The notes beneath the pieces were generated by a model. It was not told where the DNA came from and did no database searches. It saw nothing but the letters and a program-made list of their open reading frames with translations. Both the position numbers and the translations under genes were made by a program. A stretch of DNA of 63,892 bases, counting the filler, from Asterionella formosa (Eukaryota): the NCBI GenBank assembly GCA_002256025.1. It is 15 parts of 15 records of this genome, joined end to end, with 100 filler letters (N's around TTAATTAATTAA, not from the genome) between each part and the next. Parts side by side here need not be neighbours in the genome. Positions count along the whole stretch, not along the records: positions 1 to 22,360 come from NKIB01002775.1; positions 22,461 to 44,803 come from NKIB01002787.1; positions 44,904 to 46,272 come from NKIB01002791.1; positions 46,373 to 47,741 come from NKIB01002792.1; positions 47,842 to 49,210 come from NKIB01002793.1; positions 49,311 to 50,679 come from NKIB01002794.1; positions 50,780 to 52,148 come from NKIB01002795.1; positions 52,249 to 53,617 come from NKIB01002796.1; 7 more parts are not named here. One strand, written 5' to 3'. Positions 1 to 63,892 of this stretch are shown here, piece after piece. The stretch's first letter is position 1; each line of letters starts with the position of its first letter.

Positions 1-1530
1 AGAGAAAAGGGACGCATATTGTTTTTCTTGTTCTTTGTGATCGCAGCAATGAAGTACATTTTGGTTTCTAGTGTTCAATCCACAGGTTCAATCTGTCTAC
101 AATTGCGCCAGTAAAGCGACAGATCACAGAAGCCAGATGGACGAGAGAGGCTAAATAGAAGTTACCGGATAATTATGCCTGACACCTTCTGTGATGATTT
201 AACAACAATTGGCGATGTTATTCTTTTTCTTTTTAGTCACTAAAAGTGCGTCTCGGAAATCTTTGAATCTTTTAGGGAGTATAAGTGCGTCCCGTAAAAC
301 CTTTGAAGCATGAACCCTGGATGTCAGACTGTCGACCAAGACCCAAAGCATATTTGGTCTTGGTAGATCTGGTGGCTAAAATGTTTTGCTTTTCCGACCA
401 ACACCATGCATCATGACGTGTAATGACCCGCAACTTCAATTGGCTTGGTATTTGGTCGATGCGATGGTGATGCTCTAATATGTATGTATCTGCCCAAACT
501 TGAGTGAATGGATTTATGGGAGGCTGACTACTGCCGCTACATATTGGCAGTGTGTATTTCCAGCAGGGCATGTAATAATTTATAGAGCACACATTAGTAG
601 AAGTAAACAATTGGTAACTGTATTACTCTGTGACCACCAGCATATCTCATGCTTTTTGTCTTGATATGTTCAGCGCTTGTTTATATTTTGATTCCTTCCA
701 ATGATGCATCATTTGTTGCATCTATTGACACCACACTAGAGGATGTCTGCTTCCATAGAATACAGCTCTATAGGAGTGATAGTGATGACACACCAATGGT
801 GGAGATGAAAGAGCAAGTCCAAAGCACAGAGTGACAATCAACATTCATTTAGTAGTAGTACAGCCAGTATTTACTAAAAGTCTACATTCACAAACAATCA
901 TATGACGATCACAATGTCCTAGCTATACAGACATAAGGAATGAAACCAAGCAAATTATGAAGAGTGCAAAGTATGTCTACTTGCTATTAGTAGGTGGTCC
1001 CATACTACCCATACTGCTACTTATGTAGCAGCTGTTGCTTGATGGTCCAAGCCAGAACAACAGAGCAGTTTCAGATAGTAGTACTTGTATGCTCTCAAAA
1101 CTCAAGAGCAGGGCTCGGGTTCTTAAGACCTTCTGCTGTTCTAGATATTGAATGAACAATGCATAGTGGCTGGTAGGCACACCGCCCTTGAGCAGAAAAA
1201 GAGTACACATCATTGTTGCCAATCGATTTGTAATTTTTAAAATGTTTCGAATACCAGCAAAGGTACACAGAAGCCATTTAGTACACAATTCGGACTCTAA
1301 ATTCAGCCAAGAGGTATGAGCAGGAGGCAAGCTTCAGGTACCATGGATGGCTGAGATGTGCATCATTCAGGAGTTGGGTCTGCTGTTATAGCAATGTCGG
1401 CCAAACTGTAGGGTGAGCAGGGGGCGATAGTGTTGATTAGGACGCTTGCCAAGTTGTGGGATCAGATTTGGGCATCATGTTGGTTTTGACCTTTGGCCAA
1501 GGGGTGGACTGCGCATCTGTTGTTTGCATT

Positions 1531-1687
1531 TATGGAAGTAGTTCTACCTTCAGCCAAGGCATGATAGGCTGACCTGCTGCTCTAGAGATCAACAACTGTG
1601 AACTGCGATATGGTAGCAGTTCTACCTTCAGCCAAGGCATGATAGGCTGACCTGCTGCTCACGAGATCAACGACTGTGAACTGCGAT
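1531..1687. repeat. 78-bp tandem duplication (2 copies) inside a decayed Pro/Thr-rich repeat region
   Basis: The unit tatgg(a/t)ag(t/c)agttctaccttcagccaaggcatgataggctgacctgctgctc...gtgaactgcga starts at 1531 and 1609. The surrounding 1330-2280 has recurring ctgttggcatcaa motifs that read as PTADPT-like peptides on the minus strand, with stops. Confidence 0.85.
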
Positions 1688-2909
1688 CAGCTGTTGGCAT
1701 CAACAATGTCGGTTTCTATGTCAGCCATAAAGAGGCTGACTTGATGGCAAGCGATATCGATAGGCAGACAAGGCCCAGCTGTTGGTCGATATGTTGGCCA
1801 TCATGGTGTGGTGGGATAGGCTGTTGGCATCAAGAACCCATCATGTCGGTTCTGAAATCATCCTGTAAGGAATGGGGAAGGGGACTGACCTCCTGCTGAT
1901 GGTCTTGATGTCAATAGGCATTGGCTCAGTTGTTGGCCAATTTGATGGCGGAATCAGCTACTGGCATCAACAGCCAATCATTTCGGTTTTTATGTCAGCC
2001 ATGTAGAGGGCGCGGAGGGGGGCAAAAATCCCACCTGGTGATGGTCAAAATATTAAAAGTAGGCATTGGCTGCCTCAGCTGTTAGTTTTTATAATGATAC
2101 TATGATGGAGGGGCAAAGCAACCTGTTGGTCTAATTGTCAAAAAGGCATGCGCTGCCCCTATTCGTCAATATGCTAGCCAAGGTGTACATGGTGGGATCT
2201 GCTGTTGGAATCCACAATCATGTTGGTCTTGAGGTGGGCTGATCTGTTGGTGGTGTTGTTGTTGGTTTCGACCTTCAGTGTACACTCGCAACTTGCTTTA
2301 CTATTAGATTGACTTGATGAATAATAAATATACTATTATTTTAAAAAAGATTTGATGATACCAATTTAGAAGTACCGATTTGGTGACACCAACTTGGAAA
2401 TACCGATTTAGCACTACCAATTTGGAGGTATCAATTGGGAGTAATATAGCTGATGTCACTGAATACTTCATCATAACCTTTTTGTGGAAATCTATGCCCC
2501 AGAAGTTGAAGATGCTTGATACAAATTTGGGTCCAAATTACTACCAACTGCTATTGATTGGGGAACATTTGTCTCGATTTGGCGCCAAATCGAGGTCCGC
2601 TGTCAAGCAAATAAACTTCTGGGACATCCAATTTTTTTTGCCCCCAATTCAGATTTCCAAATTGGGTTCTTTTCGGCTCTACAGTTCACAACTGAAAAAA
2701 CAAGAAATAAAAGATTCAAATGATCCTTCATATTCCTACTTCGATATAGAATTATAGACATTGAAAGAAGTTAATGAGCAGAGTGCTTATACACTGGTAG
2801 TTATCTTAGTGTACTATAGGCACACATGTTAATAGGTGGAAATTATATTTCATCTAAACAAATACTATTCAATCTAAAACAAATAAAGGCCATCTGAGAA
2901 TACTCATGA

Positions 2910-4012
2910 TTACTGCTTGCAACCTCCACCGGTAATGACGATTATGGGGGTCGCTGGATAAAGTCTCTTCAATTCGCATTCTAGATCACCCTTGTTAATC
3001 TTAGACTGGACAAGATTCACAACTGCATTTCCAGGTGGAGTAGAAAAGGATGCAGCATTGTAACTAAGTTTAGATATGGCAGGGACGGCATTGCATGTAT
3101 AGGAAGAGCCGACATTAAAGCAGCCTGTGGATGTTGCGGTTCCCAAGGAAGACGGGGTCAAATATTTGATAGTACCGCTTGGATTGTAGATTGCCAACGT
3201 CTTCTTCACGAGAGATTCGTAGGCTGCGACAAGTTGTTTGTAAGCTTGAGACGTTGGAGTGTTAAATTTGGATGTCGGGATGTTTGCATTGTTCGCAACG
3301 ACAAAGTTGTTGGTGAGTGTTGCGACTGTCATGAACACGGGGGTTTTGGTGGGTGCCTTGGTTGGAGCACGACTAGTGGGTGCCGCAGTCGGCGTTTTTC
3401 CGGGACAGGTGCCACCGGTCTGGCTGGTAATTTGAGTTGGGGGATTGTAGGCTTTGAAGGCACAATCAAGATTGCCGCCCGTGTTAATGGCAGCTTGAAT
3501 GTAATTGGAGGCACCCGTCAATGGCGAGGTGCCAAACTGAGCATCCGTGTAATTTAGCTGAATCGAACAAGTAATGAAGTGGCAGATATACACTGCAGGA
3601 AGCTGGGTACCAGCAGGGCAAGCCTGTTTCACCACACTGGATATCTTGGCGTTACCATATTGGACGGACTTCCCATTCAAGGCGCTGTACGAAGCCAAAC
3701 GGCTGTTGGCAACGCTACTGTAGCCATTCAACACGGTCTTTGCTGGAATGGAGGATGGAGTATTCAGCATATCAGTCGTGATGGTGAAATAGCTCGAAAT
3801 GTAAAAGCTGTTTGATATTGTACCGAATCTATCCTGTGAATCAAAGATATGGAAAGCTAGATTAGCCGTGGGTTGTTACAAATGCTAAAACTTGTTTCTC
3901 TTATTCCAATTATTGAACACAACAAACCACGTACTGGGACAGCAGACACAACCGCAGGCATCAACAATGACCCAGCCAACAATAAAAAGGCCAAGACAGT
4001 TAATCTATTCAT
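2910..4012 (-). CDS. Secreted protein with two 4-Cys SEA-like repeat domains and a P/T/K-rich linker (~333 aa)
   Basis: Exon 1 4012-3935 encodes the signal peptide MNRLTVLAFLLLAGSLLMPAVVSAVP. GTACGT...CAG intron 3934-3834. Exon 2 3833-2910 is in frame with the ORF track. Paralog of 9829-11398 with the same intron position. Confidence 0.9.
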
Positions 4013-4595
4013 GGTGACTCAAATCGAAACTAATTCAAGCTAATAAGAAAGTGATTGAACGATCGTGTTCGGGTTTTATGAGAACAACATGGAATAGTGT
4101 TTTGTATGGATGAATATTTATGAATCGTAGTAAAATATACTGGTACATCATTGTGTGGAAAACAGAGCGAATGAGAAACAACAAAATCTATCACATGTTG
4201 TTTGCTTGATTCAGTATTACCATTGCACCATGTGTTCAGAAACTAGTATATGTATAACGATAAGAACATCAGTAATGAATATTACATAAGCACATAAATT
4301 TATTTGACGCCGATATGTTTATGGATATACCGGTATGTAAGAACGATTGCTTTATTTCTTCTTCTATGTACTGTTTAGCACTACCGGTATATCATGTGTA
4401 TCCGGAAGACACGTCCTGTTTTATTCCAGTCGTATTCGAGTAAATATGCATGTAAACCGGAGCATATCAAACATATCATATCTCATTTGGAGGGATTTGA
4501 CACGATAGGTGCGCTCATGGTAATTCCCGGAAGAAAAGGAATTTATTTTATGTACTCCCGAGTACTAATAGCGACATGACTTGAAATTCGCATAA

Positions 4596-4630
4596 TAGGC
4601 GGCACATGCCGCCTAGACTCCGTTACTAGT
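4596..4630 (+). mobile_element. Helitron-like 3' terminus
   Basis: Perfect hairpin TAGGCGGCA-CA-TGCCGCCTA (4596-4615), a 10-nt spacer, CTAG (4626-4629), then T. This is the canonical Helitron 3' signature. The 5' end was not located. Confidence 0.6.
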
Positions 4631-5208
4631 ACCTGGTAGTCGTTCAATCCCATACCTTTGCTACTTGTGGGAGTAAACGGCTATTTACTAGGATCCTTGT
4701 AGAACCGTTAACCCTAGATTTGCCAATTGTTTGTCACCCTGTACGTACCTGCTACCCATTGAACGCAGAACAACACGTTTTGCTATCGAAACATACATGT
4801 GCATTCTGAGAGATCTGGTGGCTCCTTCTCGAGCATGTAGGCTAGTCAGCTATTTAGTTAGTTTGCGATTTGGAGTCAGTTGTTCATCTCAATAGATTGC
4901 CAGAAATAATGAATTGACCAAAACACATGGAGAACACGGATTAGAGTAAGTTTGGAGTTCTCATTGTCATAAAATTTACAATGATATATTCTCCCCTTTG
5001 TCCAATAACTGAAATTCAATTGCTTAGTATCCATCTGCTGATGTTTTGGTGTTGTTTGCATGGAATTTCAATTGATCTGACGATTCTACAGTGCCTTGTC
5101 AATGATTTCAATTTTGATACATGGCAAGAATTGAGTAATAAAGTCACCAGACGATGAATAGAAACTTTGCTTAACAAATTTAGGAGGATACCTGATGAAG
5201 TGTGCATC

Positions 5209-5412
5209 CTATCCATTGTATTTTCCAATTGTCTCCAACGGCTTGCCCAAAATATCATCCACCACAGCTAGCTTGAACCTGATCACATCATCTCTCTTCA
5301 ACGCCTTCCTGCAGCATTCATGTCACTTGCATGAGCGCCCATTGTTGTGAGCATTCAGGCCAAGCAACTCTCCATCACGTCGACTGTTGCTTGTTGAATG
5401 TGTTGTCGACAT
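5209..5412 (-). pseudogene. Decayed ORF of a Cys/His 'GRSCxxHxCC' family, probably TE-associated
   Basis: Reads MSTTHSTSNSRRDGELLGLNAHNNGRSCK*HECCRKALKRDDVIRFKL with an in-frame stop. Homologous to the ORF at 6511 (IFGLMANNDGHSCAHHRCCGSTVKVG). Confidence 0.5.
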
Positions 5413-6204
5413 AATTCATATTTTGTGTCCTGGCTGGTAGTACTGGTAGTATCGGTATTTTATATTGGTAGCGTCATTAATTTCTGCTACAAAAATCAGA
5501 ATTACAGTACGTTACTTTGTCTATATCTAGAAAATTGTTGGGTGTTTGGTGCCACCACGAAAAAAATGTACTGGGGGGGGGGGAAGGTTGCTGAATATTT
5601 CAATATTTGAACAAGGNNNNNNNNNNNNNNNNNNNTTTGTTATTTTCTATTTTTCCCCCCCCCCCCAGGGGGCCTTAGACTTGCGTGCTGTCTGCCACAC
5701 ACTCCGGAAACCTAGGGACTACATAAACAAAGCAGGTGAAGAATGCAGGAATCGAACCCACCACCTCAGTAGGTGAGCTATATTCAGATGACCTGATATA
5801 GTGTTTAAATTTATGTTGTAAACAATTCAGTACGTAGCAATAATCAATGATATAATTAAGCCCCGTAATGGACGTAGATTATAAGTAAATGAAAGGTACC
5901 TGGTAGTATGTGATGAATGAATATGATGACGCTTCGGTCGCAGAACCTGCTTTTGAGTACATTTAATCATAAACTAGATTTCAAGAAATCATTTTTACTT
6001 TTACCAACGCAGCATAGATTATCAAAAGTCATAGAACAAAATTTGATGTAAAATGATCTTATTCTTAGTTGTCCATAGTTATATTTTTAGTGTTTTTATT
6101 ATCATGCTGGTGTACAGTATTGCATTCTACAAATGAAATGTTTCAGGACAAGCACAGTTTCATCTACAAATATCATGTTCACAACTACGGACTGCTACCA
6201 GGTG

Positions 6205-7011
6205 CTCCCTCCTTCCGAAAATAGTTGCATCGATTATCGGAACCTTCACGGATTTTGTAGACTACATACCAATTTTCTACATGAGGGTCGACTTACTCGA
6301 AAATATGAGATTTTAATGTGTTACATAGACATGATCATAAAGTCTGTTTTTGTAATTAAATATTTATCATCTAAATAAATTGATCGAAAGCAATTTGACA
6401 TATATACATACATTGGGTACATGTATAGCTATATCAAACAAGAATGCTAATACATTGATTCTTCAAGTATAATTTTATCCACTTCCATCATCATTATTGG
6501 TATCGTCAAAATGAATGTTGACAATCACAACGTGCCCATTCTTGATGATCAGATCTTCGGCTTGATGGCAAACAATGACGGGCACAGCTGTGCCCATCAT
6601 CGTTGTTGTGGATCAACTGTGAAAGTTGGATCAGTGTTTTTTATCAAAACGAGCCGACCATCAATTTCGTCGTCTCCATCAGGTCCTCTTTTGAGGTTCC
6701 GTAAACCATAATGCAACACAAGCTGACGGTCTTCTGGTGATAGATCCCTTCTCGTATGCTTGTTGAGAAGAGGTGGTGGGGTCGGGCATCTTGATTTTGC
6801 TCGAGAGGAGCAAAATTAGAAATCGAAAAAGCCCAAAAACGTTTTTCAAATGTAGTTGCCAATTTTTATTTTTCTATATATTATCTGTGCATGATTCTGT
6901 AGCTTAGTGCAAGGCGCACTATAGGGCAATTGAGACAGAGAATATCGTAGTAGTCGAAATGGCCCTGTAGAAATTTAAAAAATCGATGCAACTATTTTCG
7001 GACGGAGGGAG
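6205..7011. mobile_element. Non-autonomous Tc1/mariner (Stowaway-like) element, 807 bp
   Basis: 31-bp TIRs at 6205-6235 and 6981-7011 (CTCCCTCC[T/G]TCCGAAAATAGTTGCATCGATT, 30/31 identical). TA on the right flank, TG on the left. Carries a short Cys/His ORF fragment at 6511-6711. Confidence 0.85.
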
Positions 7012-7517
7012 TACCAAGGTACCGGTAGTTATGAACAATTATGTACATCATGTTGAAGGACATGCTATGATTGTTTAGCTACATATTGTTCTGATATGAT
7101 GTGCATTTGGGTAATTATGGAGTTGACATCATATGAGCTCTTTTTTGGGGTAATTGTAAACCTCATCGAAATCATCAGATTTGGAAGTAAACACAGATGT
7201 GTTCTCAACCGATTCAATAAGTCGTTTCAAATTCTTCCTCGATTTTAAAACGTCTTCAAATGTAAACCCAAATAGACTATCCTTGGCTCTTTTTCAGAAC
7301 CATTTTTGATGCAAGGTTCCATTCGAATCTTTTTTCATGTTGATATGGGGATACGGTATGGTCAAAAATTGCAACAAAACGGAGTTCCATTACCACCGGT
7401 ATCCGTGATGGGAAGGCAACAGCAGCATCAGCAGCTGCATACAGCAGTCAGCCAGGTATTTGCATTCAGTATACTGGTAAATCATGCATGATGTTTATTG
7501 CATGTTCTTGGTACTGA

Positions 7518-7885
7518 GGGAATGGCTTTGTGGTTAAGCACGTTGTCTTGATCTGAGGTTGTGAGGTTGTTCGATTCCCGCAATTTTTTTGAGAAGCAAT
7601 TGTTGGGTTCGACTCCCACACTCCTTACCGTCTCGCACGGTCTTGCCTGGTGTGCAAGAAATAGTGGGTAGCCCCCCCCCCCTACTACAAGCAGCTTGTG
7701 CCGCCTTCCTGGGCGGTCGGAGTTTCCCCTAACGCTGCGGCTAAGACGATCACCTTTCGCAAAAGATGGTTGGGGTCTCTACGCTAACAAAACTAGGGAA
7801 GCACAGGTCTTGTCGGTAGGTAGCACAATGAAATGTTTGCCTTGAAAGAGGAGAGTACAAATGGGCTATAAAACATACTAACTTT
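7518..7885 (+). mobile_element. tRNA-derived SINE-like retroposon with a 16-bp target-site duplication
   Basis: Exact direct repeats ATGTTCTTGGTACTGA at 7502-7517 and 7886-7901. A-box-like TGGCTTTGTGG at 7523-7533. B boxes GTTCGATTCCC 7569-7579 and GGGTTCGACTCCC 7605-7617. The body is GC-richer with several hairpins. Confidence 0.8.
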
Positions 7886-9828
7886 ATGTTCTTGGTACTG
7901 ACCGCCATGTAGCATTACGCACATCACTAATATCTAATGTGACAAATGGATGATGATGATGATGATGATGATTATGATCATGCACTGTATTTTAGTTTGT
8001 GTTTGTTATAAGTATCTATTATGATCGTATTCTGCTAATGTTCTCTATAATAAACGTTCAAAATTATAGCTAGAAAGCATCAAATCATATGTTACTTTGA
8101 TCATATAAATGTGGTCATTGTATCATGTGATTGCAATCCAGTGATTGTGACAATGTGATGATTAATAATTTGTTGATTGTTGTAATCACAAGATTATATG
8201 ATATTAACGTTACCATCTGTTTTTGAGTGATAGAACTTAAGACTAAATATCATGTATGTATTGACAATACTTTGATTATAAATAAATCATCAAATCTTTT
8301 TATTCATATCAATGTATTTTGATACAATGGATCATGCAGGAATGGCAATATGCAATCGCCTCATACCAGTACAAGGTAGTTCACGCGTTGATATAGAAGA
8401 ATTGCAATGAAACATGATAAGGACTCAAGAATCACGTCATCAGGGCTTAATGCTGAACAATACAACCATTCACATCGTCGTCGTTGCTTGAGTGTTGACG
8501 ATGGAACGAAAATGGAGCGAGTGATGATGATGATGATGATGATGAGGCATTGATTTTAAATCGACTGCCGGGCAAACAACAAGAGTCACTATCTGGCATC
8601 TAAGGAACTACAGAATGATAATGGAAATTGAAGAAGATATTAACATTTTCTCATCAAACAAGAGCAACCATGCGAAAAATACAAACAAAGGTTCTCCATG
8701 CAACAGGGAATAGAATTTCATTGACTCCTTGAAGGAATGAATCAGGCAAGTATGGTGAAAAGTGACCACTTCAACTCCCACAGATACAAACAAAGATACA
8801 TACTTGCTGCACAGCTCCAATGAAAAGGCGAAAGAATGATTCCAAGCATTACAGCACACTAGTCACTTCACAGCACAAATTTTGCAGGCCAACATTGCTT
8901 GATATAAGATTGAGAGGTTGAGAGAGTGTTCCTTACCACAACTATCCCCACTTCAGCCACAGTGCCAGAAGTCACTACATATGTTAGGTTGATTTCAGTT
9001 GTTTTTTCAAAAAATTCTGCTAATACCAGGAAGCTCCATGGAAGCTGCCCTATAACAAATAGAGAAATTATATAGTGACGATGATTTTGAAATTGACTAT
9101 AATTATGTCCATGAAAATGCAGTGACCTACTACTTAGATGATGTATGGCAGCAAACTCACAATCTCAATTTTTATAGCAAACCCAAAGGAATCTTCAGGA
9201 AAAGATAGTTATGTAAATTATATGTAGGAGTATGTTTGTCCATACTAGGAAAGAAGGGTAAATCCTTCTGCAGATGTTGCAGACTAACCTAGAATGCTGG
9301 TCTACGAAGAAATATTCTAGTACCTGGTACCAGGGTACCATGGTACCGGTATCAGTTGTTAAAATCTGAGTATGGTATATCTGATGATGGATTGAATCTC
9401 GGCGTCAATAAATACATACATCAGGTGTACGTACGGTAGGCACTGCTATGTACCATATATCAACAAAAGTAATAAAAAATAGTTTTTGTTGCAACAATCG
9501 AGTAAAACAAAAAACGGTTTGGGGCAAAAATCTTCATGTATACGGGTACCGGTACATTAATAAAATATGGACTGAAAGAGAACGTTGTGAGTCAAAATGG
9601 GTAAAATTAAAATGGCTTAGTCCATGGAAATGTGTATATTTTGACAGTTTCGAGGGTTATTGCTTCACACGAATGAATGCATTGGATACAGAAATATAAA
9701 TCCAAGAATTGATGCGAAGGGTTCAAACATAGATTTTCATCCGCAATCATTTTGATGTCACAAAATCAAATCACAGTTCCATATATTTATAACATATATG
9801 CCGGTATTTTAATTTGGCTACCGGTATC

Positions 9829-11398
9829 ATGAATAGAAAAACCGTCTTGGCCGTTCTCTTGTTGACTGGATCCTCATGGTGGATGCCAACCCTTGTTTCG
9901 GCTGCTGCTGTAATGGTACGCTAGGACTTGGCTGTGAATATACTAGCATTCATTGAAAACATAACTGGCAACTGACCAACATTTCGCCGTCATTGATTCA
10001 CAGGATAGGTTCGGAACCCTCACAAACAACTTTTACATTTCGAGCTATTTCACCATTACGACTGCAATGTTAAAGAATCCAGCCTCCAATTCAGCGAAGA
10101 CCCTGCTGAATGGGTACAGCGACTTGGCCAAACATCGCTTGTCTTCGTACAGCGCCTTGAATGGGAAGTCCGTCCAATATGGAAATGCCAAGATATCCAA
10201 CGTCGTGCAACAGGCTTGCCCTGCTGGTACGCAGCTTCCTGCCGTGTATATCTGCCACTACATATCGGCTACGATTCAGCTCAATTACACGAATGCTCAG
10301 TTTTCCAGCTCGCCATTGACGGGAGCCGTCAATTACATTCAAGATGCAATCAATACGGGCGGTAATCTCGATTGTGCCTTCAAAGCCTACAATAATCAAA
10401 TTACCAGCCAGTCCGGTGGTAGCTGTTCCGGAACGTCCCCCAATAAGTCACCTACCGGAGCGCCCGCATCGGCACCTAGTATGACAGTCGCCACTCTTAC
10501 CAACAACTTTGTTGTAGCGAACAATGCCAACATCCAAACATCTACCTTCAATACCCCCAACACCCAAGCCTACCGACAGCTTGTCGCGGCCTACCAATCC
10601 CTTATCAAGAAGAGTTTGGCAACGTTTAATCCACAAGGCACTTTGAAATACATGGGAACAGCTACGTTGGGAACCGTAACATCTGCAAGTTGCTTTAATG
10701 TTGGATCGTCGTATAAATGCAATGCCGTCCCTGCCATCCACAAACTGAGCTACAACGCTGCGGACTTTTCTACTCCACCTGGCAATGCTTTTGTAAGTTA
10801 TGTGCAAAATAAGATTAACAATGGTGCACTTGAATGTGAATTGCATGCACTCTATTCGGGAACACCAATATCCGTCATTATAGGTGGAGGCTGCAAGGGA
10901 TCTCCCACCCGAGCACCAGTCAAATCACCCACATCGCCTACTCCAAAGTCTCCCACCAGATCCCCCGCATCGGCACCTATGACAGTCGCCACTCTTACCA
11001 ACAACTTTGTTGTTGCGAACAATGCCAACATCCAAACATCTACCTTCAATACCCCCAACACTCAAGCCTACCGACAGCTTGTCGCGGCCTACCAATCCCT
11101 TATCAAGAAGAGTTTGGCAACATTTAATCCACAAGGTACTTTGAAATACATGGGAACAGCTACGTTGGGAACCGTAACATCCGCAAGTTGCTTTAATGTT
11201 GGATCGTCTTATAAGTGCAATGCAGTCCCTGCCATCCACAAACTTAGCTACAATGCTGCGGACTTTTCTACTCCACCTGGTAATGCTTTTGTGAGTTATG
11301 TCCAAAATAAAATTAACAATGGTGCACTTGAATGTGAATTGCATGCACTCTATTCGGGAACACCAATATCCGTCATTACTGGTGGAGGTTGCAAGTAA
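9829..11398 (+). CDS. Secreted protein with three 4-Cys SEA-like repeat domains and P/S/T/K-rich linkers (~493 aa)
   Basis: Exon 1 9829-9915 encodes the signal peptide MNRKTVLAVLLLTGSSWWMPTLVSA-AAVM. GTACGC...CAG intron 9916-10003. Exon 2 10004-11398. Domain B is duplicated at 10481-10897 and 10979-11395. Confidence 0.92.
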
Positions 11399-11958
11399 TA
11401 AAAAGTTGCTGTAGTAACTGGTTTCTCAAGCTCGAGCTTGTGTTCTCGTAAATCAAGCACGCGAACACCATTACTTTGGTTTGGTATAATATAATTGTTC
11501 TTCTGAGGATGATCCCCCTATTGATGTGGGTGCTTATCTATCATAAGAATGCAATTTCACTAGTGAGACTGATAGTCATCATCATTTTTATACTCATATT
11601 CTAGGTGGAAACAACGATACAGAAGAAAGTGTGGTATCTTGAAAACAATTTCTATAATGTTTACGAACCGACGATGCAAAAGTTCAAAAATACAGTCAAG
11701 CGTAGGTGCAGTCTATTTGGCCTCATGATATATTCAACACGTGTTCTCGAAGAAATATCCATGTCGCCGAATCTAATAAAGTTCGGATGTTGTTAAACTG
11801 TTGCCCTACAACCTACCATACTCTTGATAATATGTAAGGTTCAAATACTAACAAACTAGACCAAAATGACTTGATATATGTACATACTCCGCACAGCTGT
11901 TTTTCCATTGTTTCATTTGTAAGCCGTCATCGTCACCATCACATGTCCAACATTCCAT

Positions 11959-13137
11959 TTACAAATCGTTTCTTCGATTGACGACACCACCATCCTCCAA
12001 CATTGCCATTGCCTGCAACACTTGCACACGAGCCAACGATCGTAGCATCCATGGTCTTCCATACATCCCTTGCACCTGCTCTTCTTCAACGTCAGAATCT
12101 TCATCACGAAAGGTAAAGACATTGACAGGTGCATTATGATCTGAATCAGAGTCCCACTCCTCATCGGATTCTTCGTCAATGGAATCAGCTTCGTACTCAT
12201 CCTCAACTTCTCCTTCTTCATCATTTTCTCCTTCGTCTAACATGTCATCTTCACGCTCAATGCATGTTCTTTGGCAACACCCAGTCGCAGTGGCAGCTGC
12301 TGGAACTGTCGCGGTTGCAGTTGTTGCTGCTGCCGCCGCTCTAGCCATTTCTCGACACTTCCTCCTACTTTGTTGTTGTTTCATAGTATCCTTATCATCC
12401 ATGGCCCAGTCCCATCGACACATGTTTAGTATATAACAAATGACATCATCTGGCAATCGACTCATAACACACTCTGGCCGTCTTTGACACAACCACAGCG
12501 TCCGTGCCATGGTTTGAAAGTTATTCCCAAACAACATTCGTGTTTGCGGATTCCACAATTGATACACAGCCCCATACTCCAACCGCCCAACAAATTCTCG
12601 TGCATCTCTCCACGGGTTGCCCCATCCCCAAATGGGGGTGGAACCAAATACTTCATTGGACACGTGTGCTCGTCCTGTCAAAACTTTGGCAAACAAGTCA
12701 GTAGTAGTTGTAGAATTAGCACTGCTCTGACGGCGCCTTTGATTGTCATACACAATAGCCTCGTCACCTGGTAGGGAGGAGTGTATATAGATAGCCTTGG
12801 TTTGTCCTGGGTACAAGACAATAGGAGCAATAGATAAGGGCACCAAAACGTGTCGAGAAGGAGGATGCGTCCGTTCGTAAACTTTAGTCCAATGACGTTG
12901 GTTCATGAGAAATTGATGATTCGAGGCCTCACTGTTGGACACCCATACAGTCAAGGGACCCAACTTGCCCCGGACTGCAACACTAGTAATGACGATGTGA
13001 TCCAGTGGTAACAAATCTTTGCATTTGACAGGAAACATGATTCCACAAAAGGTATGATCTTCATTGTCTTCTGTCTCCACTGACACTACCTCGTTCACTA
13101 CGTAGTTGGCTTGGGTGGGGCGATGAATGGCTGCCAT
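11959..13137 (-). CDS. Hypothetical protein (~392 aa) with an F-box-like LPDDVICYIL motif and an acidic C-terminal tract
   Basis: Long uninterrupted ORF. The likely ATG is at 13137 (MAAIHRP). Globular N-terminal domain, then SRLPDDVICYILNM, poly-Ala/Thr and a D/E-rich segment. Confidence 0.8.
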   Translation of the reverse strand: MAAIHRPTQANYVVNEVVSVETEDNEDHTFCGIMFPVKCKDLLPLDHIVITSVAVRGKLGPLTVWVSNSEASNHQFLMNQRHWTKVYERTHPPSRHVLVPLSIAPIVLYPGQTKAIYIHSSLPGDEAIVYDNQRRRQSSANSTTTTDLFAKVLTGRAHVSNEVFGSTPIWGWGNPWRDAREFVGRLEYGAVYQLWNPQTRMLFGNNFQTMARTLWLCQRRPECVMSRLPDDVICYILNMCRWDWAMDDKDTMKQQQSRRKCREMARAAAAATTATATVPAAATATGCCQRTCIEREDDMLDEGENDEEGEVEDEYEADSIDEESDEEWDSDSDHNAPVNVFTFRDEDSDVEEEQVQGMYGRPWMLRSLARVQVLQAMAMLEDGGVVNRRNDL

Positions 13138-14562
13138 GATGGTTGTTTCTTGTTGTAATTGTTGTAGCAGTGCAAATGTGCTGATGCTGATGCTGACGCT
13201 CACGCTCACGGAGAAGGAACACAATCTGATACTTTTGGCTACACCAACAAAGAACAATATTACACCGGTAGATCTTTATGAAGAATACTACGACTACTAC
13301 GAGGTACCGTAGTAAAAATACTCCTGCAACTTTGACCCACTGCATGAAAAAGCATCATTATAGTAACCGATGTTGCCAGGTACAAGTAGGTACCAGTACC
13401 GATACCACACTAACACAGCCATCATGAAGTACTTTTGTCGTATGCCGCTAAATAAGATTTTTTGCTATAGTGTCCCTACTTGGAACGTGTAGTAGAAGCC
13501 TCTTGCTTTAAAGGATGCAAATTACTTTAGCTCATCCATCATTTTTTGTAGTAAAATATTATTTGATATATTATTAATAGTAGAAACATCATGACCCCCC
13601 CCCCTGCTTAGCTCGACTATACCAGCATCATCATCATTGCTGTTTTACATAACAGTAATTGCAATCCATCCATCACCTCCAACATGTTAGTTGCACCAAA
13701 TCATAGACTATAACAGCTAAAATAGAAAGAGTTACAATAACTACAAGTGCTATTTATTGGAATGCTTCTAGTAGATTCATAGAGCATCTAAGCACTGCTC
13801 CTTGTTCCAGAGAATTTGTGTGGTTGATTGTTGTTTGATTGGTGGATTGTTGACTCTGATGCCATTCTTTGTCGTCCCCTTTAATCATTCACGTGAAGAT
13901 TTAATCGATACATTAATATATGATTGCACTACTATAATGAAGAAGATCAGCAATCAGCCAATTCATGTTCAACCAGCCAACACATGACAAACTGACAAGG
14001 AGGAATTCCATCACACATTTTCGACTTTCATCCATACAAGCGCAGTCAGCCATAAGTAAATTTCACTAACCCTATTGTGCTGTGCCAGCAGTGCAAACAT
14101 CACCAGAGAATGATGCATAATGATTCCATGGTGTGTTCGACTTTAATGAGTTTTCATTATAATTTTCTAAATCGATTTAGGATGAAATTGTAGTGATCAC
14201 ATTTTACTATTTTACATAGTATAAGCATAGTACTATAGCCCAAATTTCAATTCATAGATGTATGCATTATATTAGACTTCTTGTTTTGATGAAAATTTAA
14301 CTTCGTCAAACAAGTATAAAACTTGTGGTAGGCATTTTCAGGGATGCATCTTGTAGTTACAGGGACAGTGTTCAAGAAATCCTGCTACCCGAAAATTCTA
14401 TACTTTTGGGGAAGGTACATTATCAAGGTACTACCTGAACGAGCCCCCAATTCCTTGTACTTTCAAAATTGGGTGAGCATTTAGGAGATTTGCATTCAAA
14501 TCTATGGTCTAAAGGCCAAAACATGATGTAAGTGCCCATGCATCTGAATAATTTGTCGATGT

Positions 14563-14907
14563 CCTGGCATTGGTATCGAGTCTGCATTAGCACTGTGAGC
14601 TACACAATAACTAGCTACAGAGTATGCAATGAGCTACAGACAGAAGAAACAATCAGCAGAAACAACAGGAAGCTCAAGGAGCTTGACGAAAATGACAGGA
14701 ATGCAACAGCCTGATGCACCATTCTTTTGAAAAAAGTATTTGTTGATGCCCTGGCATCATAGGCAAATCTGCATTGGCGCTTCGAGATCATACACAATAA
14801 CTAGAGTGTATATAATAAGCTACAACTAGATTGAACAATCACAAAAAACAACAAGAAACTCAAGGAACTTCACTAAAATGACTGGAATGCAACAAGATGC
14901 AATATTC
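14563..14907. repeat. Degenerate ~185-bp tandem duplication
   Basis: cctggcat...tctgcatt...tacacaataactag...aacaatca...aaacaaca.gaa.ctcaagga.ctt...aaaatgac.ggaatgcaaca...gatgca occurs at ~14563 and ~14750. Confidence 0.7.
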
Positions 14908-15360
14908 ATTCAATAGGAGTATTGATGCTGGTCTCATTGTCAAAACATTTTGATCAAAACAGAATCTAAAAGCTGCACAAATAATAAGGGGCGATGTTAA
15001 CAGAAATACAAATAATCTTTATTATTTTTATTGTATCTTCAGAAAAATGAATCTTTGCAGAAATACATTTCACAAATATATCTCAGTAATGGCAAAACAG
15101 TTAGCCTTTTTTCGTGTCTCCACAGCCCAACCATGTGCATCACATTCAGCAACATATAGCGATGATGTGCGCTTCATCAATTATACAATCATTCTGACAA
15201 TTATCATCACTCAAATGAGGATGACATATCGAAATTCAATGACACGAACAAATTCTTTGAGACCACTAATGTCAAAGCATGGGATATCGTCTTTCAGCAT
15301 GGACTACTTAGTGTATGTCATGACACCTTGTAGACAACGCAATGCACTTGTCGAAATGAT

Positions 15361-15500
15361 ATGACTTGCTTGGTTCAATTACTCCTCTCGCATGGAGCCA
15401 AGCAATCCATTGGAAACAGATTCTCATGGCGCAACACTATCGCATTGGGAATGTGAGAGTGGCAAATTAGATGTTGTCAAGTGCTTGGAGCAATATAAAA
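15361..15500 (+). pseudogene. Ankyrin-repeat remnant
   Basis: LVQLLLSHGA, then a frameshift to ETDSHGATLSHWECESGKLDVVKCL, which matches the ankyrin consensus D.xG.TPLHxA...G.xxVVxxL. Confidence 0.55.
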
Positions 15501-17436
15501 CTATAGATTGTAATTCAGGATTTTGACTGTGCATCGATTAGCTTATCCCCTCCGTTCATAAGGGAAACCAATAAAAAAGGAATGGTGCGCGCATGACGGT
15601 TGCACATGTCATTCAACTCGTAAATGTTGCAAGAATTTACTGAAACCATAATTACCCAAGTTGCAATTATGATAACTGCTGTTGATCCCTCCTCCCGAAA
15701 TTCGTTTCCGTTCTTGCCAGTTGATTATTTTGATTACATGACCATGATTAAACCCCCCCCCCCCCCCTCTGGGTTCCAGCAGCCATATTCATCATGTTTG
15801 TTGGGCTTATACTGGGTTGGTTTAGGATTTCCAAAAATCTAGGCTGATTACGCCAGAAAGCGCAATGCGGACTACCCTACTAACACTTGAGCAGTATTCT
15901 TAATAAACAATGTTAATAATTACAACTTATATATATGAAGGATAAAGGCAGCATCATCCACGATTTTTATGCTTTGTTGATGCACATATGTTGCATCATT
16001 ATGTTTCCGTTATTTCAATTTTAAACCATCATCAGAAGCTTCATGAATACTCAGCTAGAGAGAGTCAATAGTGCTGGAGCAGCGTGGCGATCATTCTTGC
16101 TCAGAATGGAATGATCAGGGTTGCCTGTTTGGTGGTGGGTAGAGAGGAATGACTGTGGCGGAAATACTGCTACTGGTGTCAGGCTACTACAGCGATGCGC
16201 ATGGTTGCAGCAACCAGACCATTGACGCTAAATAACGATGCAGGTCTACATTGGGTTGAGCTTACTTTCTTCTTCTTTCGGTCTTCGATTGTATATGGTG
16301 ATGGAAAGTCAATGTTGCCTGTGTAAGTACTACAATGATTCACAATGCATACGTCTCCATCGGAACTCTTATTTTTTATTTCATTTCTAACCCAAAACCC
16401 CAATTTTTTCTATTTCTCATTTGATGCTACTTATTACATCGCATTTCATACTTTGGTTGCTCCAAACATCATGTTCAATTTTCATTGATGTTGCATGTTA
16501 CAATCATTCTCGTGTGTTTTACGCTTGTTGTACCATCTCTATGCATATTACCGATATTCTGGTTGTCATGCTAAAATCGGCAATTTTATTGCCGAAAAAT
16601 TCGATGTGCCCCATATTGCCCTTAAATAAAAATTACATAAGAAATTACTTAGAGCCTAAAAATTACTTAGAAGTACCCGAATGGCAAGACGATAGCTGGA
16701 GCGGGAATTGCCGGGATAACCTCTGTTCGCCCGAGATGGTAACTAGCAACCAACCGTTCTTTCGGCGACGTGCTCCTGAGAAGGAGCTCAAGGTACATAT
16801 TTCTACAATACATTTGTTCTGCTGATACCAGGTACCGGTGATTTCTTATGCATACCGGTACATATATGCATATGCATATCTCCTATGTTCTAACTCAAGT
16901 GCATCTTTTTCTACATTGCTTCTCGTATACTTGGTACTAAAAACCGACGCAAGCTAGGGCTAACAAACGAGGCAGGACACAAGAAGGGAGACTACTTTGG
17001 TAAAGGCAATGCTACTACTAGGCTTTGCGTTGACTTAGCTACAGCTTCAGGTATGGATAATGCTGCTCGTTGCACTGCCCATGGTAGGAGGAAGAGTATG
17101 ATTTCTTCACTTGTCAACTCTAGTGTTGCATTACCTACGAAGATCATTCTTGATAAATCCAGGCATGGATCAGCGGAAATAAATGCAAGGTACCAGCTCC
17201 CATCAAAGGAAATGCAGCATCAAGCAAGGATTGCAGTTTTTGAGAAGTTTGAAGATGCCAAGGACCAGCTTGAAACTCCCGAAATATATACTTCCGACTT
17301 TGCATTTGTTCCTCCTGATGTGAACAAATCAGTTGAATTTTCAACTCCAATTGACAATCCACCATTGATAATTTCCTGTCTCTCCAACTTGACTGTTGTC
17401 AACTGGCGACAACTAATAGTAGCTTCTACTTTATCC

Positions 17437-18298
17437 TTTAACATTTAGCTCTCTTTATTCCGAAACATAGAGTCTACAAGCCTTCAGCCATTTAAGATAC
17501 TATTCTTCAATTATCTACAGTTTCCATAACACTTTCAATTGGTTATTGAGCCCAAACCTTCTTCCAACATCATATTTCTTTTAATCCTCTCCTTTCTTTT
17601 TTAATCTGTAGTCTTCTTTGTCTAGCCCTTCCTTTCTTTCTGATTACTTCCTTCTTTAATTTACTTTACTTCCATTGGTAGTCTTCTTTGACTAGCTAGC
17701 TCTTCCATTCTTCTGAATACTTCCTTCCTTCATTTACTTTACTTCCATCGCTAGTCTTCTTCAACTAGCCATTTCTTTCATCTGAATGCTTACTTCTTTC
17801 ATTTACTTTACTTCCATCGGTAGTCTTCTTCGGCTAACCCTTCCTTTCTTTCTGAATAATTCCTTCTTTTCTTTTCTGTTACAATGGCTACCAAGTTTGA
17901 ACATGTCAATCGCCTAGGTTCTGGTTACTCTCGTGGAACCCTTAACAATTACTTTTCTGTCACCCGCCACCCTAGGTGGTCACCTTGTCAAGCTCGGCTT
18001 ATCCAGGGGAAAATGTTCATCTCCTCATTGAGGATGTGCAAACTACCTACAATCTAATGGCTGGTGGTGGTTCCATTCATAAAACAAAAAGTTTCTATCT
18101 TGCAGCATTGAAGGTTTTCGCACTGCATTTCATGTTCTCTCTGGAGAAATCGACATCCAAGAAAAACGCCTCATTGGAAAATACAATGCTGCAATGCTTT
18201 GCTTCCAATCAACAGATCTGCATTATATAACATCGCTCTCCTCTGCAACTACAAACATCTACTTGACAATGGTTGCTGGATTTCCATAACACTTTTCA
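17437..18298 (+). mobile_element. Internally deleted Ty1/copia (CoDi-like) LTR-retrotransposon remnant; 5' LTR start not defined
   Basis: The LTR-end-like TTTCCATAACACTTT(T)CA occurs at 17521-17537 and 18281-18298. A PBS-like TGGTTATTGAGCCCA follows the first copy (17540-17554). Gag-like start at 17884 with a frameshifted YPGENV motif. Confidence 0.5.
17609..17875. repeat. ~70-bp pyrimidine-rich minisatellite, ~4 copies
   Basis: Units beginning tagtcttctt at 17609, 17679, 17752 and 17821. Confidence 0.85.
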
Positions 18299-20650
18299 AG
18301 TCTGTATGATAAATCAGTAGCACTTAGCATTTCTACCGGTACCACAGTACCAGGTACCTGGTACCTGGTACTCCCTCTGGGCGAAAACAATTGTGTCAAA
18401 TTTTAAAATTTATCCGGGCTTCTTTGACTCCTACTATTTTCTCCAGCTCAATCGCCCTAATGTGCGTGCACAATCACATAATCCATAGCTGGTTGCAACC
18501 TGAAGATCAATATACCGGTACCAGGTAGTAGGATACGTAGGCCTTAGAATAGAGTTGTTTTGCATTTAATAATCAAGAGTAAAATTTGTGATGCACGCAC
18601 AAAATTGACGGAATATTTGTTCTTTATGATCTGATAAATCATATGTTACCTCCACTCATTTCCCCTCAAAAGGTACTATGCAACATCGATTTGTTGTTGT
18701 CGTTCATGTTTGTTGATTTTTTTGCTTGCTTTGTTGGTTTGTTGTTCACCATGTTAGATCATAGGCATATGTTGCCTTGCAGAAAATAAATGGAGGGCAA
18801 AGTAATTTGTTTTGAATCGTTTGAAAAGCTTCTCAATGCTGATGGGGTCTGCTTCATGTGTTTTGCCAACTTTGGTGTTTTGATTTAGTCTCTTCAATTA
18901 GTAAGTTGTGTTCTTGCGTCTTTGATTGTATTGCTTCTTGCTTCTTATCCTTTGCTCTATACTGACCAAAACCTCCAGAAATCTCAATGAATCGCTTGTT
19001 TCTTGATTTGAATGCCAAAGGGATCAAAACCAGTGGAAAAATCAAAAGGGAACTAAAAATTCTCTGCAAACATCAGGACAATTATGAAAGAGAAATGAAT
19101 GTTGGGAGGAGAGCGAAGTAAAGGGATAATTGCTTCTGGTCTTGTGGGAACAAGAATGGATTGACCCAAACAATGTTGACAAATAGGTACCTACCGGAAA
19201 AGGAAGCAAATCTTTAGGCATCATCAATCTATACACAAGCCTGCGCCACGCACCTGACGTCAATATAGCTACCTCGACTTCATCAATGAAGAAGCATGTG
19301 AGGAAAATCGGGGTTGAGGTTTTCCTGACGCCAACGTGCTTGGCTGAACTTGTTCATGAAGGCATTGAGTAACCTGGGCCTATGCAGCCAAAGGATAAAG
19401 AAAAATCTGTGACAGGAGTGGTAAGATAGTGTGTAAATGGAGGCATACCATCATGGCTGCTCTTCACTGACAGTTGTCAAGTCAATGAACAAACACATCA
19501 AGCAAGGGTGCACAAAAGACAGTCCCATTTTAATCTACTGGATGATACATAGTTTTGAGACTCACCATTCTGCAATGGGGTGGACTTTGATCATCGCTTC
19601 GTTCGAAGCACAATCAATTCAAATGCTGTCCAGTGAAACAATGAACACAATTGCGGCGAAAAAGCGCAGAACAGATCAAGAGATTTCATAGAAATTGAAT
19701 TAACAGGGCATATATGATGCACTGCTCCTTGTGTATATTTGATCATTTCCATATTTCATATACAGGTGCATGGTGGATGACTCCTCCCTATCATTAGATA
19801 TGCAGTCATGTTGCGATAATTCTACAAGACCTATAGGATTGGTAGTCTGGTGGTCATCATTTCCGCATTGTATATACCAGTAGGAGTCATGTGTTCATGC
19901 ATGCTGCAATAATTCTTACAAGACATAAAAATTTGGTAGCTTGGGGGAAATCACTTCCATACTTTATACAGGGGGGGGAATGCACGAGACATCTACTTCG
20001 GTATAAAGTATGATCTTTAATCAAAAAAATCGATTATCCTATACCTTCGATCATAACATAGTGATCAAATTAAAAATGGTGTCGTTGATGAGAAAATGAA
20101 AGATCAAAATTTATTTTCAGGAATTAGGATTTTATTTTCAGGAATTAGGATAAATTGATCTTAAAAATATGATCAAATGATCCTTAACACATGAGCATAT
20201 TCAGCTTTCCGCTGCACTATTGTGGTGCTCCCATGATTGAAGTAATACCCAGCAAGTATACAGTACTACCGGTAGGCCATATAATTTTTCGAATGTATAT
20301 GGTCAATATGTCTATCTTCATAAATGTTTGATTTAGATCATTTGAAAAGTTGGTGATGACTTCCCTTTATTAAGGGGCTTAATTTAATTTAATCAGCCAC
20401 TGACTTGTAGGTACAAGAATTGACACAAAACAAATTGAAAAAATTCAATATGTCGTGGAAAACTATGAACTCATCATGCATTGTATATATTTGAATTATG
20501 TATAATCAAAATTGATGTTAGTATACACAGGCTGTGTGCCATATTATGAGTGTTTTTAAAACTTTACAAATGTTCAAATATATATAAATTTACCCAAGTT
20601 GCAAATCTTTATATATATGAATACATGGCTGAAACATTTGAAATCATGTT

Positions 20651-20996
20651 TTCATGTTCCTTGTCATGCATACACTTTGCTCCTGAAATGAAGGATCATC
20701 ACACATGATGACGCGGAAAATGAAAGTGATAATACAACACAATGATACTTGCGGCTTAGAAAGAGTGACTACGGAGAAGGGCGGAATCAATTGATGGTAA
20801 GTCAAGAGCAAATGCCTTTCATGTTCCTTGTCATGCATCCACTTCCTGAAATGAAGGATCTCAAGGAACACATGATGCGAAAAACTGAAGTGAAAATACA
20901 ACACAATGATATACCATGAGGCTAAGAAGGATTAAATATGATGGAGAAGGGCGGAATCAACAAGCTGTGCATGTTAACACGTCAAGAGCAATTGCC
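20651..20996. repeat. ~167-bp degenerate tandem duplication
   Basis: ttcatgttccttgtcatgcat...cctgaaatgaaggatc...atacaacacaatgata...ggagaagggcggaatcaa...gtcaagagcaa.tgcc at 20651 and 20818. Confidence 0.85.
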
Positions 20997-21888
20997 AGGA
21001 TGAGCAATTGTTGGGATTACAAATATGGAATGACTCGTCCCCTTTCAGTGATTCAATAGCTCCTTTTGGATTTGGTGGCCAACCATCAATGTGGACAAAA
21101 GAAATCGGTAAGTGCTATCATCTTTGGATCAATCCACAACTGTTAGAAAAACTGACACATAGTTTTTATTTGCAGACGGAATTTACTTCTGCCCAATTCT
21201 CAAATCGTGATGTGTGCTAAATGTTGTTTGGATTGCAACTTCATTAAAAGTATGGAAGTAAGGGTAAGAATTTTCATGGATCACTCATTCAGATTCTGGA
21301 GCTAGATAATAGAGAAATTAATCTTGCTAGCTAGTAGCCAACAAATAATTTCTTGCTTGTCTTGCAAACAAGGACCTGTTGATTAGAGATTATCACTGTA
21401 TCCTTTTTTGAAAGATATCACAGTTCTACTGGTAGAAAAGAAACAAAAGTAACCCAACTTATACCATTTCTTCAGTTAGAAATGGTTTAAAGCGCTATCG
21501 TAGATTCACTCATGGTCTTGTTAAGCCAAAAGTAATCCCTTGCTACTTGTGTTGTACAGCAATAAATATGATTAATATTTTAAACTTCCCGGAGTACGTA
21601 GAGTACCTCTATACTTCTATACCTGTATCAGGATATCTGGTGACTGGTACCAGGTGAGCAATCCTGCACATCGATACAGATATATATAGAGTTGGGGTTA
21701 TGTCAAATATATCGGAATTCAATAATGAGAGAACTCGACTAACACCCATTCTATACTTTGATGTCAGTTCAGGAAATGAGTTATACATAAGGATTAATTA
21801 ATAAGCTCATATATTCAACAAATACTACTACTTCTAGTTAGATACTTCACTTTGAATTCAAAAAGAGTCGAATTAGAAGACAACAAAC

Positions 21889-22360
21889 ATGGCAATGTAT
21901 TCAAGGGTTCCTGTGATTCCTTTGATCAAAGACTACAATGTATTGACTATCAAAACTAAAACGTTCAGAGTTGCTTTAACCGGTGGAAGGTTTGAATCGT
22001 TTGATCAAGATATGATCGATGGAAGCTCAGTGGAAGCATTGTTAATTGGAGTTAGTCAATTTCGTGATATGGCTAACACATGTGACTTTAGCCCTGCAGA
22101 TACCTTTTCCTATTTTAAAAGGTGTTTGACAGACATTGCCTTATCGGATTGGTTGAATGTGGAAGTACACCCAGAAGATCAATCTTACGATAGTTTCGAA
22201 GAAGCGATGGCTTTATGGTTAGATGATCGTTTGCCAAATGAGAGTTTTCAACATCAACGACAATGGATGCTACGTTATTTATCTAAACCCTTTTCCATGT
22301 TGGTAATGGATTACGGAGCTCGTATTAAAACTTTAAACAGGCTACTTCAACTAATGCCTC
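21889..22360 (+). mobile_element. Ty3/gypsy-type gag N-terminal fragment, cut by the scaffold end
   Basis: DGSSVEALL...FKRCLTDIALSDW...QRQWMLRYLSKPFSMLVMDYGARIKTLNRLLQLMP resembles the major-homology-like region of diatom gypsy gag (Q..Y....L.KP..M....F..R...LN..L...P). Confidence 0.7.
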
Positions 22361-22460
22361 NNNNNNNNNNNNNNNNNNNNNNNNNNNNNNNNNNNNNNNN
22401 NNNNTTAATTAATTAANNNNNNNNNNNNNNNNNNNNNNNNNNNNNNNNNNNNNNNNNNNN
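22361..22460. other. Artificial contig-joining spacer N44-TTAATTAATTAA-N44 (14 copies in the window)
   Basis: An identical 12-mer with stops in all six frames occurs at 22405, 44848, 46317, 47786, 49255, 50724, 52193, 53662, 55130, 56598, 58066, 59537, 61004 and 62471, each embedded in N runs. Confidence 0.98.
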
Positions 22461-22469
22461 CAAAATATA

Positions 22470-24339
22470 ATGCTTGAAAAATCATTCTCCGTTATTGTAT
22501 TGGCCTTGTTGGTGTTCATCGTTTGTGGACAAGGAAGATATGTACGTCGAGAAGGAGTATTGAAAGCGAGTGAAGCCGACCAGAGCGCAAAACTTGTCTC
22601 ATGGGATTGTAAATTTTGCAAACCCTGTTATGTATCCATAATTCAGCTAAACCATTTCCTTTCAATCAAACAACTATAGGGATCTCCTGGAGTACAAGGG
22701 GCAAGCGGTAAATGTCTTTACTGCGAAGTGGGAATCATGAGTGGCGTGCCAGTTGATGGTGTGGGCGCCTCAAGGTACCGCTGCCTCACTCACGCGACCC
22801 AGGAAGGCGATGGAATGGCGGAGATGTCATATTCTCTGAACCTCCCAACTACTTTCGTCAATGCAAACAAGGTATCACTGGACTCTGGAGTGTCAAGTAT
22901 TTGCATCATCGGGGGCTCTGCAATTCGTACTGAATTCGGAAGGCCGGACTACGTTGTTATTCCACCGAATACTGAAATTCACTTTGTTGCAAGTCCTGCT
23001 AGTCGGCAGCGCCGTTTAGTGCAGACAATTGGAATCAAAACTTTGCTACTCGTACGTGTCACTGCCCCTAATTCAACACAGAACGATTCTATTGAGCGGC
23101 TCTCGAATGTAACCTTTGGTACTGGAAACCAGCAGAACTCAATGGCCGCTCAGTTCAGCTCATGTTCTTCTGGAAAGCTGCAGTTTGTTCCTGCAAGCGG
23201 ATATCCTGGTATCATCACAAATGGAGTAATGGAACTTCCTCTTCAAGCATCTGTTGATGGCCTGTACATCACCGACATTCAAAATTCTTTGACAGCTGCG
23301 GTTCAGAATAAGCTCGGAGTGGCAAACCTTGGCAGCATTTTCTCCAACATCGTGTTTTGTATGCCCTATGGTACTCTAAGATCCAAAACGGTAAATTCAA
23401 AATCTTGGATTGCGTATTCTTATATGCCAGGTCAATACTCCTACTTTAACAATGGTGAGTGCATCCGGCTCACTCATACCGCATTCCAGCATACCGACCA
23501 AATGCCTTAAAATCTCTCACCATGCCCTACCATCCCTCGATTTTTCTCTCAACAGGACGGTGCTCAAGTCTCAGCGGAAAAATGCATGAAATCGGGTGAG
23601 TACACCTATACCTCTGACTAGAAGTGTGTAACTTTTGAATATCTTCCTCACTTTCGTTAATTTTTGCAGTCATAACCTAGGCCTTCAACATTCAAACGCA
23701 GACGGCAAAACTTACGCTGACCAGACTTGCATGATGGGATTTGCCAGCTCTGGTACCGGATCGCCAGCCATGTGCTTCAATGGCCACAAGAACTATGTCC
23801 TCGGCTGGTACGCTGACAAGCAAATCACAGTCAGCCCAGAAACAGGTGGGGCATGGTCTGGCAAGCTTGTGGGCTTCGTAGATTATACCAAGGCAGCGAC
23901 ATCTCGCAATGAGTATGTTCTCGTTGTTGTCGGTCAACTGTACATTCAGTACAACCTTGCTGAAGGCTTTAACTCTGAAGTAAAGCAGAAGGCTAACATG
24001 GTTACGATCGCAACAGCCCCAGACACTAGATCGGAATCATCCATGATGTTGTCATTGTCATCCAATCAATTTGCTACAATTGGCGCATACACAGTAGAAG
24101 CATGTGCGATGGTAGCTTCTACTTCCACGGCTCCAAAGCATGTGACCCTCTCTGTGCACTTAAATAATCAGCGCTCGACTTGTCCAGGTGCAGCTTTAGT
24201 CAGCATGAAGCCGACAGCCCAACCATCTGCCGCACCAACTTTCATAACTACTTTAAGGCCCACTGCGACTCCAAGCCCAACCATCCGTAAGCGTCCAAAG
24301 GAAAAAACCATCAAGTCTGAAATTGTTTCAAACCCGTAA
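22470..24339 (+). CDS. Secreted zinc metalloprotease, gametolysin/peptidase M11-like
   Basis: Exons 22470-22541 (signal peptide; an alternative donor at 22596 is possible), 22680-23454, 23556-23595 and 23670-24339. Splicing builds HEIGHNLGLQH (HExxHxxGxxH). Met-turn DQTCMMG, CFNGHKNYVLGW, and a P/T-rich tail. Confidence 0.9.
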
Positions 24340-24368
24340 GCATCGATTGTAGCATTTTTGAGTTGGTT

Positions 24369-25450
24369 TTACACACACACAAAAATGAATTTCTCGGATA
24401 AAAAAATACATAACTCACCCTCATTTATCATATTCTTGACGTGATGATACTTGATATCAATATCCTTCATTCGAGTCCCAATCTGTTGATCTTTTGCCAT
24501 AAATATTGCACCAGTATAATCCTGGCTTACAAAGGTTGCTTGGTAGCATGTTTTCAAGACCAGTTACTTCGTTATGTAAAATTGCGATAACTTTATCTTC
24601 TGCGCTTATTGTGACATTGCAACATATTCGGCTTCTGTACTCAACAACATGGCTGATTCCGGCCTACCTTATTAGTAGCCCAGTCACTATTGATGTAAGC
24701 AATGCCAATTTGTCCAATAAAAATCCAATGACTGTTGAGACTACATCCCACTGTTCTTCTCCTGGACAACTCAAGTATGAAGACAATTCTTGTACAGCGT
24801 TAGCACACTTCAGAGAATCCTTGTCCTTAGTAGACCACCGTTGTTTCCATAATAATTTTTCCTTCATTTGCGCCCAATATTTTTCAAGGTGCACCCAGTG
24901 TTTCACAAGACCTTTTTAAACTGGTAAGCACTTCATATTCATGTATCATCTACATGCAAAATTTCTTCATCTGTACCTCCCAGTATTCCCCATACCAGTA
25001 CTTGTCATTCTTACATGTGGATTCCATGCCCAAGTGTTTTTGTTGATGACCTTGTCATTCCATGATATTGAAATCTTCCTTAATTATGTTTTTCATATAT
25101 TCAAATGCATTCCTGGTTGCATAAATAATACAATTGTCCATGTTGTTTGCTAATAGCCCTTCTATTTGTCAATCGTCATTACAATAGATAAAGAACATAG
25201 AGTATATTTTACTTTCCATCATACTTTCAGCTTTGCTCATGACACATTTTGCAAACATCTTGGACCAAAACCTTGGTGCTTGAACAATTCCAAACACAAT
25301 CTTGACTAGCTTACATGTGTAGACATACTGGTCAATTTGTTCAAGTCCTTGTGGAGGCTTGATGTAAATGTCCTCATAGACGTCAGCATTTAAGAACATT
25401 TCTTCAACATTGATTGCTTCAGGCAACAAATCATAGTACATAGTCATGTT
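24369..25450 (-). mobile_element. Degenerate Ty1/copia reverse transcriptase-RNase H remnant
   Basis: INVEEMFLNADVYEDIYIKPPQG, CKLVKIVFGIVQAPRFW and DYTGAIFMAKDQQIGTRMKDIDIKYHHV in broken frames. Confidence 0.88.
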
Positions 25451-26185
25451 AAAACTTCATGTACTCCTTCCCATCTGACAGGTATCCTCTTACATAGGTC
25501 TTACCTGTTGTACTAGTACTACTGTTATCTTCTTTGCTGCTAGCATTTGTGCTAGCTTTTGCTATTCATCTTACTCTGTCAATTCTCACTGTTTCTTAAT
25601 TATAAGCTTAAACTAAAACCCAGATTCAATCCCATTCATCACCCTTTGAGAACCTGTTCTTCTTGTTCCCTTTTTGTTGATTTAAGCCTTGTGATTGATC
25701 TAAAACATCAATCTCATTAGCAAGCTTCTTGACTTGGGAATGCACCATTTGACTCATTGGTCTTTAGTCGAGTCCATAGTCCTTGTGACTCATTATAGCC
25801 ATTGATGCTATATTCTTGACACACCGGTAGTCACTGCTAGTAACATTTTAATCATCACATTGCTTTGCAACAGGAGCATACATGTCTAAGTAAAATCAAC
25901 TCCAGGAATTTGCTGGTATCCTTTTAAGACCAATCTTTGTCTTGTAGTACCGGTACACTGTGTTCCCGGTTAGCACCGGTACGTCTTCCTGAAAATGGAA
26001 GACCCAGGCGTTTTCAAGGTTCTTCTTTCCCGGTACTAAGTTATATTTTAAATGCTCATCAGCCGTACGTACTTATACCGTACAGTAGTCCGAATACCTG
26101 AGAATTGTGGTAACTAGTAAAATATCCAGCCTTTGTTTGGTGTATAAAATGCAAAGTAAAGGCGATCTCATACACGATAATCACG

Positions 26186-27082
26186 ATGATGATTCGCACC
26201 TCCCCGCTGTCCATAATATCAGCCCTTCTTTTGACTCTAGTTCCTGTCCAACCATGGACAAAACCGTCCAATCGCAAGTCGACCACTTCATTACACGTTC
26301 AGCCAACCGGAGCACTGCGATCACTTCGTTATGAACGAATCCTCACGTTGCCAAATGGGGAATGCCTGGATGTGATTTCTCGTACTATATCCATCACAAC
26401 AACATGGAATGTGACTATATGGGAAAAACATAATCCTGCTGATATTATGGAGCAATATCACTGGAATAACAACAAAAACAGCAATGATAGTGACAATCGA
26501 CATGATCCTTTTGGGCTTGTCAATTGGCCTGGTTCTGTTGTAGCCGCAAGGGAACTCCTCCGATATCAAACCCAAATTCAGAATAAGACAGTTTTAGTTT
26601 TGGGCGCTGGAACTGGATTAGAGGCACAAGCAGTTGCCATGTTGGGAGCTTCTAAAGTTATTGCAACAGATATTTTTCCAATGACACTTAACTTGCTCCA
26701 CTATGGAGCAGAACAAGCTGGATTGGCCAATATTATATCATCGTCTCTTTTTGATCTCTTCGGAACCACAAAAATTCCAGATTGTGATGTAGTGGTGGCA
26801 GCTGATGTGCTATATTCTCCAGAATTAGCCATGCAACTTGGGAAACGACTAACTCAAATACTGCTTACCTGGGACCCTCCACCATTAGTACTCGTGACAG
26901 ATTCACAAAGATTTCATGGAACTGATTTTTGTCCAACACTGAGGCAAGCATTAACAGACAAAAGTTTGGAATGGGAAGAGCGAACTTTGGAGCAATTTAC
27001 TGGTTCGGGGGTTATGGTAAATGAAGATCAAACCTATCATGTCAAAGCTAGAGTTCTTGCTATTGGGTTTCATAACACGTAA
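26186..27082 (+). CDS. SAM-dependent seven-beta-strand methyltransferase, METTL21/Methyltransf_16-like, with an N-terminal signal peptide
   Basis: DPFGLVNWPGSVVAA, motif I VLVLGAGTGL, post-I VIATD, motif II VVVAADVLY. The hydrophobic N-terminus ends in QP-W. Confidence 0.88.
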   Translation: MMIRTSPLSIISALLLTLVPVQPWTKPSNRKSTTSLHVQPTGALRSLRYERILTLPNGECLDVISRTISITTTWNVTIWEKHNPADIMEQYHWNNNKNSNDSDNRHDPFGLVNWPGSVVAARELLRYQTQIQNKTVLVLGAGTGLEAQAVAMLGASKVIATDIFPMTLNLLHYGAEQAGLANIISSSLFDLFGTTKIPDCDVVVAADVLYSPELAMQLGKRLTQILLTWDPPPLVLVTDSQRFHGTDFCPTLRQALTDKSLEWEERTLEQFTGSGVMVNEDQTYHVKARVLAIGFHNT

Positions 27083-27131
27083 AACCAAGCGTAATCACAT
27101 CAATATTCTATAACCCTAGACAGCAATCCTT

Positions 27132-30100
27132 CTACAAATTCTCCACTTCTGCCTTGAGCCTTTCCAGGTCAGCATACAATGGAATACATGCCATAAAGTC
27201 TTGAGACGTTGGGAAAATGTGGAATCCCAATGCCCTCATCAAATCTAGCCCCCCGTCTACTCGAACAATACGATCCACCGACTTGTTGCTTAATTTCATA
27301 CTTCGAAATTTTGGGTTGGAAGGGTCGCGGATAGCGTTGCTCAAATACTTGGACAAAATTTGAGAAATGTTTTTAACAACAACACTTCCGTCGGGATATG
27401 ATTGATCGATCCGAGCTACGCACTCCTTAACTGTCATGTCACGCTGTTCCATCGCAAAAGTCATCTCACCCATGGTTGATTTGGTTTGGAACATTACCTC
27501 CTCTGGATTCCCTGATGCAGCACAAATAGTCCTTTTCCATTTTACATGGTTCCAAGGTATAGCTTCCGATAAATAATTTACTTTCTTTCGTGCCTCCGAA
27601 ACAACCAATAAAGCCTTGGCGGCAGCAGCATTTGGTGGCATTCCTTCAGCGAAAAACTTAGTAAAGAGTTCCTTGATTTGCTCACATGCATCGACTTCCT
27701 TCTCCTCTGATATTACAGAGGAATTGCTTTTTACGCAATATGGGTGCTCTCGTCGTCCAGCTACCAGATGGTCATCTCCCTTGTTGTCACTTTTAACAGA
27801 CAATTCGAGGAGTTGCATCATTTCTTTACTTTCTGTAGGAATGCGACTAAGCCAAGACTGTAGCATCTCGTCTATTTTGTGGTCGCCACTTCTGCATGCA
27901 TTGATGACTTCTCCACGGGCATCAACCATATTGACCACAACCTGACCAGACATGGCGTCGAGGACGACAAGAGAAGGAATTCCTTTAATGCCATACTTCA
28001 TTTTGATTTGTTGTTGGACTATCGCACCTGCTTCAAATGGAACCGCAATCCAAGGCATAGATGCGAAGTAGTTATTGAAGCTGGAAACATCCCTATCTGA
28101 ACTCACAAATATGATCTCCAGGCCCTGCGATGGAAACTTTTCTTTCAACTGTGAGTAAACTTCAGCTAACATTGGGGTGAAACTCCGACAAGGACCACAC
28201 CAGTGCGCACTAAAATACATTGCCACCAGCCGACTATTGCAGAGGCTTAGGGCATTGGCAGTGTCTAGAAACGTTGGAACACTGTTGAACTTCACCAAAA
28301 GACTTGGGCCAAAAAGCTGGATGAAGAAGGTGGTGTCCACCGGAATATCGATGAGGGCTTTCCGATTCTTGGAAAGTTCCTCTGAGACTCCAACATCATC
28401 ATCTGGGACCAACGGTTGTGGAAGAAAATGAAAAGTGTTCCAGACATCATCTACCAAATCATTGCTTGGTGTAAACGGGAACGATGATTCATCCAGTAGA
28501 TACACAGGGGATCCTTTCTTAGACGTGTAACCAATGCAAGGATGCTCAGGGTTATTTTCCTTGAATGCAAGAAATGCCATTCTCTTCTGGCTCTCGGAAG
28601 CGAGCAATTGAGTTTGGAATGGCATTGTGATCTCATCCAGGCGCCCAGCCACCTTTCGTGGAACGACCCTTTGCTGCGTCCGCAGCTTTGTTGGTTTGGC
28701 CTCTGCAGTTTTAGGGATGCTGACTTGGATGGCAGATGCTTTCCTATACGTTGTCGAAATTGCCCACTCGGGTGTCGCCTCAATTTTTCCAATGAACAGA
28801 ATTCCATCATCGTTTGATTCTGGCGCATGAAACGATCCTAGGCGACGCAATTTTTCTTTCGTAACCTTGGATAATTCTTTGCCCTTGTCAACCACCCCCT
28901 TGGCCGCAATTATGCGGTTCGATGGTAAGATCGCGACAAAATTACTAAAGCTCTCCCAGGAATCAAAGCCACGTGACTGTAGGATGCAGCCCATATAATT
29001 CTCATCAACAACGACGACGGATATCCCCGAGGATTTCCCAACATCACATGCCGCTCCAGAAACATTAATACCATTCGGCGTAACGGAGATAGTGACTGTG
29101 GATCCTGTTGGATAAAATTGCTCGACATATAAGGCACAAGTAGTGGACGATTCCTTCTCTTCGTCGTTTGATTTCCTTGTTCCAGCTTCTTGCCTTGAAA
29201 TTTTCCATTGCAACGATCCCGAGATTCTACCTCTGCCATGCTTCTCCTCATCAGTCCATGCACACAAAGTTTTCAGTTTTTCAAGGTGAGCTTGTTCTAA
29301 TAATATTTTCCGATCCAGGTCGTCAAGTCGAATGTTTGGAATACCTTGTTGAAGAATCTTACGACGTTGAGCAATGATCGAATCCCCAGTTGCTTCCGAT
29401 GAACAAATTTGTCGTCGTCTGGCTTGATATTCTGCATTGTTCCATTGTCGTGTATATTTTGGCGACACATCCATGACACTATCTATAGTTACTCCAATTT
29501 GATAGCTCAACTCCTTGCCCCATCCATCTTCGTACATGGCCGCCTTGTCAATAATACCTTCGCATGAATCGGCCATGATCCAACTTTCTTCGACGAAGCA
29601 TTCAATCCATACATGGTCCGTCACGTCCAGAACATAGCGCGTTGCAAATCCTGCAGCTCGGCAGAAGAGTCCAAATAGATTGGCATATTCTCCACATCTT
29701 CCTCGACGCGTTTGAAGAATTTTCCGCACTGAATTGTAACGAGGAAAGGTGGTCGTGGTGGTGCATTTTCTGCACTCGTACACTGCAATAACAAATGAGT
29801 GAGCTGAGAAACTCTGCACCGAACATCAACAAACAGATCTGCTAAACAAGAATTTGTCATGCTCTTACCTTCCACTCGGGAGGCACCCCCTTGTATTTCT
29901 TCGTGTGTCTGTGGCCCTCTCGACCCTTTCGATTCCATCTCTGTGGAAGCACAAGTACGACAGGGCGGTTGATTGACCCATGTCATGACAGTGGTTTGAA
30001 AGTACTTGGTCAATCTTTTCAGCAACAAAGCGTTGCAAGAGTACAAGTAATCATCGTCTTGTTGATACTTGGATTTCGTCTCTGGCATGCCAAAGGCTGC

Positions 30101-30256
30101 GACCGGCGGGATCAGATCCTTCCAGGGAATCAAGGCACGGCATTCTGCCAGCAAAATGGGGTCAGCATCCCAGGCTTGCACTGTTTGAATGGCAGACTGA
30201 ATGCAACTCAAGAAGCGCTTGTCTCTGTCCGCTTCTTCTTGTGTAGTGCTACTCAT
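27132..30256 (-). CDS. PNG1: Peptide:N-glycanase (PNGase) fused to ILEI-like, nucleoredoxin-type thioredoxin and C-terminal PUB domains (~1012 aa)
   Basis: Exon 1 30256-29869, GTAAGA...CAG intron 29868-29783, exon 2 29782-27132. Zn CxxC pairs (CRTC, CRKC), FPRYN, GRCGEYAN, DHVWIE, ADSCE, YEDGWGK. Then YFSAHWCGPCRSFTP. C-terminal DPSNPKFRSMKLSN...GGLDLMRALGF. Confidence 0.93.
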
Positions 30257-32259
30257 GTTGAGAGCTAGCCATGAGTCTCTATAGCTCAGAAGCAACGAGA
30301 GGACGGAGAAAACCAACCAGTACCAGTACCTGGTATACTGTACTGTTGTCTGATCATCTTTAGGATGTACCGTACACATTATATATATAACAATGTAAAT
30401 CTACAAATACATCTGTGTGTGCACTGCATGATGCAGCTGCATACCGGTTTGGCCCAACACACATACTACCTCTAGTATTGTAGTATCCGCGGTAATATTA
30501 TCGCCCCAGTACCAGAATTCATGTGCCCGTATGTGAACCCAAATACAAAGGCAACATTAGAAATCGAAGTCCTTTTTCCCCTAAGCAATGTATAGCCATT
30601 CAAAGGCTATGAGCAGGATACCGGTACCTGGGAAAATTTTATGGCTGGGAATTAAGAAGATGAAAAAACTTTGTCGCAAAATAACTGGGCCAGCATTGGA
30701 TGCAAAGCTGGTTGAATTTAGTTATAGTCTATTTGGATAACATTTAGAGATTACATCTTTCATTTGTTAAATATTTCGTTTTCAAACCACATGTCTATTT
30801 TGCAAACGAAAAAATAAGTGATAAATGTTGTTGACAACTAGAAAATATATCAAACATCCAGTTTCAAGTCATCATAAAGTCAAAATTAAGCCACTCCAAG
30901 GCTGTGGCTCCTAGACCTCATTTTCTTTTTGTCATTTTCATCAACTTGTCTTGATATCGAAATCATCTTGTTTTCTCCAATGAGCAATGTTCTTGCTCCC
31001 AAACCCAACTGTACAAAGCCAGCTACTAACATGTAGCACAGCCTTCATTGCCAGCTGCAGTTCTTTCGCCTTACCTATCTCCACCCCTGTCAGCCAGCTT
31101 GAAAGGCACTGTGTAATTGATGCTAACATGAGCTCCACACCGCTTCTAATATTTGTAACAGCACATAGGTTGAGTATTTCTCCATCTCGATGGGATATCT
31201 TTGTGATGATTGTGCTGAACAAATTTGTTTGATGCTCACCTCCACATCTAACCCTAGGCACCTCTGCAGCTAATCATGCTGTGCACCTTCATTGCTATCC
31301 TTACTGTGGCTATAAATAGTAAAGAAAGGATGATTACACAGGACTTATATTATTCCATCCCTGGTAAGCTGTAGAACCATGAAAATGAAATATCATAATA
31401 TGTTTGTGTCAGATATTGGTCAGAGCATCTCCACCACATGAACCAAATACCAAAGCCAATAGAAGTTGATAAAAGTATCAAGAAAGCACGTTGCTCACTT
31501 GGTCAAGAATTTTTACCAATAGTCGGATTTTAATAATTTTTTTCCACCGCATGACTGTGCATTGGTATGTTGGTATTCTAGAATAGAAAAACCCTTCCAT
31601 TTTTTACAACTTGGAATTAGCTAGAGTGATAGCTTCATAATTAATCATACTAGCATTGACATGTTATCTATGTTATTTACCTGCAATAGAATGATCTACT
31701 GTATCAAAGCATCAGTGGTTGATGACAGTTGGGACAGTGGAGTACCTACTGGACGAAGTACTTGAATTATTGAGGTCCAAATGAAATCAAGTACCAGTAA
31801 GTCGTATTGTGCCTTTATTGGTGTGCTATGCTCAAATAAGCACAGTTGGAGTAGTATCTGCTCGGATGCCCCTTGGCGCAGTTACATAAATGCCCACCCC
31901 GATAATTGGGTCAACCATGTGATGCGACAAAATGCTCGAGCTGCGTAGAATCGGCAGATATTGACCTTTGCTTTCAACCACCTTTATCAATATAGCTGAT
32001 GCTGTTGAAACAGAAAGTGTATGAATGTTTTCAGTCAATTCATCAAGTTAGATGATGTTATCACATCTATCGAAAAAAATGCAATAATTACGGCTTCAGC
32101 AACACGTAGCAAAGCGCATGGCCAATGCTCCTATGCATAAGAACAGGAATTAATTAATATCACTCCTTTAGCATTAACTCTATATTCCCTAGTCAAAGTC
32201 AGTGATTTTCGCATTGCTCCATGCCAACGAAGCGTTTCAATAAACTCATTTTCATCGTT

Positions 32260-34545
32260 TTACTGCATCATGGCGTCGACAAGTTCTTTCAAGTTGAAGA
32301 CTGGATTAGCACTGGAGAGTCTTCTGCATCTTGGATGAACAATGTATGCAAGGGGAATGTTGCATGCCCATGGCCGGTGGAGATCGCGCCTTGCCTTTTC
32401 TTCAGCCGCAAGGCGGGCAGCTTCCTCGAACTTTCGACTTCGTTCAGCTTCTTCTGCTTCTTCTGCTTGGCGTTGAGCTTCAGCGGCTGCTTGTTCACGA
32501 GCTTTCCTCGCGGCTTCCTTAGCTTTGAGTTGCTTCTCTTTCTTGGCCAATGCTGCTTTCTTTTTCTTTTCTTTAAGTGCGATGGCCTCCCTTTCGATGT
32601 CAGCCTCAGCCTTAGCCTTCAGCTCTGCATCGATGCGCTCTTTTTCTTCCTTCGCTTTCTTCTCTAATGCTGCGAGTTCCGCCTTGATTTTGGCCTTCCT
32701 TTCAGCTTCTTCCTTCGCTTTCATTTCGGCTTCTCTGCGCTTAGCTTCATTTTCGGCTTCCCTGCGCTTGGCTTCATTTTCGACTTCCCTGCGCTTAGCT
32801 TCATATTCGGCTTCAATTTTGGCGCGACGCTTCGCACCAGTAATGATGTCAGGTAAGTAGGGACTGACGGCATCGTAGAGGTGTCGAGCTTGCTCCGCGA
32901 CTGGGCCAGGAACCACCGACACGACCGTCTCAAACACTAATTGGACTGACTCATGGGTCCGCAGATCGTCCACACGTGCGGCAAACACAGGATCAGTTTC
33001 ATAGCGACGGCACGCATATCCTCCCCCACCAACGGCAACCAGAAAACAAATGACAGCTGACACTCGCCTTTGCTTTCGTCGTTTGCGTTGTTTCCTCTTG
33101 TACAAATCTCGTCGAGAAGATCCTCCGTCTCTTGGTAAACCGCGGCGGCGGTCTGGTGTGACTTCCTCGTAGGACAGGTCGGGTGCGACTTCCGCATACG
33201 ACAGAAGGCGATTCGTCGGTTTTCTCTTTGTATAATCCGACATTGGCATGTAATCCGTATCCGTAGGAGTCGCAGTTCGAACCGAATCTCCACCACGAGT
33301 AGAATCTCCACCACTGTTCAAACTTGGCTTTTTCCATTGCACAACATTGGAATTAGTCTCGTAATAGTATTCTCGTTCATGTTCTTCATCGAAATAGACT
33401 ATCCAATTATCCTCTCGGTTCGATGTTTCTAATTTGTAGGGATATTCTGTGATACCGGATTTGGTTTCTTCTGTTTTCTCTCCTTCTTCTACTTGAAAGT
33501 CTTGAAGCATTTCCTCCATTTGCCTGACCATTTGTTCTGCCTTTTGGGCGGCCCTGGCGGACTCGTTTCTGATATCGAAAGTGGACGAAGTCAATGAGCT
33601 CCGGACAGACATTACCTCTTCCTGGTCAATCATTTGACGAATCGCTTCTGTTTCTGTTTTCAAGAAATTGAGAAGTTGAAGTTCAGCGTCCGAAATGATA
33701 TGGGAATTGATTGACGTAAGGCCTGAGACAGCAGACCTCTCATCAGAATCTTCGTCTGCATCCGTTTCCATCGATGATGGCAACGTAACATTGGAGAGAT
33801 CCGTCGTGGTAAGTGATGTCATGGGAGTGCTACCACAGAGAGCTTCGGCGTGTGCCTTTCTTGATAGATCTGGAGTCAACGTAGCCTTGGCGTCAACGCC
33901 GCGACTTTCCAGTAGTTTCCTCGAGTTGATAGCATCGTCAAGTGCCGTCTTCGCTTGAAGATGCTGAATAGACTCGTCAACACCAAGATTTTTAATGGAT
34001 GGGTGACGATCGGCGCCCTTTGAGACCAATGCCGCCAGCGTCGCTTCAATATCTTCTGTCATTTGCCCTACCACAAGTTGGGAGGTGAGCTGCTGGTTGG
34101 TGCGTGCATTCGAATGATTCATCGCATACCCGACGTCGTCCTTCGTGGGTACAGCGACAGCACCAGTTCTGCCGAACTTGTCAACATAACGCTGATAAAG
34201 TAGCAGGGTTTCCTTTTCTTTGCGTTTGCAGTCCGCTCGTTTTTGTTGGAGTTCCACATACAATTTATCCCACTGCGACAATTCGCTAGGATTACTAGCA
34301 AAGTCTTTGTGAAGCCTTCGCTTTTCTTCGAGCTCGCGTATTGATGCATCAGCAGCAGCACGCTCTGCTGCAATCAATGCAGTAACGCTGGTGAAGTGCT
34401 TGTTCAGGAGCTTCGCGAGGCCTCGTTGACGCAGAGCTTCCAGTTCATTTTGGACGCTCTTCTGGTACTTGGACTCTTTCGGGGGAGAAATAGATGGAGG
34501 CTTAGGAGATGCTTTAGCAACACCAATACCCCACATCGACGACAT
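32260..34545 (-). CDS. WW-domain, single-pass membrane protein with coiled coils (761 aa)
   Basis: WW motif WIVYFDEEHEREYYYETNSNVVQWKKP. Polybasic KRKQRKRRKQRR, then hydrophobic VSAVICFLVAVGGGGYAC. E/K/A/R-rich helix with 27-bp EAKRREAE repeats. Confidence 0.88.
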   Translation of the reverse strand: MSSMWGIGVAKASPKPPSISPPKESKYQKSVQNELEALRQRGLAKLLNKHFTSVTALIAAERAAADASIRELEEKRRLHKDFASNPSELSQWDKLYVELQQKRADCKRKEKETLLLYQRYVDKFGRTGAVAVPTKDDVGYAMNHSNARTNQQLTSQLVVGQMTEDIEATLAALVSKGADRHPSIKNLGVDESIQHLQAKTALDDAINSRKLLESRGVDAKATLTPDLSRKAHAEALCGSTPMTSLTTTDLSNVTLPSSMETDADEDSDERSAVSGLTSINSHIISDAELQLLNFLKTETEAIRQMIDQEEVMSVRSSLTSSTFDIRNESARAAQKAEQMVRQMEEMLQDFQVEEGEKTEETKSGITEYPYKLETSNREDNWIVYFDEEHEREYYYETNSNVVQWKKPSLNSGGDSTRGGDSVRTATPTDTDYMPMSDYTKRKPTNRLLSYAEVAPDLSYEEVTPDRRRGLPRDGGSSRRDLYKRKQRKRRKQRRVSAVICFLVAVGGGGYACRRYETDPVFAARVDDLRTHESVQLVFETVVSVVPGPVAEQARHLYDAVSPYLPDIITGAKRRAKIEAEYEAKRREVENEAKRREAENEAKRREAEMKAKEEAERKAKIKAELAALEKKAKEEKERIDAELKAKAEADIEREAIALKEKKKKAALAKKEKQLKAKEAARKAREQAAAEAQRQAEEAEEAERSRKFEEAARLAAEEKARRDLHRPWACNIPLAYIVHPRCRRLSSANPVFNLKELVDAMMQ

Positions 34546-36407
34546 CGTCTTTGCCTGCTACTGCAGCGGAAGACTCAGATGCAATGCGTCCTTTCTTTTA
34601 AATATATATCACAGGAGAATTTGAATTGCAAACTGAACGGAGTTGAGCACAATCTTTGGGTGAAGCCATCATACAGTCAGTACCTGGTCGTTGCTTGTAC
34701 ATACGAAAAAATACAGGAATTGCAGGAACATACCACGTTTGACAGGTACCAGGTAGAGTAAACCGGTGTGCCGGTATTTCAATTTCCTATGTGCATTCCT
34801 GGAGTGCCAGGCAACCGCTTGTACGTGTTAGTACCAAGTGTACCGGTGCGTACTCGATGCATGCATCCATACCGGTAGTGACTGTCATGTAGATGTGGTT
34901 TAGGATTAAACCATCAGCTACTGCGCTGTAATCCCAAATTTGACAGGTTGGTGTCCGAGTAGAATGCAGAAGGTGGGTGACATGGGGGATGACATCACTC
35001 ACCGAAGCATGAAGTGATACATTTATTATCCTCAGGATGGTATCTTTTATATATTCACTCAATGCTTCTATTGAAATTTGGCTGACGCCACCCTACCGGT
35101 AACGGTACTCCTTGCAGTTGTCGGCCACGCCAATGTAAGACCTGCACCTCCTGTGAGAGCGCAAGCCCGATGACGCCTTTGCAGAAGTCGGAGCAAGTTA
35201 GCTTACAATTCTTAATAGTCCTAACAGTCGTTTTACATTCCTTCCAATCAGCTGGAGTAGCCTTCCCAACGTCCAAGCCAGGCTGGTAGTTTGCTGTTAC
35301 ATATTTCGTATTATGGAAGCGTGCCGCTTGGCGTTTGAATTCTATTTGCCAGTAAGCTACGACACACCCGGTACTCGCATGAGCGAGCCAAAAGCAAGGG
35401 TCTACGTACATTTACTCGCGGCTGAAACGTATCTTCGCTGAGGGTCAACTCAACACCAGTTGACTACATACGGAGGAGGTATGCTGGTATGGATGGATGT
35501 ATGATGCTTGCTGATGGTGCTGACGACGACATTGTTCTCCGGGATGGCTGATGGAGTACTGGCACCTGGTACCTGGTACCAGGTACTAATTACCGGTAGG
35601 CTACCAGGTAGTGCGTTCTCACTCAAATCCTTTCTGATGCTTGTCCAACCAATGATGACGGTGCGTGGGTTGATCAAATTGAACACGAATGAATCATTCT
35701 GTCCGTTATCCGTCTCGAGTCGATGTCAATATAAGATACNNNNNNNNNNNNNNNNNNNNNNNNNNNNNNNNNNNNNNNNNNNNNNNNNNNNNNNNNNNNN
35801 NNNNNNNNNNNNNNNNNNNNNNNNNNNNNNNNNNNNNNNNNNNNNNNNNNNNNNNNNNNNNNNNNNNNNNNNNNNNNNNNNNNNNNNNNNNNNNNNNNNN
35901 NNNNNNNNNNNNNNNNNNNNNNNNNNNNNNNNNNNNNNNNNNNNNNNNNNNNNNNNNNNNNNNNNNNNNNNNNNNNNNNNNNNNNNNNNNNNNNNNNNNN
36001 NNNNNNNNNNNNNNNNNNNNNNNNNNNNNNNNNNNNNNNNNNNNNNNNNNNNNNNNNNNNNNNNNNNNNNNNNNNNNNNNNNNNNNNNNNNNNNNNNNNN
36101 NNNNNNNNNNNNNNNNNNNNNNNNNNNNNNNNNNNNNNNNNNNNNNNNNNNNNNNNNNNNNNNNNNNNNNNNNNNNNNNNNNNNNNNNNNNNNNNNNNNN
36201 NNNNNNNNNNNNNNNNNNNNNNNNNNNNNNNNNNNNNNTTGATGAATCATAAGAATCATACAATTACATGCCAGTAGTCAACTCCGAGTACATGTTATGA
36301 GGATCGTTCCATCCTTGAATATCATTGGTTCCCGATCGTAGTAACAGTAGAGCGCAACAAACCCAACAACAACTGGTGGTGACAACCATATCGCAATAGA
36401 AGCGACA

Positions 36408-37634
36408 ATGAAGCCTTCGACGTTGAGGGTTTTGATCTTGGCGTCCAGTTCCGCGTCGGCCTTTGTTCCTTCGTCGCTCCGCATTTGTGCGCCGTCGTTT
36501 CGTCGACAAACGCAACCGTTGTATTCCGAAAACGACAATGTGAATCCCTTTGCGGATGAAAGCTATCCAGACTTGGAGTTTATCAATTATGACGACCCGG
36601 AATATATAGTGAATCAGGGCGAAGTCTTCGGAAAAGGGGACGATACCGAGGAACAGATTGAAGCCATGCGAGAATACCGACGTCGTCGGAATGACGAATT
36701 TCAGTTCGAAACATACTTCCAGAAAACGCTGCAAGGAGGGAAAGCATGGAATGGAGAGTTCACGGTCTATGAGACCTCAACGTTTCTGAGCGACAGGAAA
36801 ACATTGGACGAGCACGGGTTACCGAGGATAACAATGCGCCCCAATACCATCTTGGTAGCGTCCATTGGTTCCAAAGCCAAGGTCGACACCGATTCAGACT
36901 GGCGAGTTGACGGAGAACGCATATGTCATCTAGAAACCGCCCAAGATGGGACTCCTCTAGCTACATACTGGCCCGACGACATGTCGTCTTACGAATTCCG
37001 AGGCATACAAGGCAACATGTGTGTGGGCAACGCATACTCCATTTGCACCGCCGTCCCACTTTTGGACATGCGAGGAGACGGCGACGATTACTCCGATAGT
37101 TATACGGGACCTTTTGGTGACATGAGAACGGAACTTGGAATTTTTGATGATGGCATGCGATTTCGAGTCAAGTTTGAGTACAGTGTCAAGGACTTGGATA
37201 GGGAAACGCTCGTGGGGGTGCCACCTCCACTGCATCTCAAGACCATGACGGTTTGTCGTGAGACGGTCGATATGTGGCCTAACTCGGAAAATTCTCCGAG
37301 CTTATTTGATGGGCAAGGTGCGCCAGGGGGGTTGTATGATCCACCACCAGTTGGTAGTGAAGAGCAAGCCAGCAAATACATGATGTTGAATTTGGAAGGC
37401 AGCGCCACTGTGTTGTTCCCTTATCAACTCGATCAAGATCCCAGATCATTCAGTGGAAATGGATGGGTGACGTCATTGGATTGGAGTCCTGGAAAGATCC
37501 GATACCAAGTAGATCGAAAGGTACACGGCGGTGAGAAAATGTTAGGCCTACGCACGTTGGAGTTGAGTGAAGTCCAATCATCACAGGCGGATCAATGGAG
37601 ACCTAAAGATGGTGGCCAAGATATGCGGCAGTAG
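36408..37634 (+). CDS. Hypothetical plastid-targeted protein (408 aa)
   Basis: Bipartite presequence MKPSTLRVLILASSSASA-FVPSS (ASAF motif) followed by an S/R-rich transit peptide. Long intact ORF. Confidence 0.85.
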   Translation: MKPSTLRVLILASSSASAFVPSSLRICAPSFRRQTQPLYSENDNVNPFADESYPDLEFINYDDPEYIVNQGEVFGKGDDTEEQIEAMREYRRRRNDEFQFETYFQKTLQGGKAWNGEFTVYETSTFLSDRKTLDEHGLPRITMRPNTILVASIGSKAKVDTDSDWRVDGERICHLETAQDGTPLATYWPDDMSSYEFRGIQGNMCVGNAYSICTAVPLLDMRGDGDDYSDSYTGPFGDMRTELGIFDDGMRFRVKFEYSVKDLDRETLVGVPPPLHLKTMTVCRETVDMWPNSENSPSLFDGQGAPGGLYDPPPVGSEEQASKYMMLNLEGSATVLFPYQLDQDPRSFSGNGWVTSLDWSPGKIRYQVDRKVHGGEKMLGLRTLELSEVQSSQADQWRPKDGGQDMRQ

Positions 37635-37819
37635 GTCCGAAGTGTGGGCAAGGCATTTGACAACCTTATACATGTGAATCTTTAGGCAACGCCCAACTAA
37701 ATAGCAGTTCCCACGCACTTTAGAAGACAATTGCATTACTAGACCAAAAGCGAGAATAAATTATTATTTGCTTCTCCCGTATAATAAGGGAGTCTCTCCC
37801 TTCACGTGCGCTGACATGC

Positions 37820-38773
37820 TTAGATGTTGGTGACGGCATAGACGCGAATCAAATTGTCACTGTATCCGGCGAACAACGTGGTTCCATCGGCCGACCAGGC
37901 CAAACAAGTGCAAATGGGGACCTTACCAAACTCACTCTCCTCAGGACGAAGGGTGTCAACCACAACCTTCGACTCCAAATCCCAAATCTTGATGCAATCA
38001 TCGGTAGCAGCACACAACCAGTAACGGTTAGGGCTGAAGCAAAGGGAATGAATAATTTCTCCAGCATCGAGAGAATACAGGCGCTTGCCTTCGTTCAAGT
38101 CCCAGAGCATCGCAGTGCCGTCCTTACCTCCCGAAGCACAGAGCGAGCCATCAGGAGAAACACATACCGTGTTGAGGTAGCCGGTGTGTCCGACAAGGTC
38201 GTTACGGAGCTTGCAGTTGGTCAGGGCAAAGACCTTGACAAGTCTGTCCCATCCACATGAAACAATGAGGGGAACCGATTGCGAAGGGCTGAAGCGGACG
38301 CAGGAGACCCAGTCAGAGTGGCCCTCGGACTCTCCAGAAGAAATAGTGTATTTGCATTCCCCCAAGGTGTTCCATAGCTTGATGCACTTGTCTCGAGATC
38401 CTGAAACAATCTGACGATTGTCCACGGAAAAGGCGACGGAAAGGACGTCCTTTCCATGTCCGACGAAACGACGAGTCGTCTTTCCGGAATGAATCTCCCA
38501 GAGACGGAGAGTTCCGTCCCAAGAGCCACTCAAGGCGAACTGTCCATCGCTAGAGATGACAACGTCAGACACAAAATGGGAGTGACCGCGAAGAGCACGA
38601 CGAGCGAATCCGTACTGGTTGTCGTGGCCAGAATGGGTGAGCGACCAAACGATGACGCTCTTGTCGCGAGACGACGAAAGAAGCAAGTTGGGATCTTCAG
38701 TGGTGGTGGCGAGGGAGGTGACCCAGTCGCCGTGGCCCTCGAGCGTTCCGCGCAAAGTAAGTGTTTCGGACAT
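37820..38773 (-). CDS. RACK1: Receptor for activated C kinase 1 (40S ribosomal WD40 protein), 317 aa, intronless
   Basis: [19 protein letters not shown]...[30 protein letters not shown]...[14 protein letters not shown]...[16 protein letters not shown] at 38773. Confidence 0.98.
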
Positions 38774-41700
38774 GGTTGCTGGACGGTGAAAGATTAGAGG
38801 TTGATGTGAGTGTTGCGTTGTGGATGGAGCAACACCTGTAATTCTTTGAAACCACTTACTAAAAACATAACAAAGCAAAAAGGAACTTCGAGAGGCCTTA
38901 TTTATGTACAGTACCAGGTACCAAGTACGAGGGTACCACCCATCGTCAGCAGGCAGACGTCTTTCCTCAGACGTTAACGCTGATTTTCGTAGAAATGTTC
39001 GGACATTAGGCCGGTTATTCGACCAGTGTCTGAAATTCATTAGTTAACTTCATGGAGGCATGCTTAAACATTCCTCTGCTACAAACTATGAAAAAAGGAT
39101 CTTTTGTGTATGGGCAGCAGATTTCAGTGAGGAATGATGGCACAATGGACCTATCATGTGTATGTTGGCAATTTCATTGAGGATCAGCATCAAGCAAAAA
39201 GTACAAAAGCACACACCACATCATACTCACCAGCCATTCAGTGCATCTCCACATCATGGCAAATAATGTCCACATTCATGGGCATCCACTCCAGATGTTA
39301 ATAAGCAAGCAAATGGAAATAAAAAACATTGTGGCTGGTGAGCCAAGGTGGGCATACATCCTCAATAGCTTCCTGTTTGAAAAGTGATGCTTGTTGGAGC
39401 AAGAAGCTGCTTGACTCACAGCACATGCTAGAAACCAGCTCCAACAACTGTAAATTGAAGGCCAAGGGATGGGAACAAGAAGGCAAGGTAGGATGCACAT
39501 CAAAGCAGCAGGCTATACCCTTTTGATACAGAATGCAATGACAGAGGAACTGGCTGATNNNNNNNNNNNNNNNNNNNNNNNNNNNNNNNNNNNNNNNNNN
39601 NNNNNNNNNNNNNNNNNNNNNNNNNNNNNNNNNNNNNNNNNNNNNNNNNNNNNNNNNNNNNNNNNNNNNNNNNNNNNNNNNNNNNNNNNNNNNNNNNNNN
39701 NNNNNNNNNNNNNNNNNNNNNNNNNNNNNNNNNNNNNNNNNNNNNNNNNNNNNNNNNNNNNNNNNNNNNNNNNNNNNNNNNNNNNNNNNNNNNNNNNNNN
39801 NNNNNNNNNNNNNNNNNNNNNNNNNNNNNNNNNNNNNNNNNNNNNNNNNNNNNNNNNNNNNNNNNNNNNNNNNNNNNNNNNNNNNNNNNNNNNNNNNNNN
39901 NNNNNNNNNNNNNNNNNNNNNNNNNNNNNNNNNNNNNNNNNNNNNNNNNNNNNNNNNNNNNNNNNNNNNNNNNNNNNNNNNNNNNNNNNNNNNNNNNNNN
40001 NNNNNNNNNNNNNNNNNNNNNNNNNNNNNNNNNNNNNNNNNNNNNNNNNNNNNNNNNNNNNNNNNNNNNNNNNNNNNNNNNNNNNNNNNNNNNNNNNNNN
40101 NNNNNNNNNNNNNNNNNNNNNNNNNNNNNNNNNNNNNNNNNNNNNATCAAATCAGCAGGGTGCCCAGTGGAAATTTCCAAGCCACGTTTATTCCAATCCA
40201 ATAGACTGGGTACTAATCTGACCAATTTTTTCAAATGGAATGTATTTATGTCGAATTCAATACAGCTCTTGAAAGCAATAGCCGATTGTTGTTTCCAGAC
40301 CGTCACCGGCCAATTTTAGAGATTTACCAATTTATTATATCAGGTTTTGAGGAGCCATGAGAATTTGCTTCTTGAACTTGGGATTTGCCAGGAGGATTTA
40401 GGAACACACTCAATACAAAAGGGGTCTGCTGCTTATGTGAGTTGATTTCCTGGTGAAACATTTTCAGGTGCAATTAGGCAGAGTGTAGGGGAGAAGTTTG
40501 ATGCCTAAAGTGAACGAAGATATCTATATCCGATCATATGAGCAGCAGGAGGGTAGGGATAAGTTTGTTGGAAGGGCTTCTTATTTGAGTGGTCTCCCTT
40601 TGTTACTTGCCCAGTTTTCTGCATCCCCTCCTATAAATAGTAAAGTCTGAATCTGTTGAGCGAGGCTGATATCACAACCCACTGGTAATCTACAACAAAG
40701 CTGCATTTTCAAATGATAATATGCACACAAATATTTGCCAACTTTGTAGAAAATTGCTTGGCTGAAATTTCTTCCATGAGGCGAAATTGGAAATGTGGGA
40801 TCATTTTAATGCCAATGAGTGAGAGAAAGTCCACATTATTTCGAATGCCGAGGAGGTTGGGATTGAGTTTTCCAGCAGCTGCACATGAGAGTTATATCCA
40901 TGGGACCCAGAATATTCTTTTCTAGTATTCACAGGGATTCCTCCTCCTCGTGTTCTTCTTGCATTATTGCAAGAAGTGAAGGGGAAGCAGCAATTAATTA
41001 TAGGTCTTGTAGGTCAGTTCGATGAGAGATTAACAAAATATCGTTACTGGAGACAAATTCATGGTGGAATGATTGGTGAGACCAGAATGATTAGGGTGGT
41101 GGGACAAGGGACCTTTGGGCAGCTGTTGCTGTGGCTGGGGGAAATTAATTGTTTTCAGGAGCCAAACTTGCGGAGATACATAGAGGACCTGACAATACTA
41201 TTATTGCGCCAAAGCGGTTCAAACTACAAATGTGCATCTAAGCCGCGAAATACGCCACTTTTCGAAATTTTACCTCCGTAGGAGTGTGAATTATGTGGTA
41301 CTTCAAATGATTAACGCCACTCTTCCCGTAATTAACAAGTTTAGCTACTTTTAACCACGGTATCATGTGAAGTTTTAATGATGAAGTTTGAACTTGAGAT
41401 TGAATAAGTTGATGTGTCAAATAATTCATTTCAAATTTCAATTTAAGGTCCTGCTGTTGTGGATAGTTTATCCATGACACACACCATCATTTAAGAAAAT
41501 AGTTACGATATTTGTGGTGTCTAATTTCATGCATGGGCAAACAACAATTTACGGTTGAGCACATCACGTAAAGAATATAGACTCCTCGGGTCAATAATAT
41601 TGCTCTTTCTGGTTTTTCATGTGATGATTTACAATCATACAGTGAATTTAAGACGGAACTATTAATTATTACAACTTATTTTTTCTAAGTTCAAGATTCG

Positions 41701-43196
41701 CTCTATATTAGAGAAAATTCATTGCGACATCCAACTTAATTTTACAAGCAATACAAATATGTATGGTGTCGATGCACCAAGCTTCCTTATTGATTTACAA
41801 AAATGTTCATCTGTGAATTGTTGCATCCGAGTGGTGCGGCAGGTGTTTAAAAGCTATGTTTGGATAGAATACTGCTGTGCTATAGACTCATAGTCTTCTT
41901 TGGTTGCGAAAGTTAAGATTCAGAGCATTGCAACCAACAAAAACCCCTGTAGAGGTCTTGGAGATGTGTAGTACCTTCTTTGTGATGATGGCATTGTATA
42001 TTTTCATAGCAGAGCTCTTACTGGCGTTAATTATCCAGGCATATGAAGTGTAGTTGATACTACATTTCTGGAACCTAATGCTCTGTATCTGGATTTGTTA
42101 ATCCAGTTCCAATAAGTTGCAGTCGATTGACTGGAGCTAAATGCTTAACCATCTTCATCCAGAGGTGAATTGTCTATTTAGGCAAAATTACCACCACAAC
42201 TTGCCTGTCATGGGTATTAAAACCTCCCATCGCCCAACAACATACGACACTGTTGTTAGCAAGTACTGCCAGTTTAGCTACAGGAAACAGGAAATACATA
42301 ACAAGAAGGAGGAGTGATGATGAGTGTTGCATTTCTGCAGGGGATTCTTGAGGGCTTTTGTGAAAAGATGATCTTAAGCTGCTTTGGTTGTGGTGACATC
42401 TACTAGTATAGTAGACATGCACCAACATACATATAGTGTGACAGTGATTGTAAGCAAGATATCCTACCTGTACCCGGTATTGCTCCAGCCACGACTGACC
42501 GTGACCCGGAAGTGCTGATGATTTGTCCATCAGTAAGTTTCTTATGCAGCGTTACGACTAACGGTTATATAATATTGTATTTGAGCAATACTTGTATGGT
42601 AGTTACATGGTGGTCACCACCCCAGACAGAATACAGACAGCTCGTCGCGCTTCAGGGTTATGCCGGTAGTCGTGAAAGTACACCAATATTGACAACCATA
42701 CTTTCGATGCTACTAAATAATTTAATTCATGGATAAGCCTCAAAAATCGGTACAAAATGTGTCGATTTCTACAAGGTTACAGATAATGTTATTTATGGGT
42801 CGAAAATATCCTCTTTATACATTTTCCACGTGCGTCAAAATGATCTGGTGACAACGACATGCGAACGAAGTTGAGGATGATTAGTTCGCTTGCTCGTGCT
42901 TCGGTCCACTGTGCTCTCGTAATACTCTTACCGTTAAACTACCGGCACATAAATAATATAAACACACATACAAATCCCGTTCCACATAAAAACACAGAAT
43001 CGGTAGCTATCACATTAGAATATGGCATTCTTCTCCCGAAGTCTCCAGCAGGTTCCATTTCTACAGTGTACAGTTAAATAAAGTACAGTATACGCACAAA
43101 TAAACGGATGACCCAAAATATTATCAAAAAGACGGGCACGTACCGGTAATTTATCCTCATTGTCAGCTGTTGTAACGATTTTCATTTATTGGGACC

Positions 43197-43958
43197 ATGA
43201 ACACTTCTCTAAACAGCTCACACAAGCAACGCATCAAGAAGAAAAACAGGAGTAAGAAGAATGCGACTAAGGAATCTGTAACTCTCACGCCACAGTGTGC
43301 CAACGAAATTGCACGAATGCACATTATGATTCAACAGCGACATGCAAAAGCAGAACAGTCCTGTCGTCTCGGAGAGCAGCCCAGCAGTCGCTGTAGTTCC
43401 ATCGACGCTGAAGATATTTTCTCGCTCTCTAAGTGGTCACAAACATATCCTGATGACGCCCCACTGGAAACACGACGCAAGTCAGGTGAGCCAGTGCGTC
43501 GCCGAAGATTCTCAGTATCACGTAGCTCCCATGTGAAAGAACCTGCTTCGTTGCTATCTACCGACAAGGACGCTCCTAAAGACGCTCCTGTCATCGAGCG
43601 CAAAGGATGGTTCCAAAGACGCTGCTCCGAAGGCGAATCGGGAAATGAGTCTGAAGAAGCGATCATCTACGCCTTGCAAGACTGTGAAGACAATGACAAC
43701 ATCAATCTACTGAGCAATCAGTCCTTGTCCGACGACCCTTATGATGCCAAGGCATCTAGGCAGCGAAGACGGGGTAGTCTATATGAATTATTTGATGGTC
43801 TACGGGCCTCTGCTGATGTTCGACGTCTCTCGATTGCTAGCATGACGACTATTACTACGTCCAACAGGACGTTCCCTGGAAGCGAGACTGTTATCACGGA
43901 CAATGAAGGATTCAGTCTTTCGTCCGCGAATGATAAAGAAATAGTCGTTGTAGAATAA
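43197..43958 (+). CDS. Hypothetical low-complexity S/R-rich protein (253 aa)
   Basis: Intact ORF with higher GC than its flanks, a basic N-terminus, and repeated RRxS motifs (RRKS, RRFS, RRCS, RRGS, RRLS). Confidence 0.65.
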   Translation: MNTSLNSSHKQRIKKKNRSKKNATKESVTLTPQCANEIARMHIMIQQRHAKAEQSCRLGEQPSSRCSSIDAEDIFSLSKWSQTYPDDAPLETRRKSGEPVRRRRFSVSRSSHVKEPASLLSTDKDAPKDAPVIERKGWFQRRCSEGESGNESEEAIIYALQDCEDNDNINLLSNQSLSDDPYDAKASRQRRRGSLYELFDGLRASADVRRLSIASMTTITTSNRTFPGSETVITDNEGFSLSSANDKEIVVVE

Positions 43959-44390
43959 TGTCAAGTGAAATAGTTATCAGCATGTATCTAGCTTGTTTTC
44001 TTTACCCACTATAATCAGTTTGTAAAGCTCGAGATTGAAAATCAATAACGCGTTATGTTCAAGCTAGAAAAGTTACCGACTACACATTTGAACATACGTC
44101 CACAGCAACAGTTGATCTTAGTTCGAAGATGTTGATCGTTAGGCGCAAAAAAATTCATTCCAGATCGATGGGAGCATGGTGTGTCGAATGTATTTCGGTA
44201 TCGTTGTATTCCTTCGTCCTCCTTAGCTTTTTTACAGCTATACCTGTCTTCTGGTACTTTGGCCGGGCCAACTAGCAAGCAGGTATAAATGGAACTTGCA
44301 ATTATAATGCACTTGTTGCTTCTGCGTGGCCCCAAAAAACGTCATGACAAATCCAAATTTATTCTAATCGTGTTTCCTTGGGACTTCTTC

Positions 44391-44803
44391 TGTCGGAGTG
44401 TGTCTGTTAGGCTGTTGATGTCGACAAGTGTCCGAAGACTAGGTACCCGAAGTCTGAGGAATGTCTAAACGGAAATAGACAGGATTTATTTAGCAGAATA
44501 ATACGCAAACGAGCGCAGCGAGAAAGATCTTGACCGGTCATTCCAGGGCAGGACTGGAGCGCGCTGGAGTATGCGCCATATATTTCAACAGAGCTCGTTA
44601 GTACAAGTGGCACGAGGATGTACGTGAAAACCAGAGGTCGACAGTTCGATTCCTCATCAAGAGCAGAAAGAAAAAAGAGACGAAGAAAACGAGAGGGCAA
44701 TATGAGAATTCCTGTAGGAAAAGATGTGTCGAGCATACACATTAGGATGATGTGTATGTGGAGCATCAACAGGAGGGTGTCAGAGTGTGTCTGTTAGGCT
44801 GTT
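44391..44803 (+). mobile_element. Possible miniature LTR element (TRIM-like) or tandem LTR
   Basis: TGTC(G/A)GAGTGTGTCTGTTAGGCTGTT at 44391 and 44778. The second copy is preceded by purine-rich AGGAGGG and is cut by the scaffold end. Confidence 0.45.
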
Positions 44804-45084
44804 NNNNNNNNNNNNNNNNNNNNNNNNNNNNNNNNNNNNNNNNNNNNTTAATTAATTAANNNNNNNNNNNNNNNNNNNNNNNNNNNNNNNNNNNNNNNNN
44901 NNNAGATACTTCTGTCAGGAGATGTTGTGAGGTAGGAGCACTTGAGTACACTTGTGGTGAATCAATGTAATTGAGTTCTGTTGTTGACACGACTCTGAAA
45001 ACATGTAATTTTGCGTTGAATCATTGTTTTCTATGTATATATATATTTTACTTACGCACAGCGTTTGATCTCAGGCATGCGGTA

Positions 45085-45179
45085 CAGGCAAGTTGCGATG
45101 AATTTGCTTAAACTAAAAGTTTAGCTATCTTTATCCCATATTAATTGTTAGTTTAAGCAAAATTACCGCAACTTGCAGG
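45085..45179. mobile_element. ~95-bp foldback MITE flanked by TA
   Basis: 29-bp inverted arms at 45088-45116 and 45148-45176 (GCAAGTTGCG..TTTGCTTAAACTAA, 3 mismatches). TA at 45083-84 and 45180-81. Confidence 0.65.
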
Positions 45180-46954
45180 TACCTGGAGTAACGGTACCGG
45201 TATCTACAGAAGGGTCGGGCCTAATGCGAACTGTAAGATACATACAGAATAGATATGTAGTAGGTAGTACAGTACCGGTAGTATCCTTCCCATTTTTACA
45301 ATGATGTGCGGCTCTCGTAACATCTCTACCAGTATACCGATGTATGTATTGTGCATTCCTACATACCGGTAGTGGCCCTCATCACAATTTTAACAAACGA
45401 GCGCAGCATGTCGTTCATCCAATCAGAGCAACATGTAACAGGAGGGCGTTCATTCAGAAAATTAGCCCATATCACGATCTGGATTTATGAATGGGAAAGC
45501 TTCAGTCCGTATGTAGTGGTATATATCCAAACAAATAAAAATGGTTGTAGTTTTTTTATCTTTCACCATGTTACTGGCACTCCCACTGCCCAATAACAGT
45601 TGAATTGAATGTTCAAGTTTCTCTGGGGCCATTTAGACTCCTACAATTTCTCTCACTCAATTGCCCTATTGAGCAGCTTGCTTTAGTGCATCTCAAGCAG
45701 CATACAGATGCCTGGCCCCCCATTTTTGCTGCCACCACCTCTTCTCAACAAATTATGAAAAACGATCAAACACCAGAAGAACATCGATTTGTCTTTGACT
45801 ATGGTTTATGCAATTTCAAAGAAGGACTGCCTGCTGATGGAGAAGACAAAATTGATGGTCAGATCATTTTTGTGCATGGAACCATTAAATATTTGGCATG
45901 CAGTTTCAAAATTGATAAAATAACTAAAAACAATATTTTTTGAACTGCGCGCTTGAATTCTATTATAATGGCTGCAAATTCTTGACTGGCCATCCTCTAA
46001 AATACAACCATGAAAAAATGATTGCAGCAATTAGAGAGATCTAATATTGCAAACATATGACTCATTGTAAATTAGCTGCTCTTGCACACTTTCAAAGTCA
46101 ACAAATTTTTGGATTGCCAAAGATAATAGAGATAATGTAATATAAGACCGCACACCAGAAGTGCAGTCAAGCCAAGAACGCTTGTGGAGGAGGATAAGAT
46201 TAGTCATTTTATGTATTGTGTTCACCATTTACAATTTAACCAGAATCCAGATCAAGAATATCCTTCCCCTGANNNNNNNNNNNNNNNNNNNNNNNNNNNN
46301 NNNNNNNNNNNNNNNNTTAATTAATTAANNNNNNNNNNNNNNNNNNNNNNNNNNNNNNNNNNNNNNNNNNNNAGGGATATGGAGTGAGCCGGGCAAGTTC
46401 GGCTTGAAGATGGGCCACCCCCGAGCTGTGGGAGTGGGAGGAAGGGCCGGAAAGGGCAGACCAGGCAGAGGCATGGTCAGAAAGGTGTAGATAGGATGCC
46501 GGGGAAGCCGAAGGCAGAGCCCGGGGTGAAATATGGGGTGGTGGGTAGGGACTCATAGAATACGGGGCTGAATAGCGAAGAGGAGGCGCAGACGTGCGGG
46601 GGTCCATAGCGAACTCGGATGATGAGGGCGGGACAAAATGCGGAAGTTGAGCATTAGTGGAGAACTGGTGATGGCAGGTAGGGTTAGGGTTCTGGTTAGG
46701 GTTAAGCGGTGCCACCAAAAGTTCACCATGGGGATGGGGAAATAATGCACCAGCATTGTGTTGTTGCCATGCAGCCAATTCGCCACTGAATGCAGCTGCA
46801 TCAGTGTCATTGGCATCATGAGGCGATGGAGATCGCATGATGGAGGGAAGTCTGGTAAGGGATCAGTAACCTGTGTGTGTTGAGAGGGAGAAACGCTTGC
46901 AACGGATGCCAGCGGCAGCTACATTAACAAGGAACTGAGATTCTAAAGTAGTAT

Positions 46955-47741
46955 TTAACTAGCTGTAGAGGGACCAGTACTCACGGGAATTAAGCACTTA
47001 CAGGAATCTTGGTAGGATATACGGAGTAACCGGTATATGGTACCAACAACTGGTTTGAACATTTTCTCTAGTCCATCCGTTGGTACGTTTGTTCCATGCC
47101 ACTCACTCCACTTTACGTCACGTGTATTGACCACAGTATTTGTCTCGTGATTATACATGCGATACGTATCTTGAGAGTGGTCATCTGAGTATCCCAAAAA
47201 GACACACTTGATGGAACGTGCATCTAATTTCTTGACACCTTCTCTTATAGTAACCCAACCAACACGTCCAAATTGCCTGTAGAGCTTGTAGGGCCTCCTT
47301 GTATTCGTTTCTCCATAGAACACATCATCAGGACTCTTCTTAGTCACTGAATTCACTGTACTGTTCGTCAATCTTGTCGCAGTATGTACCGCTTCTGCCC
47401 ACAATAGCCCCTGATATTCATCTGTAAACTTCGCACTTAGCATCATAGCGAGTGCTCTCTGACGCACTGTAACAAAACCACGTTCCACAACACCGTTGTG
47501 CTGCGGAGTATGAGGTGCCGTAAATTCCATCTTGACACCTTGGTTTTCGCATACTTTCTTTAGTTGCTTGGAGTTCTCACCTGCGTCATCACATCGGACA
47601 AACTTAGTCTTATATCCCGCACCTGCAAGTTTTGTGAGTAACGCTCCAATGACAATTCCGATGTCACTTTTCTTCTTAATAAAATAACTCCAGCGTTTCC
47701 TTGTATAATCGTCCACGGCCATCACCCAATACTGATTTCCC
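46955..47741 (-). mobile_element. Ty1/copia integrase core plus SH3-like region (fragment)
   Basis: GNQYWVMAVDDYTR, VRCDDAGEN, TAPHTPQHNGVVER (DDE), LWAEAVHTA, KLDARSIKCVFLGYS. Homology ends near 47040. Confidence 0.95.
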
Positions 47742-48489
47742 NNNNNNNNNNNNNNNNNNNNNNNNNNNNNNNNNNNNNNNNNNNNTTAATTAATTAANNN
47801 NNNNNNNNNNNNNNNNNNNNNNNNNNNNNNNNNNNNNNNNNTATAGAATGACATAGTATCCATATCTCATAATTGAAGAATTACTAACACCATAGAATGG
47901 TCATCATGTAATGTTGCAGCATAAACACACAAAATTGAAAGGATAGGTTCCCACCACCGCTTCTTTGGTAACGTTATGCTTGTACTCCGGATTCTTTGAT
48001 AGCATTATGAAGATGAGACCTTTTCAAGATAATTTCAGATTAACTCACTGGGGGAACTACTTTTGAATATATTATGATAGCATCAATAGTAATTTTTTTC
48101 TTGTTACCTATATGACGACCACCAATTTCAGGTCACCAGAAGGTATTATGATATAAGATAGTATCAATATCTTTGAAAGGACAACATTTCTATTTCCTGA
48201 TTACGTTATGTCTTGTATGATTAACCATGCTAAGCATAGCCCTATCTTGATAATTTAGAATCATCAAGTAAACCTAGGAGGGCCCAATTTTCGCATACGG
48301 GTGCATTGCTTGCATTGTTCTTGATCAGTATACTGTATGTAATATTTACCAGTATCAGCATACCAGTATACTGTTGGATTGGAATAAAGTAACTGTAATA
48401 ATAACTGGTGGGACTCCCCAATACCATACTGCCTGATGTTAGTAGAAGTATAACTGGTATACTGCTGGAAGCCAAAAAATAGCTTGCAG

Positions 48490-48910
48490 TTAACTGCAGT
48501 ATAAAATCACCAACCTATGCCTGGTAACTGGAATTGTACATAGGGTGCCTGATACCCTACCATACCGGTACCCTGGTACCAGGTACCAGTACCTGGTGCT
48601 GGTAACTGGTACCTGGTACTTCTGCCAGGTAACTGGAATTGTACACACCGATATGATACAGTACCCGGTATGCATACTGTGCCAGTATTGACAATTAATT
48701 CTACCCCCAATACTACCATTTTTTGAAGTAGTGAAAGCTAGTGCACTAGTTAACTATCATGATGCACTTACAAAGCATGCACTGTGTGTGAGTGGGCAGT
48801 GCCACTGTGCTGGTACCAGGTACCAGGGTTACCAGGGGCGATGCTGTTACAATGCATGAAGTACCCTGGTACCGGTACCTGGTACTACGGTATGTACCAG
48901 GTACCAGCAC
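48490..48910. repeat. Cluster of palindromic TACC(W)GGTA / GGTACC micro-repeats
   Basis: Examples: taccggtaccctggtaccaggtaccagtacctgg at 48563, and further runs at ~48812 and ~48862-48908. Confidence 0.8.
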
Positions 48911-49310
48911 CTGGTGTTGCCGGATTTTGCTAGCTTCGTTGTGTGTAATGCTGATTCAACTGGTCTGGTATTTATACTGGGTAAGAAGCAGGCAATGAAA
49001 TAACAAGGTACAGTACATTGAAAATGAAATTTGAATTTAATATAGTAAGTATTTATGTTATTATTTAGTAGTATACGCATTTGTTTAGCTTAACACGGCT
49101 GTAGTTGTGGATGCCCACCACCACTGCAACCTTTCAACATTTGGTTGACAAGAATGTGAGTAACAATCTTATCCAAAACATATGTCTCATAGATTTAATA
49201 CAGGGCTAGANNNNNNNNNNNNNNNNNNNNNNNNNNNNNNNNNNNNNNNNNNNNTTAATTAATTAANNNNNNNNNNNNNNNNNNNNNNNNNNNNNNNNNN
49301 NNNNNNNNNN

Positions 49311-50084
49311 TCATTGCAAGAGCGGTTGCAGTAACTTCAGCGTTTCCTACCAGTTCCTCTACTGCACCAAAGTTACCTTGCGTAGACCAAAATCCAAAGT
49401 TAAGTGGAAGATTCATTGCGGAGCAGATGATATCTGCTGCATCTGCTGGTCCCATTCTGGCTTTGTGACAACCCAAAATAAACTGTTTGTTGATAAAAAA
49501 GAGTTTTTGCTAATATTGCGTTATTTCTTATCTCATCATTTCTGTCTCCATTGCTGTTGCTTCTTGCAGGTTCGAGTTTAGAAATCAGTTTCTGACAGTT
49601 CAAACAAGAGACTTTTTTGAATTCGCTTGCCAAGCCGTAATTTTTGGTAGGTACAACAATCAACGGTTGTTTCATTGTTGAAATCGGAAAGTCAAACACA
49701 TCCTGCTCCAGAAATGATTCACATTGCTGTTCAATGGACTGCTTTTGTTGTCTATTTGATGTAAAGTAAGTTACAAAGTCACGAAGTGATTGTTTGCAAT
49801 ATTCTTTACAAATTTATTCACACAACCTTTGCAATACATATCTTCCTGCAGAAATTTCGACAATGTATAATAGTCGATTATATGATTCGTGTTCAGTTGA
49901 GAGCAGTCTGTTTTAATTGGTGACGATGTGATTGCTAGTTCAATTGGTGAAGTGGTTGTTGTAGGGGACAAGATGGCATCTTAGAGGTCCACCAATTTTG
50001 ATTTTCATCGGACGCTATATTTCGTCTTCCTTGACCACCAACACCAATTTCGGAAATGAGACGGCTACCACTGGAACGTGGCAT
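49311..50084 (-). mobile_element. Degenerate Mutator-like/Kolobok-type DNA transposase, N-terminal part
   Basis: Broken frames give CKGC...NYGLASEFKKVSCLNC...LGCHKARMGPADAADIICSAMNLP, which matches the CxxC-GLAS-CxxC-GxG-LNLP pattern of the Pfam 'Mutator-like transposase' family. Confidence 0.6.
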
Positions 50085-50265
50085 GATTTTGTCTTATAAT
50101 AGTTGGTGTTGCTGTTTTTAATAGCTGGTTGATTCGTTAGATTGTGTAAAAATAAAATTTATTTGAAATTCATGCCACCTCACTTCTAGAAGGTTTTGAA
50201 ACATCGTACGTAGGTGGATTGAAGTTCTTGATTTAATAATGAAATAAATGAAAATCGTAAAAACA

Positions 50266-50679
50266 CTAATCATTAATAGATTTAGAACATTTAGAACGTT
50301 TGGAAGTTGGTTTGAAACCAGTGAACACTTCGTTTGGGTCCTTGTTCTTCAAAAGAGATCGAACCCCCTTCAAACAACAGTCAGGAAGTTGCATCCGAAC
50401 ACCTTTTCCCAATGGACCACTGAAAACTCTGATTAGAAACTTGTACAGAAGATTGCGGGCTCTTGATGCCGTAATGTCTTCATCCTTCAGCCTGGTAAGA
50501 ATGGATTAACCTTCCAGAAACTTCTCCACCAACTCTTCGACTTCATCCCATTGGCACTGACATTCAGGGCAGCAAAAATCGCAGCATTCGCAGAAGATGC
50601 GATCCTCACATCCCTCCACATACGACTCTACAATCAACCGGTCTTGGCAGGTAGGACAACTATCATGACTGTAGTTAAA
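50266..50679 (-). pseudogene. P2X7-C-terminal (ballast/nanor-like) Cys-rich ORF with one in-frame stop
   Basis: Manual translation: ...CPTC...CECCDFCCPECQCQW...*...RARNLLYKFLIRVFSGPLGKGVRMQLPDCCLKGVRSLLKNKDPNEVFTGFK. The stop is at 50506-50508. Not in the ORF track. Confidence 0.7.
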
Positions 50680-50779
50680 NNNNNNNNNNNNNNNNNNNNN
50701 NNNNNNNNNNNNNNNNNNNNNNNTTAATTAATTAANNNNNNNNNNNNNNNNNNNNNNNNNNNNNNNNNNNNNNNNNNNN

Positions 50780-51200
50780 GATAAGTGAAAAAGCTGTTAA
50801 GATAGCAGATATTAATGGTGTCATGTGTGACAGGCATGGAGTTGAAATTGCCAAAGCAACCATGCAAGATGTGACTTTGTTGCCTACGGGCAAATACAAT
50901 TTATTCAGTTTGACAAAAATGATGAAAAAGGGATGGAAATTAAGTGGTGATGATGATGCAATTGTGTTGACAATGAATGATAAAACAATAACATTTGACA
51001 TCAAAATTCCAACTCCAAAGGGTCTGTTGTATGCCATGTACATGAAGAGGGCGGTGACAGAAGTTGCTGGTGCAGGCGCAGATTGTGGTGCCAAATTATC
51101 TATTACAGAAATACATGATAAACTTGGACATGTAGCTAAATGAAGATATGGCAAGGAAGACAGCCAAAGCTATTGGCTGGAACTTGACTGTAGGTGGCAT
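50780..51200 (+). mobile_element. Ty1/copia pol fragment (protease C-terminal region to GAG-pre-integrase)
   Basis: MQDVTLLPTGKYNLFSLTKMMKKGW...FDIKIPTPKGLLY...HDKLGH, then a frameshift to NEDMARKTAKAIGW. Confidence 0.85.
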
Positions 51201-51559
51201 GAGACCACTGCACACACAGCAATAGACCGAATTTACGAGGCATACAGCCAAAACGAAACAGTGACATACATACTCATGCATATGATACGAGATTGTTGTA
51301 CTGGTGGGCATTCACTACTGCTGCGTGTTTAGATAATTATATTTAAATTTTAAAATTTGCAGTCTCTTTAGTATTTACATCGCCTGTTTACAACCTCAAT
51401 TGTAATTAACTATTTTACCAAGTAGTTCCATATATTGCATTTTAAATGCTTAGAACCACAAGAGAAATACTTGCTTCCAGTACTATCTTCAGTTTTTGTC
51501 TGATTTTGGAAGAACTCTACTCGTGCCCACTCCAGAAATACAAAGTCTTACTAACAATG

Positions 51560-52148
51560 TGCCTCTACCCCCAAGAGTTAGAGTGAGAGGAAAGTACAAG
51601 GTCTGTGAATAGCTACATCAATGACAAAGGGCTAATTCAAATGATAACTCCTGTGATGTCAAACTGGTACTATATACTATACATTTCCAGACCAGCAGTT
51701 GAATCATTGTCATTTCAAAAGAAATTCCGCCGCAGATTTCGACTACCACACAACCAGTTCCTCCAATTTGTTGTTGATGCTAGAAATTCAAATTGGTTTC
51801 CTCGCTGGACTCGACCTGATGCAACAGGAAGGGCATCATCACCCCTTGAACTTATGGTTTTGGGAGCATTCAGGTAGCTACCTTGGGAGAGGATGGACTT
51901 TTGATGACATTGAGGAGAATACTGGTATCAGTCAAGAGACCCACAGGCAATTCTTCCACGCCTTTCTTTAAGTTGGAAATACCATCCTTTACAAAAAATA
52001 TGTTAGAACTCCAACAAACCTATTGGAAACAGAGCATCACATGTTTGAAATGACACAGGCAGGGTCAGGTTTCCCTGGATGTCTTGGGTCCACAGATGCT
52101 ACACATGTGTCAATAGAGCGATGCTTCAATCGGCTTCGGAACCAGCAT
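51560..52148 (+). mobile_element. PIF/Harbinger transposase fragment (frameshifted)
   Basis: FRRRFRLP...PLELMVLGAFR/YLGRGWTFDDIEENTGISQETHRQFF...GFPGCLGSTDATHV (first catalytic Asp). Cut by the contig end. Confidence 0.9.
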
Positions 52149-53318
52149 NNNNNNNNNNNNNNNNNNNNNNNNNNNNNNNNNNNNNNNNNNNNTTAATTAA
52201 TTAANNNNNNNNNNNNNNNNNNNNNNNNNNNNNNNNNNNNNNNNNNNNTTAGAACGCATTTCATTTTCATATCGCTCGCTCGTTTCTGCATTTGGCATAC
52301 TGTACTTGAATTAACTATTGAACTTGTCCGCATCTTTGATACCATCAAGAGAGCGAAAGCAAGTGGCTCTTTTCATTGTTGTTTGCTTGTAGGAAGAATT
52401 TGATATCTGTATCGTCATTTGCTTGTTGGAATTGTCCGTTGCCTCAAACCTGCTTGGCGTGTGCGTACACACACTGTCGACTTGTTTTCATTGGTATGTT
52501 GTTCTTGTATTCACTGTTGAACTTGTCCGCATCTTTGTTAACATCAATAGAGCGACAAGTGGGTTTCTTCATTGTTATTTGCTCCTGGAAAAGTCGGTGT
52601 CCGTGTCATCCTCATCAATAGAGAGACAAGTTCTTTCGTTGGAAAAATTGGTACTCGTGGTATCATTATTCGCTCGTTGGAACCACTGTCCGTTTCCTCA
52701 AACCTGATTAGCGTGTGAGTATGTGCACTGTCGACTTTTGTACATTACAGGCGGAGTGACTTCGCTACTAAATTGCGTGATATAATAATATACCCCGTAG
52801 CACGATGAAGAATACAGTTGCTTCCCAATCATCTCATCATGATTGACAAGATGATACTGTGATATCATGATAAGGTTACATCGATGCATACATCACCAAA
52901 GTATGATACTTAATATTGAATAAAGTACATCACATAGCTATGATACATTGATCCTAAAATTATGTTGATTTTATGAAATATATATGATACAATTTTGATC
53001 AAAATATGATCATGTAAAAATAGTACAATGACAATAAAATACGATAAAATATGTACGCAAGTGTTATCGATACATCACAGAATATAAATCAAGCAATCAT
53101 AAAGTATGTTAATTAATATATATGTTTGTCGTTTATTATATACAGTTAAAGTCAACAGTTAATATGATAGTATTATACAGTGGATAGGATCTAAGTATAC
53201 GGATGCGTTGATATGTACATCACTATAATATGATTTGTGATATGGATTGATGCATATCACATACCGGTATCCTCAACAACCAGCCATCACGTTCATTGTC
53301 GTGTCGTCTTTCCTTGTT

Positions 53319-53543
53319 TTAGCTATATATATGCTCAGATCCGTTCCATTGCAAATCTTCCTTCAATAGGTCAAACTCGTCATCCTTGAGCATTTGCCTT
53401 CCAGTGGCATACCGGTAGTAGGACTGAAGCGCGTCCAGAAAGATACGCTCCTTTTCGGCTACTGTGAGACGAATGAGTTCCCCACTTTCCGGATCGACGA
53501 CACAGTATTCCTCGTCAGGACTACTTTCGTTTTTGCTTGATTC
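53319..53543 (-). pseudogene. PGRL1: Truncated PGRL1 (PGR5-like 1) exon fragment
   Basis: After a TAG acceptor: EEYCVVDPESGELIRLTVAEKERIFLDALQSYY[RY]ATGRQMLKDDEFDLLKEDLQWNGS. This aligns by eye with the plant PGRL1 motif E.EFL.ALQ.FY..GK..MS.EEFD.LKE.L.W.GS. Premature stop right after WNGSEHIYS. Confidence 0.75.
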
Positions 53544-53772
53544 CTATGGGGAAAGATGGAAGTAAGAATTTTTATTTACTCATAAATAGTTACTAACAAA
53601 ATGGTTATTTGTTTTTANNNNNNNNNNNNNNNNNNNNNNNNNNNNNNNNNNNNNNNNNNNNTTAATTAATTAANNNNNNNNNNNNNNNNNNNNNNNNNNN
53701 NNNNNNNNNNNNNNNNNTCACTCTACCTATCCCTATCACTATCCCTCTCCCTCTCTCTTTCCCTATTCCTAT

Positions 53773-53808
53773 CCCTAACCCTAACCCTAACCCTAACCCT
53801 AACCCTAA
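53773..53808 (-). repeat. Interstitial telomere-like (TTAGGG)6
   Basis: (CCCTAA)6 flanked by degenerate CCCTAT/CCCTCT units, ~80 bp downstream of the LRR stop codon. Confidence 0.9.
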
Positions 53809-53887
53809 CCCTTGGCAACTTAAGTAGTCACCCATCGTCGCTTGGATAATAGTCATTGTAGCCCTCACACATACACATACCCTAACC

Positions 53888-55085
53888 CTATACAAAAGCT
53901 GGTGAAGAAACAGGGTTCAAGGAATTGAATGGTGCAGGAAGCGTGCCAGTGAAAGTATTATTGTCCAAATCTAGATAATTGAGACTTGTCAAGAGTCCAA
54001 TCTCTGTGGGAAGTGTGCCAGTGAAAGTATTGTAAGACAAAACTAGATCAGTGAGACTTGTGAAGAGTCCAATCTCTGTGGGAAGTGTGCCAGTGAAAGT
54101 ATTGCCAGAAAAATTTAGATAATTGAGACTTGTCAAGAGTCCAATCTCTGTGGGAAGTGTGCCAGTTAACCGATTAGGACCCAATGATAAGAATGTTAAG
54201 CTTGACAAGAGACCTAGCTCAGTTGGAATTTTTCCAGTTAGATCATTTCCATTTCGATTTTGGTGACCTCCATGTCCAACGTTCAAATGTCCTGTAATCA
54301 TTAAAATATGAAAAATCAATGATTTGCTGTATTCTTTTGCCACAGTTTTTAATCTTCATTTTTTTCATTTACTTACGTAGTTTTGTCAACTGAGGCCAAT
54401 TTGAACTGATATTTCCAGATAATAAAACATTGTCGCCAAAGTCCATAACAACTGTGTCACAACAAAATGTTGTTAGTATTTAATCACACTTTTCTATCAC
54501 AATTGTTATTGCCTGTACTTACAAAGATTGGTCATATTTCCAAAAATGGATGGTAATTCTTCAATGAAGTTAGCTGAGCAGTTGAAGTACTCTTTTATAA
54601 TAATTGGAAAAATGAGAAGTTGTATCAGAAATTATAAATCATCAAAACCTTTATTTTCTGATTTTTTGTCACTCACCTATGTTTGAAAGATGACTGAAGC
54701 TCAAAGGTAAGTTAAAAATTGTATTGTTGCTCAAGTCAATGTGATCTGATTTAAATTACAAAGGCGAAATCAAATAGTTAGTTTGCATAACTTTTTTTTA
54801 AGCAAAAACATGTTTATCGCAATGCACTTACTCATTCTTTCACTTAGAACTGCTACTTCTGGAGGAATGGATCCAACAAGACCTTCACCACTGAGTTGCA
54901 GTGATGTTATAAATGTTCCATTGCAACCAATTCCTTTCCAATCACAAAAGTTGTAGTCGCCATATTCATTTGGTTCTAGCCATTTTTCATAAGTATTTGA
55001 TTGAGACAGAGTACTAAGCCATGTTTTTCCAACTACTTCAAAATAGATTACCGCCAAAACATAGTGTTGGAGCAAGTTGAAATCA
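53888..55085 (-). CDS. Leucine-rich-repeat protein, 5'-partial, variant 1
   Basis: Exons 55085-54832, 54745-54677, 54591-54523, 54451-54377 and 54291-53888, all with GT-AG introns. Cap QHYVLAVIYF...CDWKGIGC and plant-type LxLxxNxFTGTLPTEIGLL repeats. Confidence 0.85.
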
Positions 55086-55779
55086 NNNNNNNNNNNNNNN
55101 NNNNNNNNNNNNNNNNNNNNNNNNNNNNNTTAATTAATTAANNNNNNNNNNNNNNNNNNNNNNNNNNNNNNNNNNNNNNNNNNNNATAGACAATAGTATG
55201 TACTTATTTAGCTTAGATTTTGCGTTTTGCGGCTATATCAAACACTATATACAGTGTGGTTGTTCTGAGCGGCGGCTGGAGAACGAATACTGCATATCAT
55301 CTCATCTGCTCACCAGCCTTGACCATGACAAAAATAACAAATGTTTTGACACATATATCAGGCCTCAATAAAGACATATGCGATACAATCGACTATTCCT
55401 CGCTCCCTCTGAGAACAACACGGTAAAGCTATTAAGTACAGCACATGCACCGGAAACAATGCAAGATCTCACGCACCATACTAAACCACGTCCCCTGAAT
55501 TGTCGTCGTCCTTTTCTACCTTCTTGTCATCTCTTTTGTATTGTTTGATGTCTCACAAAATCAGACCGGTTGATTGTTGGTATTAGGCAGCCGCTTGGAG
55601 GTGAAGGCATTGTACCTGTAGTCCCTCATGTCGCAAACACACCTTGACACCTCCTAACGGTAAGTGACGACCAGCAGACCTGATATTGAAGCACATCTTT
55701 GTCAGCCAGAAACTCACTCCATTTTTCTATGTCCATACCTCCCCTTTCTTGCGGAAAGAAGCAAAAATGATAATACGAG

Positions 55780-56553
55780 GAATGGGTTGACTTGAAAGAA
55801 ACTGGCGTATTGAAAGTCCAAGAAATATCCTGCAAAGCGGACATCGGCAATCAAACAAGGAACCTATTGGCGAAGGTTTCAAGCAGCGCTACAATCAACT
55901 GAGCAGCAAGTACAGGGAAGCAACAAACAAGTATTTCAATGGACAGATGCAGTGATGGAGGTGTGGTGGCCAATTGCAATTTGCATTTGGATTGTTTTGA
56001 GATCATTTTTGGAAATGCCATTGCATGCAAATTGCCTAGTAGCAAATGGCCTAAATCTAATCATTAATTCCTTTAGTTTGTTATCATTATACCTGTTCAA
56101 TGACTTAGTTCACCAACACAACCAAAAGCACCACCATTATTGATCAGCTGGTTGAGTTAGCATTGCTAGTGATTTTCTAGTGCTATACTAGTCTAGTATT
56201 GTGCTCAAGGGGTATCTCAATGGCCGATTTTTTCCAAAATAGGAAAGGAGAAACATGAACTGCTATAGGCATTTGTTGAGACGAGGCTCAACTGAAATCT
56301 CATTGAAACTCGAAGTTTTACCTATAGGAAAAACAGGCTAAAACAACTCGAAAACAAACAAACATTTGACTACCACAGTGAAGGTTGCATGTGGTCAGTC
56401 GGATTATTTCCGCCATTTTGGATCATTTCCGCCGCCTTTTCCGATTTTATGATATTCCGTGTGTACATGATATATGAAATAAGGCGAAGGATGGGCCACA
56501 ACGTTTTTTCTACTGGCTGAAGTCTATGTACAAATTCTGCGTAGTTTCAGGGT
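55780..56553 (+). mobile_element. Possible piggyBac 3' remnant
   Basis: Fragments WRIESP and CNLHLDCFEII weakly resemble a piggyBac C-terminal Cys domain. The contig ends ...CAGGGT, compatible with a GGG-TTAA right end. Confidence 0.3.
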
Positions 56554-56653
56554 NNNNNNNNNNNNNNNNNNNNNNNNNNNNNNNNNNNNNNNNNNNNTTA
56601 ATTAATTAANNNNNNNNNNNNNNNNNNNNNNNNNNNNNNNNNNNNNNNNNNNN

Positions 56654-57851
56654 TGATTTCAACTTACTCCAACGCTATGTTTTGGCGGTAATCTATTTTG
56701 AAGCATTTGGAAAAACATGGCTTAGTACTCTGTCTCAATCAAATACTTATGAAAAATGGCTAGAACCAAATGAATATGGCAACTACAACTTTTGTGATTG
56801 GAAAGGAATTGGTTGCAATGGAACATTTATAACATCACTGCAACTCAGTGGTGAAGGTCTTGTTGGATCCATTCCTCCAGAAGTAGCAGTTCTAAGTGAA
56901 AGAATGAGTAAGTGCATTGCGATAAACATGTTTTGCTTTAAAAAAAAGTTATGCAAACTAACTATTTGATTTCGCCTTTGTAATTTAAATCAGATCACAT
57001 TGACTTGAGCAACAATACAATTTTTAACTTACCTCTGAGCTTCAGTCATCTTTCAAACATAGGTGAGTGACAAAAAAAAAGAAAATAAAGGTTTTGATGA
57101 TTTTTAATTTCTGATACAACTTCTCATTTTTCCAATTATTATAAAAGAGTACTTAAACTGCTCAGCTAACTTCATTGAAGAATTACCATCCATTTTTGGA
57201 AATATGACCAATCTTTGTAAGTACAGGCAATAACAATTGTGATAGAAAAGTGTGATTAAATACTAACAACATTTTGTTGTGACACAGTTGTTATGGACTT
57301 TGGCGACAATGTTTTATTATCTGGAAATATCAGTTCAAATTGGCCTCAGTTGACAAAACTACGTAAGTAAATGAAAAAATTGAAGAGTAAAAACTGTGGC
57401 AAAAGAATACAGCAAATCATTGATTTTTCATATTTTAATGATTACAGGACATTTGAACGTTGGACATGGAGGTCACCAAAATCGAAATGGACATGATCTA
57501 ACTGGAAAAATTCCAACTGAGCTAGGACTCTTGTCAAGCTTAACATTCTTATCATTGGGTCCTAATCGGTTAACTGGCACACTTCCCACAGAGATTGGAC
57601 TCTTGACAAGTCTCACTGATCTAGGTTTGTATTCCAATACTTTCACTGGCACACTTCCCACAGAGATTGGACTCTTGACAAATCTCACTGATCAAAGTTT
57701 GTATGCCAATACTTTCACTGGCACACTTCCCACAGAGATTGGACTCTTGACAAGTCTCATTTTTCTAGATTTGGACAATAATACTTTCACTGGCACGCTT
57801 CCTGCACCATTCAATTCCTTGAACCCTGTTTCTTCACCAGCTTTTGTATAG
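56654..57851 (+). CDS. Leucine-rich-repeat protein, 5'-partial, variant 2
   Basis: Exons 56654-56907, 56994-57062, 57148-57216, 57288-57362 and 57448-57851 with phase-1 GT-AG introns. Near-identical to the reverse complement of 53888-55085. Confidence 0.85.
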
Positions 57852-57930
57852 GGTTAGGGTATGTGTATGTGTGAGGGCTACAATGACTATTATCCAAGCG
57901 ACGATGGGTGACTACTTAAGTTGCCAAGGG

Positions 57931-57966
57931 TTAGGGTTAGGGTTAGGGTTAGGGTTAGGGTTAGGG
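57931..57966 (+). repeat. Interstitial telomere-like (TTAGGG)6
   Basis: Six perfect units, then degenerate ATAGGG/AGAGGG units up to the contig end. Confidence 0.9.
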
Positions 57967-60086
57967 ATAGGAATAGGGAAAGAGAGAGGGAGAGGGATAG
58001 TGATAGGGATAGGTAGAGTGANNNNNNNNNNNNNNNNNNNNNNNNNNNNNNNNNNNNNNNNNNNNTTAATTAATTAANNNNNNNNNNNNNNNNNNNNNNN
58101 NNNNNNNNNNNNNNNNNNNNNGCTCCCAAGCAGTGTGCAGTCCAAATGCTATGATGGAATCCGCAAGCGAGACCATGATGAGTCACTTTTCTACTCAGTC
58201 ATTTTCGAGTACCAGGTATTAATAATACATTTAGCTATCATAATGATGGTTTCTATAGTACATAGTAATTCCAGCATGGCTGCATTTGATCATTTCAACT
58301 ACAACGCCGATTACTGGTACAGCCGCCACAAAAAAAACGCTAGTCAAATATGATCACCCAAAATAATTATTTGGGTGGCCCAATATGACGAATTTAGCTA
58401 CGTACATAATTTAAGGGTATGACATCACAAAAAAATATGACGCATCACACAATATATATGGACGGAGTGAACTAAAATAGTTTTAACAACTTCCATAATT
58501 ATTTTAGAAACCCACATAATTTTTGGGGGCAACTGACAATATTTTCTTGCGACACAAAAAACAATTTGTTCAGTAATAATCTCTATAATACGGTACTTTT
58601 CTCGACAATTCGCAACATTTCCGTTCACAAATATTCTTCACTCTGACTATCATTAATTTTGTTAGTTTGCTCCCATTTTATCTTTACTTTGATCACATTA
58701 ATACCTCAAGGTTAAACAAATATATATGCTAGTCAAACAAATAATTATGTGTAACCAATCAACGTTTAAATTAAATTCTAGCTACAATCGCAAAATCAAT
58801 CAAATTAATCGCTTCGCTATATAGTTTATATTGATACTTTCTATAGAACGTGATTCTCAAACCAATAAGACAAGCAATGGATGTTCATTCTTGCAGCTGG
58901 ATGCTGTAACTTAACGCAAGATTGCTTGGCTACTCATAGTACTTGCAGGAATCCATGTTTACTACCGGTAGATCAATTCATAGCAAATGAGCCGGCTGCT
59001 CATTCTCATTGCTCGGATTGATTGTCTTTTGTAGAAAGAGGGAAACATTTGCAGAGTGAGTTGATGAGAAAAAAAGTTACGAAGCCATGATTTCGTTTCT
59101 GCTGTGCTCCTTACCATGTTCCCCAATGGCCAACCCAGCCCTGATCATATGATTGTCTGCAACCAGTGAACAACAATCATAGATTGAGTTCATGAACAAA
59201 CAATCGTTACAAAGGCATCATTTTCGTTGTGCTTAGCTACCATGCCGCAGCCTGAATCCCAACAAATCTCTCGCTCAACAGATTGATTGTCTGTAGACAA
59301 AGAACAGCGTTTGCAGAGTAAGTTCGTGATCAACAAGCAAGTAACAAGCACACAATCAAGCCCTTTTTATAATTCATTACAAATAGCAATTCATGCGCTA
59401 ACAATTCCGAACAAAGACGAAGGAGAATAGTAGGAGAGGAGATCCGCCCACAACAAGCAACAGCAAACAGTATCAAGCAACAAAAGGCAAGANNNNNNNN
59501 NNNNNNNNNNNNNNNNNNNNNNNNNNNNNNNNNNNNTTAATTAATTAANNNNNNNNNNNNNNNNNNNNNNNNNNNNNNNNNNNNNNNNNNNNCTTGCCCT
59601 TAAATAAACACTTGCCCTTAAATAAACAATACAAGAAAGGATAAGGATACCTCCTATGTAAGGGTTTAGTAACAGGACGTACATTACAATAGCACGCCAT
59701 ATAGGCAACAGATAACAGTATGATGGGAGAGGAATTGCACATCGAATATATTGGAGTAATATATATGTACATATAACCGCTTGCCATATATACATATTCA
59801 AACCAGATATATATAGACTCATAAAAAGCCAACACTTTTCGACTAAAGCAATATACCCACGCTTTAACCGCGAGCCATAAATATATTGATACCATTTATA
59901 GTTAAAAACACGTTTTCCACTGAACAAATGTACCCACGCCTTAACTGCAAGCCATGTATATATATCCACACCATGTATATTATATAATCAGAAAGAGCAG
60001 CACTTTTTTACTGAAACGCACTACCGGTAGTGGCGCTATGGCTCTGTAACCGTAACCCTAACCCAAAATTACCTAAAGCTGTGTAC

Positions 60087-60158
60087 CCACGTACAATCTC
60101 CTTACCTACTCCTAGCACGTGACCACGTACAATCTCCTTACCTACTCCTAGCACGTGA
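60087..60158. repeat. 36-bp tandem duplication
   Basis: ccacgtacaatctccttacctactcctagcacgtga x2. Confidence 0.85.
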
Positions 60159-62887
60159 CAAGACAAGGCCATGGAAAGGGCGACTTTAGTCGTCATAAAT
60201 GCGAGCGTGGGTACACAGCTATGGGTAATTTTGGCTTTACTAGGCCGAATCCGAGACCGGTATGCTGGTCTCGGCACCCATTTTTAGGCCATAGCAGTTG
60301 TGTTGGTTGGGTTGGGTAGGTGCATGGTGGCGATTTCCTGAAGGAGCTGGTAATCGCCGCCCGCCAGCATGAGTTGAGAGAGGCCCGCCATAACAGGCAG
60401 GACGGGTCTCGACATGGAGGTAACAGATTATAGCATCAAAGCGATAGCGCCCAATTAGCTTGATGAGTAGGCCGTTCACTCCCCTGGAAAACAGATGCCA
60501 GTTTGTCGCCCCATTTGATCATCCATATAATGATTCCACCAAAACATTTATTTGATTACACTTCTACAATGAAGGAGATCCAGGAGACCCCAACGGATTC
60601 CTTGCTTTCTTATGCCAACCTTCCTGAACATTGCCAGTTTCCCACCAATGTTGTCTGCGAATTTTTCGCCCTTCCACATCTCGGAATCGGAGATTGTATG
60701 ATAACAATGCTCTCTGTTCATCATTGCATCTTTAACAGAGCGGCCTATCAGAAATTCATGTATGAAGTGGGAGGGATAGTGTGACTGGATATCATTGCTG
60801 GCAGGATTTTTGACAAGGAGGGAACCAAGATGTTGTTGTCACAGGCATTTTGTACTGTCTGTGATTGCTCTTGGCTCCTTCTTGTTCTAGCATTTCCATC
60901 AATCTCTTTTTCAACTATTTTTAAAGAAATCATTAATGGCATCAGAATATGATCTTATGNNNNNNNNNNNNNNNNNNNNNNNNNNNNNNNNNNNNNNNNN
61001 NNNTTAATTAATTAANNNNNNNNNNNNNNNNNNNNNNNNNNNNNNNNNNNNNNNNNNNNACAGAGCACCATATGTTCATGACTGCTGCTACTGCAGCGGG
61101 ACAGTAAATCATCATAGTTTCAGGATCATATGATTGTAAAACTGAAAGAGGGTAGTCTGAGTAGTAAGCGAGCAACAGAACACCATATTTTCAGTACTGT
61201 TGCTACTACAGTGCAACAGTAAAGCATCATAGTTTCAGGATTGTATAATCATATAATTGAAAACAAGATATGCTATTACTCAAACTCGGTTCTGATTTTG
61301 TATATGATAATGTAACTAGCACTGTTGGTCTTATGATGGTATCATCATATCTAGACAGCGTAAAATATTATTTGTAGTGGCTGATGATTCATTTCATTGT
61401 AACTAGCAACACCTAAATTTAAGATCATCGAACTTTAAGGAAGACAACGACAACAGTTATCTAGTATTATAATGTCTTCAAAAAACCATAAAGAGGTTCA
61501 TGGAAGCAAACAAGCGACTTGTGGCAAATACTGCCGGTATGGAACAAAGAAGCAAGTACCAAAATGAGTTCGATTATCCAAAGGAACCGAATTGGTGACA
61601 GGGAGTAATTGGGGGTACTACCCCATCGTCAAAGGGGACACCATCAGCTACTACTACAAAGGCTCCCGCAATTGATACTGACAGCAATGATGACGTTTCT
61701 TTTTCAGTTGTTGATACAAGAAGAATGGCTCCTGTGGATGATACCATTAATAACTCCCGGATGCAGATGGACAACATGGTACCATATCATAAATTTTCTA
61801 ATTGCACAGACCAACAAGTACATGACAAACCATTTTGCACTTACCAAAGTGCAAAATAATCAAATGGTCCAAAAACTCAATCACTACAAAGGTCGTAATT
61901 CGTCCATACAAGGTTATCAAGAATCTTCAATTTCAGCAGCCTTATCAGAACGTCTTTCCCGCTTAGCTCAAATTGAACCATCAATTGTCACAAAGGTTGT
62001 GAGTTTTATTTGCTTTCAAAACCAAGAAGTTTCGCTGCGAACATGTATGTTTGAGGTTTTAGTTTGCGAATTGCAGGTCCTGTAAAAAATATCAATCTAA
62101 TGTGCTTTTTTCTGGTCCCAAAAGAGAATCAAACATCCCGAACTGCCTATCTGGTCCAAGTAGTATGAAAGGCATTTCCAATCACAAACAGGATTGGTTT
62201 GCCCCATGTTGACCTGCCTATTTTGGCTATACACAGTGAAACCGGAGTTAGGCAAAGAAGTGGAGAGTGACCCAGAGCTTCACGATTTCATAAGGAATGG
62301 TTTTGATGCACTACTTCCAATGATTCAGACCATTGAATGTACCTACAAGGCATGTTTAGATTACATCAAATCAACATTTGGTGGCATGTGCATAAAAAAG
62401 TTGATCAAGAGAATGTCAGAATGTGCNNNNNNNNNNNNNNNNNNNNNNNNNNNNNNNNNNNNNNNNNNNNTTAATTAATTAANNNNNNNNNNNNNNNNNN
62501 NNNNNNNNNNNNNNNNNNNNNNNNNNAATACACAGTTTCATTATGTATTCCAGGAACTCGATGTTCTTGCAGGCAATGTTGACAGTGACCATATGCATAA
62601 AAAACACGGTTGCTACAATTTCGGTTGTGAGACTCAGATGGGGATTTGTTCTTTTGAAATGTGTAGTTACACAAATAACACCATTGCAATGTCCGCAAAG
62701 ACATTGCAAATTTCAAATGATGACAAAGTCAGGATATGAACAGGATAGAATGAAAATGAATTATTAATAATAAATTTATCATCACTCCGATCATGCTGTG
62801 CTGGACAATACAGAGTCGTGAAATTATCACTCCACCATCATAGTAAAAATGGAGGTATACCGCTACATACAGTACAGGCGCCAGTAC

Positions 62888-63059
62888 TAGTAGTATTGAT
62901 CAACATCAATGTTTTCCTAACATCTATGATATGGTTCGCATTGTAGAAGTCTCACAGTAACTGTATTTTTATATAGTAGTATAGAGCATCATCAATATTT
63001 TCCTAACATCTATGATATGGTTCGCATTGTAGAAGTCTCGCACTAACTATATTTTTATA
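62888..63059. repeat. 86-bp tandem duplication
   Basis: catcaat(g/a)ttttcctaacatctatgatatggttcgcattgtagaagtctc at 62904 and 62990. Confidence 0.85.
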
Positions 63060-63089
63060 ATGTAGCTACCAAGCATGCATTGGATTCTA

Positions 63090-63892
63090 TTAGATCCATT
63101 CAAAATCAATGTCGTCATCAATGTCCCGTTGATTAATGCGTTCATTGCAATCAATATTCTTCTCAAGAACATTTGGTTGAAAAGGTTCAACATATTGATG
63201 CATATCCTCTTTACTTACGTTGGGAAATGAGAAGTATGAGTTTGGGTAGATGATATTTGTTCCGAAAGTAGCAATTCCACTAGGATTCCTTCCATATTCA
63301 GATCGATTCTTTTGTGAAAGTCCAGTGTAGATTTCCTTATAATAACCGAGTAAATCATCAGTCAATTTATCAGTGAAACCATTTGAAACTGAACTTTCTT
63401 CCCTCACACTTTTTTGATAAGTGGTTTCCCACCAATGTCGACAAAATCGGTAGAATGACGAATATCGTTCTCTGAGATTTCATGTGTATCTGGATTGAAA
63501 CCCACATATTTTTGATGCAATCGGAATTTTCCTTTCAGCACCAAGACGCAAAAGGCTTCTGTACTGGCATTGATCAGCGAACCAACAAAACGTGTTTGCA
63601 ATTCACACTGTGCCCGAAGACTTAGTTGAAATTTGGCTTGGTCACACCAGATTTGTCTACTGTTAAAAATGGTTTTCCACGGCTTGTCCTGCCTATAAAA
63701 TAAACTGGAGCAAGGACGCACATCACGCCAGACTTGGCATCCTTGGCTTCCCCTGTCAATTTCCCTTGACTGCGCAAAACGATAAAGCGTGAACACCACC
63801 TAATAAAGTCATCAATATCCATAGTCTGGAAGTTATATTTTGTTAAACCAGCTGGTGTGTCGTGAATTATGTTAGCATTTTGAAATTGAAAC
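63090..63892 (-). pseudogene. Frameshifted ORF of unknown family, possibly TE-derived
   Basis: Three overlapping same-strand ORFs (63822-63622, 63799-63404, 63407-63090) look like one broken reading frame. No motif recognised. Confidence 0.35.

Follow-up and report, generated by a model that had tools for sequence, protein, structure and literature searches.

TA-bounded palindromes in the Asterionella formosa genome as probable excision footprints of resident pogo-type transposons

Footprints left by departing transposons are usually regarded as rare curiosities, and that of Sleeping Beauty is TAC(A/T)GTA. Excision of Passer, of the pogo family, leaves 0–4 bp (PMC9976928), ZB footprints are described as 0–3 bp, with 2–4 bp in general (PMC7913693), and TACATGTA is cited as the Tc1 footprint in PMC3520976. 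In oomycetes, TA-bounded palindromes were read as factor-binding sites (PMC3597505, PMC3520976, PMC10031896), and the footprint idea for TACATGTA was rejected in PMC3520976 on grounds of abundance and conservation. The palindromes described here resemble the Passer, ZB, Sleeping Beauty and Tc1 footprints in the TA target, the doubled TA and the few terminal bases that would be left. They were studied in a stretch of 63,892 nucleotides of A. formosa DNA (the window), consisting of joined contigs, and in the whole genome. The spacers between the contigs of the window read N44-TTAATTAATTAA-N44.

Abundance, placement and insertion at TA

The window contains TACCGGTA 25 times, compared with 0.30 expected from an order-1 and 1.2 from an order-3 Markov background, and TACCWGGTA 20 times (11 TACCAGGTA and 9 TACCTGGTA; expected 0.30 and 0.82). 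For the other 15 TA-NN-N'N'-TA palindromes the counts range from 0 to 11, TATATATA being the most frequent. Genome-wide, TACCGGTA was counted 28,528 times (reversed control, 1,718) and TACCWGGTA 26,886 times (reversed control, 902), and together the intact copies, approximately 55,000 in 68 Mb, rank as the top over-represented words. This enrichment, which a first-pass annotation had proposed to measure against a Markov background, confirms its observation of pervasive palindromes; TACCGGTA is present at 4328, 9819 and 43141, where it had been placed, and at 22 further positions, and the runs at 9321–9351, 18334–18370, 35564–35610 and 48563–48620 were all found (Table 1). The motifs are present on many of the joined contigs and, as that annotation had also held, absent from intact genes: none of the 45 window motifs lies in coding DNA (10.3 expected; 13 hand-drawn coding stretches of the window, 14,151 bases). 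Fifteen motifs lie at most 800 bases upstream of nine genes, and none lies downstream.

Comparison of repeat copies supported an origin of the motifs as insertions at TA. Among six-base indel sites, 17 of 47 were TA -> TACCGGTA, none of the 17 being a tandem duplication; among seven-base sites only 2 of 23 were TACCWGGTA, again with no duplication, and TACCWGGTA indel flux in aligned repeats was near zero. The indel count that had been suggested as a check thus fits insertion at TA. The commonest empty copy lacked TA at 3 of the 17 sites, one of which was resolved by a genome-wide count. TACAGTA indels were seen at two sites. TAGCTA and TASTA inserts also occur, and no maker was found for either; a GCTCGAG-ended element was rejected as the TAGCTA maker, its true end lying further out and without a TA flank.

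A captured exon (53367–53519, minus strand; reading ...QSYYRYATGRQ...) is part of a high-copy repeat. Genome-wide, its insertion site matched 56 copies with plain TA and 17 with TA+CCGGTA, and these 73 matches held no other insert of 1–9 bases. A further 74 copies carry a substitution, the eight best-scoring insertion-free copies have GA or AA rather than TA, and no transposon stood at the site in any copy found (one match looked unrelated). The clean six-base addition that the first-pass annotation had named as its key clue therefore stands; the exon, which that annotation had labelled PGRL1 and which is presumably of that gene, received no name from Pfam or Atlas. At the 245-copy GG-TA-C site (Table 1), no clean TACCWGGTA was found.

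Table 1. Motifs, chains and element sites in the window
Position	Strand	Feature
4328..4335		Lone TACCGGTA, one of the window's 25, lying upstream of gene with edge ~4012
6205..7011		Presumably a Stowaway-like element (named from its end motif), CTCCCTCC ends, within scar cluster; followed by TACCAAGGTACCGGTA at 7012-7027
9321..9351		Chain of four different scars with common TAs: CCTGG, CCAGGG, CCATGG, CCGG
9547..9826		Two TACCGGTA, at 9547 and 9819
16531..16532	-	Empty GG-TA-C site in repeat with 245 empty copies; family E element there in the L163 copy
16826..16860		TACCAGGTA and TACCGGTA
18334..18370		Chain TACCGGTA ... TACCAGGTACCTGGTACCTGGTA, terminating at CTCCCTC element end
18513..18527		Mixed chain TACCGGTACCAGGTA
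22343..22344	+	Empty TA of three-state site (L089, family A element; L117, TACCGGTA)
35564..35610		Scar cluster flanked by two divergent genes
43141..43148		TACCGGTA singleton immediately upstream of gene
45166..45179	-	End of another CCWG-ended element (CCTGCAAGTTGCGG), then TACCTGG, then TACCGGTA at 45195
48563..48620		Scar cluster; second cluster at 48814-48903
53262..53269		TACCGGTA common to most copies of exon-carrying repeat
53410..53417		TACCGGTA in captured exon, in-frame 6-base insertion
60022..60029		Final TACCGGTA of the window

Resident elements and their targets

TA-flanked elements with CC...GG termini, which had been predicted from the window, are present in the genome: families A and B have CCG...CGG ends and families D and E have CCA...TGG ends, and a CAG-ended family C is present as well. 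The earlier idea of a single TA-targeting transposon holds as to TA targeting but not as to number, there being at least two candidate maker classes, CCG- and CCA-ended. Exact element ends numbered 89 for A (search pattern including the TA), 221 for D and 77 for E, and empty copies of element sites have a single TA. Three complete TA-CCGTA...TACGG-TA elements were found (L031, L036 and L034), and nine copies of CCG-ended elements are ~99.4–100% identical over 1,955 bases. The genome gave 93 matches to Pfam DDE_1; family A encodes such a transposase with DD35D spacing, and the intact-looking transposases belong to it. Of 30 Atlas hits for the family D frame, 27 point to DDE_1-like features (0.95); this frame has no Pfam match, and family E has degenerate frames only. 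A search for DDE_3 gave no matches; one for Transposase_1 also gave none, but it gave none in control genomes either and hence is no proof of absence. The makers are thus likely resident TA-flanked pogo-type (DDE_1) transposons, and by their terminal letters the CCG-ended elements fit as the putative source of TACCGGTA.

The flanks of the elements match those of the motifs. The TA at D and E ends was preceded by G in 55 of 64 cases and by GG in 45, and at TACCWGGTA half-sites in unanchored DNA by G in 89 of 112 and by GG in 60. Family A ends showed little target bias (G, 24/74; GG, 6/74), and TACCGGTA half-sites gave 41/136 and 20/136. The GG bias persists off scars (8/19 and 13/21, compared with 7% of TAs). 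Elements also land on scars: 13 of 64 D/E ends lie on a TACCWGG scar, compared with 0.6% of TA half-sites, in a strict count that merged near-identical flanks and required the whole TACCWGGTA, while in a looser count 21 of 54 ended in CCWGGTA. Of the GG-TA ends, 13/45 (29%) lie on a scar, the same fraction as that of GGTACC half-sites preceded by one (60/208). Only 1 of 74 ends of the CCG-ended class lies on a scar; re-targeting of the product, as first proposed, is accordingly shown for the CCA-ended class with its TACCWGGTA scar but not for the CCG-ended class. Within GGTACCWGGTACC lie 9,910 of the 26,886 TACCWGGTA scars (control, 5); for TACCATGGTA the reversed control contains GGTACC and is unfair. 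On contigs from public metagenomes, 7 of 8 D ends were on GGTA and five on TACCWGGTA, and a comparison of their flanks with 850 kb of loci gave no homologue that both reached the end and carried a scar. One D element adjoins another D (L191), an E element adjoins a Stowaway-like end (L145), and several families occur in a single cluster. Matching ends, TA duplication, target bias, flank match and landing on scars are, like insertion at TA and enrichment, direct observations.

From 32 element ends with other copies of the flank, one TA was recovered in three states, being occupied in L089, scarred in L117 and empty in 99 of the first 100 of 117 listed copies. The L089 and L117 copies are 83% alike and therefore represent two separate insertions. 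No occupied/scarred allele pair was found, nor were three-state sites for D/E or at the exon site. Two family D cases were dropped, L112/L040 as the element's own target site and L138/L181 as the end of another element, and the third sequence to match the pattern of the family A three-state site, L204, was unrelated.

Four sequencing runs were compared with positions 5636–22360 of the window; the tables were dominated by high-copy repeats, and only contig sizes were used. Run X5 was identical to the window over the listed pieces and was left out of the independent samples, and the listed rows contained no motif-level allele. In other studies one motif was shared and one stretch was 6 bases shorter, namely region 9460–10172 in contigs from three studies, compared by length and not by letters.

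Probable excision with proposed feedback, and alternatives

The motifs are very probably footprints left by the excision of resident cut-and-paste transposons of the pogo type, with feedback between scar and target; the transposon-scar origin suggested at first is supported by the TA indels and the resident elements with matching ends. An element would insert at TA and double it, and on exit the transposase would cut a few bases within the element ends, which end-joining would retain between the two TAs. The CCG-ended families A and B would leave CCGG, and the CCA-ended families D, E and relatives CCWGG, sometimes CCAGGG. We infer excision as the source of the insert, as well as this assignment of families to scars, an offset of 3 or 4 bases for the cut, and the repair route. 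Since A and B would accept nearly any TA, their scars would be scattered. D and E would favor GG-TA-CC, and because their scar starts with TA-CC and ends with GG-TA, each visit would improve the site; a visit to GGTACC would leave two GGTACC, a positive feedback that would build chains. The TACCGGTA scars would provide half-sites as well, and the promoter bias would be accounted for only by assuming open-chromatin targeting.

A cut offset of 2 bases fits poorly, with W unexplained and TACATGTA not enriched, and offsets of 3 and 4 bases are both compatible with the data (CCAGGG, 3,393; CCATGG, 330; CCWGCWGG, 109). CCGGTA indels amount to 1.1–4.1 per 1,000 substitutions, which predicts 0.13–0.51 motifs per kb; 0.41–0.43 were seen. 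The stock would be held by a rate of about 1e-4 scars per genome and generation, and a hyperactive transposon is unnecessary. The proposed genome-wide, self-amplifying micro-insertion is therefore retained in its re-targeting part (CCA-ended elements, TACCWGGTA) and in its scale (28,528 and 26,886 copies), but not for the CCG-ended class or for hyperactivity.

A different division of labor would make only the TACCGGTA class from scars, with replication slippage, or unequal exchange of 7-base units, as the main origin of the TACCWGGTA chains and with elements that only happen to land there. This is suggested by long pure runs (L100, with CCCTGGT repeats, and L108), by the few TACCWGGTA indels in repeats, by the CAG-duplicated forms that dominate in TACCWGCWGGTA (37 among the 50 sites listed first) and by adjacent W letters, which agree slightly more often (30) than they differ (20). 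Slippage, however, would copy W and give ~100% agreement, whereas 30 of 50 is not distinguishable from one half (p = 0.20); moreover, 37 of 38 runs have only two or three units, chains mix different inserts (9321–9351), and both TACCWGGTA indel sites are non-duplicative, so we consider this account unlikely. Selection that keeps and adds transcription-factor binding sites in promoters would explain the upstream placement, the identity of TACCGGTA with Phytophthora motif M94 (PMC3597505) and the link of GTACCGGTA (motif-9) to infection-stage expression in PMC3520976 and PMC10031896. Yet whole six-base blocks are found in individual copies of dead repeats, of transposons and of the captured exon, and the two paralogous window genes differ in motif position (3 bases ahead of the start at 9829, compared with ~316 ahead of that at 4012), rather than showing the conserved positions that the first-pass annotation had taken as favoring such sites. 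Binding also gives no account of insert letters and flanks that match resident element ends and targets, which makes it an improbable origin, although the motifs may later have come to be used as binding sites.

A transposon-free repair quirk, in which a hairpin is opened or the template is switched at TA and the palindrome is thereby written, agrees with inserts that are all palindromic or nearly so and with the TAGCTA and TASTA inserts that have no maker found. Such repair copies local sequence, whereas 17 contexts with no relation to one another received identical letters here, and these letters are those at the ends of resident elements that duplicate TA; hairpin repair, the alternative offered at first, is unfit because the insert letters are fixed and copy no neighboring sequence (0/17 tandem duplications), and we hold it very improbable. 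An assembly or library artefact might be suspected from the fragmentation into 15,436 contigs and the artificial spacers of the window, but the motifs avoid coding DNA, are inherited by repeat subfamilies, occur in independent samples and decay, with TACCAGTA/TACTGGTA at 39 compared with 3–12 for five other one-letter classes, leaving next to no probability for an artefact.

Comparison with described systems

Excision footprints of resident transposons would here constitute a class of mutation that arises a few times per thousand substitutions, and the scars a lasting, family-by-family record of transposition that outlives the elements. A scar that rebuilds its target would be a simple route by which a transposon makes safe harbors and writes low-complexity promoter DNA, and comparing indels between repeat copies with element ends and targets provides a test usable in any genome. 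More tentatively, and with slightly less than even confidence, we propose that cut-and-paste transposons can be one of the chief sources of short non-coding sequence, with persistent scars becoming the commonest words of the genome; that the self-rebuilding loop herds several families into havens upstream of genes; and that the TA-bounded promoter palindromes of oomycetes and other eukaryotes (TACATGTA, TACCGGTA, TACTAGTA) have the same origin, whether later bound or not.

The open-access literature yielded no paper on genome-scale footprints or a target-rebuilding scar. In oomycetes, M93 (TACATGTA), M94 (TACCGGTA), motif-1 and motif-9 are described as TA-bounded and abundant upstream of genes (PMC3597505, PMC3520976, PMC10031896); M94 is the same 8-mer as here in another stramenopile group, the oomycete genomes being represented by these papers alone. 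High abundance is compatible with footprints, contrary to the argument in PMC3520976, and this gives reason to revisit published catalogues of motifs where these words were called binding sites as too abundant for footprints. Insertion hotspots and nested MITEs are alike in repeated landing at one spot and differ in that the spot is a host feature or AT repeat, whereas here the elements' own scars would write it. The preferred target of ZB and Sleeping Beauty is ATATATAT (PMC7913693), in contrast to the G+C-rich target GGTACC that the scar would rebuild here. Compared with Passer, ZB, Sleeping Beauty and Tc1, the present palindromes differ in having 4–6 bases inserted, a single dominant product for each class and ~55,000 intact copies as top words. 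The kind of scar is thus already known; its scale and feedback are unusual.

Abundance and placement of the TA-bounded palindromes

The first-pass annotation had read the palindromes TACCGGTA (CCGG between two TAs) and TACCWGGTA (CCWGG between two TAs) as products of a recurrent insertion process at TA, for example transposon excision scars or hairpin repair. The scar version is the best reading. The motifs are real and genome-wide, and resident TA-flanked elements with matching ends, insertions at TA and a flank match to element families D and E make them very probably pogo excision scars. The window holds 25 TACCGGTA and 20 TACCWGGTA against 0.30 of each expected under an order-1 model (1.2 and 0.82 under order 3), confirming the enrichment over a Markov background. 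In the whole Asterionella formosa assembly (fragmented, eukaryotic, 68.4 Mb; the window joins some of its 15,436 contigs by artificial spacers), TACCGGTA occurs 28,528 times and TACCWGGTA 26,886 times, versus 1,718 and 902 for reversed controls. Ten unanchored 10-kb stretches have 0.43 and 0.36 per kb, and the window 0.41 and 0.32. The reported absence from intact genes was borne out: hand-drawn coding stretches totaling 14,151 bases contain none of the 45 window motifs, where 10.3 would be expected. Around nine window genes, 15 motifs lie within 800 bases upstream and none downstream. The one-letter variants TACCAGTA/TACTGGTA number 39, versus 3–12 for five other such classes, an excess consistent with TACCGGTA decaying at its CpG or with a minor product of repair.

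Other features of the window and of loci (L) fetched from the assembly
Feature	Position	Strand	Remark
Secreted-looking Thr/Pro-rich protein gene	2910-4012	-	paralogue of 9829-11398
Secreted-looking Thr/Pro-rich protein gene	9829-11398	+	internal duplication of ~170 residues
Very high-copy repeats	16238-16795; 19028-22360		depth summed over contigs exceeds that of single-copy stretches by a factor of hundreds in 4/4 runs
Repeat with captured exon, called PGRL1 in the first-pass annotation	52249-53617 (L001-L010)		at least 147 copies
Two contigs, near-identical reverse complements	53718-55085; 56654-58021		leucine-rich-repeat exon adjoins (CCCTAA)n telomere-like repeats
Small family; its long inverted repeats begin with GTCAAGAATATTAGCTCGAG	L078:3005-5475; L171-L183		no TA flank
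20-base perfect palindrome CCAATTTGGATCCAAATTGG	L106:3916-4045		follows TA in five distinct contexts

Algal and freshwater metagenomes are among the data sets that contain a gene-rich stretch of the window.

Insertions at TA and their rate

The captured exon, in which a clean 6-bp addition had been noted, belongs to a repeat with 614 candidates in the assembly (40 scored); among ten fetched loci, L003 and L007 show clean TA to TACCGGTA gains in single copies. At the exon site, eight fetched copies without the insert carry GA or AA instead of TA, which at first spoke against the addition; the whole genome settled the matter in its favor, with plain TA in 56 copies, TA+CCGGTA in 17, no other insert of 1–9 bases, and a substitution in 74 further copies. 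The 17 scarred copies probably descend from one event.

We compared ~850 kb of loci and the window all against all (8,668 alignments, 80–99.9% identity; a non-random sample, as the loci were mostly picked around element ends) and merged 3–12-base indels with clean flanks into sites. The anticipated indels, CCGGTA or CCWGGTA after TA, were recovered: TA became TACCGGTA at 17 of 47 six-base sites, none a tandem duplication, and TACCWGGTA arose at 2 of 23 seven-base sites. Stacked inserts such as TACCGGTACCGGTA and TAGCTAGTACTA were also seen. The survey further yielded inserts of TAGCTA at TA (12 sites), TASTA (29 non-duplicative and 13 duplicative sites) and TACAGTA (two sites). TAGCTA and TACTA/TAGTA inserts stack on each other too (repeat copies in L055, L040, L082, L171, and L181, for example), the 29 non-duplicative TACTA/TAGTA sites amounting to ~5 per 1,000 substitutions; no maker element for either insert was found among the loci examined. 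Outside the assembly, 9460-10172 (two motifs, 713 bases) corresponds to 707 bases in contigs of three other studies, the differing letters being unlisted, and the motif at 7020 is spanned gaplessly by another contig.

For every 1,000 substitutions, the three bands of identity compared show 1.1, 1.9, and 4.1 CCGGTA indels, predicting a balance density of 0.13–0.51 motifs per kb (0.41–0.43 seen). With the substitution rate reported for another diatom, 4.77e-10 (PMC6604790), each stock stays steady if a haploid genome gains ~1e-4 new scars in each generation; the hyperactive transposon proposed earlier is therefore not needed. TACCWGGTA does not pass this test, its indel rate in aligned repeats being near zero; this is the main gap in the scar reading, and these motifs probably originate in poorly alignable GGTACC clusters or outside repeats.

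Candidate maker elements and proposed end chemistry

A DDE_1 search of the assembly gave 93 matches. Complete TA-flanked elements fall into family A (L031 and L036; 2.46 kb) and family B (L034), both CCG-ended, and the CAG-ended family C (L012). A scan for TA-flanked inverted repeats brought out two CCA-ended families, D and E, so that elements with the suspected CC...GG termini are indeed resident (A, B, D, and E); a further CCWG-ended family has one end in the window at 45179. Exact ends number 221 for D and 77 for E (TA not in the pattern) and 89 for A (TA in the pattern). Family D carries a DDE-like frame for which 27 of 30 Atlas hits point to DDE_1; a Pfam search of this frame gave no match. 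Where elements insert, empty copies of the host repeats show a single TA. Nine family A copies at different sites share ~99.4–100% identity over 1,955 bases, so A looks recently active. In this pogo-type family (L014-L023, L031, L036), another reading frame lies close to the left end on the opposite strand; the family could serve as a native transposon tool for diatoms. The TA at 22343 has no insert in the window, and the same holds for 99 of the first 100 of the 117 copies listed; L089 has a family A element there and L117 has TACCGGTA. As these two are diverged copies, the comparison appears to show one site used twice rather than a single event followed through.

Sleeping Beauty and Mos1 excision leaves 3-base 3' overhangs. 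With such overhangs, CCG ends would pair by CG to give CCGG, and CCA ends would overlap with a mismatched A to give CCWGG. Four-base CCAG overhangs would instead yield CCWGG by a 3-base overlap and CCAGGG by a 2-base overlap. In the assembly the CCAGGG form outnumbers CCATGG tenfold (3,393 vs 330), and full 4-base fill-in products are rare; a cut offset of 3 or 4 bases may hold.

Target preference, feedback, and published counterparts

After merging of near-identical flanks, 64 of 74 D/E ends had TA, preceded by G in 55 and by GG in 45; away from any scar, GG precedes TA at 8/19 D and 13/21 E ends, versus 7% of all TAs. In unanchored DNA, TACCWGGTA half-sites have a preceding G in 89 and GG in 60 of 112, and TACCGGTA half-sites in 41 and 20 of 136. 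The six-position flank profile of TACCWGGTA nearly equals that of D/E, and TACCWGGTA flanks thus mirror the D/E target bias, which TACCGGTA flanks do not to a like degree.

The motif process had also been said to re-target its own product. For the CCA-ended class this feedback loop is supported: a TACCWGG lies directly at 13 of the 64 D/E ends (versus 0.6% of TA half-sites), and 9,910 of the 26,886 TACCWGGTA lie in the context GGTACCWGGTACC (control, 5), in which one GGTACC has become two. This support does not extend to family A, which lacks a GG preference (6/74). Target preference alone explains the D/E landings on scars, since the 29% of GG-TA ends found there equals the share of GGTACC half-sites following a scar (60/208). 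Neighboring W letters within a chain match in 30 cases and differ in 20 (p = 0.20), as expected of separate events and not of slippage. Among eight D ends in public metagenome contigs (four from two contigs, possibly one study), seven lie on GGTA and five on TACCWGGTA. In L191, two family D ends face across one TA (…GTGG TA CCAC…), the element's own end thus forming a preferred target too.

The event type is known; its scale and the loop are without published precedent found in open-access literature, where no description of genome-scale footprints or self-made targets was found (subscription papers not covered). Reports on pogo-family Passer and Tc1/mariner elements give footprints of 0–4 bp (PMC9976928, PMC7913693), whereas the A. 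formosa scars have CCGG or CCWGG inserted between TAs. Candidate binding sites listed for Phytophthora include TACCGGTA and TACATGTA (PMC3597505) and also GTACCGGTA (PMC10031896, PMC3520976); a Tc1 footprint origin was raised there for TACATGTA, then rejected over abundance and conservation (PMC3520976). The same word TACCGGTA is thus taken as a candidate binding site in Phytophthora, and is best read in A. formosa as an excision scar.

What the first reader, a model, noticed from the sequence alone, without database searches (positions are those of the whole stretch)
53718..58021. Two LRR variants diverge mainly at exposed xxLxLxx residues
Seen: two 1368-bp contigs with identical end points (probably an assembly bubble, so alleles or young paralogs) and nearly identical introns. 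In the last three 72-bp repeats I count 18 nucleotide differences giving 14 amino-acid changes and none synonymous (NYLNFSG/TDLVLSY/NYLDLDN vs TDLGLYS/TDQSLYA/IFLDLDN). The NTFTGTL framework is almost invariant. The codons at the variable x positions all end in T or C. Inference: diversifying selection and/or repeat shuffling on a ligand-binding face, as in immune or self-recognition receptors. This is a candidate variable-receptor system in a diatom.
Basis: partly seen in the sequence, partly recalled or inferred. Interest (0 to 1): 0.72.

Follow-up and report, generated by a model that had tools for sequence, protein, structure and literature searches.

The report
Diatom shuffled LRR surface-receptor family
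Two short DNA pieces from a diatom are variants of one gene in a large family of predicted cell-surface repeat proteins whose scaffold stays almost constant while five predicted binding-face positions change in nearly every repeat, which likely makes them fast-evolving recognition proteins, possibly against fungal parasites.

Summary
Observation confirmed: 18 nucleotide and 14 amino-acid differences, none synonymous, in three 72-bp repeats, against 17 in the other 1,152 bases. Both variants splice to open frames. They are not a simple two-allele bubble: at least four array haplotypes share the same 3' flank. They belong to a family of type II membrane LRR receptor-like genes without kinase (95 cap-domain matches, a lower bound). 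Across 250 unique repeat units, omega is about 3-4 at the five xxLxLxx codons and 0.57 in the framework; repeat halves recombine between loci. The T/C codon endings are simply inherited; no DGR-like mutagenesis was found. New here: the stop codon lies in telomeric repeats joined to the end of a telomere-attached retroelement; 5 of 18 telomere-bearing contigs carry family sequence, three with a chitin-binding-like tail. RNA shows close paralogs, not these two copies, spliced. It works like fungal HNWD and Ectocarpus repeat receptors (concerted evolution plus diversifying selection). Ligand and somatic variation are untested. The scan noted the same pattern before in other (cytosolic) LRR families of this genome.

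The parts
56655..56907 (+). Variant B: 3' part of the large first exon, encoding the N-terminal cap of the LRR domain (the 5' part with cytosolic region, membrane anchor and P/T stalk is off the contig; seen whole in paralog C12762)
56908..56993 (+). Variant B intron 1 (GT..AG, 86 bp)
   Evidence: joint 56907-56994 in RNA contigs X17 and X15
56994..57062 (+). Variant B exon, one diverged LRR (69 bp)
57063..57147 (+). Variant B intron 2 (GT..AG, 85 bp)
   Evidence: joint in X17 and X15
57148..57216 (+). Variant B exon, one diverged LRR (69 bp)
57217..57287 (+). Variant B intron 3 (GT..AG, 71 bp)
   Evidence: RNA joint with paralog letters
57288..57362 (+). Variant B exon, one diverged LRR (75 bp)
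57363..57447 (+). Variant B intron 4 (GT..AG, 85 bp)
   Evidence: zero X17 depth at 57385-57427
57448..57851 (+). Variant B last exon with the intronless LRR array and stop codon
57588..57803 (+). Variant B: three homogenised 72-bp LRR units with variable xxLxLxx codons
57849..57925 (-). Telomeric repeats (supplying the LRR gene's TAG stop) plus about 60 bp of the 3' end of a telomere-attached reverse-transcriptase element (its frame is on the minus strand)
57926..58013 (+). (TTAGGG)6 followed by degenerate hexamers
54832..55084 (-). Variant A: cap exon (partial)
54677..54745 (-). Variant A single-LRR exon
54523..54591 (-). Variant A single-LRR exon
54377..54451 (-). Variant A single-LRR exon
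53888..54291 (-). Variant A last exon with LRR array and stop codon
53936..54151 (-). Variant A: three homogenised 72-bp LRR units
53814..53890 (+). Variant A: telomeric repeats plus retroelement 3' end, identical to B's
53726..53813 (-). Variant A: telomeric and degenerate hexamer tract
55186..56553 (.). Unrelated small contig between the two variants, bounded by artificial linkers; not part of the feature

Best explanation
The two contigs are two of at least four versions of a young diatom gene for a predicted membrane-anchored leucine-rich-repeat protein, in a large family whose repeats likely swap pieces between genes and are likely selected for new binding faces, most likely to recognise non-self such as parasites. 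Mechanism: (shown) the last exon holds 72-bp units whose framework is nearly the same within and between genes while five codons differ; (shown statistically) these codons have omega about 3-4 and recombine as modules; (inferred) gene conversion and unequal exchange in the germ line or during ordinary mitotic growth move unit halves between loci, so A and B differ by replaced segments rather than by 18 new point mutations; (predicted) the protein is a type II membrane protein with the LRR horseshoe outside and no kinase, so it would signal through a partner or its long cytosolic N-terminus; (inferred) a chromosome-end position, shown for some members and suggested for this one by a telomere/retroelement junction that truncates its C-terminus, would favour ectopic exchange; (speculative) the ligands are parasite surface molecules, since three members carry a chitin-binding-like tail.
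For: Family pN 0.51 at x codons against pS 0.26 in the same codons (ratio 1.96, bootstrap 1.75-2.16) and pS 0.17 over all codons (2.9, 2.7-3.3); framework pN/pS 0.51. Codon-model profile: omega 3-4, lnL -1994 against -2029 at omega 1; framework 0.565. 190 distinct faces among 250 units; association between sites falls with distance (permutation p 0.0015 and 0.0025); all four combinations of linked two-codon haplotypes occur, also with a synonymous marker. Framework distance 0.097 within and 0.106 between loci. 27 of the 28 codons that distinguish A and B occur at the same position in other units, including the framework oddities; 4 of 4 units of the two most divergent pairs are closer to a unit elsewhere (1-4 differences) than to their positional partner (8). 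An independently assembled 9-unit array shows the same contrast (0.46 against 0.085) and two metagenome units are identical to units of this assembly. One hydrophobic segment after basic residues, then a P/T stalk; an N-glycosylation sequon in 68 of 250 units. Model: strands at the x positions, best matches plant receptor ectodomains MIK2, HSL1, FLS2. Ser+Tyr+Asp are 68% of residues at four x positions. Chitin_bind_1 matches (E 1.5e-5, 2e-5, below Pfam's cut-off) on two members and a homologous tail on a third. 5 of 18 telomere-bearing contigs carry family sequence. Spliced RNA of the subfamily in two studies.
Against: No ligand, infection response or localisation data. RNA contigs carry paralog letters at 57481, 57492, 57500 in all their depth, so A and B themselves are not shown transcribed. 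A and B have only four array units, a C-terminus cut by telomeric repeats, and B has Gln at a core leucine: they may be decaying copies. Units were collected by likeness to B's framework, which inflates the framework/face contrast; recombination breaks the tree assumption of the omega estimate. Many members lie on long contigs without telomeres, and in C14284 sequence continues beyond the telomeric tract. Diatom LRR receptor-like genes with known expression patterns are tied to mating, not defence (10.1101/2024.04.15.589526, PMC5485032). The hevein-like tail is absent from A and B, and diatoms have other chitin-binding genes (28 further matches).
Confidence: 0.55

Rival explanations
1. Same diversification mechanism, but the proteins serve mate, self or colony recognition.
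For: MRM2-type LRR receptor-like proteins with N-terminal intracellular part and external LRR are mating-type biased in pennate diatoms (10.1101/2024.04.15.589526, passages); two LRR genes regulated in sex have Ka/Ks above 1 in Pseudo-nitzschia (PMC5485032, passages); fungal het-d/het-e use the same regime for allorecognition (PMC1805685, abstract).
Against: MRM2 is a small family (11 genes in 8 species) with a ~50-residue N-terminus; this family has 95 or more members and a ~300-residue N-terminus; it is transcribed in lake metatranscriptomes and culture RNA, stage unknown; chitin-binding-like tails point to an outside ligand.
Confidence: 0.17
2. A programmed somatic system: within one clone, subtelomeric arrays are rewritten from orphan units at high rate, giving cell-to-cell variable receptors as in lamprey VLRs.
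For: At least four array haplotypes on one identical 218-bp flank in one assembly; orphan units behind stop codons; modules only 3-6 bases apart assort almost freely; telomere association.
Against: Four haplotypes need only two duplicated loci; no dedicated enzyme, signal sequence or incomplete germ-line gene was seen; only contigs were available, and the 39,523 contigs laid from run X1 are expected from errors on a high-copy repeat.
Confidence: 0.1
3. A variable surface coat under escape selection: the proteins are attachment sites for parasites or viruses and vary to avoid being bound, like subtelomeric antigen families.
For: Predicted surface exposure on a P/T stalk, large family, telomere enrichment.
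Against: Change is confined to the canonical binding face and to a Tyr/Ser/Asp-rich alphabet, which fits a binder better than a decoy; the convex side is under purifying selection.
Confidence: 0.1
4. Artefact or neutral repeat turnover: collapsed repeats mis-assembled, or relaxed selection on dying copies.
For: Fragmented assembly; identical contig ends; several loci are rearranged or frameshifted; the 51-base constant stretch between variable windows would allow wrong joins of whole units.
Against: Graph assembly cannot recombine sites inside a 21-base variable window; independent assemblies hold identical and like units; another study's isolate run X11 shows other letters at the same x codons; omega above 1 at x codons and below 1 in the framework is not neutral; only 3 of 253 unique core units hold a stop.
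Confidence: 0.05
5. Diversity-generating-retroelement-like adenine mutagenesis explains codons that vary at bases 1-2 and end in T or C.
For: 30 of 30 x codons in A and B end in T/C; third bases kept in 214-237 of 250 units at four x codons; a reverse-transcriptase fragment adjoins the gene.
Against: Silent adenines of the framework are not variable (232-247 of 250 kept); third-base conservation at x codons equals that of framework four-fold sites (196-247 of 250); no AAY template unit in the genome with up to 1 mismatch; the retroelement is a telomere-attached type.
Confidence: 0.02

Closest known systems
Fungal NLR repeats with high internal conservation (Podospora HNWD het-d/het-e; PMC1805685 abstract, PMC4986451 passages)
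   Same: Repeat units homogenised within and between loci, a few interaction-surface codons under diversifying selection, variable repeat number
   Different: LRR instead of WD40/TPR/ANK; predicted extracellular on a type II membrane anchor; no NACHT/NB-ARC or effector domain; no RIP
Ectocarpus LRR-ROCO and LRR-kinase candidate receptors (PMC3341825, passages)
   Same: Stramenopile, 24-residue LRRs, positive selection on the concave face, shuffling, somatic variation proposed but not shown
   Different: There each LRR is its own exon and exons are shuffled; here the variable units form an intronless array and only the invariant LRRs are single exons; no GTPase or kinase; membrane-anchored
Diatom plant-specific-type LRR receptor-like proteins, including MRM2 (10.1101/2024.04.15.589526, passages; Schulze et al. 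2015 seen only as a citation there)
   Same: NxLt/sGxIP-like repeat, N-terminal intracellular part, one membrane segment, external LRR, no kinase; Atlas neighbours are diatom LRR clusters
   Different: Near-identical DNA framework with hypervariable face, about 100 or more genes, long N-terminus, telomere link, chitin-binding-like tails
Plant LRR receptor-like proteins and kinases (MIK2, FLS2, HSL1 ectodomains; Cf-type RLPs recalled)
   Same: Same LRR subtype and fold; variable xxLxLxx face
   Different: Plant receptors are type I with signal peptide; repeats within a gene are not homogenised to this degree
Lamprey variable lymphocyte receptors (recalled; mentioned in PMC3341825)
   Same: 24-residue LRR modules with variable concave face, exchange of module pieces, stalk
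   Different: No evidence here of somatic assembly, incomplete germ-line gene or deaminase
Endonuclease-deficient Penelope-like elements, Athena/Coprina (PMC8557442, passages), for the 3' flank
   Same: RT fragment with YIDD motif, attached to terminal TTAGGG tracts, reverse-complement telomeric repeats at its 3' end
   Different: Only truncated copies seen; clade not tested; only ~60 bp lie in the window

Membership tests
Diatom PS-type LRR receptor-like proteins | 24-residue plant-specific LRR motif | tested here: met
   Pfam LRR_1 E 1e-8; unit consensus columns; fold matches to plant ectodomains
Diatom PS-type LRR receptor-like proteins | Single membrane segment N-terminal of the LRR, no kinase | tested here: met
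   Paralog C12762 (95% identical over the shared part) has one hydrophobic segment at residues 303-321; A and B end in a stop after the array. The anchor itself is off contigs A and B.
Diatom PS-type LRR receptor-like proteins | Diatom taxonomic range | tested here: met
   Atlas top clusters 0.91-0.96, commonest phylum Bacillariophyta
MRM2 family | Short (~50 aa) intracellular N-terminus and 1-2 genes per genome | tested here: not met
   ~300-residue N-terminus in C12762; 95 cap-domain matches
MRM2 family | Mating-type-biased expression; placement in MRM2 clade | not tested
   No staged RNA or MRM2 sequences used
High-internal-conservation repeat receptors (works-like) | Repeats over 85% identical and homogenised across loci | tested here: met
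   TRF 88-89% matches; framework distance 0.097 within, 0.106 between loci
High-internal-conservation repeat receptors (works-like) | Diversifying selection at a few interaction-surface codons | tested here: met
   not tested with recombination-aware site models
Fungal/plant/animal NLRs | NACHT or NB-ARC domain | tested here: not met
   No such Pfam match in the first exon, cap, array or a longer homolog
Ectocarpus ROCO-type exon-shuffled LRRs | One exon per variable LRR, Roc-COR domain | tested here: not met
   Variable units are intronless; up to 17 in one open frame
VLR-like somatic receptors | Cell-to-cell assembly from cassettes | not testable with these tools
   Only assembled contigs of runs were served
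Diversity-generating retroelements | Adenine-specific mutagenesis from a template repeat | tested here: not met
   Silent adenines invariant; no template
Endonuclease-deficient Penelope-like elements (3' flank) | RT attached to telomeric repeats at chromosome ends | tested here: inconclusive
   Four copies at 98-100% abut terminal TTAGGG tracts; Pfam gave no RT match; Atlas 0.96 to unnamed diatom and rotifer clusters; no phylogeny, no full-length copy

The most novel reading that the evidence does not exclude
The diatom keeps a partly subtelomeric repertoire of cell-surface LRR receptors whose binding faces are re-assorted by short-tract gene conversion fast enough to differ among cells of one clone, with chitin-binding members aimed at fungal parasites: a heritable, clonally selected variable-receptor system in a unicellular alga.
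Probability: 0.12. Interest if true: 0.9.

Novelty: new variant of a known kind. Interest (0 to 1): 0.58.

Why it matters
Strain-specific parasite resistance and hypersensitive responses are reported for freshwater diatoms, but the recognition step is described as open (PMC10643281, passages). This family gives concrete candidate receptors with five defined variable positions, so host-parasite matching becomes testable by genotyping arrays against infection outcome. It also extends the concerted-evolution-plus-selection regime of fungal and brown-algal intracellular receptors to predicted surface receptors of a unicellular alga. Five searches of the held library listed no paper describing it in diatoms; subscription papers such as Schulze et al. 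2015 were not readable.

Tried and rejected
DGR-type mutagenesis: rejected. Two-allele bubble: rejected, four haplotypes. Read depth for allele versus paralog: not possible, all 24 listed runs are contigs; summed contig depth is no copy number and the 39,523 and 15,261 contigs laid from X1 and X17 are not evidence of somatic diversity. Partitioned codon model crashed; the optimiser left omega at its start value 1.000 for the x codons, so a fixed-value profile was used. Incompatibility scores did not rise with distance because distant sites are low-diversity framework; only the mutual-information decay and four-haplotype tests are used. In-frame versus out-of-frame gaps between units (14 of 22, 12 gaps of terminal-unit or long type left out) is weak because several 'gaps' are merely diverged units; not used. 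Homolog search of the first exon gave 6 unnamed proteins among 4072 candidates. No earlier scan finding matched the array protein by sequence. The original paper on telomeric Penelope-like elements was not held. No complex prediction was run: no candidate partner.
Full report
1. Observation. The window is a string of small contigs joined by linkers. Contig A (53718-55085, minus) and contig B (56654-58021, plus) are 1368 bp each and differ at 35 positions without gaps. Eighteen differences lie in the last three 72-bp repeats (8, 8, 2) and give 14 amino-acid changes, none synonymous; the other 1152 bases differ at 17 positions (Fisher p 7e-7). Fourteen of the 18 fall in the five x codons of xxLxLxx (p 8e-8). 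Ten of the 14 amino-acid changes are at x positions, four in the framework.

2. Gene anatomy. With four GT..AG introns both variants give an open frame of 289 codons: cap region, three single-LRR exons of 69, 69 and 75 bp, then a last exon with an intronless array. RNA contigs from two studies join across introns 1-3 and run X17 has zero depth in three intron bins. Those RNA contigs carry other letters at 57481, 57492 and 57500 in all their depth, as a close paralog does, so the subfamily is spliced but A and B themselves are not shown transcribed; contigs drop rare variants, so this is not absence. The 5' part is off the contigs but is whole in paralog C12762 (95% identical over B's first 860 bases): about 300 low-complexity residues, basic residues, one hydrophobic segment (303-321), a Pro/Thr stalk and the cap. 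That predicts a type II membrane protein with the LRRs outside; 68 of 250 units hold an N-glycosylation sequon. No kinase or nucleotide-binding domain was found. Atlas neighbours are diatom LRR clusters (0.91-0.96); the runs that hold the stretch are mostly lake and river samples. A model of B's array (pLDDT 79.5) has strands at residues 40-42, 64-66 and 88-90, the x positions, and matches plant receptor ectodomains best; side-chain exposure was not computed and rests on the known LRR layout.

3. Allele or paralog. Five contigs share the 218-bp 3' flank (four at 100%, one at 98.6%) and carry four different arrays; others share the 5' part at 92-98%. So at least two loci exist if the cell is diploid, and the identical contig ends are graph branch points. 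Depth could not be used: all 24 listed runs are contigs.

4. Family-wide test. The cap domain has 95 matches in the genome and a framework pattern 172 (100 listed); both are lower bounds. From 63 loci (72 fetched at that point, 9 dropped as duplicates) I extracted 398 units; 279 have at most 6 framework mismatches to B's unit, 253 are unique, 250 lack a stop and were analysed. This set is chosen by likeness to B and includes allelic copies. Pairwise pN at the x codons is 0.51, pS 0.26 in the same codons and 0.17 overall (ratios 1.96 and 2.9, bootstrap 1.75-2.16 and 2.7-3.3); framework pN/pS is 0.51. A codon model on a fixed tree peaks at omega 3-4 (lnL -1994 against -2029 at 1) and gives 0.565 for the framework; recombination makes these approximate. 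There are 190 distinct faces in 250 units, and Ser, Tyr and Asp make 68% of residues at four x positions; that such an alphabet is typical of antibody and VLR binding sites is recalled, not from a call.

5. Shuffling. Adjacent x codons are linked, but the pair before LxL, the middle codon and the pair after assort almost freely; association falls with distance (p 0.0015 for 150 units, 0.0025 for 250). All four combinations of two-codon haplotypes occur (one of them in a single locus), and also with a synonymous marker. The framework is as alike between loci (0.106) as within (0.097). Of the 28 codons that distinguish A from B, 27 occur at the same position in other units, including the Gln at a core leucine (7 other units) and a Phe-Ser-Gly triplet (2 other units); units 1 and 2 of each variant are 1-4 bases from a unit elsewhere but 8 from their partner, though a pool of 390 makes close neighbours likely anyway. 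A and B therefore most likely differ by replaced segments, and 18:0 reflects the pool rather than 18 selected point mutations at this locus.

6. Artefact and DGR checks. Wrong joins of whole units are possible, but not mixing within a 21-base window. A scan of metagenome contigs found 3 stretches with 14 units: two identical to units of this assembly, and a 9-unit array with 0.46 difference at x codons against 0.085 in the framework (the pattern required framework likeness for some of them). Run X11 from another study shows other letters at the same codons. The T/C endings are inherited: third bases are kept in 214-237 of 250 units at four x codons, like framework four-fold sites (196-247); silent adenines are not variable, and no template was found.

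7. Telomere link. The stop codon of A and B lies in telomeric repeats; paralogs C3711 and C3545 continue the protein at that point. Next come about 60 bp matching the end of a 1.1-kb element that abuts terminal TTAGGG tracts in four contigs at 98-100%, then six TTAGGG. The element holds a truncated frame with a YIDD motif; Pfam gave no match, the Atlas unnamed diatom and rotifer clusters at 0.96; its layout fits endonuclease-deficient Penelope-like elements (PMC8557442, passages). Of 18 contigs with eight or more perfect TTAGGG (17 at a contig end), 5 carry family sequence in the 69.6 kb held: binomial p 2e-4 if 500 contigs hold the family, 0.01 at the most generous 1202; no size-matched control was run, many members lie on long internal contigs, and in C14284 sequence goes on past the tract. 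Three of the five end in a cysteine-rich tail matching Chitin_bind_1 just under its cut-off (two scanned, E 1.5e-5 and 2e-5; third by homology).

8. Reading. Shown: a real, young, multi-copy LRR gene in a family with homogenised framework, omega above 1 on the predicted binding face and recombination between units. Inferred: gene conversion and unequal exchange, helped by chromosome-end position, feed selection for new binding faces. Speculative: the ligands are parasites; chytrid infection of freshwater diatoms is strain-specific and its recognition step open (PMC10643281, passages). Mate or self recognition is the main rival. Somatic rewriting is not excluded and not shown. A and B themselves may be truncated, decaying members.

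9. Known kin and novelty. It works like fungal repeats with high internal conservation (PMC1805685 abstract; PMC4986451 passages) and like Ectocarpus LRR receptors (PMC3341825 passages), but is no NLR and is not exon-shuffled. Diatom LRR expansions are known (PMC7335047 passages), as is this topology. Five searches listed no description of such hypervariable arrays in diatoms; supplements and subscription papers were not seen. The scan's own notes record the same pattern for cytosolic LRR/armadillo families of this genome and gave me the fungal comparison; none matched this array by sequence. Verdict: new variant of a known kind, interest 0.58.

Noticed in passing
window 4328-60029 (25 sites, e.g. 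53262, 53410, 58963, 60022): The palindrome TACCGGTA occurs 25 times against 0.34 expected; four control 8-mers occur 0-1 times. An orphan LRR unit in C14284 has CCGGTA inserted after CTA, suggesting the motif can arise by insertion at TA.
   Followed up: partly
L074:1201-2394 (G000:C15319); also C2710, C3952, C12993: Telomere-attached, 5'-truncated reverse-transcriptase element, 98-100% identical at four chromosome ends, with older copies elsewhere; likely an endonuclease-deficient Penelope-like element.
   Followed up: partly
L035:929-1201 (G000:C3711): A paralog's LRR frame runs in frame into a Pro/Thr-rich piece of that retroelement and then directly into telomeric repeats.
   Followed up: partly
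L096:4152-4319, L055:3500-3670, L112 (G000:C12993, C9463, C6062): LRR-array genes with a C-terminal hevein-like chitin-binding motif, all three on telomere-ended contigs.
   Followed up: partly
L004, L005, L021, L051, L057, L065, L072: A shortened terminal unit with stop is followed about 100 bases later by an orphan LRR unit outside the coding frame; possible donor reservoir or debris.
   Followed up: no
L034 (G000:C3545): One open frame holds two LRR arrays separated by Pro/Thr linkers and a small cysteine motif, a different architecture using the same units.
   Followed up: no
L067 (G000:C14284), L006 (G000:C15089): Family genes in rearranged or inverted pieces within one short contig; real rearrangement or mis-assembly not decided.
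   Followed up: no
window 44904-46272 and 6646-7016: A small contig shares two 75%-identical stretches with the first large contig.
   Followed up: no
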